Source of the DNA: Ginglymostoma cirratum
Taxonomy: Eukaryota
Assembly (NCBI GenBank): GCA_024137785.1
Contig: JAHRHZ010000289.1
Span: forward strand, 42,100,578-42,164,577
Direction of reading: 5' to 3'
DNA length: 64,000 nt
How positions within the stretch are numbered: the stretch's first letter is position 1; each line of letters starts with the position of its first letter. The notes beneath the pieces are model-generated. The model saw only the letters and a program-made list of their open reading frames with translations. It made no database searches and had not been told where the DNA came from. Below, piece after piece: positions 1-64,000 of this stretch. The position numbers were made by a program, and so were the translations under genes.

Positions 1-132
1 TTTCTGATGAAGGGTTTAGGCCCGAAACGTCAAGTTTTCCTGCTCCTGTGATGCTGCTTGACCTGCTGTGTTCATCCAGCCCCATGCTTGTTATCTCGGA
101 TTCTCCAGCATCTGCAGTACCTTTTATCTCTG
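1..132 (+). mobile_element. Penelope-like element terminal repeat (family 1) with hammerhead ribozyme at 4-31
   Basis: CTGATGA-AGGGTTTAGGCCC-GAAACGTC; same sequence as the 3' end of the GIY-YIG-bearing copy at 24934-25680. Confidence 0.85.
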
Positions 133-1395
133 GTGCATTGAAGTGGCAGGCAACAGGTAGCTCAGGGTCTTTTTTGCGAGCAGAACATAGATGTTCTGCG
201 AAGCAGTCACCAAGTCTACACTTTGTTTCCCCAATGTGGAGGAGACCACATTGTGAGCAGTGAATGCAGTAGACCAGATTCTGGGAAGTGCAGGCGAAGT
301 GTTGCTTCACCTGGAAGGTATGTTTGGGCCCTTGGATAGTGGGGAGGGAGGAGGTAAATGGGCAGGTGTTGCACCTTCGCCGGTTACAGGGGAAGGTGCC
401 GTAGGGCTGTGGGGAGGTGTTGGGGGTGATGGAGGTGTGGACCAGGGTGTCCCAGAGGGAACGGTCCCTGCGGAAGGTGGACAAGGGAAGGGATGGGAAT
501 ATTTGTCTGGAGGTGGCCACTTGCTGGAGGTGGCAGAAATGGTGTCTGCTGATCTGGATGTGGATGCTGGTGGGATGGTAGGTAAGGATAAGGGGAACCC
601 TATCGCTGTTGCAGGAGGGAAGAGAACAGGTGAGGACGGAAGTGCGGGAGATGGGTCAGACCTGGTTGAGGGGCCTATCAACAAAAGACTGGGGAATCCT
701 CATTTGAGGAAGAAGGTGGACATTTCAGAGGCTCCCCTGTCGAAGTTGGCCTCATCGGAACATATGCGATGGAGACAGAGGAACTGAGAGAATGGGATGG
801 AGTCTTTACGGGAAGTGGGGTGTGAGGAAGTATAGTCCAGATAGCTGTGGGAGTCAGTGGGTTTGTAATGGATATTAGTGGCCAGTCTATCCCCAGAAAT
901 GGAAACAGAAATGTCGAGGAAGAGAAGGGAGGAGTCAGAGATAGACCAGATAAAAGTGAGGGCAGGGTGAAAATTGGAGACGAAATTCATGAAGTTTTCC
1001 AATTCCAGACGAGAGAGGGAAGCAGCACCGACAACATCATCGATGTTTCGGAGAAAGAGTTGTGGGTGGGGGCCGGAATAGGACTTGAACAAGGAATGTT
1101 CCATGTACCCCATGAAGAGACAGGCATAACTAGGGCCCATGTGGGTACCCATGGCAACCCCTCCTGGCTAGAGAAAATGAGAGGAGTTAAAAGAGAATTT
1201 GTTGAGGGTGAGGACAAGCTCGGCCAAGTGGAGGACGATGGTGGTGGGTGGGGATGGTTCAGGTCTTTGCGCCTGGAAGAAGCGGAGCGTCTTAAGACCT
1301 TCCTGGAGGAGGATGGACGTGTAAAGGGATTGCACGTCCCTGGTAATGAGGAGGCTGCTGGGGCCGGCAAACTGGAAGTTTTGAAACCAGCATTT
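133..1395 (-). mobile_element. Decayed Penelope-like retroelement: RT plus start of the GIY-YIG endonuclease
   Basis: MGTHMGPSYACLFMG...FLRNIDD...FLDISV...YKPTDSHSYLDYTSSHP...IPFSQFL is typical PLE RT/thumb; LPVACHFN near 135-160; disrupted by frameshifts. Confidence 0.9.
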
Positions 1396-1484
1396 TCTAT
1401 ATCTCTTCTAGGCATGCCCACTTTGGAGAAATTCTGCTCCTCCCTCCAACAGGATTTTCGTTCCAGTCTTTCTTCTTGTCCACT

Positions 1485-1622
1485 CAGTTCTGAGGAAGGG
1501 TCACTGGACCCGAAATGTTAAATCTGTTTTTTCGTTAACAGATGCTGCCAGAACTGCTGGGTTTTTCCAGCAACTTTGTTTTTGTTCCTGATTTACAGTA
1601 TCCGCAGTTCTTTCGGCTTTTA
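1485..1622 (+). mobile_element. Penelope-like terminal repeat (family 2) with hammerhead motif at 1490-1520
   Basis: cagtt-CTGAGGA-AGGGTC-ACTG-GACCC-GAAATGTT; related copies at 17346-17576, 17800-17930, 56149-56245, 61050-61290. Confidence 0.75.
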
Positions 1623-1714
1623 TTAGGTACAATACCAGGTACAAAGTAAGTACAGTGTAAAGCTCTCTCTTTTCTTTCAAACTGAAATTAATATTTCCTC
1701 AATGTTGTTTCCAA

Positions 1715-2130
1715 CAGACACTCCCAGGACAGGTACAGCATAGGGTTAGATACTCAGTAAAGCTCCCTCTACGCACTCTCCTATCAAACGCTCCCAGGAC
1801 AGGTACAGCACAGAGTTAGATACTGAATAAAGCTTCCTCTACACTGTCGCCATCAAACACTCCCAGGACAGGGACAGCACAGGGTTAGATACAGAATAAA
1901 GCTCCCTCTACTTTCTTGTCCATCAAACACTCCCAGAACATGTACAGCACAGGGTCAGATGCTCAGTAAAGCTCCCTCTACACACTCCCCCATCAAACAC
2001 TCCCAGGACAGGGACAGCACAGGGTCAGATGCTCAGTAAAGCTCCCTCTACACACTCCCCCATCAAACACTCCCAGGCCAGGTCCAGCACAAGGTAAGAT
2101 ACAGAGTAAAGGTTCCTCTACATGATCCCC
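1715..2130. repeat. Tandem repeat, ~70-bp unit, ~6 copies
   Basis: Recurrent ctcccaggacaggtacagcacagggttagata...gtaaagctccctctaca...catcaaaca at 1721, 1791, 1860, 1930, 2000, 2070. Confidence 0.9.
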
Positions 2131-2683
2131 ATTCGCGTTTGTTTAGAGGAGGATATGTAAAATCCAGACTTTAACAAAGTCACAAAGGAGACATGCGAAT
2201 GTATGTTGACGGTGGTCAGATGAGCAGAGAAACCTTTTTCAAAGTGTGACAGTCTAATAAAATATTTGCATTTGGAGGGATTGCTTATTCAAGGAAGTCA
2301 GCATGCAGGTACAGCAAACACTTAGGGAGGCGAATGGAATGCTGGCCTGTCTCACAAACAGCCTGGAGTACAGAGAAAAGGGGTATAGGCATTTGGTGTG
2401 ACTACAGCTGGAGAACTGTGTTCAATCCGGGTCTCTATACCGCAGGAAGGATTAATTTGCACATGAGGGATTGTAATGCAGCTTTATGAAATGTTTTTCC
2501 TGGGATGAGAGAGATGCTCAATGAGGAGAGATTGAGTAGAATGTGCCTATGCTGTGGATTTTTGAACGAGAAAGGATTTCATTGAAATATGTGAGGTTCT
2601 TAGAAATTAGAGCGTAGGTTCTGAGAGGATGTCTCTTTTGGCTGGGGAGTCTAATACAAGGAACGGGGAAATTGCAGTCTCCA

Positions 2684-2960
2684 GGGGCAGCCTGGTGGCT
2701 CAGTGGTTAGCACTGCTACCTCACAGTGCCAGGGACTCAGGTTCAATTCCGCCTGCAGGTGACTGTCTGTGTGGAGCTTACATGTTCTCCCTACGTCTGT
2801 GTGGGCTTCCTCCCACAGTCCAAAGATGTGCAGGCCACGTGGATTGGCCATAGTGTTCAGGGATGGGTTATATGGGGATGTGTCTGGGTGGGATTCTCTG
2901 AGGGCCAGTGTGGACCTGTTGAGCTGAAGGCCCTATTTCCACACTGTAGGGATTCTATGA
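2684..2960 (+). mobile_element. tRNA-derived SINE (HE1-like)
   Basis: A box ggtggctcagtggttagc, B box ggttcaattcc, LINE-like tail ending ggattctatga. Confidence 0.8.
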
Positions 2961-3109
2961 ATAAAAATAAAAAGTCAGCCTTGAGGGGCTAATTAACCCT
3001 TTCTGAAGTAAAATAACAAACTTTGTTTTATCCTGCATGCTTGATAAACCAGAAAAAATTATAAACATGACATTGTGTCCAATTATTACAGTTTTCTTAA
3101 TTTATTTAC

Positions 3110-3268
3110 CTCAATAAATAAATACTTGTATTATATATTTGTTGTTCAATCAAATGAAATATCAAGAGTTGATTCAATTTCTCCTCAAATACCACAACCT
3201 CTGAGTAGTCAGTAGAGGATGCGAGTGAGAAGGCTCTCTGCTGGTAAGTTTTATTTAAGGCGTTTATG
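3110..3268 (-). other. Candidate coding exon of an unidentified gene (INALNKTYQQRAFSLASSTDYSEVVVFEEKLNQLLIFHLIEQQIYNTSIYLL)
   Basis: Acceptor tactttatttacag, donor GAG|GTAAAT, 159 nt, phase 2-2, open across AT-rich DNA; no homology recognised. Confidence 0.3.
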
Positions 3269-3363
3269 CTGTAAATAAAGTATAACAGAGATGTGTATAC
3301 CCCCAGAATTACACTTGTATGTTTTACATTGATTATGTGGACCTCTTGATCAACCAGAATATT

Positions 3364-3703
3364 TATAGAATCCCAAACAGTGTGGAAACAGGCCATTCAG
3401 CCCAACAAGTCCACACTGACCCTCTGAAGAGCATCCCACCCTCCCATTCCCCTACACGATCCCTGTAATTCCCACGGCTAATACATCTAATCATCCCTGG
3501 ACACTATGAGCAATTTAGCACAGCCAACCCACCTAATCTGCACATCTTTGGACTGTGGGAGGAAACCAGAGCATCCAGCAGAACCCACACAGACACAGAG
3601 AGGATGTGCAAACTCATCACAGACAGGTGCCCAAGGGTGGAATCAAACCAGGGTCCCTTGCGCTGTGAGGCAGCAGTGCTAACCACTGAGCCACCGTGCT
3701 GCC
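3364..3703 (-). mobile_element. tRNA-derived SINE (HE1-like)
   Basis: Reverse-complement copy of the same SINE with intact A/B boxes. Confidence 0.8.
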
Positions 3704-4894
3704 CACTCCTGGTCCTGTAGGGGCCGGTTAATGAAACATTTGCCAAATTATGAATCAGAAACAAAGGCAGAAAATAGTCAGTGAGTATGTGCTAAGAGAA
3801 ACTTTGACGTGGGAATTTCTCCCCTGTAACATAGCTGTGTGTTTGATTCCACCCCCGAATCATTCGCGTTTTCAGTTCCAATTTCACGTGACTCAGTTGG
3901 AGACAATGTTTTTAGTTATTGTGTGAGGAATTGGTTAGTGAGTGAGGGGGGATGGTAGTTTTGAATACAGCACAATAACCACACAACCCCTTCAGAATCT
4001 GAGTCAGACATCCCTGCAGGAACCATCCCCAGTCCCAGGCCAAGCCTGGCCTCTTGCTCCTGGACAAATATCTTTGACTTAAAAAGGTTTGGTGATGATT
4101 TTAATGAGTTTCTGTGGCATCTCTTTGGCTTGTGTTTTCAGAAATTGTGGCAATGTTGTGGCAATGTGAAACATAGAAAATTTAAGCCGCAGGCCATTAG
4201 GCCCATCATGCGGTTCCAGTCCTGTAGGTTGTGACTTCAGTGACGACACCAGCTAAAACCACCTGTAAACTTTCTCTTTCTACACCTGCCTCTTACCAGT
4301 CACACTCAAGTCAATGGTTTGAGCCGAGGGACCAAATGTAATATTTCCATGTTTCGGCCGACTTCAGAAGACTAGGTGGGAATGTGCGTTGTGAAGATGT
4401 GAAGAACCTTGAACGAGATTTGGAAATGCTGAGTGAGCAGGCTGGGACGTGCACAATGGGAACTAATGTTGATTAGTGTGAGGTGATCAACTTTGGTGGA
4501 ATGCGGAGTATTTCCCAAATGGGGAAGCATTGGAACCTGCAGATACCCAGAGGGATCAGGCGCCTTTGCCCATCAGCCCTTAAAAGTTACAGTACAGTGC
4601 AGCTAAGAATTAGGAAGGCAGACAGTACGTTGGTCTTCATTGCAAGGGTTTTGAATACATAGGTAAAGGTATCTTGCTTCAGTTGTATGGAGCCTCAGTG
4701 AGACCGCACCTGGGGTATTGTGTGCAGTTCTGGGGATGGATATTTTTGTCATTGAGACACTGCAGGTGAAGTTCACTCAACTTGGATAACCACAAGACCA
4801 TGATATGTCGGAACACAAGTAAGCTATTCAGTCCATCAGATGCTCTGACATTCAATCAGATCTGATAATCCGCGACTCCACTTTCCTGGAATAG

Positions 4895-6540
4895 GCCCTT
4901 CAGCCATCCAAGCCTGCACCAGCACATTTCGCCCTTCCACATGTCTTCACTTCTTCCCTTCCTATTCATGTATTTGTCCAAGTGTTTCTTGAATGTTGAT
5001 GTTGTATTGGCTTCCACCACCTCCTCCGGCAGCATGTTCCAGGCACTCATCACCCTTTGTGTCATCACCCTCGCACATCTCTTTTAAACTTCTCTCCTCA
5101 CACCTTGAACCTGTGTCCCCTAGTAATTGACCCCTCCAACCTGGGAAAAGGCCTCATTACTTTCCACTCTATCCATACCATTCACATCTTATAAACTTCT
5201 ATCAGGTCGCCCTCAACCTCCTGCATTCGATTGAAAACAAACTCAGTCTATCCAACCTTTCCGCATAGCTAATACCCCCATACCAGGCAATGTCCTGGCA
5301 AACCTTTTTTTTAACCCTCTCCAAAGCATCCACATCCTTCTGATAGTGTGGTGATCAGAACTGTATGCAATATTCCAAGTGTGGCCTAACAATAGTTCTA
5401 TAAAGCTGCAGCATAACTTGTCTATCCTTACACTCAATGCCCCTTCCATTGAAGGCAAGCATGCCATAGGCCTTTTTTGCTACTTTATCTACCTGGCACT
5501 GCCACCTTTAGTAATCTGTGGACCTGCACACCCAGATCCCTCTGCATATCAATATCCTGAAGGGTTCTGCCATTCACTATATAATTTCTACATGGACTTG
5601 ACCTTCCAAAATGCATCCCCTCACACTTGACCAGATTAAAGTCCATTTTTCTGCCCATGCCTCCAACTGATCCATATCCTGCTGTATCCTCTGACAATCC
5701 TCCTCACTATCCGCATCTCCACCAATCTTTGTATCATCCGCAAACTTACTAATTAGACCAGCTATGTTTTCCTCCAACTCATTTATGTACATCACGGCAG
5801 CAGAGGTCCCAGCACTGATCCCTGTGGAACACCACTAGCCATAGCCCTCCTTTCTGAAAAGCATCTTTCCACCATGAACTGCTGTCTGCTATGACTAAGC
5901 CAGTTCTGTATCTATCTTGCCAGTTCCTGTTACCATGTGACTTCACCTTTTGTACCAGTCTGTCATGAGGGACGTTGTCAAAGACTTTATTGAAGTCTAT
6001 GTAGACAACATCAACCGCTTTTCCCTCATCACTCATCTTCGTCACCTCCTCAAAAAACTCAGTCTGGTTAGTGAGGCATGATCTCTCACAGACAGAACCC
6101 TGCTGCCTATAGCTAATAAATCCATTTGCTTCTAAATGCTTATAGATCTTGTCCCTGAGAATCTTTTCCAATAACTTCCCTATCACCGAGGCCTATAATT
6201 TCCAGGATTATCCCGGCTACCTTTCTTAAACAGTGCTATTCTCCTGTCCCCTGGGATCTCACCTGTATCCAAAGAGGATACAAAGATATCTGTCAATGCT
6301 CCAGCAATTTGTTCTCCTGCCTCCCTCAATATTTTGGGATAGACCCCTCCCAGGGACTTATCCGCGTTAATACTTTTTAAGATGCACAACATCTCTTCCC
6401 TTTTAATAGCAACTTGGCTTAGAAAGTCGACACTCCCTTCGCTGAGATCATGCTCCATCAATTCCTTCTCTTTGGTGAATACTGACACAAAGTGTTCGTT
6501 TAGGACTTCACCCGTTTCTTCTGGCTCGACACATTTCATT
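4895..6540 (-). mobile_element. CR1-clade LINE, 3' part of ORF2 (RT), decayed
   Basis: LFKKGSRDNPGNYRP, VDVVYIDFNKVFD, ISKFADDTKIGG in successive frameshifted ORFs. Confidence 0.9.
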
Positions 6541-7810
6541 CTGTCGTCATGCTCAAGCTACTTTAATAATAATTGAATATCAGCAGATTTTGGTATTTCA
6601 TTATCCAGTCTATCTTGTATCTCCTCAAAACTCAAGTGCAGCATTCATCTTTCAATTATTTCTGTCTTCTTATTTCCGATAGGCAATGCCACCCCCAGTT
6701 TACCCGCCAGGTCAATCAACCTTGTCTTTGGAAGTTCTCTTCAGATTTTCAGGGATAACTCTGACACCGGTAGGAAATGTTTTTTGCTATTTCCAGTGCA
6801 ATATCTGAAATGCAGTATAGAACCTGCCACATTCCTCCACCTATATTATTTACTTGTACCATATTGATTTCTAATTTCTTCTTTTACAAATCAGTCCCAG
6901 ATGAACCCCTAAACTTAGTTACACCTCACTGGGCTAACACTGAAAACTAAAACAAAGCCACTTTATTCCCAGAGATGTTACAAAAGTAACACATTTTAAA
7001 AATTGTGTAGAATTCTCCACTACACATGCATGCAGATAGGCACAGGCACAAAAAATTGGGTATTATGGGCGGAGGGAAAGACAGGGAAACTAATTTGCTA
7101 ATTCCTGTCCTCCGGGTTTTCAGAGATGATCCTTTTGCTGATCAGCTTTTCCTCCTCCAGGCACTTTCCCTAGTTTGCAGGATGTGTGGGTGATTGTCTC
7201 ACTCTTAGAAAGATCTCTGAATTATTAATTAACAATTACAGCAACTGATGAAGGCAAACAAATGGAGCATCTTCAGGCTTGAGATGCTTTTTAACTGAAG
7301 AAACATAGAAACATAAAAGATAGGATCGGGAGGAGGCCATTCAGCCCTTCGAGCCTGCTCCATCATTCATCATGATCATGGCTGATCATCCAACTCAATA
7401 GCCTAATCCTGCTTTCTCCCCATAACCTTGATCCCATCCTCCCCAAGAGCTATATCTAGCCACCTCCTGAGAAATCTGATGGCTCTGCCCTGAACTGTCA
7501 CACCCACAAGCTTTTCAACCACCTGCGAGCCAATCACAAGGTTGTTGGCAAGCAGGAGGCCTTTTTCATTGACCAACCAGCTACTCGTTGCCGGCTAAAT
7601 CTCCATTTGGCTCCAGTTCATCTGCAAATTAGACTTCCCCAACTGCTTAAACAAACAGCTGTGTAAACAACACTTACAGTGATGGCCTGATAACTTGCTT
7701 TTAAAGACTGCAGTAATCCTTCAACAACCTGTTGTTTTAAAAACAGTTATTTACCCATTTCAGCTCTCGATCATAAATATAGAAAAATAAAAAGAGACAG
7801 CCTTGACAAA
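6540..7810 (-). mobile_element. Probable LTR retrotransposon remnant (gag N-terminus-like segment plus LTR-like region)
   Basis: Broken frame LIDLAGKLGVALPIGNKKTEIIE at ~6650-6720 resembles Gypsy-type gag N-termini (judged from memory); TG...CA-bounded segment ~6975-7808. Confidence 0.35.
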
Positions 7811-7977
7811 ATATCATTCGGTATCAGAACTCATAACAGTCAATGCAATGAAGGCCAAGAAATACCCTATATCCCAAGACATTGAGCTACTATCCTCAAG
7901 AAAAGGCCAGAGACCAGATTGCAAAGTATCAAATTGAGATGTTAGGAGCCCAGCAATTTTCCTGAAAATTCCTGCAA

Positions 7978-8710
7978 ACTATGCAGTAAATGGAAAAGCC
8001 CTGGGGAAAATTGATGCACAGAGAGATGTGGGTGTTCAGGTCCATTGTATCCTGAAGGTGGCAACGCAGGTGGATAGAGTGGTCAAGAAGGCATATGGCA
8101 TGCTTTCATTTATCGGACGGGGTATTGAGTACAAGAGTTGGCAGGTCATGTTACAGTTGTATAGGACTTTGGTTCGACCACATTTGGAATTACTGTGTAC
8201 GGTTCTGGTCACCACATTATCAAAAGGATGTGGATGCTTTGGAGAGGGTGCAGAGGAGGTTCACCAGGATGTTGCCTGGTATGGAGGGCACTAGCTATGA
8301 AGAGAAGTTGAGTAGACTAGGATTATTTACATTAGAAAGACGGAGGTTGAGGGGCGACCTGATTGAGGTCTACAAAATCATGAGAGGTATAAGACAGGGT
8401 AGATAGCAAGAAGCTTTTTCCCAGAGTGGGGGACTCAATTACTAGGGGTCATGATTTCAAGGTGAGAGGGGAAATGTTTAAGGGAGATATGCGTGGAAAG
8501 TTCTTTATGCAGAGGGTGGTGGGTGCCTGGAACGCGTTGCCAGCAGAGGTGGTAGAGGCAGGCACGATAGCATCATTTAAGATGTAACTAGACAGATACA
8601 TGAATGGGCAGGGAGCAGAGGGATACAGATCCTTGGAAAATAGGCAACAAGTTTAGATAGAGGATCCGGATCGGCGCAGGCTTGAAGGGCCGAAGAGCTT
8701 TGTTCTGCTT
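7978..8710 (+). mobile_element. CR1-clade LINE 3' fragment
   Basis: QLYRTLVRPHLE / FWSPHYQKDVDALERVQRRFTRMLPG / LRGDLIEVYKIM plus 3' tail. Confidence 0.9.
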
Positions 8711-9269
8711 CTGTGGAAATGTCTGATGTTTTTACATTTGGACACAAGAGGGCGAGGTTTAGTTAAAATAAACATGTATTTGAGAAGGACTAAAGACAAA
8801 TTTAGTGATTCAGTGATAAACTCTCTTGGTTACCTGCAGAGTTAAATCCCGTAGTTACTAACATTGATTGACTTACTCAAATGGTGAGATTAATATCTTC
8901 AGTAACTGGCCATTAAATCTCTAAAATACTGAGAAATTAAACCTTAAAATGCTGGGAGGCTAAATCCCTCAGCTATTGAAACATAACCTTCCTCATACAC
9001 CAGAAGACACACTCTCTCGGTTACTGAGACTACATTTCTCAGTAACTGAGGCATTATGTCCCCAGTTATTGAACGATTCACTCAATCAGTTACGGACAGC
9101 TTAACTCCCCCAGTTTATGGAAAAATAAACCGATTGATAACAGGAAGGTAAACTCCATTATTGACTGGGTGCTTTCAAATCCTCAGTCCCTGAGTGATGA
9201 ACTCTCTAATATAATGAAAGATCTTCAGTGAGAGGAAGACAAAGTTCCCTGACTCCTGAGAGAGGAGGT

Positions 9270-9633
9270 CCCTCAGTGACTGAGACACTATATCTGTCAG
9301 TGGCTGAGATATTAACTCCCTCAGTGACTGAGATACAAACTCACTCAGTGACTGAGATACTAACACCCCCAGTGACTGAGATACTAACTCCCTCAGTGAG
9401 TGAGAGACTAACTCCCTCAGTGACTGAGATATTAACTCCCTCAGTGACTGAGATACTAACTCCCTCAGTGACTGAGACACTAACTCCCTCAGTGACTGAG
9501 ATATTAACTCCCTCAGTAACTGAGATACTAACTCCTTCAGTGACTGAGATACTAACTCCCTCAGTGANNNNNNNNNNGTGAGATACTAACTCCCTCAGTG
9601 ACTGAGATACTAACTCCCTCAGTGTGTGAGAGA
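9270..9633. repeat. 24-bp minisatellite (ctcagtgactgagatactaactcc)n, with degenerate units extending left to ~8900
   Basis: About 14 near-identical units; internal inverted repeat ctcagt-g-actgag; 10-N gap at 9568-9577. Confidence 0.95.
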
Positions 9634-11059
9634 TCATATCCTTGTGTTCCTAACACGTTAATCCAACTTCTATTTGAATGTAATACATAATGCTTGAATA
9701 ATGATCCATCGTAATTGAAAATTCCATGATGATTTGCAGAATGATTTTGAAAGAGTTACAATCGAATTTATTTGGGAAGCCAGGAAAGTCAAACCTGTGG
9801 CAATAAATTTCTGCTTCCATGGAAGGGGACAGTGAAAGAATATGAAGTTTATATTTACTCCTTTATTATCACATTTCAGGTGGGAGATCATCTTCAAAAA
9901 TGTGTCATTATCTGTGAAATTCTTCAGGGTGTCCTGAAGTCATTAAAGGGGCTACAGAAATGCAAGTCTTTCTCTATTTCTTTCACGGGGGGACAGAGGA
10001 GGTTAGGGTGCATCAATATCCTTAAGGAATTTAAATTTAACATTCTGTTCAGAGTGAACAGACAACCACAAGAGTACATTGCATTTACAAAGTGCCTTTC
10101 ACGGAGTAAACGAGGCGGGTATCACAGCAGCTTAATCCAACAAAAAAATTTGACATTGAGACACAAATAAAGGACAAGCCTCCAAATCACTTGGTCCAAG
10201 GCTTCAGTTTTAAGGAGTGTCCTGGAGAACTCAAGAGATTCCAAGAGAAAATTCCCGAGCTCAATTCATTGTTAGCATTAATTGGTCCAAAGTTACCAAA
10301 CTAAACTAAAGTTTTAATCATTGAATATTGTATTTTACATAATGCACTGCACTCTTCCTAACAATTATTTTCAGGATGTAGGACAACAAGCATAACTTGT
10401 CCAGTCTCTCCACCTGAATACATCTCCCCCTGTACCCTCCATGTCAATCTGATACCCTCCCTAAAATGCCGCACCCTTCAGTGGGCACAAACACTCTGGC
10501 TGAAGTCTGACCCAATAATTTAAGTCAATGCAATTTGCAATGGAACACCAGCCCCCTGCAACTTCCCCTCCAAGCCACTCACCATCCTGACTTGGAAATA
10601 TATCACTGTTCCTTCTGGGTCAGAATCCTGGAATTCCTTCCTTAATGGCATTGTGGGTGAACCAAAAACACACAGACTGCAGCGGTTCAAGAAGGCAGCT
10701 TATCCCCAACTTCTCAAGGGGCAACTAGGGACGGGCAATAACAGCTGGGCCCAGCCAGCGACATGCACACTTCCTGAATGAATAACAGAAAGGGCATAGT
10801 TGGCATTTGCACAAACTTCCTGTTCTTGTTGCTGTGGTATAGATGCCCCCTGGAATAGAATCAGAGAATTTGGACGTCAGGGTGATGAGAGGGGCTGGGT
10901 TTCACTCTCACAGACAGGCCCTGATGCAAACCAGGAGCTATGCAGCCTTTCAGGGGTCTCCATGTGTTGAGGCTGAGGTATAGTCAGCTGGCTATTTCAC
11001 CATAGTTACCTCAGATGGATAATAGACAGTGTTTCTCTATCACTGTCACCTCCTCCAGT

Positions 11060-11620
11060 TCCAACACCCCTCCCTATCTCTGTAACCCCCTCTAGTACCT
11101 ACACCCTTCCCTATTTCTGTAATATTCCCCAGACCCTACACCACACCCTATCTCTGTAATGTCACCCAGACCCTACACCCCTCCCTATCTCTGTAACTCC
11201 CTCCAATACCTACACCCTTCCCTATTTCTGTAACGTTCCCCAGACTCTACACCCCATCCTATCTCTGTAATGTCCCCCAAACCCTACACCCCTCCCAATC
11301 TCTGCAACCTCATCCAGTACCTACACCCCTCCCTATCTCTGTAACTTCCTCCAGCCCCTACACCACTCTCTATCTCTATAAACCCCTCCAACTCCCATAC
11401 CCCTCCTTATCTCTGTCAGCTCCTCCAACCCAGACTCCCCTCCCTATCTCTGTAACCTCCTCCAACCCACACTCCCCCCCCTATCTCTGTAACCTCCTCC
11501 AACCCAGACTCCCCTCCCTATCTCTGTAACCTCCACCAGCCCTTACACCCCTCCCTATCTCTGTAACCTTCTCCAACTCCGACTCCCCTCCCTATCTCTG
11601 TAATCTCCTCCAGCCCTACG
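11060..11620. repeat. ~38-bp C/T-rich minisatellite
   Basis: Recurrent cccctccctatctctgtaacc..., about 15 units. Confidence 0.9.
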
Positions 11621-12080
11621 AAAAAAATGAAATCTCTGCGCTTCTTCAAATATGTCTCTAACTACTGTTCAGAGACTGGATATTTTGGTCTTTCTCCTGT
11701 GTTAGCTGTGTGAAAGGCATTAACCCAGCGATTACAGTGAGTGAGGAAATTCAGAAAGGATTCTTGTCACTGTGTTCATCGCAAATTTCATACCCTAGAC
11801 ACCAAGCCAGTCCTCCCAGGGTCAGTTAGAGGAGAGAGCAGACACAATGGGCTTTATCACTCAGCTGGCAAGTGAAGCAGTGTGGTAGTCAATGGGGAAT
11901 TGATTCAGATTCACATCTCTGTTTCTCCGGGATGACGTGTTTATTTCCAAAGCACTTTGGTTAACCACAGAAATCAACTGGCTAGAATAGGAAGGTCCAA
12001 CTTTCCAGATGAGTTGTTCCTGAAAGACTGATCACTTTCAGATCCTGACTGTCCTCCATGTTGTATTTCCTAGGGACCAC

Positions 12081-12098
12081 TGCTGCCACCTTGTGGCG
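12081..12098 (-). promoter_or_regulatory. CTCF-like site
   Basis: CGCCACAAGGTGGCAGCA matches the CCACnAGGTGGCAG core. Confidence 0.4.
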
Positions 12099-13775
12099 TT
12101 TGCCACCTTTGCTGGTATGTGAGAGACTGGGATAAGGGGTGTTTCAGGTCGTTCACTGCCACTAATCCTCCTTTGTCTTTCCTTCGTCTTGAGTCTATCT
12201 AGTATAGAATATTTACAGAAGACCCTCTGTTCTTAAATAACAAGAAGGTTCAACGCAAATACCAATAAAAGTACAGTTACATTTGGTCAGGCACATTGTC
12301 TTGGGCCTTAGGGAGCTGGTACAGATTTACCTGCTCCCTCTGAAAGCTAGAGTGGAACTTCCTGTCTCCACCCATGGACTGTGTGTGACGTTGGTGGAAT
12401 GGGTGGATCCAATGTGTCATGAATATTAACCCCTTTGGAACAGCTACCTTCTTAACACATACCTCACCCCAAACCTCAATCTCATCTCTCACCCCATCAA
12501 AGGCCAGCATTCATAAATACCTTTGAGAAAGTGGTGGTGAGTTGTCTTTCTGATTTGCTTCAATCCATTTGGTTTCGGCAGACCCACAGCGTGGCTACGG
12601 ACTGTACAGGATGGCGAGTGGCTTAGAGGGGAATTTGAAAGTAGTGGTGTTCCCATGTATCTGCCCCCTTTGCCCTTCCGGATGGAAGCGGTCCTTGATT
12701 GGGAAGGTGCCATTAATCATGGAAGGAACAGCTTCAAATTTTGTTGATACATTTAAAAGATGTGGCTTGATAGTTTTATTTGAAAATTTTCTAATGGGCA
12801 GGGCACTGTAACATTCACAGTCATTTAAGTTTTGATGGTTTCTGGCTCCTAATTCAAGTCAGAAAACTAAATTGCAGCATAGATTTTTCACACTTGAAAA
12901 GCTAGCATTTGTTTAACTGTTCGTTTTAAATTTCTCTCGAGTTTCAACTCTAGTATGACTCAATCCCATCATCTGCAGCTTTTCCTGGAGAAGATGGGTT
13001 TGTTCTTGGAGCAGTGAGGTTAAGGGGAGATTTAATTGAGATAGACAAAATCACAAACATTTTAAAGAGGAATACTTTCTCTGTGCCTGTAGCTTCCTTA
13101 AAAAGGGACCTATTTATCCAGCAATGTCAGTCTTCATTTATTTTCTGTGAGCCAAAGCATCAGAGAATACATGATTAACTATGTCTATTTTCTGTCATGT
13201 GACAGCCCTTGCATTCATAGAAATGGGCTGTGGGTTAGCCCCAGGGTATGGAGTTGATGTTCCGATGAAAGGAAGTTGAGGTGACAGAAGAACCTCAGAC
13301 TGAAAGAATCCAAGGTGTGGGAGGTGGTGACTGGTGGTTAATTTGGCCAAGTCAGAATATTGTTAGAGATGAGCAAGTTCCACAGAACAACTTCCGTGCA
13401 GAAATGCTTGCATCAGAACACCGACCCCCACCCCGCTCATCCAAAGTTTAGAACTATTCCTTTCCCTGCTTCCCTGAGGATTGAGAACAGCACAAAGGAC
13501 AAGAAACAGCCCTTACTGATTCATGTGTGAGCTTTGAGATTCCTGAAACAGGAGAGATCAGGAGAAGAGACTGTGAGTTCTCTGTGTTGTGGTGGAAGAT
13601 AACAATTACATAAACATGGAGCCATAGTGATAAAGATATAAATAATGATCCCTCAGATACATCAAAACTGCAGTCAGGTAAGAGTGACCTGATCACTCAC
13701 TTGGAAATCCACCATGGAGAGCTCGCCAGTGGAATGACTACCCGGAACAAATTTTGGCACACGGATTAATTAAAC

Positions 13776-13905
13776 TTTCTGAAAAAGGGTCTAGGCCCGC
13801 AACGTCAGCTTTCCTGCTCCTCTGATGCTGCTTGGCCAGCTGTGTTCATCCAGCTCTACACCTTGTTATCTCAGATTCTCCAGCATCTGCAGTTCCTACT
13901 GTCTC
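13776..13905 (+). mobile_element. Penelope-like terminal repeat (family 1), degenerate hammerhead
   Basis: ttctgaaaaagggtctaggcccgcaacgtc with core substitutions. Confidence 0.75.
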
Positions 13906-16900
13906 TTAATTAATCTACTAATATTTTTAGCACGTCCTGCTGTCTAATTGCGTAATAAAGTTGTAATGGAAATAGTATTCAGATTGATGCGTGCCATTGA
14001 TATGCAGTGTACACGCCAGAGCATGTAGACCAACTAGTGTACAAAGGATATAAAGGTCTCAGACTCCATCTTACCCCAGGATAACTTGAAGCATGACACT
14101 CTACTTGAATGATGCTGCTCTGTTGTAACCGAGTAGCTTAAAGCCAACCAGGCACTGATGTGCCTGCAAATGAAACATGTGTAATTCACCAGCTCTCACA
14201 AACATTTGGTGGATCCTTCAATACCATGTCACCCTCTGCCAGTGTCCTATATTACAAAGAATAACAGAAACGTTGCCACATCAGATAAAGATACCACGAC
14301 TGAAGACAAACCTACATCAAGTCAAACGTCTTGATTCTTTTTAACATGTAACACTTCAAATATTTTAGTGCAAAGGGTAAATGGTAGAAGCAGATACAAT
14401 AACTATGTTAAAGAAACACTTGGACAGAAGCATGAACAGACCGGAAATAGAGGGATATGGCCCATGCGCACATAGATGGGGATTGTTTAGAATGGCATTG
14501 TGGTTAACACAGATATGGTGGGCTGAAGGGCCTATTCCTGTGCTGTACTGTTCTATGTATTAAATTGCATCATCCTGTATTTTGTTCCATTAGACACTTG
14601 TCCAGTCACGCCGACAGTTGTTACAAATAAATCTTTTCTTGGGTCCAACAACAAGAACAACACGGTGGATTTATGCAGCTCCTCCAACACAGGAAAATCT
14701 CCAAGTGTTTCAATAGAGCAATTATTGAACTAAATTTGACACCAAGCCACACATTGACATTTGAATGCAGATGACCGGATGCATGGGTAAATATTTTTGG
14801 CTCATTTCAGGAGGGCAGAGAGGTTTAAGGAGGGAATTCCAGAGTTTGGAGCCCAGGCAGCTGAAGGAACTGAAAGATCCAACAGTGGAGCAATTAAAAT
14901 CGGGGATGCAGAAGAGGCTAGAATTACAGGAAGGTGGTAATTTTGTGAGATTTGTAGAGCAGATGGAAGTTATTTTTGTATTAATAGAAATATTTACAAA
15001 TGCTCTAGTAGCTATGCAAATAAATATGCTAAGTAACCGCCATTAGAATAAGTAGGCAGTGATTCTTAGGTGACAATTGACATGTCTTAATTTGACCTGT
15101 ATGCTGTGTCGCACAAGCTTATGAGAGGAGTGGCAAGGATTTCCAAGACTTACAACCCTCTGAGAGAGGAAATTCCTCCCCATCTCAGGCCTAAATTGGT
15201 GCCCCTTAATTCTGAGACTATGCTTTCTGGGCCAAAATCCTGGAATTCCCTACAGCACATGGACTGCAGCAGTTCAAGAACGCAGCTCACCACCATCTTC
15301 TCCAGGGCAACTAGGAACGGGCAATAAATGCTGGTCCGGCCAGCGACACACATGTCCCATGAGTGAATAAAATAGAACACTTGAAAAAGCAGACAGTAAA
15401 TTTAATCGAGTCATGAGGGGTGTAGATTGAGTAACTAAAGAGGAACTGCTGCCAAGGACTGAAGGATTGAGAACCAGACAGAAGGAATCACAGGTAAATC
15501 AACCAGTGATTGGTTAGGACTTGGGGTACATTGATTGACAGAGTGGTAGGGGCCTGGAATGCGTTGCCGGAGAGGGTAGTGGAGTCGGCCTCATTAGGGG
15601 CATTTAAGCGGCTATTAGATAGGCATATGGATGATAGTATAAGGAAGGGGTGGAGGTTAGATAAATCTTAGGTTTAGGGTAAAAGTTCGGCACAATATTG
15701 TGGGCTGGAGGGCCTGTACTGTGCTGTACTGTTCTATGTTCTATGTTCTAATGCAATGGGTACAGGGTCAATCGTGGTTTTAAAAGGGAATTGGAAAGTA
15801 TCTGAACGGGAAGGGAAATTACAGTGGTATGGGAGAGAGAGAGTCAACTTAATGGGCCAAATACTCTCCTCTGTGCTGTACAATGATTATCTGATATAGT
15901 GCAATGTTCAAGCACACTGAGGTTTCATTGTGGAGTTTGTACCCAAGTCTTCAGAGTGGGTGTTGATGCCCACAGCCTGAGGGGAGACAGCCAGACACCG
16001 TGAGGGGTACACTGCCCATCTTAGGGTAGTGAAAGCTGATTCAGTAATTGATTCCCAAAGGAAACTGAATAAATACTTGAATGAAAAGTATTCTAAAAGC
16101 TCTGGAAAAAAAGAGCAGAGGAGAATGGATCTCGCAAAGGGCCAACACCGGGCTGAAAGGCCAGAGGGTTTCATGCTGTTCTCAATGATTCCAACAAATC
16201 CTCTTCCCAAAATCTCTCCGCAGCATTTACATTCATCAACCTGTTAATTTTATATATCCGTGCTGTCGCCCCTTTTAACACCTGAGCTCTAATTTTGCGA
16301 AGACCTCCATTGTGCAGCACATTATCAGATGTGATTGGAAGTCCATTTGTGCCACATAAACCACATTACCCCAACAACCCTTTTATGTTGTAAGCTGGAG
16401 GAGAAAGATTCAAAAAAGACATGAGGGCCAACGTTTTTACAGAGTATGGAATGAGCTTCTAAAGATAGTAGTGGATGCAGGTACAGTTTAAAAACATTTG
16501 GGTAATTACATGAATAGGAAAGTATTGGAGCGATATGGGCCAAATGCAGTCAGCTGGGACCAGTATAGTTTGGTATTATGGTTGGCATGGACTGGTTGAA
16601 CTGAAGGGTCTGTTTCAATGCTGCATGACTCCATGACACTAAAGGGCAATCTCTTTAACCTAGTTTCCAGTTACCTATCCTACTTCTCATCCTGTCAAGG
16701 AATTCCTTGGGTTTTAGTCACCGCAAACTAAACCTACTAGTTGGAAATTCATCAAGTGGCTGTGAAAGGTCAGGGTGGGAGGGACTGGAGGCGAGAGCTA
16801 TGAGACGGATTACAAATGGCTTCAGTCAATAGTGTGACCTCTTGCTGATCATAGAAACATTCAGCCCCCTTCCAGCTTTCACCCCCAACAAGTCCATGCA

Positions 16901-17345
16901 AGCCTCCCCGCCATTTCCCCCAATCTGCTCATTCCATCCACCTCCATCAGCATATCCTTCCACACCTTTTCCCAGGCTTCAGAGTAGGTTAATTACATGG
17001 ATAGGTCACATAAACAGAGCATGCCCTCGGGGTTAGAGAGAGTGGTAATCTCCCAAAAAGCATTTGGTAAAGTGGTCATGGAGAAATCAGTTCCTCATGA
17101 GGGAGAGCTCAGGAAATAGTTGACACAATTTAACGATTTGAAGCCAGGCCACTCAGGGGTGAGATCAGGGAGAATTTTGTCACCAGTGTGAAGTTGTCAA
17201 GTCGATGATAATGGCCTAATAATCAATTGTTCACTGGGGATTGGCAAAGTCTGGATTAATTTATTTCAAACAATAAAAGGCCACAATGCTGCCAGGCAGA
17301 GTCACAGCATTTGATACACAGTACAATGGACTCCTTAAGGATGAA

Positions 17346-17576
17346 CAAAAACAGAAGTCGTTGGAAAAACTCAGCAGGTCTGGCAGCATCTGTGAAGGAA
17401 AAAGCAGAGTTAACGTTTTGGGTCAGGTGACCCTCAGAACAGGTTCTGAGGAAGGGTCACCAGACCTAAAACGTTAACTCTGTTTTTTCCTTCACAGATG
17501 CTGTCAGACTTGCTGAGCTTTTCCAGCAACTTTGTTTTTGTTCCTGATTTACACCATCCGCAGTTCTTTCAGTTTT
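17346..17576. mobile_element. Fold-back Penelope-derived insertion (family 2) with 13-bp TSD
   Basis: Inverted arms; ccttaaggatgaa at 17333-17345 and 17577-17589. Confidence 0.8.
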
Positions 17577-18140
17577 CCTTAAGGATGAAGTCTTGTAAAG
17601 ACTTGGGGTCACATACAACAGAAATCTGGAACCCTCTCCCTTGCCGTATGTGGACACTCAAACACAATTGAAGTTGAAAACTGTGATTGATCAATTATTA
17701 ACTATCCCTCTCTCTCTGTCTCTCACGATCTCTGAGCTCTGTCTCCACCTTCTCCACATCCCCTGTCATCAAGATATTTACCACTTCCAACCAGATGCTA
17801 TCAGTTCTGACAAAGGGTCACCGGAATCAGAACATTAACTGTTTCTTGCTGCACAGATGCTGCCAGACCTGTTGAGACGCTCCAACACTTTCTGTTTTCA
17901 TTTCAGATTTCCATTATCCACAGTTCCTTCTTTCACATCATTGAGTGCGATTTGTACAGGTAAGGCTGTGAAGAGATGTACAGCCGAGACAGATAAATGG
18001 AGCTAGGATGCAGATCTAGCATAGATCTGTTGGAATGTTAGAACCACCTAAGTGGGCCAAATAAACTGTCCTGCCCCACCAGTGATCATTGTGCATCACA
18101 TCATTACAACATTGCATAGAAATAACACTTTGCAGTGAAG

Positions 18141-18180
18141 AAAAGAGGAAGTGAAAACACAAGTAAAACACACTTCCGGA
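18141..18180 (+). promoter_or_regulatory. PU.1-IRF composite element (EICE) candidate
   Basis: AAAAGAGGAAGTGAAA at 18141-18156 plus a second Ets core CACTTCCGG at 18171-18179. Confidence 0.4.
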
Positions 18181-21100
18181 AAATAAAGAGAAATTAAGAA
18201 TATGTTGACTTTAGAATGTTCATTATATTTTAGTCAAAGAGGAAACATCTGTTCCTTGGGGGTATGTTTCGTGTGTAGATTTCTTTGAAGGAGGCCATGT
18301 GGACAGAAAGGTGCTGTCCTCTGGAAGTAAAAGTATAGCAAGTTTACACCAACAGACTGCTTAGAAGGGCCCAAACCCGAAACGTTGGCTTTCCTGCTCC
18401 TCTGATGCTGCTTGGCCTGCTGTGTTCATCCAGCTCTACACCTTGTTATCTCAGATTCTCCAGCACCAGCGGTTCCTACTATCTCTGACTGCTTCTCCCC
18501 ACTCTATCTAGGTTTCTGTGGAATTACATCGAATTTGCAGTGTGGAACAGGCCGTGGGATATCGGCTTTGCTGGCAAGACTAATACTTGTTGCCTATTGC
18601 TCTGACTGGCATTTATTTCCAGATTCGAATGACTGTTATTTGATTGAAACATATAAAACTTTAACAGGGCTGGATAGACTGGTTCAGGGAGGACTGTTTC
18701 CCCTGGGTAGGGAGTCTAGAACCAAGGGGCACGGTCTCAGTATATGGAGTGGACCATTTTGGACCAAGATGAGGAAAATAGTCTTCATTCACAGGGCTCT
18801 AAACCTGTGGAATTCTCGACCTGTGGAGGCCAACTTACTGAATATGTTCAAGAAAGGAATAGAATTGAAAGGCATGAAGGTATAGGTAGGGAATGGGAAT
18901 ATGACATTGAGATAGTGAACCAGCCATGATCGTGTTGGTGAATGGCAGGTTGGGTTTGAAGAGCTGAATGGTCTACTATTGTTTCTAGTCACTGTTTTGC
19001 TGAAAATCTATCCACCTCAGTTTGGAAACTACAATGACCCATTCCCATCTTGTCCAAGGAGACTTCCTACACATGTATCCTTCATTTAGAAATGCCATTA
19101 AATGACCTAAAGATGGCAGATGGGTGCTGTGCAGATTCATGAGAATAATTATAGGCCTAAAGGGATCAGTTATGAGGAGGCTAGCTTTGTATTTCCTTGA
19201 ATGACAAAAGCCGAGGTGTGATCTTATTCAAGTTGTTTGAAACAATAACAGAGATATGATAACACAGGCATGGAGAAGTATTTCCTCTGGTTGGGCAGCC
19301 CAGAACAAGGGAACACATATTTCACAAGTAGAGCCAGATGATTTAGGAATGGAATGTAGAATATTTCTCACACAATGTGTAAGGAAATCTGGAATCTCTC
19401 CTCCAGGCTTTGTGGGGCTTTTGGTTTTATACTTTGATGTGATATGGGCACCACATTTGTTGTCCATCCCCCACTGCCCTTGAACTGAAGGCCTTCCCAG
19501 GGGCTAACCCATCCTTGGGCAGTTAAGAGTCAAGCACGCCTTTTAATCTTTCATGGGATGTGGGCATTGCTGGCTAGGCTCGTTTTATTGCCCATCTCAA
19601 ATTGCTCAGAAGGCAGTGATGAGTCAATCACATTGCTGTGGGTATGGAGTCACATGCAGGCCAGACCAAGTAAGGTTGGCAGTTTCCTTCCCTAAAGGAC
19701 ATTAGTGAACTAGATGGGTTTCTCTGACAATCAACAATGGATTCATGGTTATCATTAGATATTTTTATTGGATTCAAATTCCACCATCCGCTTGAGAGGA
19801 TTTCGAGCCTCGATCCCTTGATTATTACTAGGGTCTCTGGATTAATAAACTAGTAATAATATCATGAGGCCATTGCCTCCCTACACATTGCTGTAGGTCT
19901 GGAGTCACTTTTAGGTCAGACCAGGTTATGTTGACAGATTTCCCCTTCCCTAAAGAGCATCAGTGAATGAGGTAAGTTTTTACATTCATTGGTGATAGTT
20001 TTATGATCACCCTCGCTGAGACTAGCTTCCAATTGTGGATTGTGTAAATTGACTGTCAGTTCCTGTGGATGTGGTGGGATTGGAGTAGACTGGGTCTCTG
20101 CATACTAAGCCTCTGCACACTCTGCACACTCTCATATTAGTGTTTCACCAGAATCTCCTCCTAAACAGCTTAGGACCAAGTGGACTTCTGAAAGCTGTGG
20201 TGAATCGGTTCGTGTAAGGTAAGGAAATTAGTGCAGAATACATCGGAAGCAAGCAAACAGAAGCATTACAGGCACAATCAAAGACAGAAATACAGCCAAA
20301 TTCTTATGTTGTAAACATAGGCCAGGAGACTAGTGTTGGCTACAACCAAATGAGAAATTATGGGGGTGGAAACAAAACGGGAGGAAGAAAATGCAGTTGG
20401 GTGGGTAACATGGAAATTGAAGACCTGAAGGAGGTTTGAAGAAATCCAAACAGGAAGCAAGATGATGCCAATAGCCCCCTTAAGGCTTTGGTATCAGCCA
20501 AGAGATGAACACTGTATTGATGGGGCGTGGAGTTAAGGCAAGGACACAGAACTGAGGTGCAGATTAGCCATTCTATAATTTGGTTTGAGCTACTTCATGA
20601 TTTGAGGTGATAACACTGTTACCAAGGATTGTTCTGCCTTCATGAATTCTGCCTGCCATGAAGTCTCAGCAATCAAGTTCTCTTTGGCACTACAGACAAG
20701 AAGTCCTGACTTTGAATTGGCTACATCTCTGTCTTTACCTTATCTGCATGTGACTAGTGTCCAATAAATTCTTTACATACAGACTGATATACACAATACT
20801 GATTGCAGCTGTCCAACACACTTCCTCCATTCCCCTCTCTTCTCAGACTGTTGATGGCATGCCTTTTGATATCAGATTTATGTCACCTTACTAACACGTT
20901 CCTTCACTCTCACTGGGTCAAAATCCTACAATTTCCTCCTTAAGGGCATTGCGAGTCGACCTACAGGACAGGGACCGCAGCAGTTCAAGATAGCAGCTCA
21001 CCATCACCTTCTCAAGGGGGCAACTAAGGATGGGCAAGAAATAAAAGCCAGCAATGCCCACATCCATGTGTGAATTTAAAAAGATAATTCCCAGAAAATG

Positions 21101-22034
21101 ACACAATTGACTGCAGGACTGATTCAAGGGGTCTTATGTGTTTGTATAAGTCCCGAAAAAGCATCAGTCTGATAGGTGTCCAGAGACCCTTTTGGTAAGT
21201 GTATTAATTCAGGATAAAAATACAGTATCAGCTTTGACTGGGCAGTGTCGTGGGCTGATCCAATCAAGGTGTGTTTCAGATGATTAAAGGATTTATAGAT
21301 CGAGGGAAATTAATTCCTCCAGGAGAATTCCCAGCCAAAGGCAATTTACTTTGGAAATATATCAAACTGGGAACTTGTCCTTCAAACAAAGAATGGTTGG
21401 AAACCTGGAATTTTTTAGGCTAGAAAGCTGCTGATGATGGACTTCAATTAAGAGTGAGGTTTAAGGATCACAATTTTGTCTGAGGCTGGGGGTATCCGAA
21501 ACCAATGGCCTGAGAGGGTGGTAAAGGCGAGAGCCAGTGTAACATTTAAGAAGTATTTAAAGCTGAACACTTGAAAAAGCAGAACAATATCGGCCAAGTG
21601 TGGGAACGGGAGAGAAAATAAATTCTCTACAAGGGTCATGTGTCTTTGGAATTCCCTTCCTCAAAAGGCAGCAGATGTAGCATCTAGAGATATTTTTTAA
21701 GGCAGAGCTAGATAGATTCTTATTTATTATGGGGATGAAAGATTCTATGCAGGAATGTAGAGTTGAGTTTTAAATGAGATCAGCCCTGACCTCAAAGGGT
21801 CAAAGGGCTGAGTCACCTGGGTCTCTGGATTAACAGTCCAGCGATAATACCATTACGTCATCGCCTCCCCTATACTACAATACTCTATGATTAAAAATCA
21901 CTAACTGGATGTTAATAGCTTTTTCTTGGACAAGGAATCCCCTAAAAATCGAGTAGATGGATTGAGTTAAGATAGAAATGTAATTGAATAGATCCGAGAG
22001 GCTTAATGTATCTTCCTCCTGTACCCATGCTCTG

Positions 22035-22326
22035 ATGGCACAGTGGCTCAGAGGTTATCACTGCTGCCTTACAGCACCAGGGACCTAGGTTCAATTCCAC
22101 CCTCAGATGACTGTCTGTATGGAGTTTGCATACTCTCCCTGTGTCTGTGTGAGTTTCTTCCAGGTGCTCCAGTTTTTTCTCACAGTCCAAAAGTGTGTAG
22201 ATGGGTTACCCATGGGAAATGCAGGGAAACAGTGATAAGGTAGGGGTAGGTATGGATGAAATGCTTTTCAGAGGGTTAGTGTGGGCTTGATGGGCCAAAT
22301 AGCCTGCTTCCACACTGTAAGGATTC
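22035..22326 (+). mobile_element. tRNA-derived SINE (HE1-like)
   Basis: A/B boxes and the same body as 2684-2960. Confidence 0.8.
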
Positions 22327-22699
22327 AACGACTGGAGAAGCTGAGAATGTTCACCTTACAACAGAGAAGGCTATAGTCAGATTTAATAGAAATTCAAAAC
22401 CATGACAATTTTTTTTAAGAGTAAATAAGGAGAAAATGCTCCCAGTGACAAGATTGTCAAAAATGAGTTGGGGCAGAAGGATTTAGGATCCAGCTCAGTG
22501 TGATTTAACTGAACAGTAAGAATAGACTCCAGGGGGTGAATGGCGTCTTCCTGTTCCTATGTTCTTGATTCCTGGGCGTCACATAAACTTGCCAGGGTTC
22601 ATTCACACACAAGCCTTTTCATGATCAAAAGCAGATCTTCAAAGTTCTGAAATCAAAAGCCAAACGGATCCTGTCTGTGGGTTTTTTTGTTCACTTAAA

Positions 22700-22760
22700 C
22701 CGAATCAGGAAGTTCTGGTTTTGGGGACTTTCTGCTCCAGCTGGTTGCTAGGTGACATAT
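22700..22760. promoter_or_regulatory. RFX X-box with adjacent kB-like and Ets motifs
   Basis: GTCACCTAGCAAC (minus, 22756-22744), GGGGACTTTC (22723-22732), CAGGAAGT (22706-22713). Confidence 0.4.
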
Positions 22761-23429
22761 TTTACGCCTCTCAGTTTTCATGGAAGAGGTATGCAGTGAG
22801 TGAGGTTACTCTCCCACACGGAAAATCCCTAAGTAGAGAGTCCAACTCTGAGAACCGCCTTCACAGAGTCATAGTGGATAGAGGCTATTTGGCATTTTGC
22901 ATCTTATCTATGCCAACTCTTTGTGCGTCTGTGCCACTCCCCTTCCTTTCTGCTCACAGTTCTGTAGTTCTTCCTTCCTGCAGGTACTTTTCCAATTCCT
23001 TTTCAAAGGATCCTGCTCAATCACCTTTACAATCTGCATGGCCACAACTGTTCGATAACTTCTGCCACAGAAAGCGGCCGAGGTGAAAAACATTGTATGT
23101 TTTCAAGGCGGAGGTCTCAGGGCTAAAGGGGATAAAAGGGAATGGGCATTATTGGTGGTGACATCCTTCAGCTGAGATAAACCTCTCATTCCACCATCTC
23201 CAAACTCACTAGTGGACATAAAACATCTCGCAGAACCTCTCAGGAAAACAGCTCTCACTGGTGACCGCACCATTATCTTTTTCTTTTATGGGATGTGGGT
23301 GGCACTGGCAAGGTCAGCATTTGTTGCCCATCCCTCATTGCCCCCAAACTCAGTGGTTTGCTTGGCGATTTCAGAGGCCAGTTAAGGAATTACTGTGGGT
23401 CTAGAGTCACAGGTAGGCCAGACTGGGTA

Positions 23430-23960
23430 AACATAGAGAAGTATAGAAATATAGAGAATAGAAGCAGAAGTAGGCCATTCAGCCCTTCAAGCCTGCACCA
23501 TCATTTAATATGAGCCTGGCTGATCATGCAATCTCAGTATCCCATTCCCGCTTTCTCGCTATACTCCTTGACCCCTTCAGCCACAAGCACCGCATCCAGC
23601 TCCCTCTTGAATATATCTAACAAACTGACGCCGGCAGCTTCCTGTGGGAGAGAATTCCACAGGTTCACAACTCCCTGAGTGAAGAAATTCTTCCTCATCT
23701 CAGTCCTGAATGGCTCACTCCTTATTCTCAGACTGTGACTCCTAGTTCTGGAATTCCCCAACATCAGGAACATTCTTCCCAGATCTAGCCTGTCCAGTCC
23801 CATCAGGATTTTATTTGTTTCCATGAGGTCTCACAACTCATTCTTCTAAATTGGGTTGAGTACAAGTACAGTCGATCCAATCTTTCTTCATATGGCAGTC
23901 TTGTCAACATGGGAATCAGTCTGGTGAACCTCAACTGCACTCCCTCAATGGCAAGAATTA
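23430..23960 (-). mobile_element. CR1-clade LINE 3' fragment
   Basis: RTRSHSLRIR...FRTEMRKNFFTQGVVNLWNSLP. Confidence 0.85.
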
Positions 23961-24390
23961 TTATAGGAAGGATGGAGGATCACCAGACTGATACCTGGGA
24001 TGGTGGGGCTGACACGTGAAGAGAAACAAGATCCATTAGGGCAATAGTGATTTTACTGCCAGTGCGATAATTTTCTCAAATACAAAGGAATAGTTCATAG
24101 AGACTGGTAAGGCTGGGGAAAATCACCAGAGGCAGAAAGCTGGGCATTAAGAGGTTTGGAAGCCCCACAGAGAGCAATCAACACTGTCAGGTTTGCGGTG
24201 GGTCAGGGAATTAAATAGGGGTAGGACAGCCCAATGGTATTAGAAAGGGTCAGGACAGAACCAAAAGGAGTTAAAAAGGAAGGAGTTCAACATGTGATCA
24301 TAACCAAAGGCAAGAAAAAATCTAAGGAATGCTTGAGATAGCTATTTACAGGATGCTTACCCTGGGTGTCAGGTAACTTGTTTTGCAGAC

Positions 24391-24623
24391 TGAAATAACA
24401 ACAGAGAGGCCATTATCCTGTCAACAAATTCACCCTGTATTTCTACATGCAAGGCGCATGGCCCTGACCAGCCAGCTCAAAGCCAGTCCCTAGACTAAGG
24501 AGACTTTCTGAACCTCCTGTTTATATCTGTCAGCCAGAGCTCCCTGATTGGCCCGGGTTAACAACCTGAATCAGGGATCTCGTTGTCAATAGGATCCACT
24601 TAGCCCTGGTTCCAATTACTACA
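24391..24623 (-). mobile_element. Solo LTR (233 bp)
   Basis: TG...CA termini, 5-bp TSD cagac (24386-24390 / 24624-24628), internal CCAAT and gatataaa on the minus strand. Confidence 0.8.
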
Positions 24624-24933
24624 CAGACTTTCCTTCAAAATATTGGTTTTGAAACAATTCTTTCTTATTTCAGTCCACACTTTAACAATCACTAGAAGAC
24701 ACAGTTTTTACACACTTCGTGTTGACATTGTAAACAAAAGGGAGAAATGTTGTGTGTAATTCTTCTTTGTGGTATGGAGGAATCACAATAGTGATAGAAA
24801 ATATAGATTTTCAACTTCAATTTTCCATTTCCATTCTGATTCTAATACTGGAGGCCTTTCATAAAGTAAAATGGCTTTAAAGTGGTAAACACTGACTCTG
24901 GATGGCTGTAGAAATCACCTGACCACAGATTAA

Positions 24934-25680
24934 AAGTGTATCAGAGATAAAAGGTACTGCAGATGCTGGAGAATCCGAGATAACAAGCATGGGGCTGGAT
25001 GAACACAGCAGGTCAAGCAGCATCATAGGAGCAGGAAAACTTGACGTTTCGGGCCTAAACCCTTCATCAGAAATGGGGGAGGGGAAGAGGGTTCTGAAAT
25101 AAATAGGGAGAGAGGGGGAGGCGGATAGAAGATGGATAGAGGAGAGGATAGGTGGAGAGGAGACAGACAAGTCGAAGAGGCGGGGATGGAGCCAGTAAAG
25201 GTGAGTGTAGGTGGGGGGATAGGGAGGAGATAGGTCAGTCCAGGGAGGACGGACAGGTCAAGGGGGCGGGATGATGTTAGTAGATAGGAGATGGGGGTGT
25301 GGCTTGAGGTGAGAGGGAAAACAGGTTAGGGAGGTGGAGATGAGCTGGGCTGGTTTTGGGATGCGGTTGGGGGAGGGGAGATTTTGAAGCTTGTGAAATC
25401 CACATTGATGCCATTGGGCTGCAGGGTTCCCAGGCTGAATATGATTTGCTGTTCCTGCAGCCTTCGGGTGGCATCACTGTGGCATTGCAGGAGGCCAAGG
25501 ATGGACATGTCATCTGAGGAATGGGAGGGGGAGTTGAAATGGTTCGCGACTGGGAGGTGCAGTTGTTTGTTGCGAACTGAGCGCAGGTGTTCTGCAAAGC
25601 GGTCCCCAAGCCTCCGCTTGGTTTCCCTGATGTAGAGGAAGCCACAACGGGTACAGCGGATGCAGTATACCACATTGGCA
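24934..25680 (-). mobile_element. 5'-truncated Penelope-like element: GIY-YIG endonuclease plus 3' repeat with intact hammerhead
   Basis: VYCIRCTRCGFLYIRETKRRLGDRFAEH...PVANHF...LGTLQPNGINVDF; 13-bp TSD gaccacagattaa (24921-24933 / 25681-25693). Confidence 0.92.
25043..25070 (-). ncRNA. Minimal type I hammerhead ribozyme
   Basis: auuu-CUGAUGA-A-GGGU(UUAG)GCCC-GAAA-CG-UC-aagu; stem I AUUU/AAGU, palindromic ACGU in place of helix III, GUC cleavage triplet. Confidence 0.8.
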
Positions 25681-25789
25681 GACCACAGATTAAGGCAATT
25701 TCTGGAAACTAATGTAAACTAACATGGACTACCTGAACTGAAATTCCAATTTTACATATTTAAAAATGACAGGATTCACAGGACATGGG

Positions 25790-27110
25790 CAGCATTTATC
25801 ATCCTTTCACAAATGTCTTTGAGAAGTTGGTGGTGAGTTCCTTTCTGGAACCACAACAGTCCATGGGGAATAACCACAATCACAATGTTGTTAGGGAGGT
25901 GTTCCGGGATTTTGACCCAGTGATATTAAAGGAACAGTGATATATGTATATATATACCCAAGACAGAATGGTGAGTGGCTTGGAGGGGAATTTGCAGGTG
26001 GTAGTGTTCCCATTCACCTTCTGCCCTTGTCATTCTAGATGGTAGTGGTTACAGAGTTGGAAGGTGCTGTCTAAAGAACATTGATGGATTGTTTGCAGTG
26101 CATTGTGTTGCCAGTATAGACTGCTGCTATTAACCATTGGTGCTGCTGGGGATGAGGTACAATCAAACAGGTTGGTCTGTTATGGATGCTTTCGAGCTTC
26201 TTGATTATTGGCTGCACTCATCAGGTAAGTGGGGATTATTCCATCACACACCTGTCTTATGTCTTCTAGACAAGGCTGGCTTTCAGAAGTCGGAAGATAA
26301 GTTATTCATTGCACGATTCCTAACCTCTGACCTGCTGTTGAAACCACAATGTTTGTATGGCTGTTGTAGTTCAGTTCAATAGTAACCCGCGGGATGTTAA
26401 TAGTGATAATGTTATCAAATATCAAGAGGAGATGGTTGGATTCTCCTTTGTTGGAGATGCTCACAGTCTAGGACTTGTGTGGAATGAATGTCATTTGTCT
26501 CTTAATAATCTAACTCCGAACGTTTTCGAAGTCTTTCAATTGTGAGCACAGATTGCTTCAGGATCTGAGGAGTTGCAACTGGTGCTGAACATTGTGCGAT
26601 CATCAGTGAACATTCCCATTTCTGATCTTATGATGGCGGGAAGGTCATTGATGAAGCAGCTGAAGATGGTTGGGCCTAGGACACTACCTTGAGGAACTCT
26701 TGCAGAGATGTCCTGGAGCTGAGATGACCACAACCACGACCATCCTCCTATGTGTCAGGTATGACTCCAACCAGCAGAGAGTTTGCCCCCTGATTACCAT
26801 TGATTCCAGTTTTGCTGGGGTTCTTTGTTGCCCTACTCAGTTGAATGCAGCCTTGATGTCAAGGGCTGTCACTCTCACCTCACCTCGGGAATTCAGCTTT
26901 TTTGTCCATGTTTGAACCAAGGCTGTAATGAGGTCAGGAGCTGAGTGGCCCTGGCGGAACCCAAACTGTGTATCACTGAGCAGGTTATTGCTGAGCATGT
27001 GCTGCTTGATAGCACTGTTACTGACACCTTCCATCACTTTACTGATGATCGATAGTACACTGATGGGACAGTAATTGGCTGGGTTGGATTTGTCCTGATT
27101 TTTGGGCACC
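25790..27110 (-). mobile_element. LINE (CR1/L2 group) RT 3' region, decayed
   Basis: DKSNPANYCPISVLSIISKVMEG...QFGFRQGHS...ALDIKAAF; VPQGSVLGPTIFSCFINDLP. Its 3' tail recurs at ~10540, 15230, 20910, 36790, 38570, 45950, 60280, 63000. Confidence 0.88.
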
Positions 27111-27239
27111 TCATGGACACCCAGTCTTCAATTTCTACATTTGTTTGAAATCTATCCCATTTAGCATGATGGTAATGCCATGATGGAGAGTATCTTCAAT
27201 GTGCTGGGGTTACAATTATTGACAATACATGGAAATAAC

Positions 27240-28070
27240 TTGAATGAGGAAAGTACTGTAGCCAGGTTTATGAAAAACACAATGATAGGTGGGAAGGCTA
27301 GTGGTGTGGATAATACATAGAGTCTTCAGAGGGATAGAGATAAATCAAGTGAGTGGCAAAACCCGGGCAGATGGAATATAATGTGGGAAAATGTGAGGTT
27401 ATGCACTTTGCCAGGAAGAATTGAGGACTGAATATTATTTAAATGTGGAAGGACTGCAGAAAGCTGCAGCACAAAGGCTCATGCATAAATCACAAACATC
27501 TAGCATCTAAGTTCAGCAAATAGCGTGAAAGGCAAATGGAAGTTTAGCCTTTATTTTGATGAGAATGGAATATAAAAACAGGGAGGTCTTATGAAAAATA
27601 TACACGGCACTAAACAACCCAGAGCTAGAATACCATGAACAGTTTTCAGCCCCTTATCTGAGGAAAGGTAGACCAGTATTGGAGGCACTCTAGAGGAAGG
27701 TTGATTTGGCTGATACCAGGTATGGAAGGACTGTCTTCCGAGGAGGGGTTGACTAGATTGGGTTTGCACTCATTGGAGTATAGAATGAGAGGTGACCTTA
27801 TTGAAACATTCACAATTCTTAGAGAACTTGACAAGGTAGATGTGGAAAAGTTGTTTCCCCTCGTAGGAGAGCCTAGGACCAGAGGGCATAATCTCAGATT
27901 AAGGACACACTCATTTAAGACAAAGAGGAGAAGGCATTTCTTCTCTCAGATGGTAGTGAACCTGTGGAAGTCTTTACCACAGAGGGCTGTCAAGGCTGGG
28001 TCATTAAGAATATTCAAGGCTGAGACAGACAGATTTTTAACCAGTAAGAGAATTAAGGCAGGGAAGTAGT
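27240..28070 (+). mobile_element. CR1-clade LINE 3' fragment
   Basis: LGLHSLEYRMRGDLIETFTILR...TRGHNLRL...VVNLWKSLP. Confidence 0.85.
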
Positions 28071-29128
28071 GTGGAGGATGCTTACATCATACGCAATAGG
28101 CTTATTTCTGTTCCTGTCTAATGGTCTTAACTGAGTGGTTTGCTCAGGCATTTCAGAGCTGGGCGGGTCTGGAGTTACATGTATGTCAGACCCAGTAAGC
28201 AGGGTTAAATCAACTTTTTTTTTCTGCTCCCTCTCAATTAATCACAACAAAGATTTCTATTTAAGCACACAACTATTACACTTCAATTTTCACAAATCAG
28301 TTGTAAATATTTATGTTTTCTTGAGTACAAGGAGGAGGAATCTTATTATTGACTAACCTTAAGAAAAATAATAAAAAGTGACAATAAGCAGACACAAACA
28401 CAGGTGATGTGTAGAATGGAGAAGTACCATGTGCTGACAGGAAATGTAAGGTTAGTCCTTGGAGTTCTTAAGATGTTAGATTTTAAGTTGAGACCGCAGT
28501 CATTTAATCGTTGATTTTTGAGTTGATATCTGTAGAAATCTTTGAGTTCTCGGTAAAGAGTGGTCTCTCCAATTTACTTTTCTGCCGGGCGCAGATTTTG
28601 AGATAGTGATGAGGAAATGGGGACAATGTCACTACTCCTTGAGTCTCCGTCTCTGACTCCTATCATAACTCACTCCACAGATTCCAACCACCCCTCCCCC
28701 TCCAACGTTAATGCAGTCTCTTTTAGAAATCAGGTTCCAGGAACAATTCCGCGCCGCCAACAAATCCCAGAGAAAGACCCAGGCCTCAGCTGCAGGGTTT
28801 TGAAAAGCATGATAAAGGAGGAGCAGGAGGTCAAGAGGTTCAGGATATTATTCCAGAGTTTGTGGCCTGGGCAGCTGAAAGCACAGTGAAAGGATTAAAC
28901 TCAGAGGTGAGCAAAAGGCCAGATTTGGAGGGATCTCAAGGCGTTGCGGGTCTGGAGGAGATTACAGAGAAAGGGACAGGGTGAACCCATGGCAAGTATT
29001 TGCAAAACAAGGATGAGAATTTTAAAATTGAGTGGTCATCATGCAGAGAACCAATAGTGATCAGTGAGCACAGGGGGTGGTAGTGAACAGGAGCCAATAT
29101 GAAACTGAGCCACAGGGATATGGATTAG

Positions 29129-29253
29129 GGATAGTGGGAACTGCAGATGCTGGAGAATCTGAGGTAACAAGGTGCAGAGCTGAATGAACACAGCAGGCCA
29201 AGCAGCATCATAGGAGCAGGAAACTTGACGTTTCGGGCCTAGACCCTTCTTCA
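29129..29253 (-). mobile_element. Penelope-like terminal repeat (family 1) with hammerhead core and 12-bp TSD
   Basis: gatatggattag at 29117-29128 and 29254-29265; CTGAAGA...GAAACGTC on the minus strand. Confidence 0.8.
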
Positions 29254-30469
29254 GATATGGATTAGATCAAGTTTACAGAAAGGGCCAAACAGGAAGCTGA
29301 TGGGGCATTAGCATCTAGGTGTAACCAAGGCACAGATGAGCATTCAGGAACAGATGGACCACATGGCCCATAATGGTAGTTCACCAAACTCCTCCCCCAC
29401 ACCAAGGGCAGTTAGGGATGGGGCAACAAATCCTGGTCTTGCATGTGACACTAACATCCCAGCAAGGAACCAAACTAAAGTTGGTGTAAAGGTGAGAGCA
29501 GTCATGTCACACACAGGAGAGAGACTGTCATATCCTTTTCCTCTGACTTTCCAAATGTTATTGCAACAAATCCAAATATTTTCACTGACTTTTACAGATC
29601 ACATTAATCAGGGTCCATTCTCTTAGCTCCTATGGGTTTCAAAATTATTCGTAAAACCCACCAAATGCTGAATATGGATTTACCACTGTACCATAGGAAG
29701 TGATAGCGCAGGTTGTACATAAGTACACAAGTTATTGCCCAGAGACTCTTCAACAACACTGATATTCCATCCTCTATAAACCTGCGTGATAAGTAAATTC
29801 CCTCACTTCTTAATAACACCCACCAACAGCAGCCCAACTACAAGCAGAAAAACCAATTTATTTAAGCAAATCTTCATTAGAATGTTCAAAATGTAAAACA
29901 GCCTTAAAATGCAAAGCCACACAAACATCATCAGGTACAATGATCAAACTAAAATTGATGATTAATCCAGAAAAAATCTTCCACTTTTAAAGAAAAGTTC
30001 TATAGCATTTTCAACATAAGTTGCAAATCAATAAAACTCCTTGGAATTCCGGTGTTCCATTCTGCAGGGAACTCAGATTCCTTAAACCTCTCTGGCCTGT
30101 TAGAGCTGTCGTGCCTGATGTTTTGAGATCTGAGCCTCCCTGCTAGCAACTATCCCATCACAAGCAGGAAAATGGGACAGAAGAATATGTTGATAGGGTG
30201 AGGTGAGGTCGAGCAGGAGAGCACTCAAGTGGAGCATAAACACCAGCATGGACTAGATGGGTCGAATGTCCTGTAAATCACATGTACATACTCACAGATG
30301 TGAGGTTCTTTCAAGTTTAGCCTAATGCATGAATCGGAGATAAACCAGCCACAGTGAGAGAACATTCATAGTCACATAGTCAAAGACACATTGCAGTTTC
30401 TGCATGAATAATTTTCAATCTCTGCGCAAAGAATTGCACTTTCAACTTCCATTCGCTATTAGAGAACTT

Positions 30470-31115
30470 CAACTAGGTCATGTTTGGAGTATTGTGTGCA
30501 GTTCCAGTCCCCACACTATAGGAAGGGGTGTGGAGGCTTTCCATAGGGTGCAGAAGAGGTCTACCAGGATACTGCCTGTATTGGATTGTATTACCCACAA
30601 GGAGAGGTTGGAAAAACTTGTATTGTTTTTGCTAGATCATCGGAGGCTGAGCGACTACCTGACAGAAAAATATAAAATTATGAGGGACATGGATAGGGTG
30701 GATATTCAGAGTCTTTTCCCCAGGGTGGAAATGTCAAATACCAGGGGACATAGATTTAAGGAAAGAGGGGGGATATTTAAAGATGTGAGAGGCACTTTTT
30801 TTTGACACAGAGGCTGGTAGGTACCTGGAACATGCTGCCAGGGGACGTGCTGGACACATATTATAGCAACATTCAAGAGGCATTTAGACAGACAATGACA
30901 AGCAGAGAATAGAGGAATATGGACCATGTGCAGGCAGATGGAATTAGTTTACAATGCCATTGTGGTCAGCACAGACATGGTAGGTCGAAGAGCCTGTCCT
31001 ATGTTCTATTATAAACATAGTATTTGGCAAGTTCTTCTTCAGTTTGGGATTATGTTCAGCATGGACTGGTTGGGCTGAAGGGTCTGTTTCTGTGCTGTAT
31101 GATTCTATGACTCTG
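30470..31115 (+). mobile_element. CR1-clade LINE 3' fragment
   Basis: RVQKRSTRILP...KYKIMRDMDRVD...SNTRGHRFK. Confidence 0.85.
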
Positions 31116-31589
31116 AACAGCACCCTCTGTACCTATTATTATTGAAAGATGCACGCACCTTAAGATGTCCCCAGTACAAGAGACATCATCAAGCCACTAT
31201 CAGTCCCTGTCTGTAGCACACACGCTTCTGTGCCCCCGTTCTCCCAGCCTTAGTCCTGTCCCACGTTTTTGGGTTTTGCCTCTCCATTTGGCTTCACATT
31301 GGAAACAATTTCTGTAGGTGTATTTTCACATGAACGCTCCTTCCAGAGTTTATGACAAAAGGGAATTGGATTCAGGGATGTGAAAAAGAAGGTGGCAGTA
31401 ATATTGACAGGGAAAAAGAGGTAATTTTCAAATAGGCATATTACACAGACATAATGGATCTCACTGTCATTCCCAACTTGATTGGCCCCTACATCTTCTC
31501 CCTTCGTGCTATGGGGTTTGATGAGTGTGCTGTTAGAAATTACACATTTTCTCCTTTGTTGTGACAAACATGGCACATCTATTTTGTAA

Positions 31590-31810
31590 GATAACAAGGT
31601 GTAGAGCTGGATGAACACAGCAGGCCAAGCAGCATCAGAGGAGCAGGAAGGCTGACGTTTCAGGCCTAGATAGGCCCTAGATAGGCCTAGATAGGCCCGA
31701 AACATCAGCCTTCCTGCTCCTCTGATGCTGCTTGGCCTGCTGTGTTCATCCAGCTCTACACCTTGTTATCTCAAGTTCTCCAGCATCTGCAGTTCCTACT
31801 ATCTCTGAAA
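31590..31810. mobile_element. Fold-back Penelope-derived insertion (family 1) with 16-bp TSD
   Basis: Inverted arms; cacatcta(t/c)tttgtaa at 31574-31589 and 31811-31826; centre is a short ggcctagata repeat. Confidence 0.82.
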
Positions 31811-32544
31811 CACATCTACTTTGTAACTGTCTTCGTGAGTGATTAAGGACTTGCATGCAATAGACATGAGGAGACAGTGGTCCTTTGTACCACGTGTCTC
31901 ATCAGTGTTTGAGTTTCACTGTGATGTGCCGTGGTATGTTGGAGAAAAGAAAGGTCAAGCAGATTTTGTCAAGTCTTTATTCTCATGGCCTTTCAGATTT
32001 CACTTTTTCTTTCTAGAATAGTTACGTTGATCCTGTGTACATGAATGTGCGGGAAACAAAAAAAAAGATAAAAGCACTGAAAAACTGAGTTGTGAATGGT
32101 AGTTTGTCATATTCCTGGAGGCTTCATCGCATGACCTACTATCCCCATCTCCTCATCCGGAAATTTCTGCCAATGGTCACCCAGCCTGCACACCCATCTC
32201 AAATAATCAGGCCCATAGCTTCAAGATCGGGCTGAGGCTCCAGTGTCAGCCAAACCGGCTTTTTACCCTCACTTCCACCAATAAAGGCTCGAAAGAAGCA
32301 ACACACAGAATTATTTTGAAATGGGCCAATGATGATTCTTCACTAACATTGTCCCGCCAATTAATCGGTCATTTTTGAAGGCTCCCGGAAATTTGGCAAC
32401 CCTACCATTAAATCATTTCCATTCACTACTCACACTCATAGGCCTTGATAAAGGATTAAGGTCTTGTTGCTAGACTCCATGAACCAGGCAAAGACTTAAC
32501 TTTTCATTTGAAGCCAGACCTAGTCACCTCTATTGTCCAAAATA

Positions 32545-32575
32545 GAACACAAGAACAGAATTCCCTCCCTTTATT
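32545..32575 (-). terminator. Candidate CD74 polyadenylation signal
   Basis: AATAAA at 32575-32570 on the minus strand, followed by the GT/T-rich tract ttctgttcttgtgttc. Confidence 0.5.
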
Positions 32576-33078
32576 GCAAAATAATTATCCCCATCTACAG
32601 TTAAGCGATCACCATTGAGTTACAAATAATAATTAAAAAACAGGAAGCAATAACAGTTTTCACAAGTTGCTTACAGACAATACCAGCTTTAAAAAAAAAA
32701 GTGATTGTGCATAATGACCTTCTGCTGATGGTCCCTCATCAGGATTATATCCGTTTTGTTATCTTTTATCAAGCCTTTGAGGGAGAAGGATTATGATGGT
32801 TAATTTAGATGAGAAAATAAGGGAGAAGAGCCTAGTGAAGTATGAACACCAGCATGGATTGGCTGAGCTTAATGGTCTATTTCTGTTCTACATATTCTAC
32901 GTAATCAAAAACAAAACAGGTACACAGTTATGATATGGGTGCTTCAATTAGATCTGGTGAAGGATGGCGTGGGAATATAAAGTGATATCTCGCCAACTGG
33001 GTCAAACCTTGAACCCCAAAAGAACGGGCTGGTGGACAAAAATCACTTCACTTCAAAAAGCAGAACTGCCAAGGAACA

Positions 33079-33195
33079 TGTTTCTGCCCACTTACAAACC
33101 CAAATGTGGGGGCTGCTGGAAGGCCAACATTTACTGTTTCTGCCCACTTACAAACCCAAATGTGGGGGGGGCGCTGGCAAGGCCAACATTTACTG
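33079..33195. repeat. Two-copy ~56-bp tandem duplication in the putative CD74 3' UTR
   Basis: tgtttctgcccacttacaaacccaaatgtggggg...ggccaacatttac at 33079 and 33135. Confidence 0.85.
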
Positions 33196-34030
33196 AGAAT
33201 CCCAGTTGCCGCTTGAGGAAGTGGTGTCGGCCGTGATGATAATCTTCTTCTGCTGTCTATGTGGTGATAGTCCCACCACTGCAGTTAGTCTAGGGTAGTA
33301 AACCAGAGTAAATGAATGAATTGGGGTCTTAATTTCAAATTGAGGTGGACAAGCTAGTAGGGTTGGAACTCATCAACAGAACACCTCCTAATGAAGAGAG
33401 CCAACTTCAAACCATCATCCTCCTTTGGTTCTCTTCCAGGTTGTGTGTGTTACCAAAAGACTATTACTAATCTCAGGGTTCCACTGCAAGGTTATTGCTT
33501 TTCCTTTGTAGACATCTAGAATTCTCTGGGATTCACACAATTAAATCGGTCCTGTGTGGCATTTTCAAATCCAGGTCTCTTGAATTTCTGAAGTAATTCA
33601 TTGACAAGCTTAGGAGATACTGAAATCTGTGAAATGTCATTCTAGTTCTCCAGCCATAACTTGGCAGGAGAACAGAACAAACTTCTGGGGAGGGGGTTAT
33701 GATACTGGGCACAATCATGTGTTGTAACCACACTCTGCAAGGAAATAGGACCAAAATATTCCTATGGAATGCCTACTGGAAATAGTACTCTTTTTAGGGA
33801 AGCAAAGTGAGTGATGTCAAAGATTTGGGCAATTTGTTTCTCTGTTTAAAAAAAAAATCAATGAGGACAAGTCTTGAACAAAAATGGGAAGTACATCAGC
33901 CAGATAAGGAGGTCAGCTCTCAACAGTTAGCAATCACACCCAAGGTTAATAAAAAATCAGAAGTTGCAATTAATGTATAATTTCTGGAGTGAAGCCAGTC
34001 AGATTTTGCTTGCTTGTCCACGGCGAGCTC

Positions 34031-34038
34031 TTAATTCG
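34031..34038 (-). CDS. CD74: Probable CD74 terminal coding exon (x-N-stop) followed by ~1.5 kb 3' UTR
   Basis: Strong acceptor taaactttctccttcatttcag; phase 1 gives CG AAT TAA, like the very short last coding exon of mammalian CD74. An intervening small exon cannot be excluded. Confidence 0.55.
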
Positions 34039-37000
34039 CTGAAATGAAGGAGAAAGTTTACGTGAGTTCACAAAATTCCACGCAACATTTTGCAATTTCA
34101 ACAATTTTCTTCATGTTGCTTTCAAATGGATTTTGTACCCGCATTTGTGAGATGTTTCTAAAGATTTAAAGTAAAGAAAGGCTTGTACTTCACATCATTT
34201 GTGCCTTTCATGGCCTTATGATATCCCAAAGCACGTTACACCCAATGAAAAGTGCAATTTTTATTACAATATAGGAAATGTGGCTGGCAAAACATGCATT
34301 AACAACAAAGGGATAAATTGATGGGTTGATTCAAGATAAATATTGGCTATGACAGCAATGGTAAGAATCCATTTACATCTTGTGTTCAAGTCTCAAGAGT
34401 GAGATTTGAACACAATCAAGGTCCAGGCAGTGACTCAATGAAGAAAAGCTGACGTAAAACTGTCCCCTTTAATATTTAGTTTGAAACATATTCTAACTTC
34501 CATTGAACACAAAACTTTCACGAGGACATTTTTCCCTGGTTGTGTGCACTGCTGACTCAATCATGATTTGTTACTTATCCGTTAATGTGCCTTCACACTG
34601 AGCCGTTTCAGAGAACACTGCTTAAGATCTAGAGTCACATGCAGGCCAAAACAAGTAAGGATTAGCGAACCAGGTGGCTCTTTATGGTAATACACAACAG
34701 TTTCACAGTCACTTTTACTGAGACTCGCTTTTAATTCCACAGTCTTTGAATTTAAGCAACTCTCACAGTGAGATTTGAACTCTGACCCCCGAGCTTTGCA
34801 GCAACCAGCTCACTACCACCACTCTACTCAAGTATCTAGACCATACTTGCAAACAGAACCACCAGTCATAAGCAGGACAGTTCCCTTTCCCTACCCGCTC
34901 ACACCTCTCCATCCCAGTCACACGTAAGGGCAGGTGGAATTGACTGGAATAAGGGTGTTAAATTAGGCCACTGTCGAAACAGGAACCAATGTAGGTTGGA
35001 GGGGATATTGAGAGGGGGACCTCGGAGCAAGTTGAGATGTGGGCAGCAGGGTTTTGGACAAGGGGATAAGGTCAGAAGGTTTATGAGGAGCCTATACACA
35101 ATGAAACTGCTTGGTGTGGTGTGTCTATGTGGAAAAGTTCTGTTCAAATTCTAATTTCATGAACTTGATTTTTTATTAAAAAAAAAAATCGCTTACTTAC
35201 TTACTGCCAAGCCAGACACGTTCAGATCATATTAGTTTATAAAGCCTAACGATCAAAATGAACCTCAATTAAAGACAGGCAGAGGAAATTGTTTAAAAAA
35301 AGTGACAATTAATTAAACCTTCAATAAAATCCAGCCTGTTGTAGGTAATTCTTTATATACTTTATGCAGATTAATCTTTGATAGTGAAGGAGGGTTGGAT
35401 GTTTTTGAGTTGAGTCCCTTTGGAATTCCAGGAACATTGACATAGAGGTTTCCCTCATGAAAGTAGACGAATGGGCAAAATCCTCGAAAGGGCACAGAGT
35501 ACACAGCAAATTACACTGAAGGGTAGATTCTGATAGGGGTGCATGTATGTAGGAGGACGTTAAATGGTTAGGCAAGGTACATTACACTATATTACATATA
35601 GCGTATGGCCTTTGTGTAGTTGCAATAGTTTGGCTGGTTTTCTGTCAGCCCCTGCTTTATTAATTTGCTCTTTGAAGAGCCAGTGAAGGCACGATGGGCC
35701 AAAGGGCCTCCTTGCACATTATAACACTCTTGCAATTCTTTGAGTTCATAGGGTATTGCTTGTACACGCGCACAGGCCTCTCTAATCTGGAGGGACAGAA
35801 TATTAATATAATTCAGTGACCTGAATACGAATATCAAAGGAATTGACAATCCAATTCTATTCAAGATCCTAATCATCTTAAAAAGTCTTCTTCAAGGTGT
35901 GCTGCATTGGTTATCATTGCTGCAGTGGCATTTATGACTGTAATGAACAATTACTGATCTCAATACCCTAGAGCTCTCACTCCTGCTACCTGCAGATTCC
36001 AATACTTGGGTCTTCTGCAATCCTGCCCTTGGACTTCCCTGAACTTGTGTTTCCCCTGACGCCTGATAATGATTGAAATGTTTAAAAATGATTCAAAAGA
36101 ATGAGGGGGTGGGGAGGTCTTACAGAAACATTTAAAATTATGAAGGGAATAGATAAGATAGGAGCAGGAAGATTGTTTCCACTGGTGGGTGAAACTAGAA
36201 CGAGAGGGCATAGCCTCACGATAAAGGGGAAAGCAGATTTAGGAGGAACTTCTTCACCCAAAAGGTTGTGAATGTGTGGAATTCCCTGCCAGTGAGGCTC
36301 TCTTGTTCAATGTTTTTAAGCCAAAGATAGATAGATTTTTGTACAGTAAAGGAATTAAGGGTCACAGTGAGCAGACGGGTATATGAAACTGAGTCCATGG
36401 AAAAGCCAACCATAATCTTATTGAATGGTGGAGCAGGCTCAATTGGCCAGATAGCCTACTCCTGCTCCTATTCCTTACGTTCATATGTTAAGCCAAAGAA
36501 AGATAAAGTCTTAAAGCTGATGTTGGCGGGGTGTGGGTGGTGGAGTGGGGAACATTAAGATGTGGGAACCTAGCCTGTAAATTGGACAAAGACACATTTC
36601 ATAGTGAAATCAGGCAAAAGGTCTTCACAAAAAGGTTATGGAAATTGGGAACACCCTGAGAAAGTTTTGGATGACGGTGATCCATTGGATCATTGAGGCC
36701 GAAACTAGATTGCTTTTATGAACAGGTGATCAAGAAATCTAGGCAGGCTACAAATGGGCTTCTTCCTCTACTTATTTCAATCATTAATGTGAGTATTGCT
36801 GCCTGGACCAGCAGTTTTTGCCCGTCCCTAATTGTGAGGGTGAGAGAGGGGGAGGGAGAGAACACGCTTCCTTACGCTACTGCAGTCTCTGGCAGGTAGG
36901 TAAACCCACAATGCTGTAAGGGAGGGAAGTTCAGGATTTTGAGCCAGCAGTGGAGGAATAGTGATATATTTCCACATGAGGATGGCGTGTGGCTTGGAGA

Positions 37001-40000
37001 GGAACTTGCTGATGGTGGTGTTCCCGTGTGCCTGTTGTCCTTATCCTTCCAACCAGATGATCCTGTCAGCTTGGGAGATTATCGAAAATATATTGGCAAG
37101 TTGCTGAAGTACATCTTGTAGATGGTACACACTGCTGCGACTGTGCATCGGTGGTGCAGAGACCGAACGTTAGTGCATGTCATATCAATGAAGTGTCTTG
37201 CAGCAGCCTAGGTGCTGCCAAGCTTCTTTAGTGTTGTTAGAGCTGCACCCATCCAGGCAAGTGGGGAAGTAATATTCCATCCCACTCCTGACTTGTGCCT
37301 TGTAGATGGTAACAGACTCTGGGGAGTCAGGAAGTGAGTTGTTCAGCACAGAACTCCCAGGTTCTGATTTGTTTTTGTAGCCATTGTACTTTCATGAATG
37401 CTCCTGTTAAGTTTGAGGCTATTAGTGACAACTATGATGTTGTCAGTGGGGATTCATCGATGATATTGCTACTGAATGTGGAGGACTGAAGCCTAGCTTC
37501 TCTTATCTTCAATGTTCTTGTATAGTCTGAGTTTTTCTTACCCCTTAGCAGCACAAGCCTGGATGTTGCCCAGGTCTTGATGCGCATGGGCAAAAGGGTC
37601 CGCCAGTGTCTGAGAATCCATGTCCCATGACACGGAGGACTTTTAAATCACATTCAACTCTCACGTAGAAGAAGAAAACTGAAACATACGTTTGCAGCTT
37701 AAATGCCCACGCGTGGATGTTCCTGAGATCTTTGTTCCATTCGGATAAGAGCACCAGCAGAATCCTGTGCTCGGCCAACATTGCTTTGCCTCATAATTTC
37801 CCATCTCATCACAAGTGGGGCGGTAAGCTCCAGGAACAGGCTTCACTCGGCGACGTCTCTCACACTCGGTGTCCATGCTGCGCACTGAACGAGGGAAGAT
37901 AGTGGTTGACATCACAAATGATGCTTTTCTTCCCCCACATTCCACTGCCAGTAGCCCACTTTCAGGGTTTTAAAATCCTCACCTCTCGTGTTTAACCCCA
38001 TCATGGTCTGTCTGCTCCCCCGGTCTGTATAGCCTCCAAACGCGCCAAGACTGCTACACCCTGCTCAGTCTGACCTCTTCACCAATACAGTCAGCTATTC
38101 CTTCAATTGCCTTAGGTCCTGAACTCTGGAATTCCTCTTCCAAATCTCTCCAGCTCTTACCCCAACTTTGTCCTTAAAAGCTACTTCTTGGACCATGTTT
38201 CTTCTGTTATCTCCTTGTGTGTCTTGGTGTCAATCAGTCCAGCGAAGTACATTACGATGTTAGAGGCACTAAGTAAATGCATTTTATTGTTGCCACTTTT
38301 ATTCCCCTTGTTCAACTTGATGTTGCCAAGTTTCTGTCCAAGGCCTGTGTAATTGGATGGTGTTATTGGAGATGTGATTTGCAACCCTGCTAACTCAAGC
38401 GTGTTCTCCAGTAAAAGAAGGGATTTGGAGGAGGAGTGAGAGGTTGGTAAATGGCACATTGAGAAACAAGATCACCCATTCAGCTTGAGACCTCCCTGTT
38501 GAAAAGGTGATCAAGAAATCTGGACAGGCTCCAAATGGGCTTCTTCCTCTACTTATTTTATTCATTAATATGAGCATTGCTGCCTGGGCCAGCAGTTATT
38601 GCCTGTCCCTGAGGGAGGGAGAGAACACGCTTCCTTACGCTACTGCAGTCTCTGGCAGGTAGGTAAACCCACAATGCTGTTAGGGAGGGAAGTTCAGGAT
38701 TTTGAACCGGCAGTGGAGGAATAGTGATATATTTCCATATTAGGATGGCGTGTGGCTTGGAGAGGAACTTGCTGATGGTGGTGTTCCCGTGTGCCTGTTG
38801 TCCTTATCCTTCCAACCAGATGATCTTGTCAGCTTGGGAGATTATCGAAAATATATTGGCAAGTTGCTGAAGTACATCTTGTAGATGGTACACACTGCTG
38901 TGACTGTGCATCGGTGGTGCAGAGACCGAACGTTAGTGCATGTCATATCAATGAAGTGTCTTGCAGCAGCCTAGGTGCTGCCGAGCTTCTTTAGTGTTGT
39001 TGGAGCTGCACCCATCCAGGCAAGTGGGGAAGTAATATTCCATCCCACTCCTGACTTGTACCTTGTAGATGGTAACAGACTCTGGGGAGTCAGGAAGTGA
39101 GTTGTTCAGCACAGAACTCCCAGGTTCTGATTTGTTCTTGTAGCCATTGTACTTTCATGAATGATCCTGTTAAATGCCCATGCTGCTGTTGGACTGGGGT
39201 GGACGTGGTCAGAAACCACACAACACCAGGTAATAGTCCAACAGGTTTATTTGAAATCACAAGCTTTCGGAGCCTCGCCCATTCATCACCTGACAAGGGA
39301 GCAGTGCTAAGAAAGCTTGTGTTTTCAAATAAACCTGTTGGACTATTACCTGGTGTTGTGTGGTTTCTGACCTTGTCTCTGTTGAGAAGGTGTACGAGTG
39401 AAAAGCTATACCTTAATCATTCAAAAGAACCTGAAAGGACTCAATCCTTTGGAATTGTCGCCCTGTACAGGATGAGCAGATCAGTCCTGGATTTGACAAC
39501 AGGGAAAGGCAGTGAGTGTAGCGTCTGGGGTGAACTCACTTTGGTTCTGAGATCAGCTTGCAGCCAGCTCTTTAAATCCACAGTTTGCAAATCCATGGAA
39601 GTCCAGTGTTGAATAATGCAAATGCAAGCTGAATTCACACCTTACAAGATTACTTGAGAATACTGATATGGAATTAGTCTTCCCAAGTGATCAGTCTGGG
39701 TGCACATTAACTGTGGGAGAAGACTAAAAGGTTGGCAAGGGTCTATGATAATGGGAGACAGTTCACAGGCTGAGAGAGGCAGTTCGTGGTTAATTGCTTC
39801 GCTAATGTTTGTAGGACTGCATAACAGACCATTGTGTTGGATTTATGACTGGACCCATTATCCAGAGGTTTGTAAAACTAATGTAAGCAACTCTACTTCC
39901 AGTCCCACCATAGCAGCCTGTATGTTGGGAGTGCAATTCAAAAATATGACACTGAAGTGGAAACAACGCTAATCAGTGAAAGTGACCAAGAAGTTGTGTT

Positions 40001-43000
40001 GTCCGTAAAATAGAGAAACCTGCTACGTTTACCTAGTCTGAGCTGACATGCTATACCACCATGGGTGACTCGGAACTGTTCTCAGAAAGTAGCTCAGCAA
40101 AACCTTCAGCTTCCGCAAGGAATTTCTCAGAGTGCAAAGACAAAAGATCCACCATTACCCTCGTCAATGGCTCTTGCCATCAATGTCTGCATCAACAATT
40201 AATCATCATCTCTCTCCAAAAAACGGCTATTACTTTTTGTGACTGAGTTTGTTTGGAGCAAGGTCGTCTTTCCCAATTCGTCAATAATGATTCAGGGCCT
40301 TTTGTATCAGCTTGGCTCTGCGGTTGTACAACCTCATGGTTGAGCCTTGAGCTCTAAGGACAGGAGACCATTCTGCCCATCTGTCTGTCCTCTGGTTGAT
40401 CAAACTAAACTGACTCAACAGCCAGTTTTACTCCCTGCATTATCATCAGTACTTGCCGGTCTTTTCCTTAGATGCAAGATCAACCCAGCCTCAAAAAAAT
40501 TCCCAGTGGTAAAAATTCTCCCTATCTCAAGGTAAAAATATTTCTCTTAACTCCATTGTGATTGCTTCCTATGGCTGGTAAGTCAATCTTTCCTTTAAAT
40601 TGATTCCTTAATCAAAGGCAAATCTCAATTAAGACCTTTGTTTTCTTGTCTCTCATGCAGGTAATCCCAGTGTCACAAGTCTGTCCGCATAACATGACTT
40701 ATCCCCAGCACCATTCAGGTGAATCCAACCCTGTACACATTATGAACTTTGGTTCAAAGCCTCACTCACATCATGCGCCCACAAACTGGAGGAACAGCAC
40801 CTCATATTCCGCCTTGGGAGCCTACAGCCCAATGGCCTAAATGTGAATTCTACCAGTTTTAAAATCTCCCCACCCCCGGCCTCATCCCATGACTAACCCT
40901 CTCTCTCATCTCTGCCTCTTTGACCTGACACAGCCTGCCCATCTCCTCTCCCGCCTATCCACCCCTCCTGTCCCACTGACCACTCCCTACCTGCACTCCC
41001 CTATCACCATCCCACCTACCTTTCCCAGCCCGACCCCTCCTCATTATTTATTTCCCACCTCTCTTGCCCCTCCCCATTTCTGAAGGGTCCCAACCCAAAA
41101 TGTCAACTCTCCTGCTCCTCTGATGCTGCCTGGCCTGCTGTGTTCCTCCAGCTCCACACTGTTATCTCTAACATTACTAGTGGATATACGTGTTAACCAT
41201 AGCAAGCATTGATTCTGAACTGCGTGCATGTGTATCAACTGGTAACAATGAAGCGACTATAGGAGACCTACATGAGGGAGATGAAGTCATCTGTTCCTCC
41301 CAGCATGTTAGCCTCACCAACACATGACTCAAAGTCACCCAGAGACTGTATTTGAAAATTTTCTGAATGAAACCTAGTGCAAATGCATTTGAATAAATCT
41401 TACAGGCTCCTTAGCCTGTCCAACAGATTAGATACTCATTTAGTCATCAAGTCTCACAATCTATTCACTTCCACGAGAGCTAAAAGCAGGTCGAATATTG
41501 TTCCCACAGATTAGTTGTGAATGTTCTGCCTTTGTGTGTGCAACCCCTTGGTTCTGAACAATGGACAATAGACAATGTGACTGTGAACAAGGGCAAAACA
41601 TCATGATGCCGATCCTGACTTTCTCGTCCATCCATTTGAGTCTGTGATCTCCACGTTGGGATGGGGCATGGGTCTATTCTCACTACACCCAGACCAGCCC
41701 CTTCCAAACCTGTACTTGCTCTGGGCTGAACATTGGATTTTGAAAAGTTACCTTTCTTTGATACTGGAGCTTTTGCAGGTTCTGGAAGGCTAACCATCAT
41801 TGACTTCATCGCAACACTGGAGAAAATCTTTCTCTCTGTTGTAAACAGGAACAAAGAAGGGGTTTCAAACATACCAAAGTCATTCTAACTTTCTTCTTTC
41901 ATCACTGGTAGAAGAGCGCAGCTTGGTACCGATGGGATTCACATCCTGTCCCTCCCACAGTGCATGCAATTTTATGGGCTCTTAGTGAAGTCTCACTTGA
42001 AGATTCTCAGACTCGATTTCAAATCCATCCATTGGCCTCACCCCTCCTGTTCTGTGCCCTCACCCCTCCGTATCTGGCCCTCTGTGCCCACACCCTTCTC
42101 CACCCCCAGCCGTCAATCTCGTCGCCCCTCCCTCTATGAACCCCCAGCTCTATGGCCCTCCTGATCGAACTGCCATCTTCTGATTCTGGTTTTGCCCAAA
42201 TTTTTGATTTTCTTCCTTCCACGATTGACTTCGACCTTCCTGGACCAAAATTCTGGAACAGGCTCCCTAAATGTCATCACCTCTATCTTTCCCTCTCTCT
42301 CCCCTCCTGTTTTCCCTAGCAGGGACACATATTGAAGATGACCGGTAGAAGGATTAGAGTGGACAGGAGGAAGATGGTGGGTGGGTGACTGGAATTCACT
42401 GCCCAGTTTGGTGGTTGAGGCAGAGACCCTCACCTCAATTCAGAGGAGCCTGGAACGTGCCCCAAAGTGTTGGAACCAGCAAAGCCACAGACCAGGTGCC
42501 GGGGAGTGGGATTATAATGGACAGGTGTATAACTAGCCAGTGCTGATGCGATGGGGTTGAATGAACCCCCTTCTGCACCATACCTTTTCTCCAGGTCTAT
42601 GGTCTATGAATGTTTCCTTTTCAAATGTACAACCAATGAAGAAAAGGCCGTACAGTAAATGAGAAAGTAAGCAGATAATTTGTTTCTTTCTCCTCCCAAG
42701 TGAAGTTGGTTAAGGGACAAATATTGGCCTCCCCTTTCTCTTTGAGGTTTTCAGTGGTGTCCATGGAGACCACTTCTAAAAATGTACTTCACTAACTGTA
42801 CAGGTCTTTGGGACCTCCTCAAATTCCTGTACTTGTTTCATCGGGTGATCCTTACCAAAGTGAGCATTTGTTGCCCATCCCTAACAGCCCTTTGATCTGA
42901 ATAGTTGGGGGAAGCAGTTAAGAGCTAATCACATTGCTGTGGGTCTGGGGTCACATATAGGCCAGACCAGGGTAGGATGCAGCTTTCCTGCCTGAAAAGG

Positions 43001-46000
43001 ACACTAGAGAAGATGATAGGTGTACACTGTACCTGATCCTTATCATGACTAGTTTTCAATTCCAGGTGTTTCAAATGAATTGAAATCCCACCAGCTCTCA
43101 GTGGGATTTGACTCCATGTTCCCAGGGTACAAGCCCTGGGTCTCAGGATTATTAATTTTGTCACATTACCACACCGCAACACAAGCCATTTCAATGCTAG
43201 CCTTTTGTTGTGGCGTTGACCCCGTGGGCAAAACCTGTGCTCACTGATCCCAATTTCCATTTGTCAAACAGGTTGGTCACTCATGTAGGCTACAATCATT
43301 GGTCAACATTGCAGACCAACAGTGATTGTACTTCAGAAGATGTCCATTGCCTAAGACTTGCATTGGCATGCCCTTAAACAAACAAATGCAAGACCCTCAT
43401 TCTTTCCAATGTATGCTGAAGGTGAGCCAGCGCTGAGAGATCACCCCCTTCAGGACAAGGAATGAAATACAGGACAGTCACGTACCACGGGGTTGAGGTT
43501 CAGGTTCAGGTATAGGGTCGAATCGGGGTGCACTGGTTGTTGGAGCAGACTTCTTCTCTTGAATGAGCTGGAAAAAGAGCCAGTTTCGGAGCCAAGTTTC
43601 GAAGTCCTGTAAACAGCAAAGATATAATCAACTATCGGCATTTATGAATTGGGCATAGGTCATTAGAACTGGTTTGTGGGATTCCACCCACCCCTCCCGG
43701 CCCCCAAACTGAGGGGATTAAATTTGAGTGTAACTGAAACAAAAGCTGAATGGCACCAAAACATTTTGCCCTGCACTCATCAGGACAAATGCAAGCATGC
43801 TAAATTTCAAAGGGAACATAATGCATACAATCAAGTGTTTATTGGTTGGCAAGTGAAGAACGTACCATGGAATTAATGTCCCAGGCAGTTGTATTTAATT
43901 TTAAAGAGGGGTAATACTTGGAGATGTTCCTTTCTCCTGGAGAGGACAAGTCCCTGTGTCTAAATATATGTACCTTCTAGCAGGCATAATGAAGCCACAT
44001 TAAGAGTTTGACTGATAGTGTTAAATTTGTTGCGAGTATAATTTGTAATACTGAACAAGCCTGAGTGTACGTGCTGCACAATCACAGAACCACATTTAAC
44101 ATTAAGTTCTGAGTTTTGCAATAAATGGACTGGTTGAATAGTCGTCAGTCTGTCTATTTTGAGCAGCAAAGGGATGCGTTGTTTGATATCATCTAACAGT
44201 CATTGGGACATCAGCCTATACACCTGACATCACACAGGCACTAAAGTCCATATAACACAACACTTATTTGTGGGGTAAGCCCCCAGTGTGCTGAATGGAC
44301 TCTTCCGGTTCTTACTTTGCAGAGGAATTCAAAGTGAGGAGTGAATGTGTAACACGTTAAATTTCTCCTGCTTATTGGATTTATTACGTTCACCAGAGAA
44401 AGTGTTGTGAATCTGGAATTCACTAGTGCTGGGAGTAAAATTACAGAAGGAAAGCCAGACAGACACCTGATGAATACCTGTTGATTTCTTTTAATAAGTG
44501 CACAATATTAATTGATATCACGTGGGAGAAAGGAATAGAAGGTTTGGACTAGTAGGGTGAAGGGATGTACGATAGCAGGTAGTTTTTTTAGCGTGTAGAA
44601 GCCAGTATGGAGCAGATGGACCAAATAGCCTGTATCTGTGCTATAATTCAGTATCATCAACACTAACCTGCCACTCAGATTCCGTCATGCTGTCTCGCAG
44701 CAGGTCGAGGTTGGCAGAGAAAGTGCTGTTAAATTCTGGAATCTCTTTGGTTGCGTTGTCTTTCTGCCAATGAAAAGTCAAAGACAATGTCATCATTGGG
44801 CTGACCATGTTCCCATCAGTCAACTCTTCATTCCAGTTACACTACGGGCCACACCCAAATAGCTCTAGTGTCCATGAGCTGTCTTTTTACCGTGGATGGC
44901 AAAGTTGAGAGTTATCAAAGCCTTCGGTAACTTGTGCCCTTTTTCTAGAATTCCTACAGTGCAAGCCAGAGGCCATGGGGCCCACTGAGTCCACAGCGAC
45001 CCTCTGAACAGCATCCCATCCAGACCCACCTTATCCCTGTAACCCTGCATTTCCCATGGCCAATTCACCTAGCCTGCACATTCCCGGACACCGTGGCTAT
45101 GCTAAGCTGCCTGGTTCCCCCAAGCTGCACACGTTTGGGATGTGGGAGGAAACTGGAGCACCTTGGAAGGTGTTTGGGGTAGACGGTGGAGAATGTGCAA
45201 ATTTCACCAGAAGAAAAAAAGTCGCCCAAGGCTGGAATCAAACCTGGTCTCTGGCTAGATACATAGATTTTTGAACAGTAAAGGACTTAAGGGTTATGGA
45301 GAAGAGGCAGGTAAGTGGAGCAGAGGCTATGAGAAAATTGGCCATGCCCTTTCTTATGTTCCTTGCGCTGTGAGGCAACAGTGCTCTATTTAGGTCACGA
45401 TGGGAGAGTGAGTTGATGCTGCAGAACCAATCAGTCCATTGAGCCTGGGCCAGCTCTTCGAAGGAGCTCCCCAATTTGTTAGGGGGAATGAGTGGAACTT
45501 GCAGAGGGATGGTGTTCCCATGTATCTGATGCGCCAGCTGCTCCAGATGTGGGCAGTTGGTGGAATGGAGCTAAATAGATAGCTCTTTCCAGGAGCTGGC
45601 ATGGGCATGATGGGCTGAATGGTCTCCCATTGTGCTACAAACAATTTGCACTAACCATTCATTTTCCCTGTAGTCCTGGACATTTACAATGTCATTCAGC
45701 AATCTTTAAAGTCAGTAGATCAGCTCCAGTTGGGACATTGCGGTCAGTTCCATATGGTGTCAGAGGTGAACAGCTTCAGGTTATGTGAAGTAATGGGAGA
45801 GCAGGGGGATGGTCTCTCTTGGCCAGAGGAGGTTATCAACCCAGTGGCTTGCTGGAATGCATGGCCAGAAATGGGTAATGGCAGATTAAATCGTAAATGC
45901 TCAAAAAAGATTTTGCATAAACACTCAAATTGCCTTTTTACACAATTCATTGATGGGCTGGGAGTGTCTAGCTAAGCCACCATTTTTGTTGCCCATCCTT

Positions 46001-49000
46001 AAATGCCCTTGAGGAGTTGGTGATAAGATGCCTTCTTGAACTGCTGCCATCGATGTAGAGACATCCCAAGTGCTGTCAGAGCTCCAACAGATTGGCCCGT
46101 CAAGGCTGAAGGAAAAATAATGCGTCGCCAAGTCAGGGGGATGAGTGGAACTTGCAGAGGGATGGTGTTCCCATGTATCCGATGCGCCAGCCGCTCCAGG
46201 TGCGGGCAGTTGGTGGAATGGGGCTAAATAGATAGCTCTTTCCAGGAGCTGGCATGGGCATGATGGGCTGAATGGTCTCCCACTGTGCTACAAACAACAT
46301 TTTATGGGTTCACAACAGCTTTGAGAAGATTCCCCTTCAACAGTACCTTCAGCAGTTCTTCTACTTGTTCCAGCACAGTCAGGGGTTTGGCAGGAGTAGG
46401 TTTCGGAATCTGTTAGAAAATAAATGACTGTTCATTTCCATGTTTAATTAACCATAATAAAGCACTTTAAATCAAAATGCACCACAATGCCTTGCTCCGG
46501 TCCTGTCTACATGATTACAGTCAATCTTAGGCACCACAAGGTTAACTGGCACAGAGTAATTTTCTCAGGTTGCTGCTGCTGGCCCTGAGGAAGTACTAGA
46601 GCTGCCACCTTTCAGGAGACAGGTTGAACCCAGGCCCTCTCAGCTAGGTGCAGAAGCTCCTACTGCGTCTATTGTACATACTGCAGGGCTGTTCCCGGTT
46701 TAAACGTCAGCTGGCCACGAAAAAGACTTAACCAGGTCAATATGATCACCATCAAGATTAGCAAAGAGACAAATCTGAAAATCTTGAATGTCAAAGATGG
46801 GATGGAGAGCATCAACTTGGTGGAATTAAATCCAAAAATGATTTTAGTGGAGGTAACCTCAGCCTCTGAATTTGGAAGCTTTCACTGCCCATGATATGGC
46901 GAGGTTTTTAATAGGTAAAAAACACATGATAGGTTCCTGGGCATAGTGCGGGAGACAGAATGGAAAGGGAGGTGCCCATCCTCTCTCCCATCCCCCCCAG
47001 CTCATTGAGACAAGTGCCAACAGCTAATTAGAACTCTAAGATGATCTCTTCATCCAACAAGTTGGTTTTGGAGATCAGTCTCTGCATTTGACCAACATGA
47101 AAGCAACAGTCAATGTTGTGCACAGCAAGATCCAATTTAAAAAACTGCACATGAGATAACCGCAAGTGTTAGTTCTAGGTTTTCTCTAAGTTGGACATTA
47201 CCTTTGGACGTTCTGCATTTGGGTCAATGTAGGCCATGGGCATGTCCAAAATCATAGGTTTGACATGAATCATTGGCTTAGGTGCTGAAAAAGAAAGAGT
47301 GGCGTTTTTATTAGTACAACTTAGTGACAAGATGAAATGAAGATCGGAAGTTGGACATTCGTCTCCCGATAGGGGTGCGAATTGGGTTCAGAAGGACGAT
47401 GATGAACCTCGCTTTCTTTGAGCAGGAAAAATCAATTTTCCAGTACTTTCCCGACTCCGCACTATTTTCACATGGTCTTTTCATAGGTCAAGAGGACTTC
47501 AGATGCAAAACAGAAACAGTTAGTCTGCATGACCCTCCTGTGCTACTATGAAGACCAGAGAAAAACTGTATCACCTCCCACACACTACTTTCATTTTAAT
47601 CGCCCCCAGTGAACAATCCTCCTTGGAAACTTTATGAACACTGGAGAAAGACTGCCAAGGAATCCTGGACATGCTGGCAGCTAGACTTTAAATATTTTCA
47701 TATATCCAAATTCACTATTAGACGCCATGCTGTAATATTGAATGCATTATTAACGTAGTGATTGATCATGGGGTCTATTCTACAAAAAGGTAAACTCCCC
47801 ACAATCTTGGTCACCAGTGTACAAGTATTGACCTGCATTAAAGCATTTTTTTCCTCAAATGGGCAAAGTGCCATAATGCATTTAAGCTGTGGAAAGACAT
47901 GTTGGAAAATCCTCCTCTTAATTGGCAGTGGGATTTAGATGCACAGACATCGATGACTGTGAAGAAAATTCCAAGGGTCTCCTTCCTGTCCTTAAATTGA
48001 CAGAAAAGCAGATGAAACAATCTTTATTTCCATATCAGTCTTTCGAGCTAGGATACTAACGTTACAATGGCTGTCATCATTCTGAATTGCAGATTCTGAT
48101 CATGTCCCACATTTTTAATCCAAATTCCAGCACAGTCACAAGCTTGAAAATCCAAGCTTTAGGTGGATTACGGAAGATTTATGGAGCCAAAGTGGATAGA
48201 TTAGGGAAGGAAAAAGATCAGTGATCATCTCATTGAACAACAGAGCAGGCAATAGTTCTAGCCGTGAATTACAAAAATCTAAAACCTTACAACAGAAAGA
48301 GGCTGTGCAGCCCATTGGGAACTATCTAATCTAGTCTCACACCCAGCTTTAAACTCCAATGTGTAGGTGCTGATGTTGGACTGGGGCAGACAAAGTCAGA
48401 AGTCACACGACACCAGGTTACAGTCCAACAGGGCTTATTTGAAATCACAGCACTCCAAAACCTAGTGATTTCAAGTAAACCCATTGCAAAATAAATTTGA
48501 GATAACAAGGTGTGGAGCTGGATGAACACAGCAGGCCAAGCAGCATCAGAGGAGCAGGAAGGCTGACGTTTCGGGCCTAGACCCTTCTTCAGCAATATAA
48601 ATTTGGTGTCATGCAACTTCTGGCTGTAATCTCGGAAGCTTGCAAGTTATTCTTCCCCAATATCCATTTGGTTTCTGAAATTTCTGACATAATCTGGCTC
48701 CACCACTGTCGTGGGTTATGAGTCCAAGGTCATATCAACTCCACTCACTCCCCATAGTATTTTTGGGAGCTATTTTATATCCTGTGGCTGTTTGCAACCA
48801 GAAGGGAGAAACTGAGGAACAACCCGATGGAAGCTTTGAAGATTATGAAAAGGTTTGGTAGGGTAGACAAAGTTAGTTCAACTCACCAGAAGGGGTGTTG
48901 GGGCATCACAAACGTGAGGAAGTCACAATCAAAAACAAGCAAGAAAGATCAGGAGAACTTCTTTCTCCCTGAAAAGAATAAGGAATACCCAGGAAACAGT

Positions 49001-52000
49001 GAGGATATGGAATACATTGCTGCATGGAGTGATTTGGTCCATGATGTTGATAGGAAATTAGATAAACGAATGATGGCTAAAGGAATAGAGGGATACGTTG
49101 ATGGGGCTAGATGAAGAAAACAAGGAAGAAGCTGATGTTCAGCATAAATATTGGGATGAATGGCCTGTTTCAAAGACCAGGCCACCATGTAATATTGAAG
49201 CACTCAATGTTTTTTCCTAGTTACATCGTGAAAAGAAATGTGGCAACCAGTAACCCTCCTAAATCTCTCCTCACCACTAACTGCTCCAAAACAGAATAGT
49301 CCAATTCATCAACAATCACCACAAACCATCCCCCACCCCAAGAGCGACCAGTGGAATCATTTGGAGTTGGTGTTTAACTCAGACTCGTGAATCACTCTGG
49401 TGGTAGAATTCAAATTACAATAGCTGATGTGGTCTTCCTCAATCTATTCACCGATTGGTTCTGTTGCTCTGCTCACACCCACACCCACTTCCCACCCCTC
49501 AGATTGGTTTAGACGATAACAGTTAGTTGGGGAAGGGGGCACGGTGTACATACGGAATCGGTTCCGGTTTGAGGTGTACTTCTGCTGGATGAGACTGGTC
49601 GTCTGTTGCAGGTGGGTTATCGTGCTCTGCTGCTTCACCAAAAAAACAACGCTGGCAACTTGCCCGGCGATCAGCATGGCCGCCAACACGGTCACACCAC
49701 CCCAAAGAAGGCTCTTGGAGCAGGTGGGGCTGCTGTAATGAAGAACAATGAATGAATACCATTAATGCTAAGTTCAAAGGAGTTGCCATAACTCTGTCTA
49801 GATGCATGCTGGGTGTTTTCACCATGTGGCCTTCCAACTCTTCCCACAACCCCATTCTTCTCACAGCCAGTTGGATAGTCAACAGGTACACTCTTGCTGG
49901 ATTGGTTGGCTCTTAATTGTTGACTAAACTGCCTTTGATTCCCCCTCACCATAACTAGCCCTCCCGTTCCAATACCCTTAAATCTCATGACATTCATTTA
50001 ACTGCTCAATTAAAAGGGCTGTTTTGGTAGGAGTAGGCCATCAAGCCCATCAATCTGCTCCACCATTCAGTGCGGCCATGTCTTCCAGTTCACGTCAATA
50101 CTGTTTTCCCACACCATCCCCATATCCCTCTTCGTCGCTGGTACTTAGAAAGTTGTCAATCTCTTTCATGCGCCTTCCAGTTGTTCCTTGTGGTGTGTGG
50201 GGGAATTCAGACTCAATTTTGTCAGCTCTCCAAGGATGATCCTGGATGACCCCATTGAGGTTCCCCCTTTTCTAATTTAGTGCTGATATTTTGGAATAAA
50301 CTTATGTGGAATAAACTTCCAGAGGAAGTGGTAGATGCAGGTACATTTACAACATTAAAAAGACTTTTGGTCAGATACATGGATGGGAGCAGTTCAGAGA
50401 GCTGTGGGCTAAATGCAGGCAGGTGGGACTAGTTTAGTTTGAGAAACTTGGTCAGCATTCACTGGTTGGACTGAAGGGCCTGTTTCTGTGCTTTGGTATA
50501 ATAGAGTCCGCTATATCTGATCAGACGATGGACCTGTTTCAGTGAACCAGACTCTAGGAGAGTACGAATCAGACAATATAACCTAGCTCTGTTTTTGTGT
50601 ACCATCCATGGGTTAAGTTTACTCACATCTCAAGATCATAATCTCGCCTCATTTCTCCATCGATGTTTGGTGAATAGCTGCAGGGCTTTGTTCTCCTACC
50701 CAGTGCATAAAACCTTCATTATTGAACCCATTCTGTCAAATATTACTGATAAAAGGTACTGCAGATGCTGGAGAATCCGAGATAACAAGCATGGGGCTGG
50801 ATGAGCACAGCAGGCCAAGCAGCATCACAGGAGCAGGAAAACCCGACGCCTCGGGNNNNNNNNNNNNNNNNNNNNNNNNNNNNNNNNNNNNNNNNNNNNN
50901 NNNNNNNNNNNNNNNNNNNNNNNNNNNNNNNNNNNNNNNNNNNNNNNNNNNNNNNNNNNNNNNNNNNNNNNNNNNNNNNNNNNNNNNNNNNNNNNNNNNN
51001 NNNNNNNNNNNNNNNNNNNNNNNNNNNNNNNNNNNNNNNNNNNNNNNNNNNNNNNNNNNNNNNNNNNNNNNNNNNNNNNNNNNNNNNNNNNNNNNNNNNN
51101 NNNNNNNNNNNNNNNNNNNNNNNNNNNNNNNNNNNNNNNNNNNNNNNNNNNNNNNNNNNNNNNNNNNNNNNNNNNNNNNNNNNNNNNNNNNNNNNNNNNN
51201 NNNNNNNNNNNNNNNNNNNNNNNNNNNNNNNNNNNNNNNNNNNNNNNNNNNNNNNGAAGGGTTTGGGCCCGAGGCGTCGGGTTTTCCTGCTCCTGTGATG
51301 CTGCTTGGCCTGCTCTGTCAAATATTACTGTTGTCCAACTTCGAAGGTTCCAACAAGACCTGCCCTAATTTGTGAATGTCATGAGAATTTGATCAATTCC
51401 TGTTGTGTTTCTAGAATTCAGACTTTTCTCGATCAAACAGCATCAGGAAAGTCCCAAATATTTTCCACTCAGCTGATGCAAACAAGAGTCAGTAGTCACC
51501 TCGGTGAAAACAAAAATAGGGGCAATGGACACAGCGGTAAAGAGGGGTCATGGGTAAGAGGGTCAACTTTTTGTGGTAGCTGTAGATATTAATTACTCCA
51601 GGCTCTTGTCTTTGAACTGTGCATCATCCCCCTGTGTTACTCCAGGCGACCTTTTCCCTTGGACAATATTCACTGCCCTAACAAGGGACAACAGTCAAGA
51701 GGATAAGTGTGGACAGTGGCTCAGTGGTTAGCACTGCTGCCTCACAGCACTGGGGACCCAGGTTTGATTCCAGCCCTAGGTAACTGTCTGTGTGGAGTTT
51801 GCTCCAGTTTCCTCCCACAGTCCAAAGATGTGCAGGCTAGGTGGATTGTCCACGGGATATTCCCCATAGTGTCAAGGAATGTGTAGGGTAAGTGGATCGG
51901 CCATGGGAAATACAGGGATAGGATGGGTCTGGGCTGGGATGTCCTTCCAAGGATTGGTGATGGGTTGAATGGCCTCCTTTTACATTGTATGGATTTTGTG

Positions 52001-55000
52001 CCTCTAGGAGTCTGGGTGAGTTGCAGCACTAAAGGAGGTGTGTTAGGGCTCTCCCCTGGAGGGACTGGGAGAGCGGAATTGTTCATTTGAGGTGTTTCTG
52101 CCACTGGGACATATTCAGGGAGCTGCATGATGGAGTTTCTGGATGAACTATTATGCTAATGACTTGGATTTATTTTACAAAGAATGTTTTTGCAAATTGC
52201 TGTGGAAAACCCCTCCTGCCTGAAAGTAAAACAATCTCAACTGCCATTGAGTCAGGAATTCTGGAAAATTCCATTGGCCTTTATAGCAAACAATTGCTCA
52301 GAGTGATTCAGATCGCTCTAGGGTTCTTTTCTGATTTTTTGTTTTCACCCGGTTGGTCTCACTTGTAGCGGAAGCAGAACATCCACCCAGTTTCCTGCTC
52401 AATATTTATTGACACACACCAAGGTACCTTGATCAAAAGCTTCAGGGTTGAGCAGACTCAATGGGCTGAATGGCCTGCTTCTGCTCCTATATTCTGTTTA
52501 AAAAAAAGTGTTTTATTCTCTATTTGTTGGAGAGAGAGTGAGAGAGCGAGAGCGGCATCTGAAGCCAGCAAGAGCAAGAAAATAATTCCACCTTGATGAA
52601 CTACCCTGGATTAGAAATCAAATCCAGGGGGATAAGTGTTGAATTAACTAGCCAGCGCTCACCAGCAATAGACAGTAACATGCCAGTGGATCACTCCATC
52701 GTAGGGTATGGCATTGCAGCAAGATGAACTAAAGTGAAAACTGTTATGACCTGGTACAATTAGATCTACAGTCCACTCGTGGCAAAAACTGAGGATTTGC
52801 TCCAGCACTGTTGGTTCACAAAATTGTTTTAAATACTTAAACTGTCTCTTGAATCCTCACAGAATCTTACAGCAGGAATAGAGGCCATTCAGCCCATTGG
52901 CTGTGTTGACTCTTTGAAAGAGTCAGCCAATTCAGTGCTGCTCCCCAGTCTGGCTCCTCTAGCCATCGCCCTGTTGTTCTAATTGCTGTACATTTAAGGA
53001 GGATGAATGAAAGGGATTAACGCAGCCAGAACACGAATTCAAAATATAGGATGAGTTGGGGGAAGAAATATCAGTAATACTTGCAAATGACATATACTGG
53101 TCCAACTCATTTTGGGTACTTCAAAATAAAGCTCAAGAATGACTTGTATATGCATTTCCAAGTATGTTTGTGTTATCTGTTTTTCTGCATGTGGTTCGTG
53201 ATTTCAGTGAGTTCACCCTTTTAAACATCTAAATGAGACCTTTTTGTTTATTAGTCTCAGATGGCCAAAAGGAAAAGCCGGTAAAACTAGTAAATGGAAC
53301 ATCCTGATCTAACTCCTTGGGTACACCTGCAGATCAAGATCCTGTGTGTTCATTTCAAAGCATTAGATGTTTATTTTCTCCCCCTTTTTCCCCCGCTCTA
53401 GATAAATTATTCACCAAACTCTTTAAAATATACCTCTCAGTTTTCATAATTTCTCCGTTGCACCCACTGGCAGAACATTGGCCATTTTGGCGCCATGGAA
53501 ATGCCATTTTGGCATTATTTCCCCGAAACATCCCCAAACAAAATGGCCCATTTATTGATTAGCCAAATGAAAAATGTCACTTGTGGATCATGCCTGATTA
53601 TGAGACCGTTCCACAGGTTTTTTTTTTTGTGGAATTACTTTCCAGCTTCAACGCAGCTAAGATATCTCAAAAGAACATTCTGGCAACAGGGGGCAGCCAT
53701 TTTGTTTGGCAGAGGGAGCAAAGCTGGTATAAGAAAGGTACGTGCTCCCATAACTCTTTGCTTTACTACCTGCGTTCGTGTTAATTGCTGAATCCCTGAT
53801 TTTATTTTAAAACATTATTTTCTCCTTTCAGGCTTTAGCTAAAGAGTCTCAGGAAAAAGGGGAGTTGCTAATCACATCCTAACCTGCACAGAATACAAAC
53901 TCAGTAGAAGGTAGACCCCGTGCACTTATGACCAAAGATCAACATTCACCCTCCAAAGTCAATTACAGTTACAGGATTATGACATCCCAATACACGTGAT
54001 CCACATCTAATAATTTAACATAACATTGCAATATAAATCCCTTCCTAGACAATGGTGAATGTATGTACCAAGATCCATCCAGAACTTGTTTGACAAGGAG
54101 TCCTTCAAAGGAAGGACTCATTCAAACATAGATAACAAGGTGTAGAGCTGGATGAACACAGCAGGCCAAGCAGCATCATAGGAGCAGGAAAGCTGCCCTT
54201 TAAACATGTGAACTTTTCAACACCAGTTGAATCCACACATTATCCTTTGTACCTGGATCAAACTCATAGCAGCTCAAAACATGACTGAAAGTGTTTCATA
54301 CACAGAAAATTAAAATATACAAAAAAAAGGGCTCAGTGATACTCTGGAGTAAGGAGAAAAATTCAAATATAGCTAAAGATCCTGTTCCTGGTCAATGCCC
54401 ACAAGGCATGTGCTTTGTGTGTGGCTGTTGTGTACTCGTGTGGGCATCTGTGCATTTCTGCACAACTGTTTGTGCATGCGTAATGGGCAAGTACATATTC
54501 ATCTGTGTGTGTGAGGGTTAGTGTGTGAATGCCTATGTCTCTGAGTGTTAGTGTGTGAGAGTATGGTGAGTGCATTGGATATGGCATGTACTGAATGGGA
54601 GTCCCAGCTGAAGGCATACAGTCAAGATCCAACCCAAAAATCAGTCATTTCCATCCTAGAAAGGAAAGCTTAACAAAAATTTGCTGAACAGGACAGACTG
54701 GTCCAACTGTCTTCTGCAGTTCAGAATGGAGCTTCAGTACAAACACACAGAGCGCTGGAGGCCAGTACTCAGGAACTAAGGAGCAAATACTTTATTGTTA
54801 GGATTTTAAAACTGGCTTTTCCCCTCCGGAAATGATTCACTTTTTGTTCCTTCTGCTCACTTTCAGAACTGAAATCACTTGCAACGCTTCTCAACCATGG
54901 TCGCAAATGAAGAAAAAGAATGCTCTACCCAAGAGTTGAGGAGGATGTAGATGTGAGGAGATGAAGACAAGATTTGGAGTCCTCAAACCATGAACAACAG

Positions 55001-57043
55001 CCTGGCTGAACAGGCAGGATCTGCACTAAATCAGCAGCAATTCATGGCTCAGTGGCGACTTCTGGTGGAGCGACTGTTTGTGGGTCTGAGTGTAGTTGAG
55101 TGATGTTGGCAATCCTGTTTAAACTTGGCAAATAATAACACTGAGCCAAACTTTTTTTGGGGGGGCGGGGGGAACCTCGGTTGCACAGAGCCGCATCAAC
55201 TTTTTTTTTTTAAGAGACTCTCTTATCTACATGGCAGATTTGATGTTTTTGGAAGGCAGAGATCTAGCTTCAGGGAACAGAGTAAGATCTGACAGGCTTC
55301 AAAAGGACTCCAAAGTTTAAAATACAATAAAAGAAATATATAGGGATGGGGCTGGATGAACACAGCAGGTCAAGCAGCATCATAGGAGCAGGAAAACTTG
55401 ACGTTTCGGGCCTAAACCCTTCATCAGAAATCATTCCTATGATGCTGCTTGACCTGCTGTGTTCATCCAGCCCCATGCTTGTTATCTCGGATTCTCCAGC
55501 ATCTGCAGTACCTTTTATCTCTGAAAAGAAATATATAGCTGCCTAAGAAAAAACAAAAAAAAAAAAATCTAAACTCAGCTCCCAGCTAGAACTGTTTAGA
55601 TTCTGATCGAGCTGCTGTTAAGTCCCATGTACAGACATTAAACAGAGAGAATGGTTCATTTCACACAAAGAGTCGACCTGCCATTGTGTAGAGACTGAAC
55701 CATCCGAAGAAAACTGACGCGCGCCCCCACAATCTGGCATAACTTCGCTGGTTTTGCAGTATATAAAAGATACAAGAATTAAAGGTTAGAGGAGAAAGAT
55801 TTGCAAACGTACAATGAATTTTATGAAGTCCATTTAAAGTTGGTAATGTAGAAAATACAGCCACAGATTGCAGAGCAAGATTCCACAAACAATAATGTAA
55901 TAAAATGACCAAATCACTTTTTTTTTTAAAATTGTGCACGATGTTGGTTGAGTGATAATTTGACCAGGACAATTGGCTCTAAAATTAAAAAAAAATGCAC
56001 AGGTGCATAAGAAAAGTGAGCAAAAAAAAAAAAAATCTACATTCAGGTCCCAGCTAGAACTATTGAGATTCTGCATCTGAGCGGCTGTTACACGTCCCAC
56101 GCAGTGACATTAAAGAGAAAATGGTTCATTTCGCACAAAATGTCACAATTCTGAGGAAGGGTCACTCATAACCGAAACAGTAACTCTGCTTTCTCTCCAC
56201 GGATTTTGCCAAACCTGCTGAGCTTTTCCAGCAACTTCTAATTTTGTCACTGGGCACCACTCCCCTGTTCCTTTAATGATCAGCTATATTTACCACAGGA
56301 GGCAGAGTTTTGTTTTAAAAGTGCCTTAATCTTCTGCAGTGGAACACACAATCCCGATGTGAAACTACATCACAATTCCACATTGTCACTGGGTCAAAAT
56401 CTTGGAATTCCCCCCAGTTTACCTCTATCCCCAGGACTGCGATGTTTCAAGAAGGCAGCTCACTACCATCTGCTCAATTAGGGACTAGCAACAAATGCTG
56501 GTAAAGCCTGATTGTTTTAAGAAATAGACAATTCCCCGCAAAGAAAATTAAGCTAAACCCGACAAACATCCTCAGGAGGTTTCACAGACTGTGCACCTCT
56601 CACGCATGAGACTCCACTAAGCAGCAAATAAAAAAAAAAATGGTAAAACACTCGAGGGTGGAAATCTGAAAAAGATGCAGAAAATGCTGGAGATACCCAT
56701 GGCATCATGAGAGAGAGAGGCTGTTAATATTTCCAGCCTGATTTAATTCTTTTCCAGGACATAGTACCTAGATCTGAGTTTTGAAGTTATACCAGACTAG
56801 AAATATTAACTCTACTTCCCTCTGCATAGCTACTGAGTCCCTCCAGAAAGCATATCTTTTCAATCTCTCACCAGCAAACAATTCCACAAAGATTTTCTTA
56901 TAGATGTTAAAACAGAAGGGTTGTGCATGATCTAAATCTTACCTCTGGCCGGTAACAGTAGTCCTGGCTTCCACACTGCTCTGGCTAGCAATATCTTGCT
57001 GTGAATTATTCAGCAAAGCGTTCTGCTGCTCGTCGGCTGACAT
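34031..57043 (-). CDS. CD74: MHC class II invariant chain (Ii/CD74), spliced gene; coding exons 57043-56943, 49732-49554, 47284-47202, 46409-46347, 44763-44668, 43606-43486, 41835-41752, 37884-37690, probable last exon 34038-34031
   Basis: Manual splice reconstruction gives one open frame. It contains an N-terminal dileucine-type motif (EQQNALL), a juxtamembrane Cys, a type II TM with LIAGQ, a Met/Pro-rich CLIP segment, a trimerisation domain (NLDLLRDSMTESEWQDFETWLRNWLFFQL) and a thyroglobulin type-1 domain. All introns are GT-AG with matching phases. Confidence 0.96.
36724..37410. repeat. Direct repeat copy A (downstream of the thyroglobulin exon)
   Basis: Near-identical to 38505-39173 apart from scattered substitutions and one ~18-bp indel. 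Confidence 0.92.
37690..37884 (-). CDS. CD74: CD74 thyroglobulin type-1 exon (p41-type, equivalent of exon 6b)
   Basis: 195 nt, phase 1-1; six Cys, [33 protein letters not shown]; acceptor tcttccctcgttcag, donor C|GTATGT. Confidence 0.96.
38505..39173. repeat. Direct repeat copy B (upstream of the thyroglobulin exon)
   Basis: Near-identical to 36724-37410. Confidence 0.92.
39188..39375. mobile_element. Fold-back insertion, Penelope-like family 3, degenerate hammerheads
   Basis: Arms 39207-39268 / 39311-39372; ctgacaagggagcagtgctaagaaagctt on + and gtgatgaa...ctccgaaagctt on -; related fragment at 48374-48480. Confidence 0.7.
40680..41170 (+). mobile_element. Penelope-like 3' fragment (end of GIY-YIG plus terminal repeat)
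   Basis: KLEEQHLIFRLGSLQPNGLNV at ~40783-40845, followed by a family-1-like tail. Confidence 0.8.
41752..41835 (-). CDS. CD74: CD74 additional linker exon (ERKIFSSVAMKSMMVSLPEPAKAPVSKK)
   Basis: Pyrimidine-rich acceptor ccttctttgttcctgtttacaacag, donor AAG|GTAACT; 84 nt, symmetric phase 1-1, open in frame between exon 6 and the thyroglobulin exon. Confidence 0.8.
43486..43606 (-). CDS. CD74: CD74 exon 6 (DFETWLRNWLFFQLIQEKKSAPTTSAPRFDPIPEPEPQPR)
   Basis: Acceptor tttgctgtttacag, donor G|GTACGT, phase 0 to 1; matches human VFESWMHHWLLFEM. Confidence 0.95.
44668..44763 (-). CDS. CD74: CD74 exon 5, trimerisation domain (KDNATKEIPEFNSTFSANLDLLRDSMTESEWQ)
   Basis: 96 nt, phase 0-0, donor CAG|GTTAGT; resembles human [25 protein letters not shown]; two N-glycosylation sequons (NAT, NST). 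Confidence 0.95.
46347..46409 (-). CDS. CD74: CD74 exon 4 (IPKPTPAKPLTVLEQVEELLK)
   Basis: 63 nt, phase 0-0, acceptor ttttctaacag, donor AAG|GTACTG; EQVEELLK aligns with human EDHVMHLLQ. Confidence 0.92.
47202..47284 (-). CDS. CD74: CD74 exon 3, CLIP region (PPKPMIHVKPMILDMPMAYIDPNAERPK)
   Basis: Acceptor ctctttctttttcag, donor AAG|GTAATG, phase 1 to 0; PPKP plus a Met-rich core as in mammalian CLIP. Confidence 0.93.
48499..48592 (-). mobile_element. Penelope-like terminal repeat (family 1) in CD74 intron 2
   Basis: CTGAAGA-AGGGTCTAGGCCC-GAAACGTC on the minus strand; 5' strand of stem I lost. Confidence 0.8.
49554..49732 (-). CDS. CD74: CD74 exon 2, transmembrane segment (SSPTCSKSLLWGGVTVLAAMLIAGQVASVVFLVKQQSTITHLQQTTSLIQQKYTSNRNRF)
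   Basis: Acceptor ttcttcattacag (tandem CAGCAG), donor C|GTATGT, phase 2 to 1; resembles human [33 protein letters not shown]. Confidence 0.95.
50749..51313. mobile_element. Fold-back Penelope-derived insertion spanning a 400-N gap, 17-bp TSD
   Basis: tctgtcaaatattactg at 50732-50748 and 51314-51330; mirrored arms. Confidence 0.78.
51711..51996 (+). mobile_element. tRNA-derived SINE (HE1-like)
   Basis: A/B boxes and the same body as the other copies. Confidence 0.8.
52150..52380. promoter_or_regulatory. Candidate CD74 intron-1 enhancer
   Basis: Cluster in apparently non-repeat DNA: ATGCTAAT, GGGGTTTTCC (52213-52204), TGAGTCA (52248-52254), GGAAAATTCC (52263-52272), ATTGG (52273-52277). Confidence 0.35.
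55344..55523. mobile_element. Fold-back Penelope-derived insertion in CD74 intron 1, 15-bp TSD
   Basis: aaaagaaatatatag at 55329-55343 and 55524-55538; arms 55345-55387 / 55435-55477. Confidence 0.88.
55400..55427 (-). ncRNA. Minimal type I hammerhead ribozyme, sense to CD74 pre-mRNA
   Basis: auuu-CUGAUGA-AGGGUUUAGGCCC-GAAACGUC-aagu, identical to the copy at 25043-25070. Confidence 0.78.
56943..57043 (-). CDS. CD74: CD74 exon 1, cytoplasmic tail MSADEQQNALLNNSQQDIASQSSVEARTTVTGQ
   Basis: ATG with A at -3 and an in-frame TAG 39 nt upstream; donor AG|GTAAGA, phase 2; acidic-dileucine endosomal sorting motif similar to human DDQRDLI. Confidence 0.9.
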
Positions 57044-57119
57044 GATGAGACAGTCTCCACTAAACTGAGCTGAACTGAGCTACCGACAGCACAGGAGACT
57101 TCACTCCGGAGCTGAGACA

Positions 57120-57215
57120 AAGCTATATGCGCAGGTTGATCTGGGGATATTTTTTTAATTGCCTCTCAGCCAATCCTGAGGAGGAAGTTAGTGCTCAGAC
57201 AGCTTGGAAAGTCCC
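57120..57215 (-). promoter_or_regulatory. CD74 proximal promoter: NF-kB site, Ets/PU.1 site, inverted CCAAT, TATA-like box
   Basis: GGGACTTTCC (57215-57206), GAGGAAGT (57181-57188, +), GGATTGGCTG (CCAAT at 57170-57174), CATATAG near 57123-57129, all within 175 bp of the ATG. Confidence 0.7.
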
Positions 57216-57938
57216 TACCGTATTTCACCGAACACGAGTCGATCTCAAATATAAGAAGTCGGTGCTGCTCCACTAGCTCGTCCCTCAGGCAGAAGGCTGT
57301 GAGCTCAAGGCTTGCTCAGGACCTCAAATATACAGTTGACACTCCCTCACCAACCCCTTTCCATGCAGTATTGAGAGAGGAAAGACCCAGGGGGAAAGCA
57401 TGAACCCATAATAAGCCTTAGAATCAAACAGTGGCCCATTGAGTCTGCCCCAACCCATCCACACTATTGTCCCTTTCCAGCACTTGGCCCATAGCCTTGA
57501 ATGTTAATTCATTCCAAGTGCGCACCCAAATATTTTTTAAAGGTTGTGAGATTTCCTGCCTGAGCTACCCCCCAAGGCTGTGCATTCCAGATTCCCACGG
57601 GATGAAACACATTTTACTGAAATCCCCTCTAAATGTCTTACCCTTCTCCTTAAAATTATGCCCCCTCATTATTGACCCTTCAGCTGAGGGGAACAGCTGC
57701 TATCTGTTCACATTGTCCTTACCCCTCATGACGCTATACACCTCCAACAGATCCCCCTCTGTCTCCCATGCTCGAAAGAAATCTTCTACAGACACTATGT
57801 CTTTTTAAAATTTCATTAGTTATGTTCCTAGGATCTTGCTATGCACAAAATTAGAAGCTGTATATCATACACTCCAACAGCAACCAGGCACAATGACTTT
57901 GTTGACATTTTGGGATGACCTGATAATGTTAAAGATGT

Positions 57939-58655
57939 TAAAGGATTTTCTGATGAAGTGTCTAGGCCCGAAACGTCAAGTTTTCCTGCTCCTATGATGC
58001 TGCTTGACCTGCTGTGTTCATCCAGCCCCATGCTTGTTATCAATGTTAAAGATGTGTTTCTTTTTTAAAGAAACCCTTTAATACACTGAGACAACAAGGT
58101 GTAGAGCTGGATGAACACAGCAGGCCAAGCAGCTTCAGAGGATCAGGAAAGCTAACTTTTCAGGTCTGGACCCTTCTTCAGAAAAATGTTTTTTTTGAAG
58201 AAGGGTCCTGACCCGAAACGTCAGCTTTCCTGCTCCTCTGTTGCTGCTTGGCCTGCTGTGTTCATCCCGCTCTACACCTTGTTATCTCAGATTCTCCAGC
58301 ATCTGCAGTTCCTACTATCCCTTTAATACACTGTATGTGTCTCAGACAAAGCCAATATTTGGTGACCATCCCTTAACTGAGGGTAAGTGAGAGTCAGTCA
58401 CCATGGGTCTGGATCCACATGTGGCCAGACTGCGAAAAAGAGCGGATTCTTTCTCTAAAAAGCACTAATGAGAATCTATTCAGGGATAGTAGGAACTGCT
58501 GATGCTGGAGAATCTGAGATAACAAGGTGTAGGAGCTGGATGAACACAGCAGGCCAAGCAGCATCAGAGGAGCAGGAAAGCTGACGTTTCGGGTCTGGAC
58601 CCTTCTCTGCCTGGCCTGCTATGTTCATCCAGCTCCTACATCTTGTTATCTCTGG
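57939..58655. mobile_element. Cluster of three Penelope-derived terminal-repeat or fold-back insertions upstream of CD74
   Basis: TSDs aatgttaaagatgt (57925-57938 / 58042-58055) and ccctttaatacactg (58074-58088 / 58319-58333); third copy ~58484-58652. Confidence 0.82.
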
Positions 58656-59137
58656 TGAAAATCAAATTTTTTTTTTAAACAGTCACAGTTTCCATTTGAC
58701 ACAACCCTTTGATTCCAGAGTTTGTTCATTGACAATAAATGTCTTTGGTGAAATTTGAGCATATATCCCAGAGCAGTAGCTAGGAATTCTAGATTAGACA
58801 TCCAGCAATGTTGCCACATCTCTCTCCATGCTCAGATTAAATGGCTGATCAGAGCACACAGTATGTTTTTTTTTAATCAAGCTTTTCTTTAGATGTTCCT
58901 AAGGGCTATTTTTGAATTTTGGGGCTTCTATTTTATTTTGTTTCCAAGGAATTATTTTTCAGTGTCATGAACTCCTTTGTGCATTTACAGGAATAGGCAG
59001 GAAAAGTGGGAGTACTGGATCAGCTGCAATCCTATTAAATAACGGACCAGCCTCAAGGGCTGAAAGGCCTACTCCTGTTCCTATTTCTTATGGATGGTCT
59101 TTATTAGGTGATTTAGTCATGTACTATCAGTATGTGG

Positions 59138-59415
59138 GGTGGCACAGTGACTCAGTGGTTAGCACTGCTGCCTCACAGCACCAGGGACCGGGGTTTGAAT
59201 CCAGCCTCGGGTGACTGTCTGTGTGGAGTTTGCACATTCTCCCTGTGTCTGCGTGGGTTTCCTCCTACAGTCCAAAGGTGTGCAGATAAGGTGGATGAGC
59301 CATGGGGAATGCAGGGTTGCAGCGATGGGTTGGATGGGATGCTCTTCATTGTTGCGGTGTGGGGCCAAATGGCCTGCTTCCACCTTGTAGGCATTCTGGG
59401 ATCTTCTAGATTTTA
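59138..59415 (+). mobile_element. tRNA-derived SINE (HE1-like)
   Basis: A/B boxes and the same body as the other copies. Confidence 0.8.
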
Positions 59416-61386
59416 CATGAATCTATTGAGTATTTGGAGTCCCAGCAACAGAAGTAGAAGAATTAAATGATATTCCCAATGATTATCAACCTTCTTTTCT
59501 GTGTAAAGCCACAACATGCAAGGAGAGCGTGAATTTTCTAGACCACACAGTACTTGAAGCTGTATTTTGACGGGTACTTTTGAAGTGAATTCACCTCCTC
59601 TCATCCCCACTGAGCTCTGAAATTAACCCTCACAACTGAGTTCCCATCTGAAATCAATCGCTTACCCCAGATCATTAAAAAGGGAGTGTGGCAGTTCAGT
59701 GCCACTGAGAGGTTTGCTCAGATATTTCAGAGAGAAGTTAAGAGTCAGCTACATTGCTGCTGGTCTGGAGTCACATGTAGGTCAGACCAGATCAGGATGG
59801 TCAATTCCCTTCCCTAAAGGACTTTTGTGAACCAGATGGGTCTTTTCAACAAATGGTGACCATATTAATCCAGATTTTATTTGCCATGATGTGACTTGAA
59901 TCCATTGAGCCATAAGTACAACACAGAAGATGCCCTTCAGCCCATTGAATCTTTGCCGACCTGTCTCACCTAATCCCACTTTCCAGCACGAGGTTCATAG
60001 GCTTGAATGTTATGACACTTCAAGTGCTCATCCACATACTTTTTAAAGATTGTGAGGTTAACTACCCTCCCAGGCAGTGCATCCCAGATCATGGTCTGGG
60101 TGAAGAAGAAATTCCTCAAATCTGTTCTAAACCTCCTGCCCGACATATTAAAATCATGCCCTTTCATTTTTCACCCCTCAACTAAAAGGAACTATCTGTC
60201 CTGTGCATACCCCTAACCATTGGCCGGAGGCCCTAGATATCTCATCCATTGCCATTACCACCATGCTACTACCATGCAGGTGCATGGGAACACCACTCAC
60301 TACAAGATCTTTCCCCAACCCTTACACCATCCTAACTTGGAAATATATCACCATTCCTTCAGTGTTGGTGGGTCAGTCCTGGAACTCCCCTCCTGATGGC
60401 ATTGTGGTGTTCCTACACCCCATGGACCGCAACGGTTCAAGAAGGCACCTCACCACCACCTTCTCCAGGGCAATTACAGATGGGCAATAAATGTTGGTGC
60501 AGCCAGAGTCAACAATATCCAATGAGTGAGTATATTTTGAGGAAGAGGCAATGGTTTCAGCGGAGGATGGAGAAGTGCCAGCGTTTCAAGTTGGCAAAAG
60601 CCAGAGACAGGTTTCAGAGAGGAGTAGCTTTCAGTTTTACAATACACAATGAACGTAGAGATAGTAAGAACTGCTGATGCTGGAGTCTGAGATAACACAG
60701 TGTGGAGCTGGAGGAACACAACAGGCCAGGCAGCATCAGAGGAGCAGGAAAGCTGACGTTTCAGGTCGAGGCCCTTCTTCAGAATTTCAGTGTTCCCCCC
60801 ACCTCCACACTGTGTTATCTCAGCATCAGAAATGTGTTACAATGAACATAGATATGCCTGCTCCAGTCTCTGTGCCTCTGGTTTAACAGATCTCTGGCTC
60901 ATATTTCAAGTAAATATAAACCTGTTCCTCTAGGTGTCTGGTGGCTGACTTTCCAGTTGTAAAGATCAAAGGAATAAAAAGAAAGGGAGTGCATCGCTTT
61001 AGTACCTTCCAACTTCTCAAGACGTCCTAAAGCATTTCACAACGAATCAAACAAAAGCAGAAATCGCTGGAAAGACTCAACAAGCCTGGCAGCGTCTATG
61101 GAGAGAAATCAGTTAACGTTTAAAGTTAAACAGTTAAAGTTGAGCCTTCTTCAGAATGCAACCCTTGTTTTGAAGAAGGGTCACCGGACCCGAAACGTTA
61201 ACTGATTTCTCTCCCCTCAGATGCTGCCTGACCTGTTGAGTTTTTCCAGCAATTTCTGTTTCCATCATCTGTAGTTCTTTCAGGGTTTTCTTTTCCACAA
61301 CCAATGAAGTAGATTCTGTTACAGTGGATGGAAGCATATTGGCCAATTTTGCAGATAGCGAACTCCCAAAATCAAATAACGACCTG

Positions 61387-62724
61387 AGATAAAAGGTACT
61401 GCAGATGCTGGATAATCCGAGATAACAAGGCGTGGGGCTGGATGAACACAGCAGGCCAAGCAGCATCATAGGAGCAGGAAAACTTGATGTTTTGGGCCTA
61501 GACCCTTCATCAGACCCTTTTCTGATGAAGGGTCTAGGCCCGAAACGTCAAGTTTTCCTGCTCCNNNNNNNNNNNNNNNNNNNNNNNNNNNNNNNNNNNN
61601 NNNNNNNNNNNNNNNNNNNNNNNNNNNNNNNNNNNNNNNNNNNNNNNNNNNNNNNNNNNNNNNNNNNNNNNNNNNNNNNNNNNNNNNNNNNNNNNNNNNN
61701 NNNNNNNNNNNNNNNNNNNNNNNNNNNNNNNNNNNNNNNNNNNNNNNNNNNNNNNNNNNNNNNNNNNNNNNNNNNNNNNNNNNNNNNNNNNNNNNNNNNN
61801 NNNNNNNNNNNNNNNNNNNNNNNNNNNNNNNNNNNNNNNNNNNNNNNNNNNNNNNNNNNNNNNNNNNNNNNNNNNNNNNNNNNNNNNNNNNNNNNNNNNN
61901 NNNNNNNNNNNNNNNNNNNNNNNNNNNNNNNNNNNNNNNNNNNNNNNNNNNNNNNNNNNNNNNNGTTCTGGTCACCACACTACAGGAAGGATGTAATTGT
62001 TCTAGAGTGTGTGCAGAAGAGATTCATCAGGATGTTGCTTGGGCCGGAACAAGCCAAGATATGAAGAGAGACGGGATAGAGTGGGGTTGTTTTCCTTATA
62101 GCACAGAAGGCTGGTTGAGGTCTACAGAGTTTATGAGGGGCATAGATAAGGAAAAATAGGAGAAACTTTTCCCCTTATTAGAGGAGTCAATAATCAGGGA
62201 TACAGTTTTAAGGTAAGGGGCAAGAGGTTTAGAAGGAATTTGAGGAAAAACATTTTCACTCACTGCCTAAAAGGGTGATGGTGTGGTGGGGTGGGGGGGG
62301 CGACACCCTCAAGAGGTTTAAGAAGTATATAGATGAGTATGTGAAACAAGGCTATAGGCTAGAAAGTGGGAAAATGGTTGATGACTAGTATGCATACAAT
62401 AGGCTGAAGGGCTTCTTTCAGTCCCTTAAAACACTTAATTCTATGAAAGGTTGATATACAAAGGGATAACAAGCATGGGGCTGGATGAACACAGCAGGTC
62501 AAGCNNNNNNNNNNNNNNNNNNNNNNNNNNNNNNNNNNNNNNNNNNNNNNNNNNNNNNNNNNNNNNNNNNNNNNNNNNNNNNNNNNNNNNNNNNNNNNNN
62601 NNNNGGGCCTAGACCCTTCATCAGACCCTTTTCTGATGAAGGGTCTAGGCCCGAAACGTCAAGTTTTCCTGCTCCTATGATGCTGCTTGGCCTGCTGTGG
62701 TCATCCAGCCCCATGCTTGTTAGC
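61387..62724. mobile_element. Fold-back Penelope-derived insertion(s) with head-to-head hammerheads, two N gaps and an enclosed CR1 fragment
   Basis: cttcatcaga-cccttt-tctgatgaag junction at ~61505-61530 and ~62615-62641; TSD tcaaataacgacctg at 61372-61386 and 62725-62739. Confidence 0.75.
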
Positions 62725-63699
62725 TCAAATAACGACCTGTTAATTTGTGCTTTAATGATGTTGACTGAAGGGTAAATATTGATCACAGTGGTGGGGATAT
62801 TTCCCTGCTCTTCTTCAAACAGTGTTCACATCTGAAGAGGTAAACAGAACCCTTGGTTTCATCCAAAAGACAGCACCTCTGACAGCGCAGTGTGCCCTCC
62901 ACAATATTGTTAACTCTAACTGGGAATGTGTTTCTCAAGGTTTCATCAACTGAGGTGGACTAGCCCCATAAAACTGTGGCTGCGAGAGCAGGTCAGAGAC
63001 TGGGAATCCTGCAGTGAGTAATGCTGACTCCTGACTCCCCAAAATATGTCTGCCCTCTCAACACTGCCCCGAGTGTGATGGAATACTCTGCATGAAGGCA
63101 AGTCCTGCAACATGCAAGAAGCTCAACACCATTTACATCAAAGCAGATTGAGCAGTCTCAGCCTGTCCCCCTTCACCATCCGCTCCCTCCACCACCGATG
63201 TTCAGTTGCAGCAGTGTGTACCATCTACAAGATGCGCTGCAGCAGCTCACCAAAGCTCCATAGAGAGTATTTTCCAAATCCTTCTGCCATCTAGAAGGAT
63301 GAGGGCAGGAGACAAATAGAATACCATGGCCTGAAAGATCCTTCTCAATCCACCCACCATCCTGACTAAGACATATGTCACTGTTCCTTCAATGTCATGG
63401 GGTCAAAATCCTGGAACTCCCTCCCTAATGGTGTTGTGGGTCTACCCGCACCATATGGACTGCCAGTTTTTCAAGGGACAATTAAAGATGTGGAATAAAT
63501 GCCAGCCCAGCCAACAACAGCCACATCCTAATAATAAGCTTTTTTTAAAACTTAGTTTAGCATACGGTGAGGGTGCACTCTTATTCTCAATGGCTCTGAC
63601 ACTATAAGACCTTGTGTAACCTGTTTTCGTTCTTCCCCAGCTTTCTCTAGGCACTGACTGGCAATAGTTACCCACTCACCAAAGTCTCTCTGGTTTCCC

Positions 63700-64000
63700 T
63701 GTCAAGAAAATTGTTTTCCATACATGACCCCAAGGCAATTAAACATGTGCGAGCTGGTCACCCATGATCGCATTTCCTTTTGCGACACTGGATAGCAGGA
63801 GCAGGGTTCCAGGTTTGATTCTATGTACATCCCATCACTACAGCCTGCCCCCTCAAGCCTCTTGCACACCCTCTTTTCCAAGCACCGTCCCCCCAAGCCC
63901 ATGCCCACATCCCACAGCCCTCCCTCTAGTCTCCAGTCTCCTCCAAACCTATTGTTCCTACCTGTCCCCATGAACCCCCTTCCCTCCACTCACCACTACC
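63700..64000 (+). mobile_element. Decayed Penelope-like internal fragment
   Basis: Similar to the reverse complement of ~370-700 (region between RT thumb and endonuclease). Confidence 0.55.

Follow-up and report, generated by a model that had tools for sequence, protein, structure and literature searches.

Fold-back insertions of Neptune-type Penelope-like elements in Ginglymostoma cirratum: paired head-to-head copies that may derive from one RNA

Introduction

The reverse transcriptase (RT) of Penelope-like elements (PLEs) is the sister group of that of telomerase. Another family of retroelements, LINE-1, is known for twin priming, in which a single RNA is primed from the two nicked strands of the target, giving a head-to-head inversion within one target site duplication (TSD). 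For the insertions of EN+ PLEs, an inverted pLTR and a tail of 30-40 bp have been published (PMC3846280, PMC8557442), and a passage of PMC8557442 terms the inverted ends and the one-sided tail "still undefined features". Opposite-strand hammerhead pairs, 100-700 bp apart, are likewise described in a section of PMC4209133, without a mechanism. In the portions of PMC11167929 that bear on our subject, both target strands are cut and extended in vitro, two internal start sites delimit the tail, hammerhead cleavage is dispensable, and the strands do not differ in their start sites.

Here, we will focus on a stretch of 64,000 nucleotides of Ginglymostoma cirratum (contig JAHRHZ010000289.1, positions 42,100,578 to 42,164,577), the whole of which we call the window, and on a sampling of the genome by 50 scattered 10-kb stretches, from which the 21 that were wholly N were excluded. 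We will examine how the fold-backs of this window are built, how their two arms may have been made, and how they compare with these described systems.

The fold-backs of the window

Alignment to the family consensus places 35 pLTR-derived arms in the window, 20 of which span the hammerhead, its core being intact in 7; a strict scan for CUGANGA-stemII-GAAA retains 10 sites. The 20 spanning arms agree with the original prediction, which had counted about 20 copies or remnants of the hammerhead in the 64 kb. Inverted arms are found at 17348-17539, 31589-31771, 39202-39377, 55346-55476, 58086-58290 and 61471-61564, and all the fold-backs that they form are head-to-head, with the 3' ends of the element facing outward. 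Their arms are unequal, as a tail of about 35 nt is carried by one arm. The claim that they are non-coding palindromes with their own TSDs holds, since TSDs of 13-17 bp occur at 17343, 31589, 50749, 55347, 58088 and 61387 (those of 50749, 16 bp, and 61387, 13 bp, were taken directly from the sequence), and a repeat of at least 10 bp was found in 4 of 300 shuffled flank pairs. The fold-back of a third family expected near 39188 is indeed there, as a head-to-head pair of family D (39181-39377), and a search of its flanks gave no TSD.

Two fold-backs were borne out in part. The one at 50749 has its TSD, but its central junction is hidden because a gap of 400 N fills its centre. The one at 61387 is a fold-back with its TSD, but the same junction and TSD are met again at 62605-62726 across two N gaps, and the two most likely belong to a single element that the assembly has split. 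An Rfam scan returned no hammerhead family at E<=1 and only sub-threshold matches to miRNA hairpins; a miRNA identity was rejected for these matches, which reflect the hairpins. The features of the window are collected in Table 1, in which arm positions are counted from the hammerhead C3, the long site lying at about +128 to +134 and the short site at about +93 to +96.

Table 1. Arms and fold-backs of Penelope-like elements in the window
Feature	Position	Strand	Remarks
Family A pLTR arm with long (tail) end; hammerhead core intact	1..132	+	Left context beyond window
Broken 5'-truncated family C ORF arm, RT + GIY-YIG fragments	133..1392	-	Limits approximate; faces the 1393-1624 arm head-to-head
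Family C N-terminal ORF piece (~1393-1483) + pLTR arm, -6 to long site	1393..1624	+	Template jump at the 5' end of the RNA likely joined ORF piece and pLTR
Solo A/B arm, from -3 to the long end	13776..13907	+	TSD not found
Family C fold-back, short arm (-) + long arm (+)	17343..17576	.	14-bp TSD
Old family C arm	17800..17929	+	
Solo A/B arm, long end	18363..18486	+	
Family A long arm: GIY-YIG ORF end (25326-25718), 3' UTR, long end	24942..25720	-	
TATA-like box of the preceding arm	25099..25105	-	Predicted start A at 25074
Hammerhead core of the same arm	from 25070	-	Cut predicted at 25043/25042
Solo A/B arm, intact core, long end	29127..29260	-	
A/B fold-back, short + long arm	31589..31807	.	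16-bp TSD; centre an 11-nt unit, ~3 repeats, copy of the adjacent stem II
Family D fold-back, partial tail on left arm	39181..39377	.	TSD not found
Solo A/B arm, intact core, short end	48499..48596	-	
Family A fold-back	50749..51315	.	16-bp TSD; N gap 50856-51255 over centre
Family A fold-back, left arm to -4, right (long) arm from +40	55347..55523	.	15-bp TSD
Solo family A arm, short end, T4 start	57947..58041	+	14-bp TSD
A/B fold-back, short + long, both arms to -3	58088..58322	.	17-bp TSD
A/B fold-back, long + short	58481..58652	.	TSD not found
Family B fold-back, long arm + 30-nt short arm	60657..60821	.	TSD not found
Two old arms of family C in head-to-head order, each scored as short	61045..61261	.	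No TSD; may be two separate events
Family A fold-back: long arm at 61386-61514, short arm up to 62726	61386..62726	.	13-bp TSD; split, partly duplicated across N gaps; DNA between the two parts likely misplaced in the assembly

The elements behind the fold-backs

Judged by their sequence, the fold-backs of the window appear to be insertions of Neptune-type PLEs (RT + GIY-YIG), Neptune and Nematis being taken together. Families A (L104, 778 aa) and C (L086) give Pfam matches to RVT_1 and GIY-YIG, within one ORF that carries the RT and, at its C-terminal end, GIY-YIG, and have CYTC and CNTC motifs upstream of GIY, an assignment to Neptune/Nematis that is based on motifs. As in EN+ PLEs, the hammerhead pLTR is present at the 3' end and, in tandem copies, ahead of the ORF, while insertions include an inverted 5'-truncated copy, a tail at one end and a TSD. 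In size, the inverted copies form a continuum between stubs and arms of kb length. In family C, 25 of 30 near-full-length loci have a pLTR that continues beyond the long site into the ORF; therefore, the long and short sites are both internal. Of these 25, 5 begin at -3 to -6. Behind the long end, 236 flanks of family A have no sequence in common, so that the 5' region of this family escaped detection. All four family consensuses carry what we take to be a TATA-like box and an initiator-like word.

Two fixed outer ends and a long staggered cut

The orientation of the pairs is almost invariable, with 95 head-to-head against 2 tail-to-tail. One long-site arm is combined with one short-site arm in 66 of the 73 classifiable pairs (p 2e-13), the other 22 of the 95 having an end outside both ranges. 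This rule is followed by 49/55 pairs in unselected DNA, by 53/55 pairs carrying a TSD and by 13/16 of the long pairs. The mode of the TSDs is 14 bp, and the target is A/C-rich before the TSD and T/G-rich after it; this mode and this symmetric bias support the long staggered cut by the endonuclease that had been suggested. The reading of the fold-backs as products of truncation and inversion stands as far as a recurrent insertion product is concerned, but it does not cover ends that are fixed, long plus short, and centres that are piled at the predicted transcription start.

The centres and the common T-run

The arms stop at this predicted start, which is the front edge of the hammerhead, and the centres are piled at -3 to -6. 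The T-run found at this edge is T3 in 72/72 read-through copies and T4-5 in 11/26 arm starts. Genome-wide, the two arms read T3/T3 at 353 loci, T4/T4 at 212 and mixed at 31, against 281 mixed expected. As the length of the T-run is common to both arms, both were likely copied from one RNA, likely primed from both strands of a cut staggered by about 14 bp. Between the two arms, 12% of diagnostic sites mismatch, random pairs reaching 33%, and rare bases are common to both arms in 46/276 cases against 2.7%. Over 11 events the mismatch between arms is flat from centre to edge, which counts against a hairpin corrected at a later stage.

Among single-base centres, 353 loci have C/G and 11 have A/T. 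A cap-derived G was considered for the centres and rejected: it is not above 0.25 (12/48 in A/B, n.s., and 3/20 in C), and two-base centres are mostly of the templated form (34/50 by hand count of the first 50 listed), so that a cap G is not needed. Templated filler shows a weak excess (9/21 against 4.2 expected). The raw RNA runs X21 and X22 gave no pile-up of starts or ends and no start or end sites; the reads of X21 are equal on both strands.

How the two arms may be made

We favour, with some confidence, the reading of the fold-backs as the shortest PLE insertions, in which both arms would come from one RNA through priming on both cut strands. Its steps are read entirely from genomic fossils. 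The element RNA would begin at the front edge of the hammerhead, about 30 nt behind the TATA-like box, and the polymerase would occasionally stutter at the first U-run. The enzyme, probably a dimer, would cleave both strands about 14 bp apart, and each target 3' end would then serve as primer for reverse transcription, starting at one or other of two sites inside the RNA and close to its 5' end. Both cDNAs would reach this 5' end and be joined 3' to 3', by template jump or end joining; reading one RNA twice would require strand displacement. Polymerase II may stutter on the first U-run, a step for which our literature search found no paper. An RNA that starts inside the pLTR would thus leave only a stub, long copies needing a read-through tandem RNA. 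The stubs, which have no TATA box and are predicted to bury their hammerhead, are therefore likely dead ends.

Solo arms count against this reading: 78/97 have neither a TSD nor a partner within 70 bp, and the model of one RNA primed twice covers TSD-less solo arms only via deletion, decay or a long partner. Hidden micro-arms were considered for the solo copies and rejected, a TSD being carried by only 19/97 (control 5/200) and a partner being scored in 4, each time of the opposite end class.

The strongest rival, which we hold to be unlikely, keeps one RNA with one priming: the cDNA would run from the long site to the RNA 5' end, turn, copy itself and stop at the short site, the stutter of the T-run being then made by the reverse transcriptase. 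This would account for the common T-run, the common rare bases and the perfect centres without a double reading of the RNA. However, in 27/66 events the 5' reach of the short arm exceeds that of the long arm by more than 8 nt (the converse in 15), and one locus (L117) joins a short arm of 2.45 kb to a long arm of 135 nt. The central base is also found in both orientations, at 6 and 5 complete loci, although the assembly may flip centres, and the short site starts synthesis in vitro in the experiments of PMC11167929.

Still less probable are two RNAs, one per enzyme monomer, each primed from one strand and perhaps paired with each other via the palindromic helix III. The dimer predicted for a related protein (in the relevant part of PMC11167929) would suit them, as would the arms that differ at hammerhead position 7 in 6 of the first 50 listed loci and the mismatch at diagnostic sites, higher than the 6% of other sites; events of the L117 type may use two pLTRs or two RNAs. 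Against this, mixed T-runs occur at just 31/596 loci, though the same subfamily haplotypes hold both lengths, and T4 is absent from all read-through copies.

The hammerhead and the question of spread as units

The hammerheads are of the minimal type I, with a core CUGANGA/GAAA/UH, an extra base before G10.1 and a palindromic helix III, and stem I is just 2-4 bp in A/B. Their core is intact in 49/209 of the arms that span it. Under equilibrium folding, the rod of the fold-back is predicted to pair the core (P unpaired <=0.01 in the 3 scored elements with both arms reaching it), and in a transcript of either strand the antisense arm comes first. Free-energy co-folding of two hammerhead units gave no active dimer, a method that cannot judge the dimer. 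At the hammerhead cut there is neither a peak of arm starts in A/B (2/201 arms at +27 to +29), which speaks there against arms beginning at this site, nor a pile-up of RNA reads, and neither result is a test of the chemistry.

These observations bear on the proposal that each fold-back is a non-autonomous ribozyme element of rod shape, carrying hammerheads in both polarities and propagating as a unit. It can draw on junctions that are identical across 353, 212 and about 118 loci, on fold-back joints in poly(A) RNA reads, and on one odd 28-nt junction at two loci 82 kb apart. The original prediction had held that shared junctions imply units, and one junction is indeed present at 353 loci, but it spans several subfamily haplotypes and therefore recurs by mechanism, which makes the criterion misleading. 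In the same way, the 61387 junction is found at 6 loci with tail side and diagnostic bases varying, and the two loci with the 28-nt junction differ at subfamily sites in both arms. Moreover, 94 of 95 junction strings are distinct, the sole repeat adjoining an N gap, the fold-backs have no TATA box, and their core is predicted to be buried. Equilibrium folding of elements with both arms over the core gave no active ribozyme fold in either polarity, and the copies are not those of one master with the same junction, as they would be for a MITE- or SINE-like element. A family D junction seen more than 20 times was discarded, being a short hairpin inside the family C ORF. We thus consider this rod-shaped ribozyme not supported and spread as units very improbable, as a main route already largely refuted.

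For rotifer Penelope, a passage of PMC3846280 proposes self-priming on an antisense template, which explains the head-to-head orientation and the junction palindromes of that study, but it is the least credible rival here, since it predicts neither a fixed outer end for each of the two arms nor a centring on the sense-strand start with a stutter missing from genomic templates.

Implications and comparison with known systems

What is new is the regularity: long and short ends, centres at the predicted start and a T-run common to both arms. These counts give a sharp model for the published in vitro system, with one site per strand, one RNA and run-off at the start, which on our favoured reading explains why tiny hairpins are most of the copies and full-length offspring would come from tandem copies only. 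The same reading explains why such genomes contain hairpins in numbers of the order of 10^5, which disrupt assemblies and resemble miRNA precursors and ribozyme replicons. Whether this is a double-copy integration of PLEs, undescribed for other retroelements, we judge evenly balanced: a dimer would make the ~14-bp cut, one RNA would be read twice from two fixed sites, every insertion would be born as a long and short inverted pair, and the stutter would act as a single-molecule barcode at hundreds of loci.

The twin priming of LINE-1 resembles this in its one RNA, its two strands, its head-to-head product and its single TSD. However, its cDNAs cover separate parts of the RNA with a variable second start, whereas here they overlap and have two fixed starts.

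The extra base between A9 and G10.1, the G10.1-C11.1 pair, the palindromic 15.2-16.2 and the stem II variants with pairing kept, all noted for PLE minimal hammerheads in parts of PMC4209133, are also present here. The non-LTR retrozymes, in the portion of bioRxiv 10.64898/2026.07.22.740005 that describes them, are likewise non-coding, derived from the pLTR and endowed with a type I hammerhead, but they form head-to-tail tandem arrays, none of which is found in the window, while the fold-backs are single head-to-head pairs.

The EN+ PLEs are closer, as the head-to-head 5'-truncated copy, the one-arm tail, the TSD and the continuum from stub to kb appear in the passages of PMC3846280 and PMC8557442. 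The TSD mode is 14 here against 8-10 in Adineta, the tail, optional and uncounted in these passages, is on exactly one arm in 53/55 TSD pairs, and the centre, which they do not place at a transcription start, lies at the predicted start in our copies. Poseidon_Ac, as far as the relevant parts of PMC11167929 describe it, shares with our elements two internal starts delimiting the tail, the cutting and extension of both strands, a hammerhead cleavage that is not needed and no RNA ends at the cut site. Those parts do not treat inverted products and find the strands alike in their choice of start site, an in vitro result that does not show the rule of one site per strand. In comparison with Poseidon_Ac, the start sites of our family C are found upstream of where the ORF starts, and our elements belong to a Neptune-type clade.

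The fold-backs and the DNA compared

The fold-backs, head-to-head inverted pairs of pLTR arms, are genuine insertions of an ordinary class and not a new replicon. The window, from an assembly of 4.36 Gb, was compared with 1.15 Mb of non-N DNA of this genome, made up of a contiguous 0.53 Mb surrounding the window, 0.28 Mb from scattered stretches and a remainder chosen by similarity, and positions within arms are numbered from C3 in the hammerhead CUGA. The hammerhead motif, fold-backs and target site duplications (TSDs) of the original prediction are all present in the window, which holds 35 pLTR arms, 20 spanning the hammerhead core and 7 with the core intact. Assembly gaps interrupt the elements at 50749 and 61387, the latter most likely forming a single element with 62605-62726. 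N gaps occupy the centres of young fold-backs (50856-51255, 61565-61964, 62505-62604), and many loci counted below for their T-run likewise have central N gaps, with junctions duplicated about 430-475 bp apart; the youngest copies are thus under-assembled.

The arms fall into four consensus groups: subfamilies A and B share one lineage, and C and D each stand separately; median identities to consensus are 93% (A), 90% (B), 86% (C) and 88% (D). Families A and C sit 3' of ORFs encoding RT and GIY-YIG, with a Cys motif in the linker that the available text of PMC8557442 gives as a mark of Neptune/Nematis. Most copies of the family C ORF (L073:2354 and others) carry a short perfect coding hairpin directly before the GIY-YIG motif. 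In full-length family C copies (L251:1490-1516 and others), the first ATG that follows the tail is directly preceded by a pyrimidine tract with AG, whose sequence resembles a splice acceptor; the RNA joints listed include no spliced one.

Similarity searches with window fragments returned 54,389 and 126,027 first-look candidates, and one strict symmetric pattern matches 2,475 loci genome-wide. Pair densities (62 in 0.53 Mb near the window against 11 in 0.28 Mb scattered) point to a genome-wide number on the order of 10^5. Long copies have a layout identical to that of the stubs, so the two form one continuum. Fold-backs of one family have often landed in another Penelope-like copy, within its pLTR or 3' UTR (L163:1270-1720; the BIG region, L009 and L093).

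Other repeats in the window (the fragments are of another non-LTR retrotransposon, which we take to be CR1-like)
Feature	Position	Strand	Detail
Minisatellite	1711-2122		period 70
Minisatellite	9269-9631		period 24
Minisatellite	11037-11619		period 37
Decayed non-LTR retrotransposon fragment	5779-6557	-	RVT_1 match at 5779-6192
Decayed non-LTR retrotransposon fragment	27662-28069	+	
Decayed non-LTR retrotransposon fragment	30380-30805	+	

Outer ends and target sites

Arm pairs are head-to-head in 95 cases and tail-to-tail in 2. Arms end 3' at two sites, short and long: +92-94 and +127-129 in A, about +96 and +134 in C, and about +80-88 and +121 in D. Both sites are internal, since family C continues beyond the long one into the ORF at 25 of 30 loci. 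Both ends could be classified in 73 of the 95 head-to-head pairs (22 could not), and 66 of these 73 combine a long with a short end, against 4 long-long and 3 short-short (p 2e-13). The same combination is found in 49/55 pairs from unselected DNA, in 53/55 pairs bearing TSDs and in 13/16 long pairs, four of which overlap the 95. In 53 events the TSD measures 10-18 bp, most often 14 bp, and it is preceded by A/C-rich and followed by T/G-rich bases; this would match what is expected of a dimer cutting both strands.

Likely one RNA for both arms

L1 twin priming, end joining with templated filler, polymerase stutter and hairpin correction form the general background here. The T-run at the arm start is T3 in 72/72 read-through copies, which continue upstream past that start, whereas it is T4-5 in 11/26 arm starts (p 7e-8); the variant therefore arises at the RNA 5' end. 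Counted exactly over the whole genome, centres with a single C/G base comprise 353 T3/T3, 212 T4/T4 and 31 mixed pairs, whereas 281 mixed pairs are expected if the two arms vary independently (p 1e-104). Double counting across gaps affects some loci but cannot account for a ninefold shortfall. T3 and T4 both occur within the same subfamily haplotypes, and diagnostic and rare bases are common to both arms of a pair. Against a single RNA primed by both strands of the cut, the arms differ at hammerhead position 7 in 6 of the 50 loci listed, and 78/97 solo arms lack a TSD. The 22 pairs left unclassified, the unsupported cap G and the failure to see an RNA start (below) also weigh against it.

Whether the second arm was templated by the RNA or by the first cDNA is less sure. 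Two primings on the RNA are favoured, because the short arm extends further 5' in 27/66 events and the central base occurs in both orientations (6 loci against 5). Later correction of a hairpin is an unlikely cause of the likeness between arms, since mismatch does not change markedly from centre to edge (7.0, 7.0, 7.8 and 5.8%; 11 events).

Centres and the predicted RNA start

The 5' ends of arms form a peak at -3 to -6, at least one arm lies at -9 to +2 in 44/66 events, and 5/25 near-full-length family C copies start at the peak. Every consensus has a motif about 30 nt upstream, which we take to be a TATA-like box, and the peak site fits what is presumably an initiator word and coincides with the opening base of hammerhead stem I. 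For X21, a raw poly(A) RNA run from which 45,003 reads were placed after taking roughly one quarter of it, 15 joints were listed out of a set with 175 more; in 11 of these 15 the strand switches and one side falls at 25069-25077 of the window, the same place as the peak; fold-back joints thus exist outside this assembly. No RNA start was seen in the raw runs X21 and X22, and a cap-derived G, sought at the centres, had no support. At 1393-1624 (+), a family C ORF-start piece is joined directly before a pLTR arm beginning at -6, in a head-to-head pair, a join that resembles a template jump at the 5' end of the RNA. The centre at 31662-31698 consists of about three copies of a 10-11-nt unit from stem II and resembles iterative templated filler.

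The hammerhead

The rod-shaped ribozyme retroelement proposed earlier is not supported: stubs begin behind the TATA box, an antisense arm leads on either strand, the core is predicted paired in all three fold-backs scorable for it, and the same junctions recur on different subfamily haplotypes. Folding energies predicted for four fold-backs are -126 to -187 kcal/mol; at 55347, where the second arm lacks the core, the predicted fold leaves the core partly or wholly open. Arm starts have no peak at the predicted hammerhead cut, nor did the X21 reads show RNA ends at this point. When two ends stop at the same place, their simplest joins are the junctions seen to be shared. A 28-nt junction has its sole two exact genome matches at L163:1500 and L164:1500 (contig positions 42091127 and 42173563), in fold-backs 82 kb apart whose arms differ at subfamily sites.

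Relation to known systems

The available texts already describe the inverted layout of Penelope-like insertions (PMC3846280, PMC8557442), their hammerhead ribozyme (PMC4209133) and retrozymes (bioRxiv 10.64898/2026.07.22.740005). In our literature search, run on listings with most subscription journals outside them, no paper turned up in which Penelope-like elements are explained by two-ended priming on a single RNA. The fold-backs provide a quantitative fossil record by which the unsolved integration step becomes testable. Their internal long and short sites resemble the two start sites of Poseidon_Ac, as presented in the available text of PMC11167929.

What the first reader, a model, noticed from the sequence alone, without database searches (positions are those of the whole stretch)
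41752..41835. Extra CD74 exon may encode a second CLIP-like peptide
Seen: a clean, symmetric (phase 1-1, skippable) 84-nt exon between the trimerisation and thyroglobulin exons, with no positional counterpart in mammalian CD74. Its core VAMKSMMVSLP aligns ungapped with the exon-3 CLIP core IHVKPMILDMP (K, M and P identical, hydrophobic spacing kept), and the two exons are 84 and 83 nt. Known (from memory, verify): cartilaginous-fish Ii has an extended linker before the thyroglobulin domain, and CLIP duplication has been reported in some teleost CD74a. Inference: this linker could be a duplicated CLIP C-terminal to the trimer domain, offering an alternative groove-filling peptide in a lineage without a clear DM editor.
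Basis: partly seen in the sequence, partly recalled or inferred. Interest (0 to 1): 0.72.

Follow-up and report, generated by a model that had tools for sequence, protein, structure and literature searches.

The report
Second CLIP-like exon in shark CD74
Shark, ray and chimaera invariant chain (CD74), the escort protein of MHC class II, carries an extra exon, spliced in every junction read we saw, whose peptide resembles the groove-blocking CLIP peptide and likely arose as its copy; it may act as a second placeholder in animals that lack the peptide-loading helper DM, but binding is untested.

Summary
The exon is real. It lies at 41835-41752 (minus strand, 84 nt, phase 1-1) in a nurse-shark-type CD74 gene. 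In one RNA run 483 reads join exon 6 to it and no skipping joint is listed; the thyroglobulin exon is the alternative one (43 vs 369 reads). The segment is in 15 of 16 aligned chondrichthyan CD74 proteins, chimaera included; 161 bony-vertebrate CD74s give no comparable match. Its likeness to chondrichthyan CLIP beats composition-keeping shuffles (0 of 3000) and is strongest in catsharks and rays (11/21, 13/24 identical, up to exon 3's end). The nurse-shark pair alone is not significant. The 84/83-nt match is coincidental. Best reading: an old, degenerate copy of the CLIP exon, likely a weak second groove-filler. Binding was not shown. Rival: a copy of the post-thyroglobulin exon. Ray-finned fish, also DM-less, have a CLIP-like C-terminal tail (8 of 16 vs 0 of 35 lobe-finned fish/tetrapods). 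The two key earlier papers were not held, so novelty is unverified.

The parts
41752..41835 (-). CD74 extra exon ('exon X'), 84 nt, phase 1-1, CLIP-like peptide; included in all junction reads listed
41795..41835 (-). conserved block of exon X, residues 214-227 (ERKIFSSVAMKSMM; family motif G-R-K-I-[FY]-S-S-x-A-M-[KR]-P-M-M; Ser replaces Pro here)
47202..47284 (-). CD74 exon 3, CLIP, 83 nt, phase 1-0
   Evidence: Pfam PF09307 covers residues 5-113
56943..57043 (-). CD74 exon 1, coding part (cytoplasmic tail)
49554..49732 (-). CD74 exon 2 (transmembrane and stalk); tandem CAGCAG acceptor
46347..46409 (-). CD74 exon 4, 63 nt
44668..44763 (-). CD74 exon 5, 96 nt (trimerisation domain)
43486..43606 (-). 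CD74 exon 6, 121 nt (end of trimerisation domain plus Pro-rich tether)
37690..37884 (-). thyroglobulin type-1 exon, 195 nt, phase 1-1, alternatively spliced (about 1 in 10 transcripts in run X13)
34031..34038 (-). coding start of the last exon (two residues, then TAA)

Best explanation
The 84-nt exon is a spliced, conserved part of cartilaginous-fish CD74 that likely arose as a copy of the CLIP exon and likely supplies a second, weaker peptide that would fill the MHC class II groove. Shown: it is included in the RNA examined, sits about 20 residues C-terminal of the trimer domain (CLIP sits about 20 residues N-terminal of it), is conserved in sharks, rays and chimaera, and resembles their own CLIP. 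Inferred origin: exons 3-6 form a phase 1-to-1 block, so a tandem duplication stays in frame; the copy of exon 3 kept its phase-1 acceptor, gained a phase-1 donor, and the other copied exons were lost before the chimaera/elasmobranch split. Inferred function: exon-3 CLIP fills the groove in the ER; when endosomal cathepsins cut between CLIP and the trimer domain, the released trimer would display three exon-X peptides. With Ser at P1 in the human-like register these would bind weakly and hold emptied class II receptive until a strong peptide displaces them, part of the job DM does in tetrapods. My odds: duplicate origin about 0.75; groove-binding function about 0.4.
For: Inclusion: 483 reads exon6-X, 369 X-last exon, 43 X-thyroglobulin, no skipping joint listed; the exon6-X joint is also in 5 of 5 contig sets laid. 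Present in 15 of 16 aligned chondrichthyan proteins plus skate and a second chimaera-like protein. Profile match CLIP vs X 24.9 against 10.5+-2.2, 0 of 3000 column shuffles; z 5.2, 0 of 400 gapped, best of 17 segments compared. Within species P<=0.05 in 9 of 17; 11 of 21 identical in two catsharks, 13 of 24 in stingray and manta, running to the Pro-Lys that ends exon 3. Pro at +6 from the anchor in 13 of 17 X and 15 of 17 CLIP. An exon-3 matrix scores X above all 124,733 decoy windows in 10 of 17 species (decoys are not Met-rich, so this overstates). Residues 214-227 evolve at rate 0.93, near CLIP (0.78) and trimer domain (0.81), against 1.41 and 2.03 for the flanks. In the main isoform X is followed by two residues only, so it is not merely a spacer for the thyroglobulin domain. 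Tether lengths from Pfam 133-194. Cathepsin S likely cuts human Ii between CLIP and the trimer domain (PMC11087810, passages). HLA-DR1 binds CLIP in both orientations (PMC8236899, passage). How class II is loaded without DM is stated as open (PMC8010645, PMC9586880, passages).
Against: No binding data of any kind. The best-conserved residues (R215, S219, S220) lie in the part that does not resemble CLIP, and the D-L-P half that does resemble it evolves fast (228-241 rate 1.99), which fits decay of a copy. 8 of 17 species, including the window's own, both chimaera-type proteins, electric ray and skate, do not reach P<=0.05. Nurse shark has Ser where 16 of 17 have the anchor Pro. X does not resemble bony-vertebrate CLIP (z -0.5 to 0.4). 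In the human-like register P1 is Ser and P9 varies. Exon 3 is phase 1-0 and X is 1-1, so a new donor is required. The N-half matches the post-thyroglobulin exon of coelacanth and sauropsids (z 2.9 and 2.6). The regions were chosen because they looked alike, and species are not independent.
Confidence: 0.48

Rival explanations
1. CLIP-derived, different job: exon X is a copy of exon 3, but its CLIP half is decaying and selection acts on the new G-R-K-I-[FY]-S-S motif as a cathepsin cleavage or docking site, or as a contact to the trimer domain or the outside of class II.
For: Slowest sites are R215, S219, S220, P/S225, M226; the residues after M227 run at tail-like rates. Chimaera, electric ray and one squalomorph-type protein have lost the second Pro.
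Against: M223, P225 and M226 of the CLIP-like core are among the conserved sites. A release site for the thyroglobulin domain is of little use in the 9 in 10 nurse-shark transcripts that lack it.
Confidence: 0.24
2. Exon X is a copy of the post-thyroglobulin exon 7 (duplication of thyroglobulin+exon 7, then loss of the first thyroglobulin exon); the CLIP likeness is either inherited from an exon 7 that was itself CLIP-derived or is convergent.
For: A phase 1-1 source needs no new splice site (exon 7 phase inferred from skip isoforms P0181/P0182). X vs coelacanth tail z 2.9 (3 of 400), vs sauropsid tail z 2.6 (8 of 400). An exon-7 matrix puts X under a 1e-3 decoy rate in 10 of 17 species, as high as true chondrichthyan exon-7 tails score. 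Gar's tail begins G-R-K-M.
Against: Weaker than the CLIP match on every test: under 1e-4 in 3 of 17 vs 12 of 17, above all decoys in 0 vs 10; not significant after 17 comparisons; X does not match the chondrichthyans' own exon 7 (z -0.9) or the ray-finned tail profile (z -0.4); X lacks the acidic Ser-Gly motif.
Confidence: 0.16
3. Ordinary extended linker: a Met/Pro-rich spacer whose likeness to CLIP is chance.
For: Window's own pair not significant; no nucleotide signal; frogs have gained an unrelated exon-sized insert at the same position, so the site tolerates insertions.
Against: Composition-keeping shuffles are beaten at profile level and in 9 of 17 species; a 14-residue block is conserved from chimaera to rays while both flanks drift.
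Confidence: 0.12

Closest known systems
CLIP of CD74 / invariant chain (exon 3; Pfam PF09307)
   Same: Met-rich extended peptide with M-[KR]-P-M-M-x-[DN]-[LM]-P, same Pro spacing as elasmobranch CLIP, phase-1 acceptor, similar tether length to the trimer domain.
   Different: C-terminal of the trimer domain; Ser at P1 in the human-like register; N-half unrelated to CLIP; phase-1 donor; Pfam finds only one PF09307 stretch in 7 of 7 proteins scanned; binding unknown.
Nurse shark Ii (UniRef entry returned as P0001) and its 'extended linker' (Criscitiello et al. 2012, PMID 21996610)
   Same: P0001 (243 aa) equals the window's thyroglobulin-less translation, exon X included, except for one residue at the exon-2 tandem acceptor. 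The extended linker and the +/- thyroglobulin splicing are recalled from that paper's abstract; PMC8010645 cites it for thyroglobulin isoforms.
   Different: I could not read the paper. I recall no statement there that the linker is CLIP-like, but cannot confirm it.
CLIP duplication in CD74a of some teleost orders (Dijkstra and Yamaguchi 2019, PMID 30377750)
   Same: A second CLIP-like region in a DM-less lineage (recalled, not read).
   Different: As recalled, limited to some teleost orders; exon X spans sharks, rays and chimaera and lies beyond the trimer domain. Whether that paper also marks the shark segment is unknown to me.
Post-thyroglobulin exon 7 of CD74 (acidic Ser-Gly motif; glycosaminoglycan attachment site in mouse Ii, recalled)
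   Same: Small exon C-terminal of the trimer domain, directly after exon 6 in thyroglobulin-less isoforms; I-F-S-[SG]-[VM]-x-M likeness.
   Different: X is basic and has Ser-Ser; several chondrichthyans carry both X and a separate exon-7 tail; nurse shark RNA shows no exon 7.

Membership tests
CD74 / MHC class II invariant chain gene | Type II transmembrane protein with CLIP (PF09307), trimerisation domain (PF08831) and optional thyroglobulin type-1 domain (PF00086) | tested here: met
CD74 / MHC class II invariant chain gene | Thyroglobulin exon alternatively spliced | tested here: met
   43 and 30 inclusion reads vs 369 skipping reads
CLIP (groove-filling peptide) | Sequence likeness to the lineage's own CLIP beyond composition | tested here: met
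   0 of 3000 shuffles at profile level; 9 of 17 species singly; window's own pair not significant
CLIP (groove-filling peptide) | Recognised by the curated CLIP profile PF09307 | tested here: not met
   one stretch only, ending at residue 112-119, in 7 of 7 proteins; the model is mostly cytoplasmic/TM/stalk, so this is a weak test
CLIP (groove-filling peptide) | Met at P1, Pro at P6, Met at P9 as in human MRMATPLLM (register recalled) | tested here: inconclusive
   Register A: X has P1 Ser (16 of 17), P6 Pro (16 of 17), variable P9. Register B (second Pro as P6): P1 Met 16 of 17, P6 Pro 13 of 17. The true register in sharks is unknown
CLIP (groove-filling peptide) | Position between transmembrane stalk and trimer domain | tested here: not met
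   X is C-terminal of the trimer domain
CLIP (groove-filling peptide) | Binds the class II groove and remains there after Ii proteolysis | not testable with these tools
   needs binding assay or elution
CD74 exon 7 (post-thyroglobulin exon) | Acidic residues followed by Ser-Gly | tested here: not met
   no X has Ser-Gly at this place; 15 of 17 have Ser-Ser after basic residues
CD74 exon 7 (post-thyroglobulin exon) | Sequence homology to exon 7 | tested here: inconclusive
   z 2.6-2.9 to sauropsid and coelacanth tails, none to chondrichthyan or ray-finned tails

The most novel reading that the evidence does not exclude
Jawed vertebrates without DM carry two CLIPs on CD74: exon X in all cartilaginous fish and the Met-rich C-terminal tail in ray-finned fish. 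The second, weak CLIP on the released Ii trimer chaperones empty class II in the endosome, and it was lost or remodelled in the lobe-finned line once DM took over. Invariant chain itself would be the pre-DM peptide-exchange helper.
Probability: 0.2. Interest if true: 0.85.

Novelty: new variant of a known kind. Interest (0 to 1): 0.58.

Why it matters
How cartilaginous and ray-finned fish load class II without DM is stated as an open question (PMC8010645, PMC9586880, PMC4219347; passages). A conserved second CLIP-like peptide on Ii gives a concrete candidate that can be tested with synthetic peptides and recombinant shark class II. Even if it does not bind, it marks a conserved, unexplained motif in what has been treated (as recalled) as a plain linker.

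Tried and rejected
Complex prediction of the genome's class II alpha-1 and beta-1 exons (L002, L003) with residues 208-241: no verdict (0.14, mark 0.34; single sequences, alignment not used, controls not folded). AlphaFold2 monomer: mean pLDDT 49.8, residues 215-243 under 50, uninformative; no fold search was run on it. Nucleotide likeness exon 3 vs X: none. Concerted evolution of CLIP and X within species: 1069 of 20000 permutations, driven by the two chimaera-type proteins, rejected. Exon-length match: rejected. Exon 7 in the window: six Ser-Gly or similar candidates between 37690 and 34038, none convincing and none in RNA joints. Run X14 laid only 16 reads, uninformative. The look-up of sequencing runs listed no holder on record as RNA; X13 and X14 were added by species label. 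Second CD74 copy in the genome: 1 match only for exon 6 and for exon X. Further class II alpha-1/beta-1 copies for an alignment: none. Literature: 10 searches listed no paper describing a CLIP-like segment in shark Ii; one search returned only unrelated papers; the two most relevant papers are not held. Earlier scan notes: none. Five CD74-like proteins found among the decoys were removed; the counts hardly changed. P0008 (lacks X) and P0026 (isoform of P0194) were left out of the 17-sequence statistics.

Full report
1. Observation. The window holds a CD74 gene on the minus strand: exons at 57043-56943, 49732-49554, 47284-47202 (CLIP, 83 nt, phase 1-0), 46409-46347, 44763-44668, 43606-43486, the extra exon X at 41835-41752 (84 nt, phase 1-1), the thyroglobulin exon 37884-37690 and a last exon from 34038 with two codons and a stop. 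The thyroglobulin-less translation equals P0001, named by UniRef as nurse shark invariant chain, except for one residue at a tandem acceptor. The genome gives one match for exon X and one for exon 6.

2. Splicing. In raw-read run X13 (one sample, tissue not known to me) 483 reads join exon 6 to X, 369 join X to the last exon, 43 join X to the thyroglobulin exon and 30 join that exon to the last exon. The joint table is complete at its threshold (3 reads from 2 starts) and lists no joint that skips X. The exon 6-X joint is also in all 5 contig sets laid (X2, X3, X4, X5, X7). X14 gave 16 reads and says nothing. So X behaves as constitutive here, the thyroglobulin exon is the alternative one, and in about 9 of 10 transcripts X is in effect the C-terminus.

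3. Distribution. 15 of 16 aligned chondrichthyan CD74 proteins carry the segment; the exception, P0008, is a single predicted model from a bamboo shark whose relative P0007 has it. Skate and a second chimaera-like protein have it too. Bony-vertebrate linkers between trimer and thyroglobulin domain show no such motif by eye, and an exon-3 matrix run over the post-trimer part of 161 bony CD74 sequences peaks at 10.2 bits, under the decoy maximum of 11.9. The human chain runs from trimer domain to thyroglobulin domain without it.

4. Conservation. On a 17-sequence tree, residues 214-227 have mean rate 0.93; CLIP 0.78; trimer domain 0.81; exon-6 tether 1.41; X tail 2.03. The block is slower than the flanks (Mann-Whitney P=0.0014; window chosen after inspection). 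The slowest sites are R215, S219, S220, the Pro at 225 and M226. Nurse shark is the only one of 17 without that Pro.

5. Is it CLIP-like? Profile against profile, CLIP and X score 24.9 against 10.5+-2.2 for column shuffles, 0 of 3000. With gaps, z is 5.2 and CLIP is the best of 17 segments tried. Within species, 9 of 17 reach P<=0.05; two catsharks give 11 of 21 identities, stingray and manta 13 of 24, and these alignments run to the Pro-Lys that closes exon 3. Nurse shark (188 of 1000), whale shark, smooth-hound, skate, electric ray, P0010 and both chimaera-type proteins do not reach it. Against 124,733 windows from 127 unrelated proteins, X beats all of them in 10 of 17 species and is under 1e-4 in 12 (decoys are not composition-matched). 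X does not resemble bony-vertebrate CLIP, and nurse-shark DNA keeps no trace (28 of 78). Caveats: the segments were picked for looking alike and the species are related.

6. Origin. Exon 6 ends in phase 1 and exon 3 starts in phase 1, so a tandem duplication of exons 3-6 is in frame; keeping only the copied exon 3 needs a new phase-1 donor (inference). In catsharks and horn shark the matched Pro-Lys is followed by Val-Val and 4-5 more residues before the thyroglobulin exon; Val is what a read-through GT donor would encode, which fits but is untested. In carpet sharks X is shorter, so 84 vs 83 nt is chance. The rival source is exon 7: the N-half of X matches coelacanth and sauropsid tails (z 2.9, 2.6), but more weakly on each test (3 vs 12 of 17 under 1e-4), and X does not match the chondrichthyans' own exon 7.

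7. Function (inferred). CLIP ends about 20 residues before the trimer domain and the X block starts about 20 residues after it (Pfam 133-194), so both could reach a groove. In the register that matches human CLIP at P1, P6 and P9 (recalled), X has Ser at P1 and a variable P9, that is a weak binder; with the second Pro as P6 it has Met at P1 in 16 of 17; with Phe/Tyr218 as P1, positions 4, 6 and 9 are mostly hydrophobic. Human Ii is likely cut by cathepsin S between CLIP and the trimer domain (PMC11087810, passages), CLIP can lie in either direction in HLA-DR1 (PMC8236899, passage), and cartilaginous fish lack DM and the alpha-43 Trp it needs (PMC8010645, PMC4219347, passages). I therefore favour a weak second placeholder, carried three-fold on the released trimer, that keeps emptied class II receptive. 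Against this, selection is strongest on the half that is not CLIP-like, and the CLIP-like second half drifts. No result here shows binding.

8. A wider pattern. In ray-finned fish the tail after the thyroglobulin domain resembles the species' own CLIP at P<=0.05 in 8 of 16, against 0 of 20 sauropsids, 0 of 13 amphibians and 0 of 2 lobe-finned fish; by matrix 13 of 16 vs 1 of 35 under a 1e-3 decoy rate. At profile level this is weak (z 1.6, 22 of 400; gar alone z 4.1). DM is reported for tetrapods and lungfish only (PMC9586880, passage). Two DM-less lineages with a second CLIP-like peptide and one DM-bearing lineage without is three data points, not a test.

9. Known and new. The protein sequence and the thyroglobulin splicing are known; the extended linker and a teleost CLIP duplication are recalled from two papers that were not held, whose figures and supplements may bear on novelty. 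Ten searches of the open library listed no description of a CLIP-like segment in shark Ii. Papers seen as passages: PMC6177389, PMC6523485, PMC9103719, PMC8236899, PMC8010645, PMC4219347, PMC11087810, PMC9586880; none was read whole. Verdict: real, conserved, probably a degenerate CLIP-exon copy; function open and directly testable; new variant of a known kind.

Noticed in passing
P0052, P0226, P0258, P0287, P0289, P0299, P0085 and other ray-finned CD74, tail after the thyroglobulin domain: The C-terminal tail (R-M-M-A-M-P-S type) resembles the species' own CLIP in 8 of 16 ray-finned fish and 0 of 35 lobe-finned fish and tetrapods.
   Followed up: partly
window 37690-34038: Nurse shark RNA joins the thyroglobulin exon straight to the last exon; the Ser-Gly exon 7 seen in bamboo shark, horn shark, sevengill-type shark, skate, sawfish and chimaera proteins is absent here.
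   Followed up: partly
window 49729-49732: Tandem CAGCAG acceptor of exon 2: run X13 reads fit the upstream AG, P0001 fits the downstream one (one residue shorter).
   Followed up: no
P0296, P0304-P0308, P0316, P0317, P0113/P0192: Frog CD74 long isoforms carry a conserved insert of about 40 residues at the same position as exon X, unrelated to CLIP; short isoforms lack it.
   Followed up: no
P0014 residues about 120-140: The electric ray protein lacks the 21 residues of exon 4; isoform or model error.
   Followed up: no
P0008: A bamboo shark gene model lacks exon X; real skipping or a prediction miss.
   Followed up: no
G000:C2:4351526-4351783 and 4393503-4393748 (L003, L002): One class II alpha-1 and one beta-1 exon, same strand, 42 kb apart; a second, divergent beta-1-like exon on C209 (L004).
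   Followed up: no
window 43495: A 6-nt insertion in the Pro-Glu repeat of exon 6 in one contig set (X4), probably an allele.
   Followed up: no
window 2-1518, 5782-6557, 7938-8403, 25280-25718, 27662-28066, 30380-30802: Fragments that read like reverse transcriptase and nuclease frames of retroelements (by eye).
   Followed up: no
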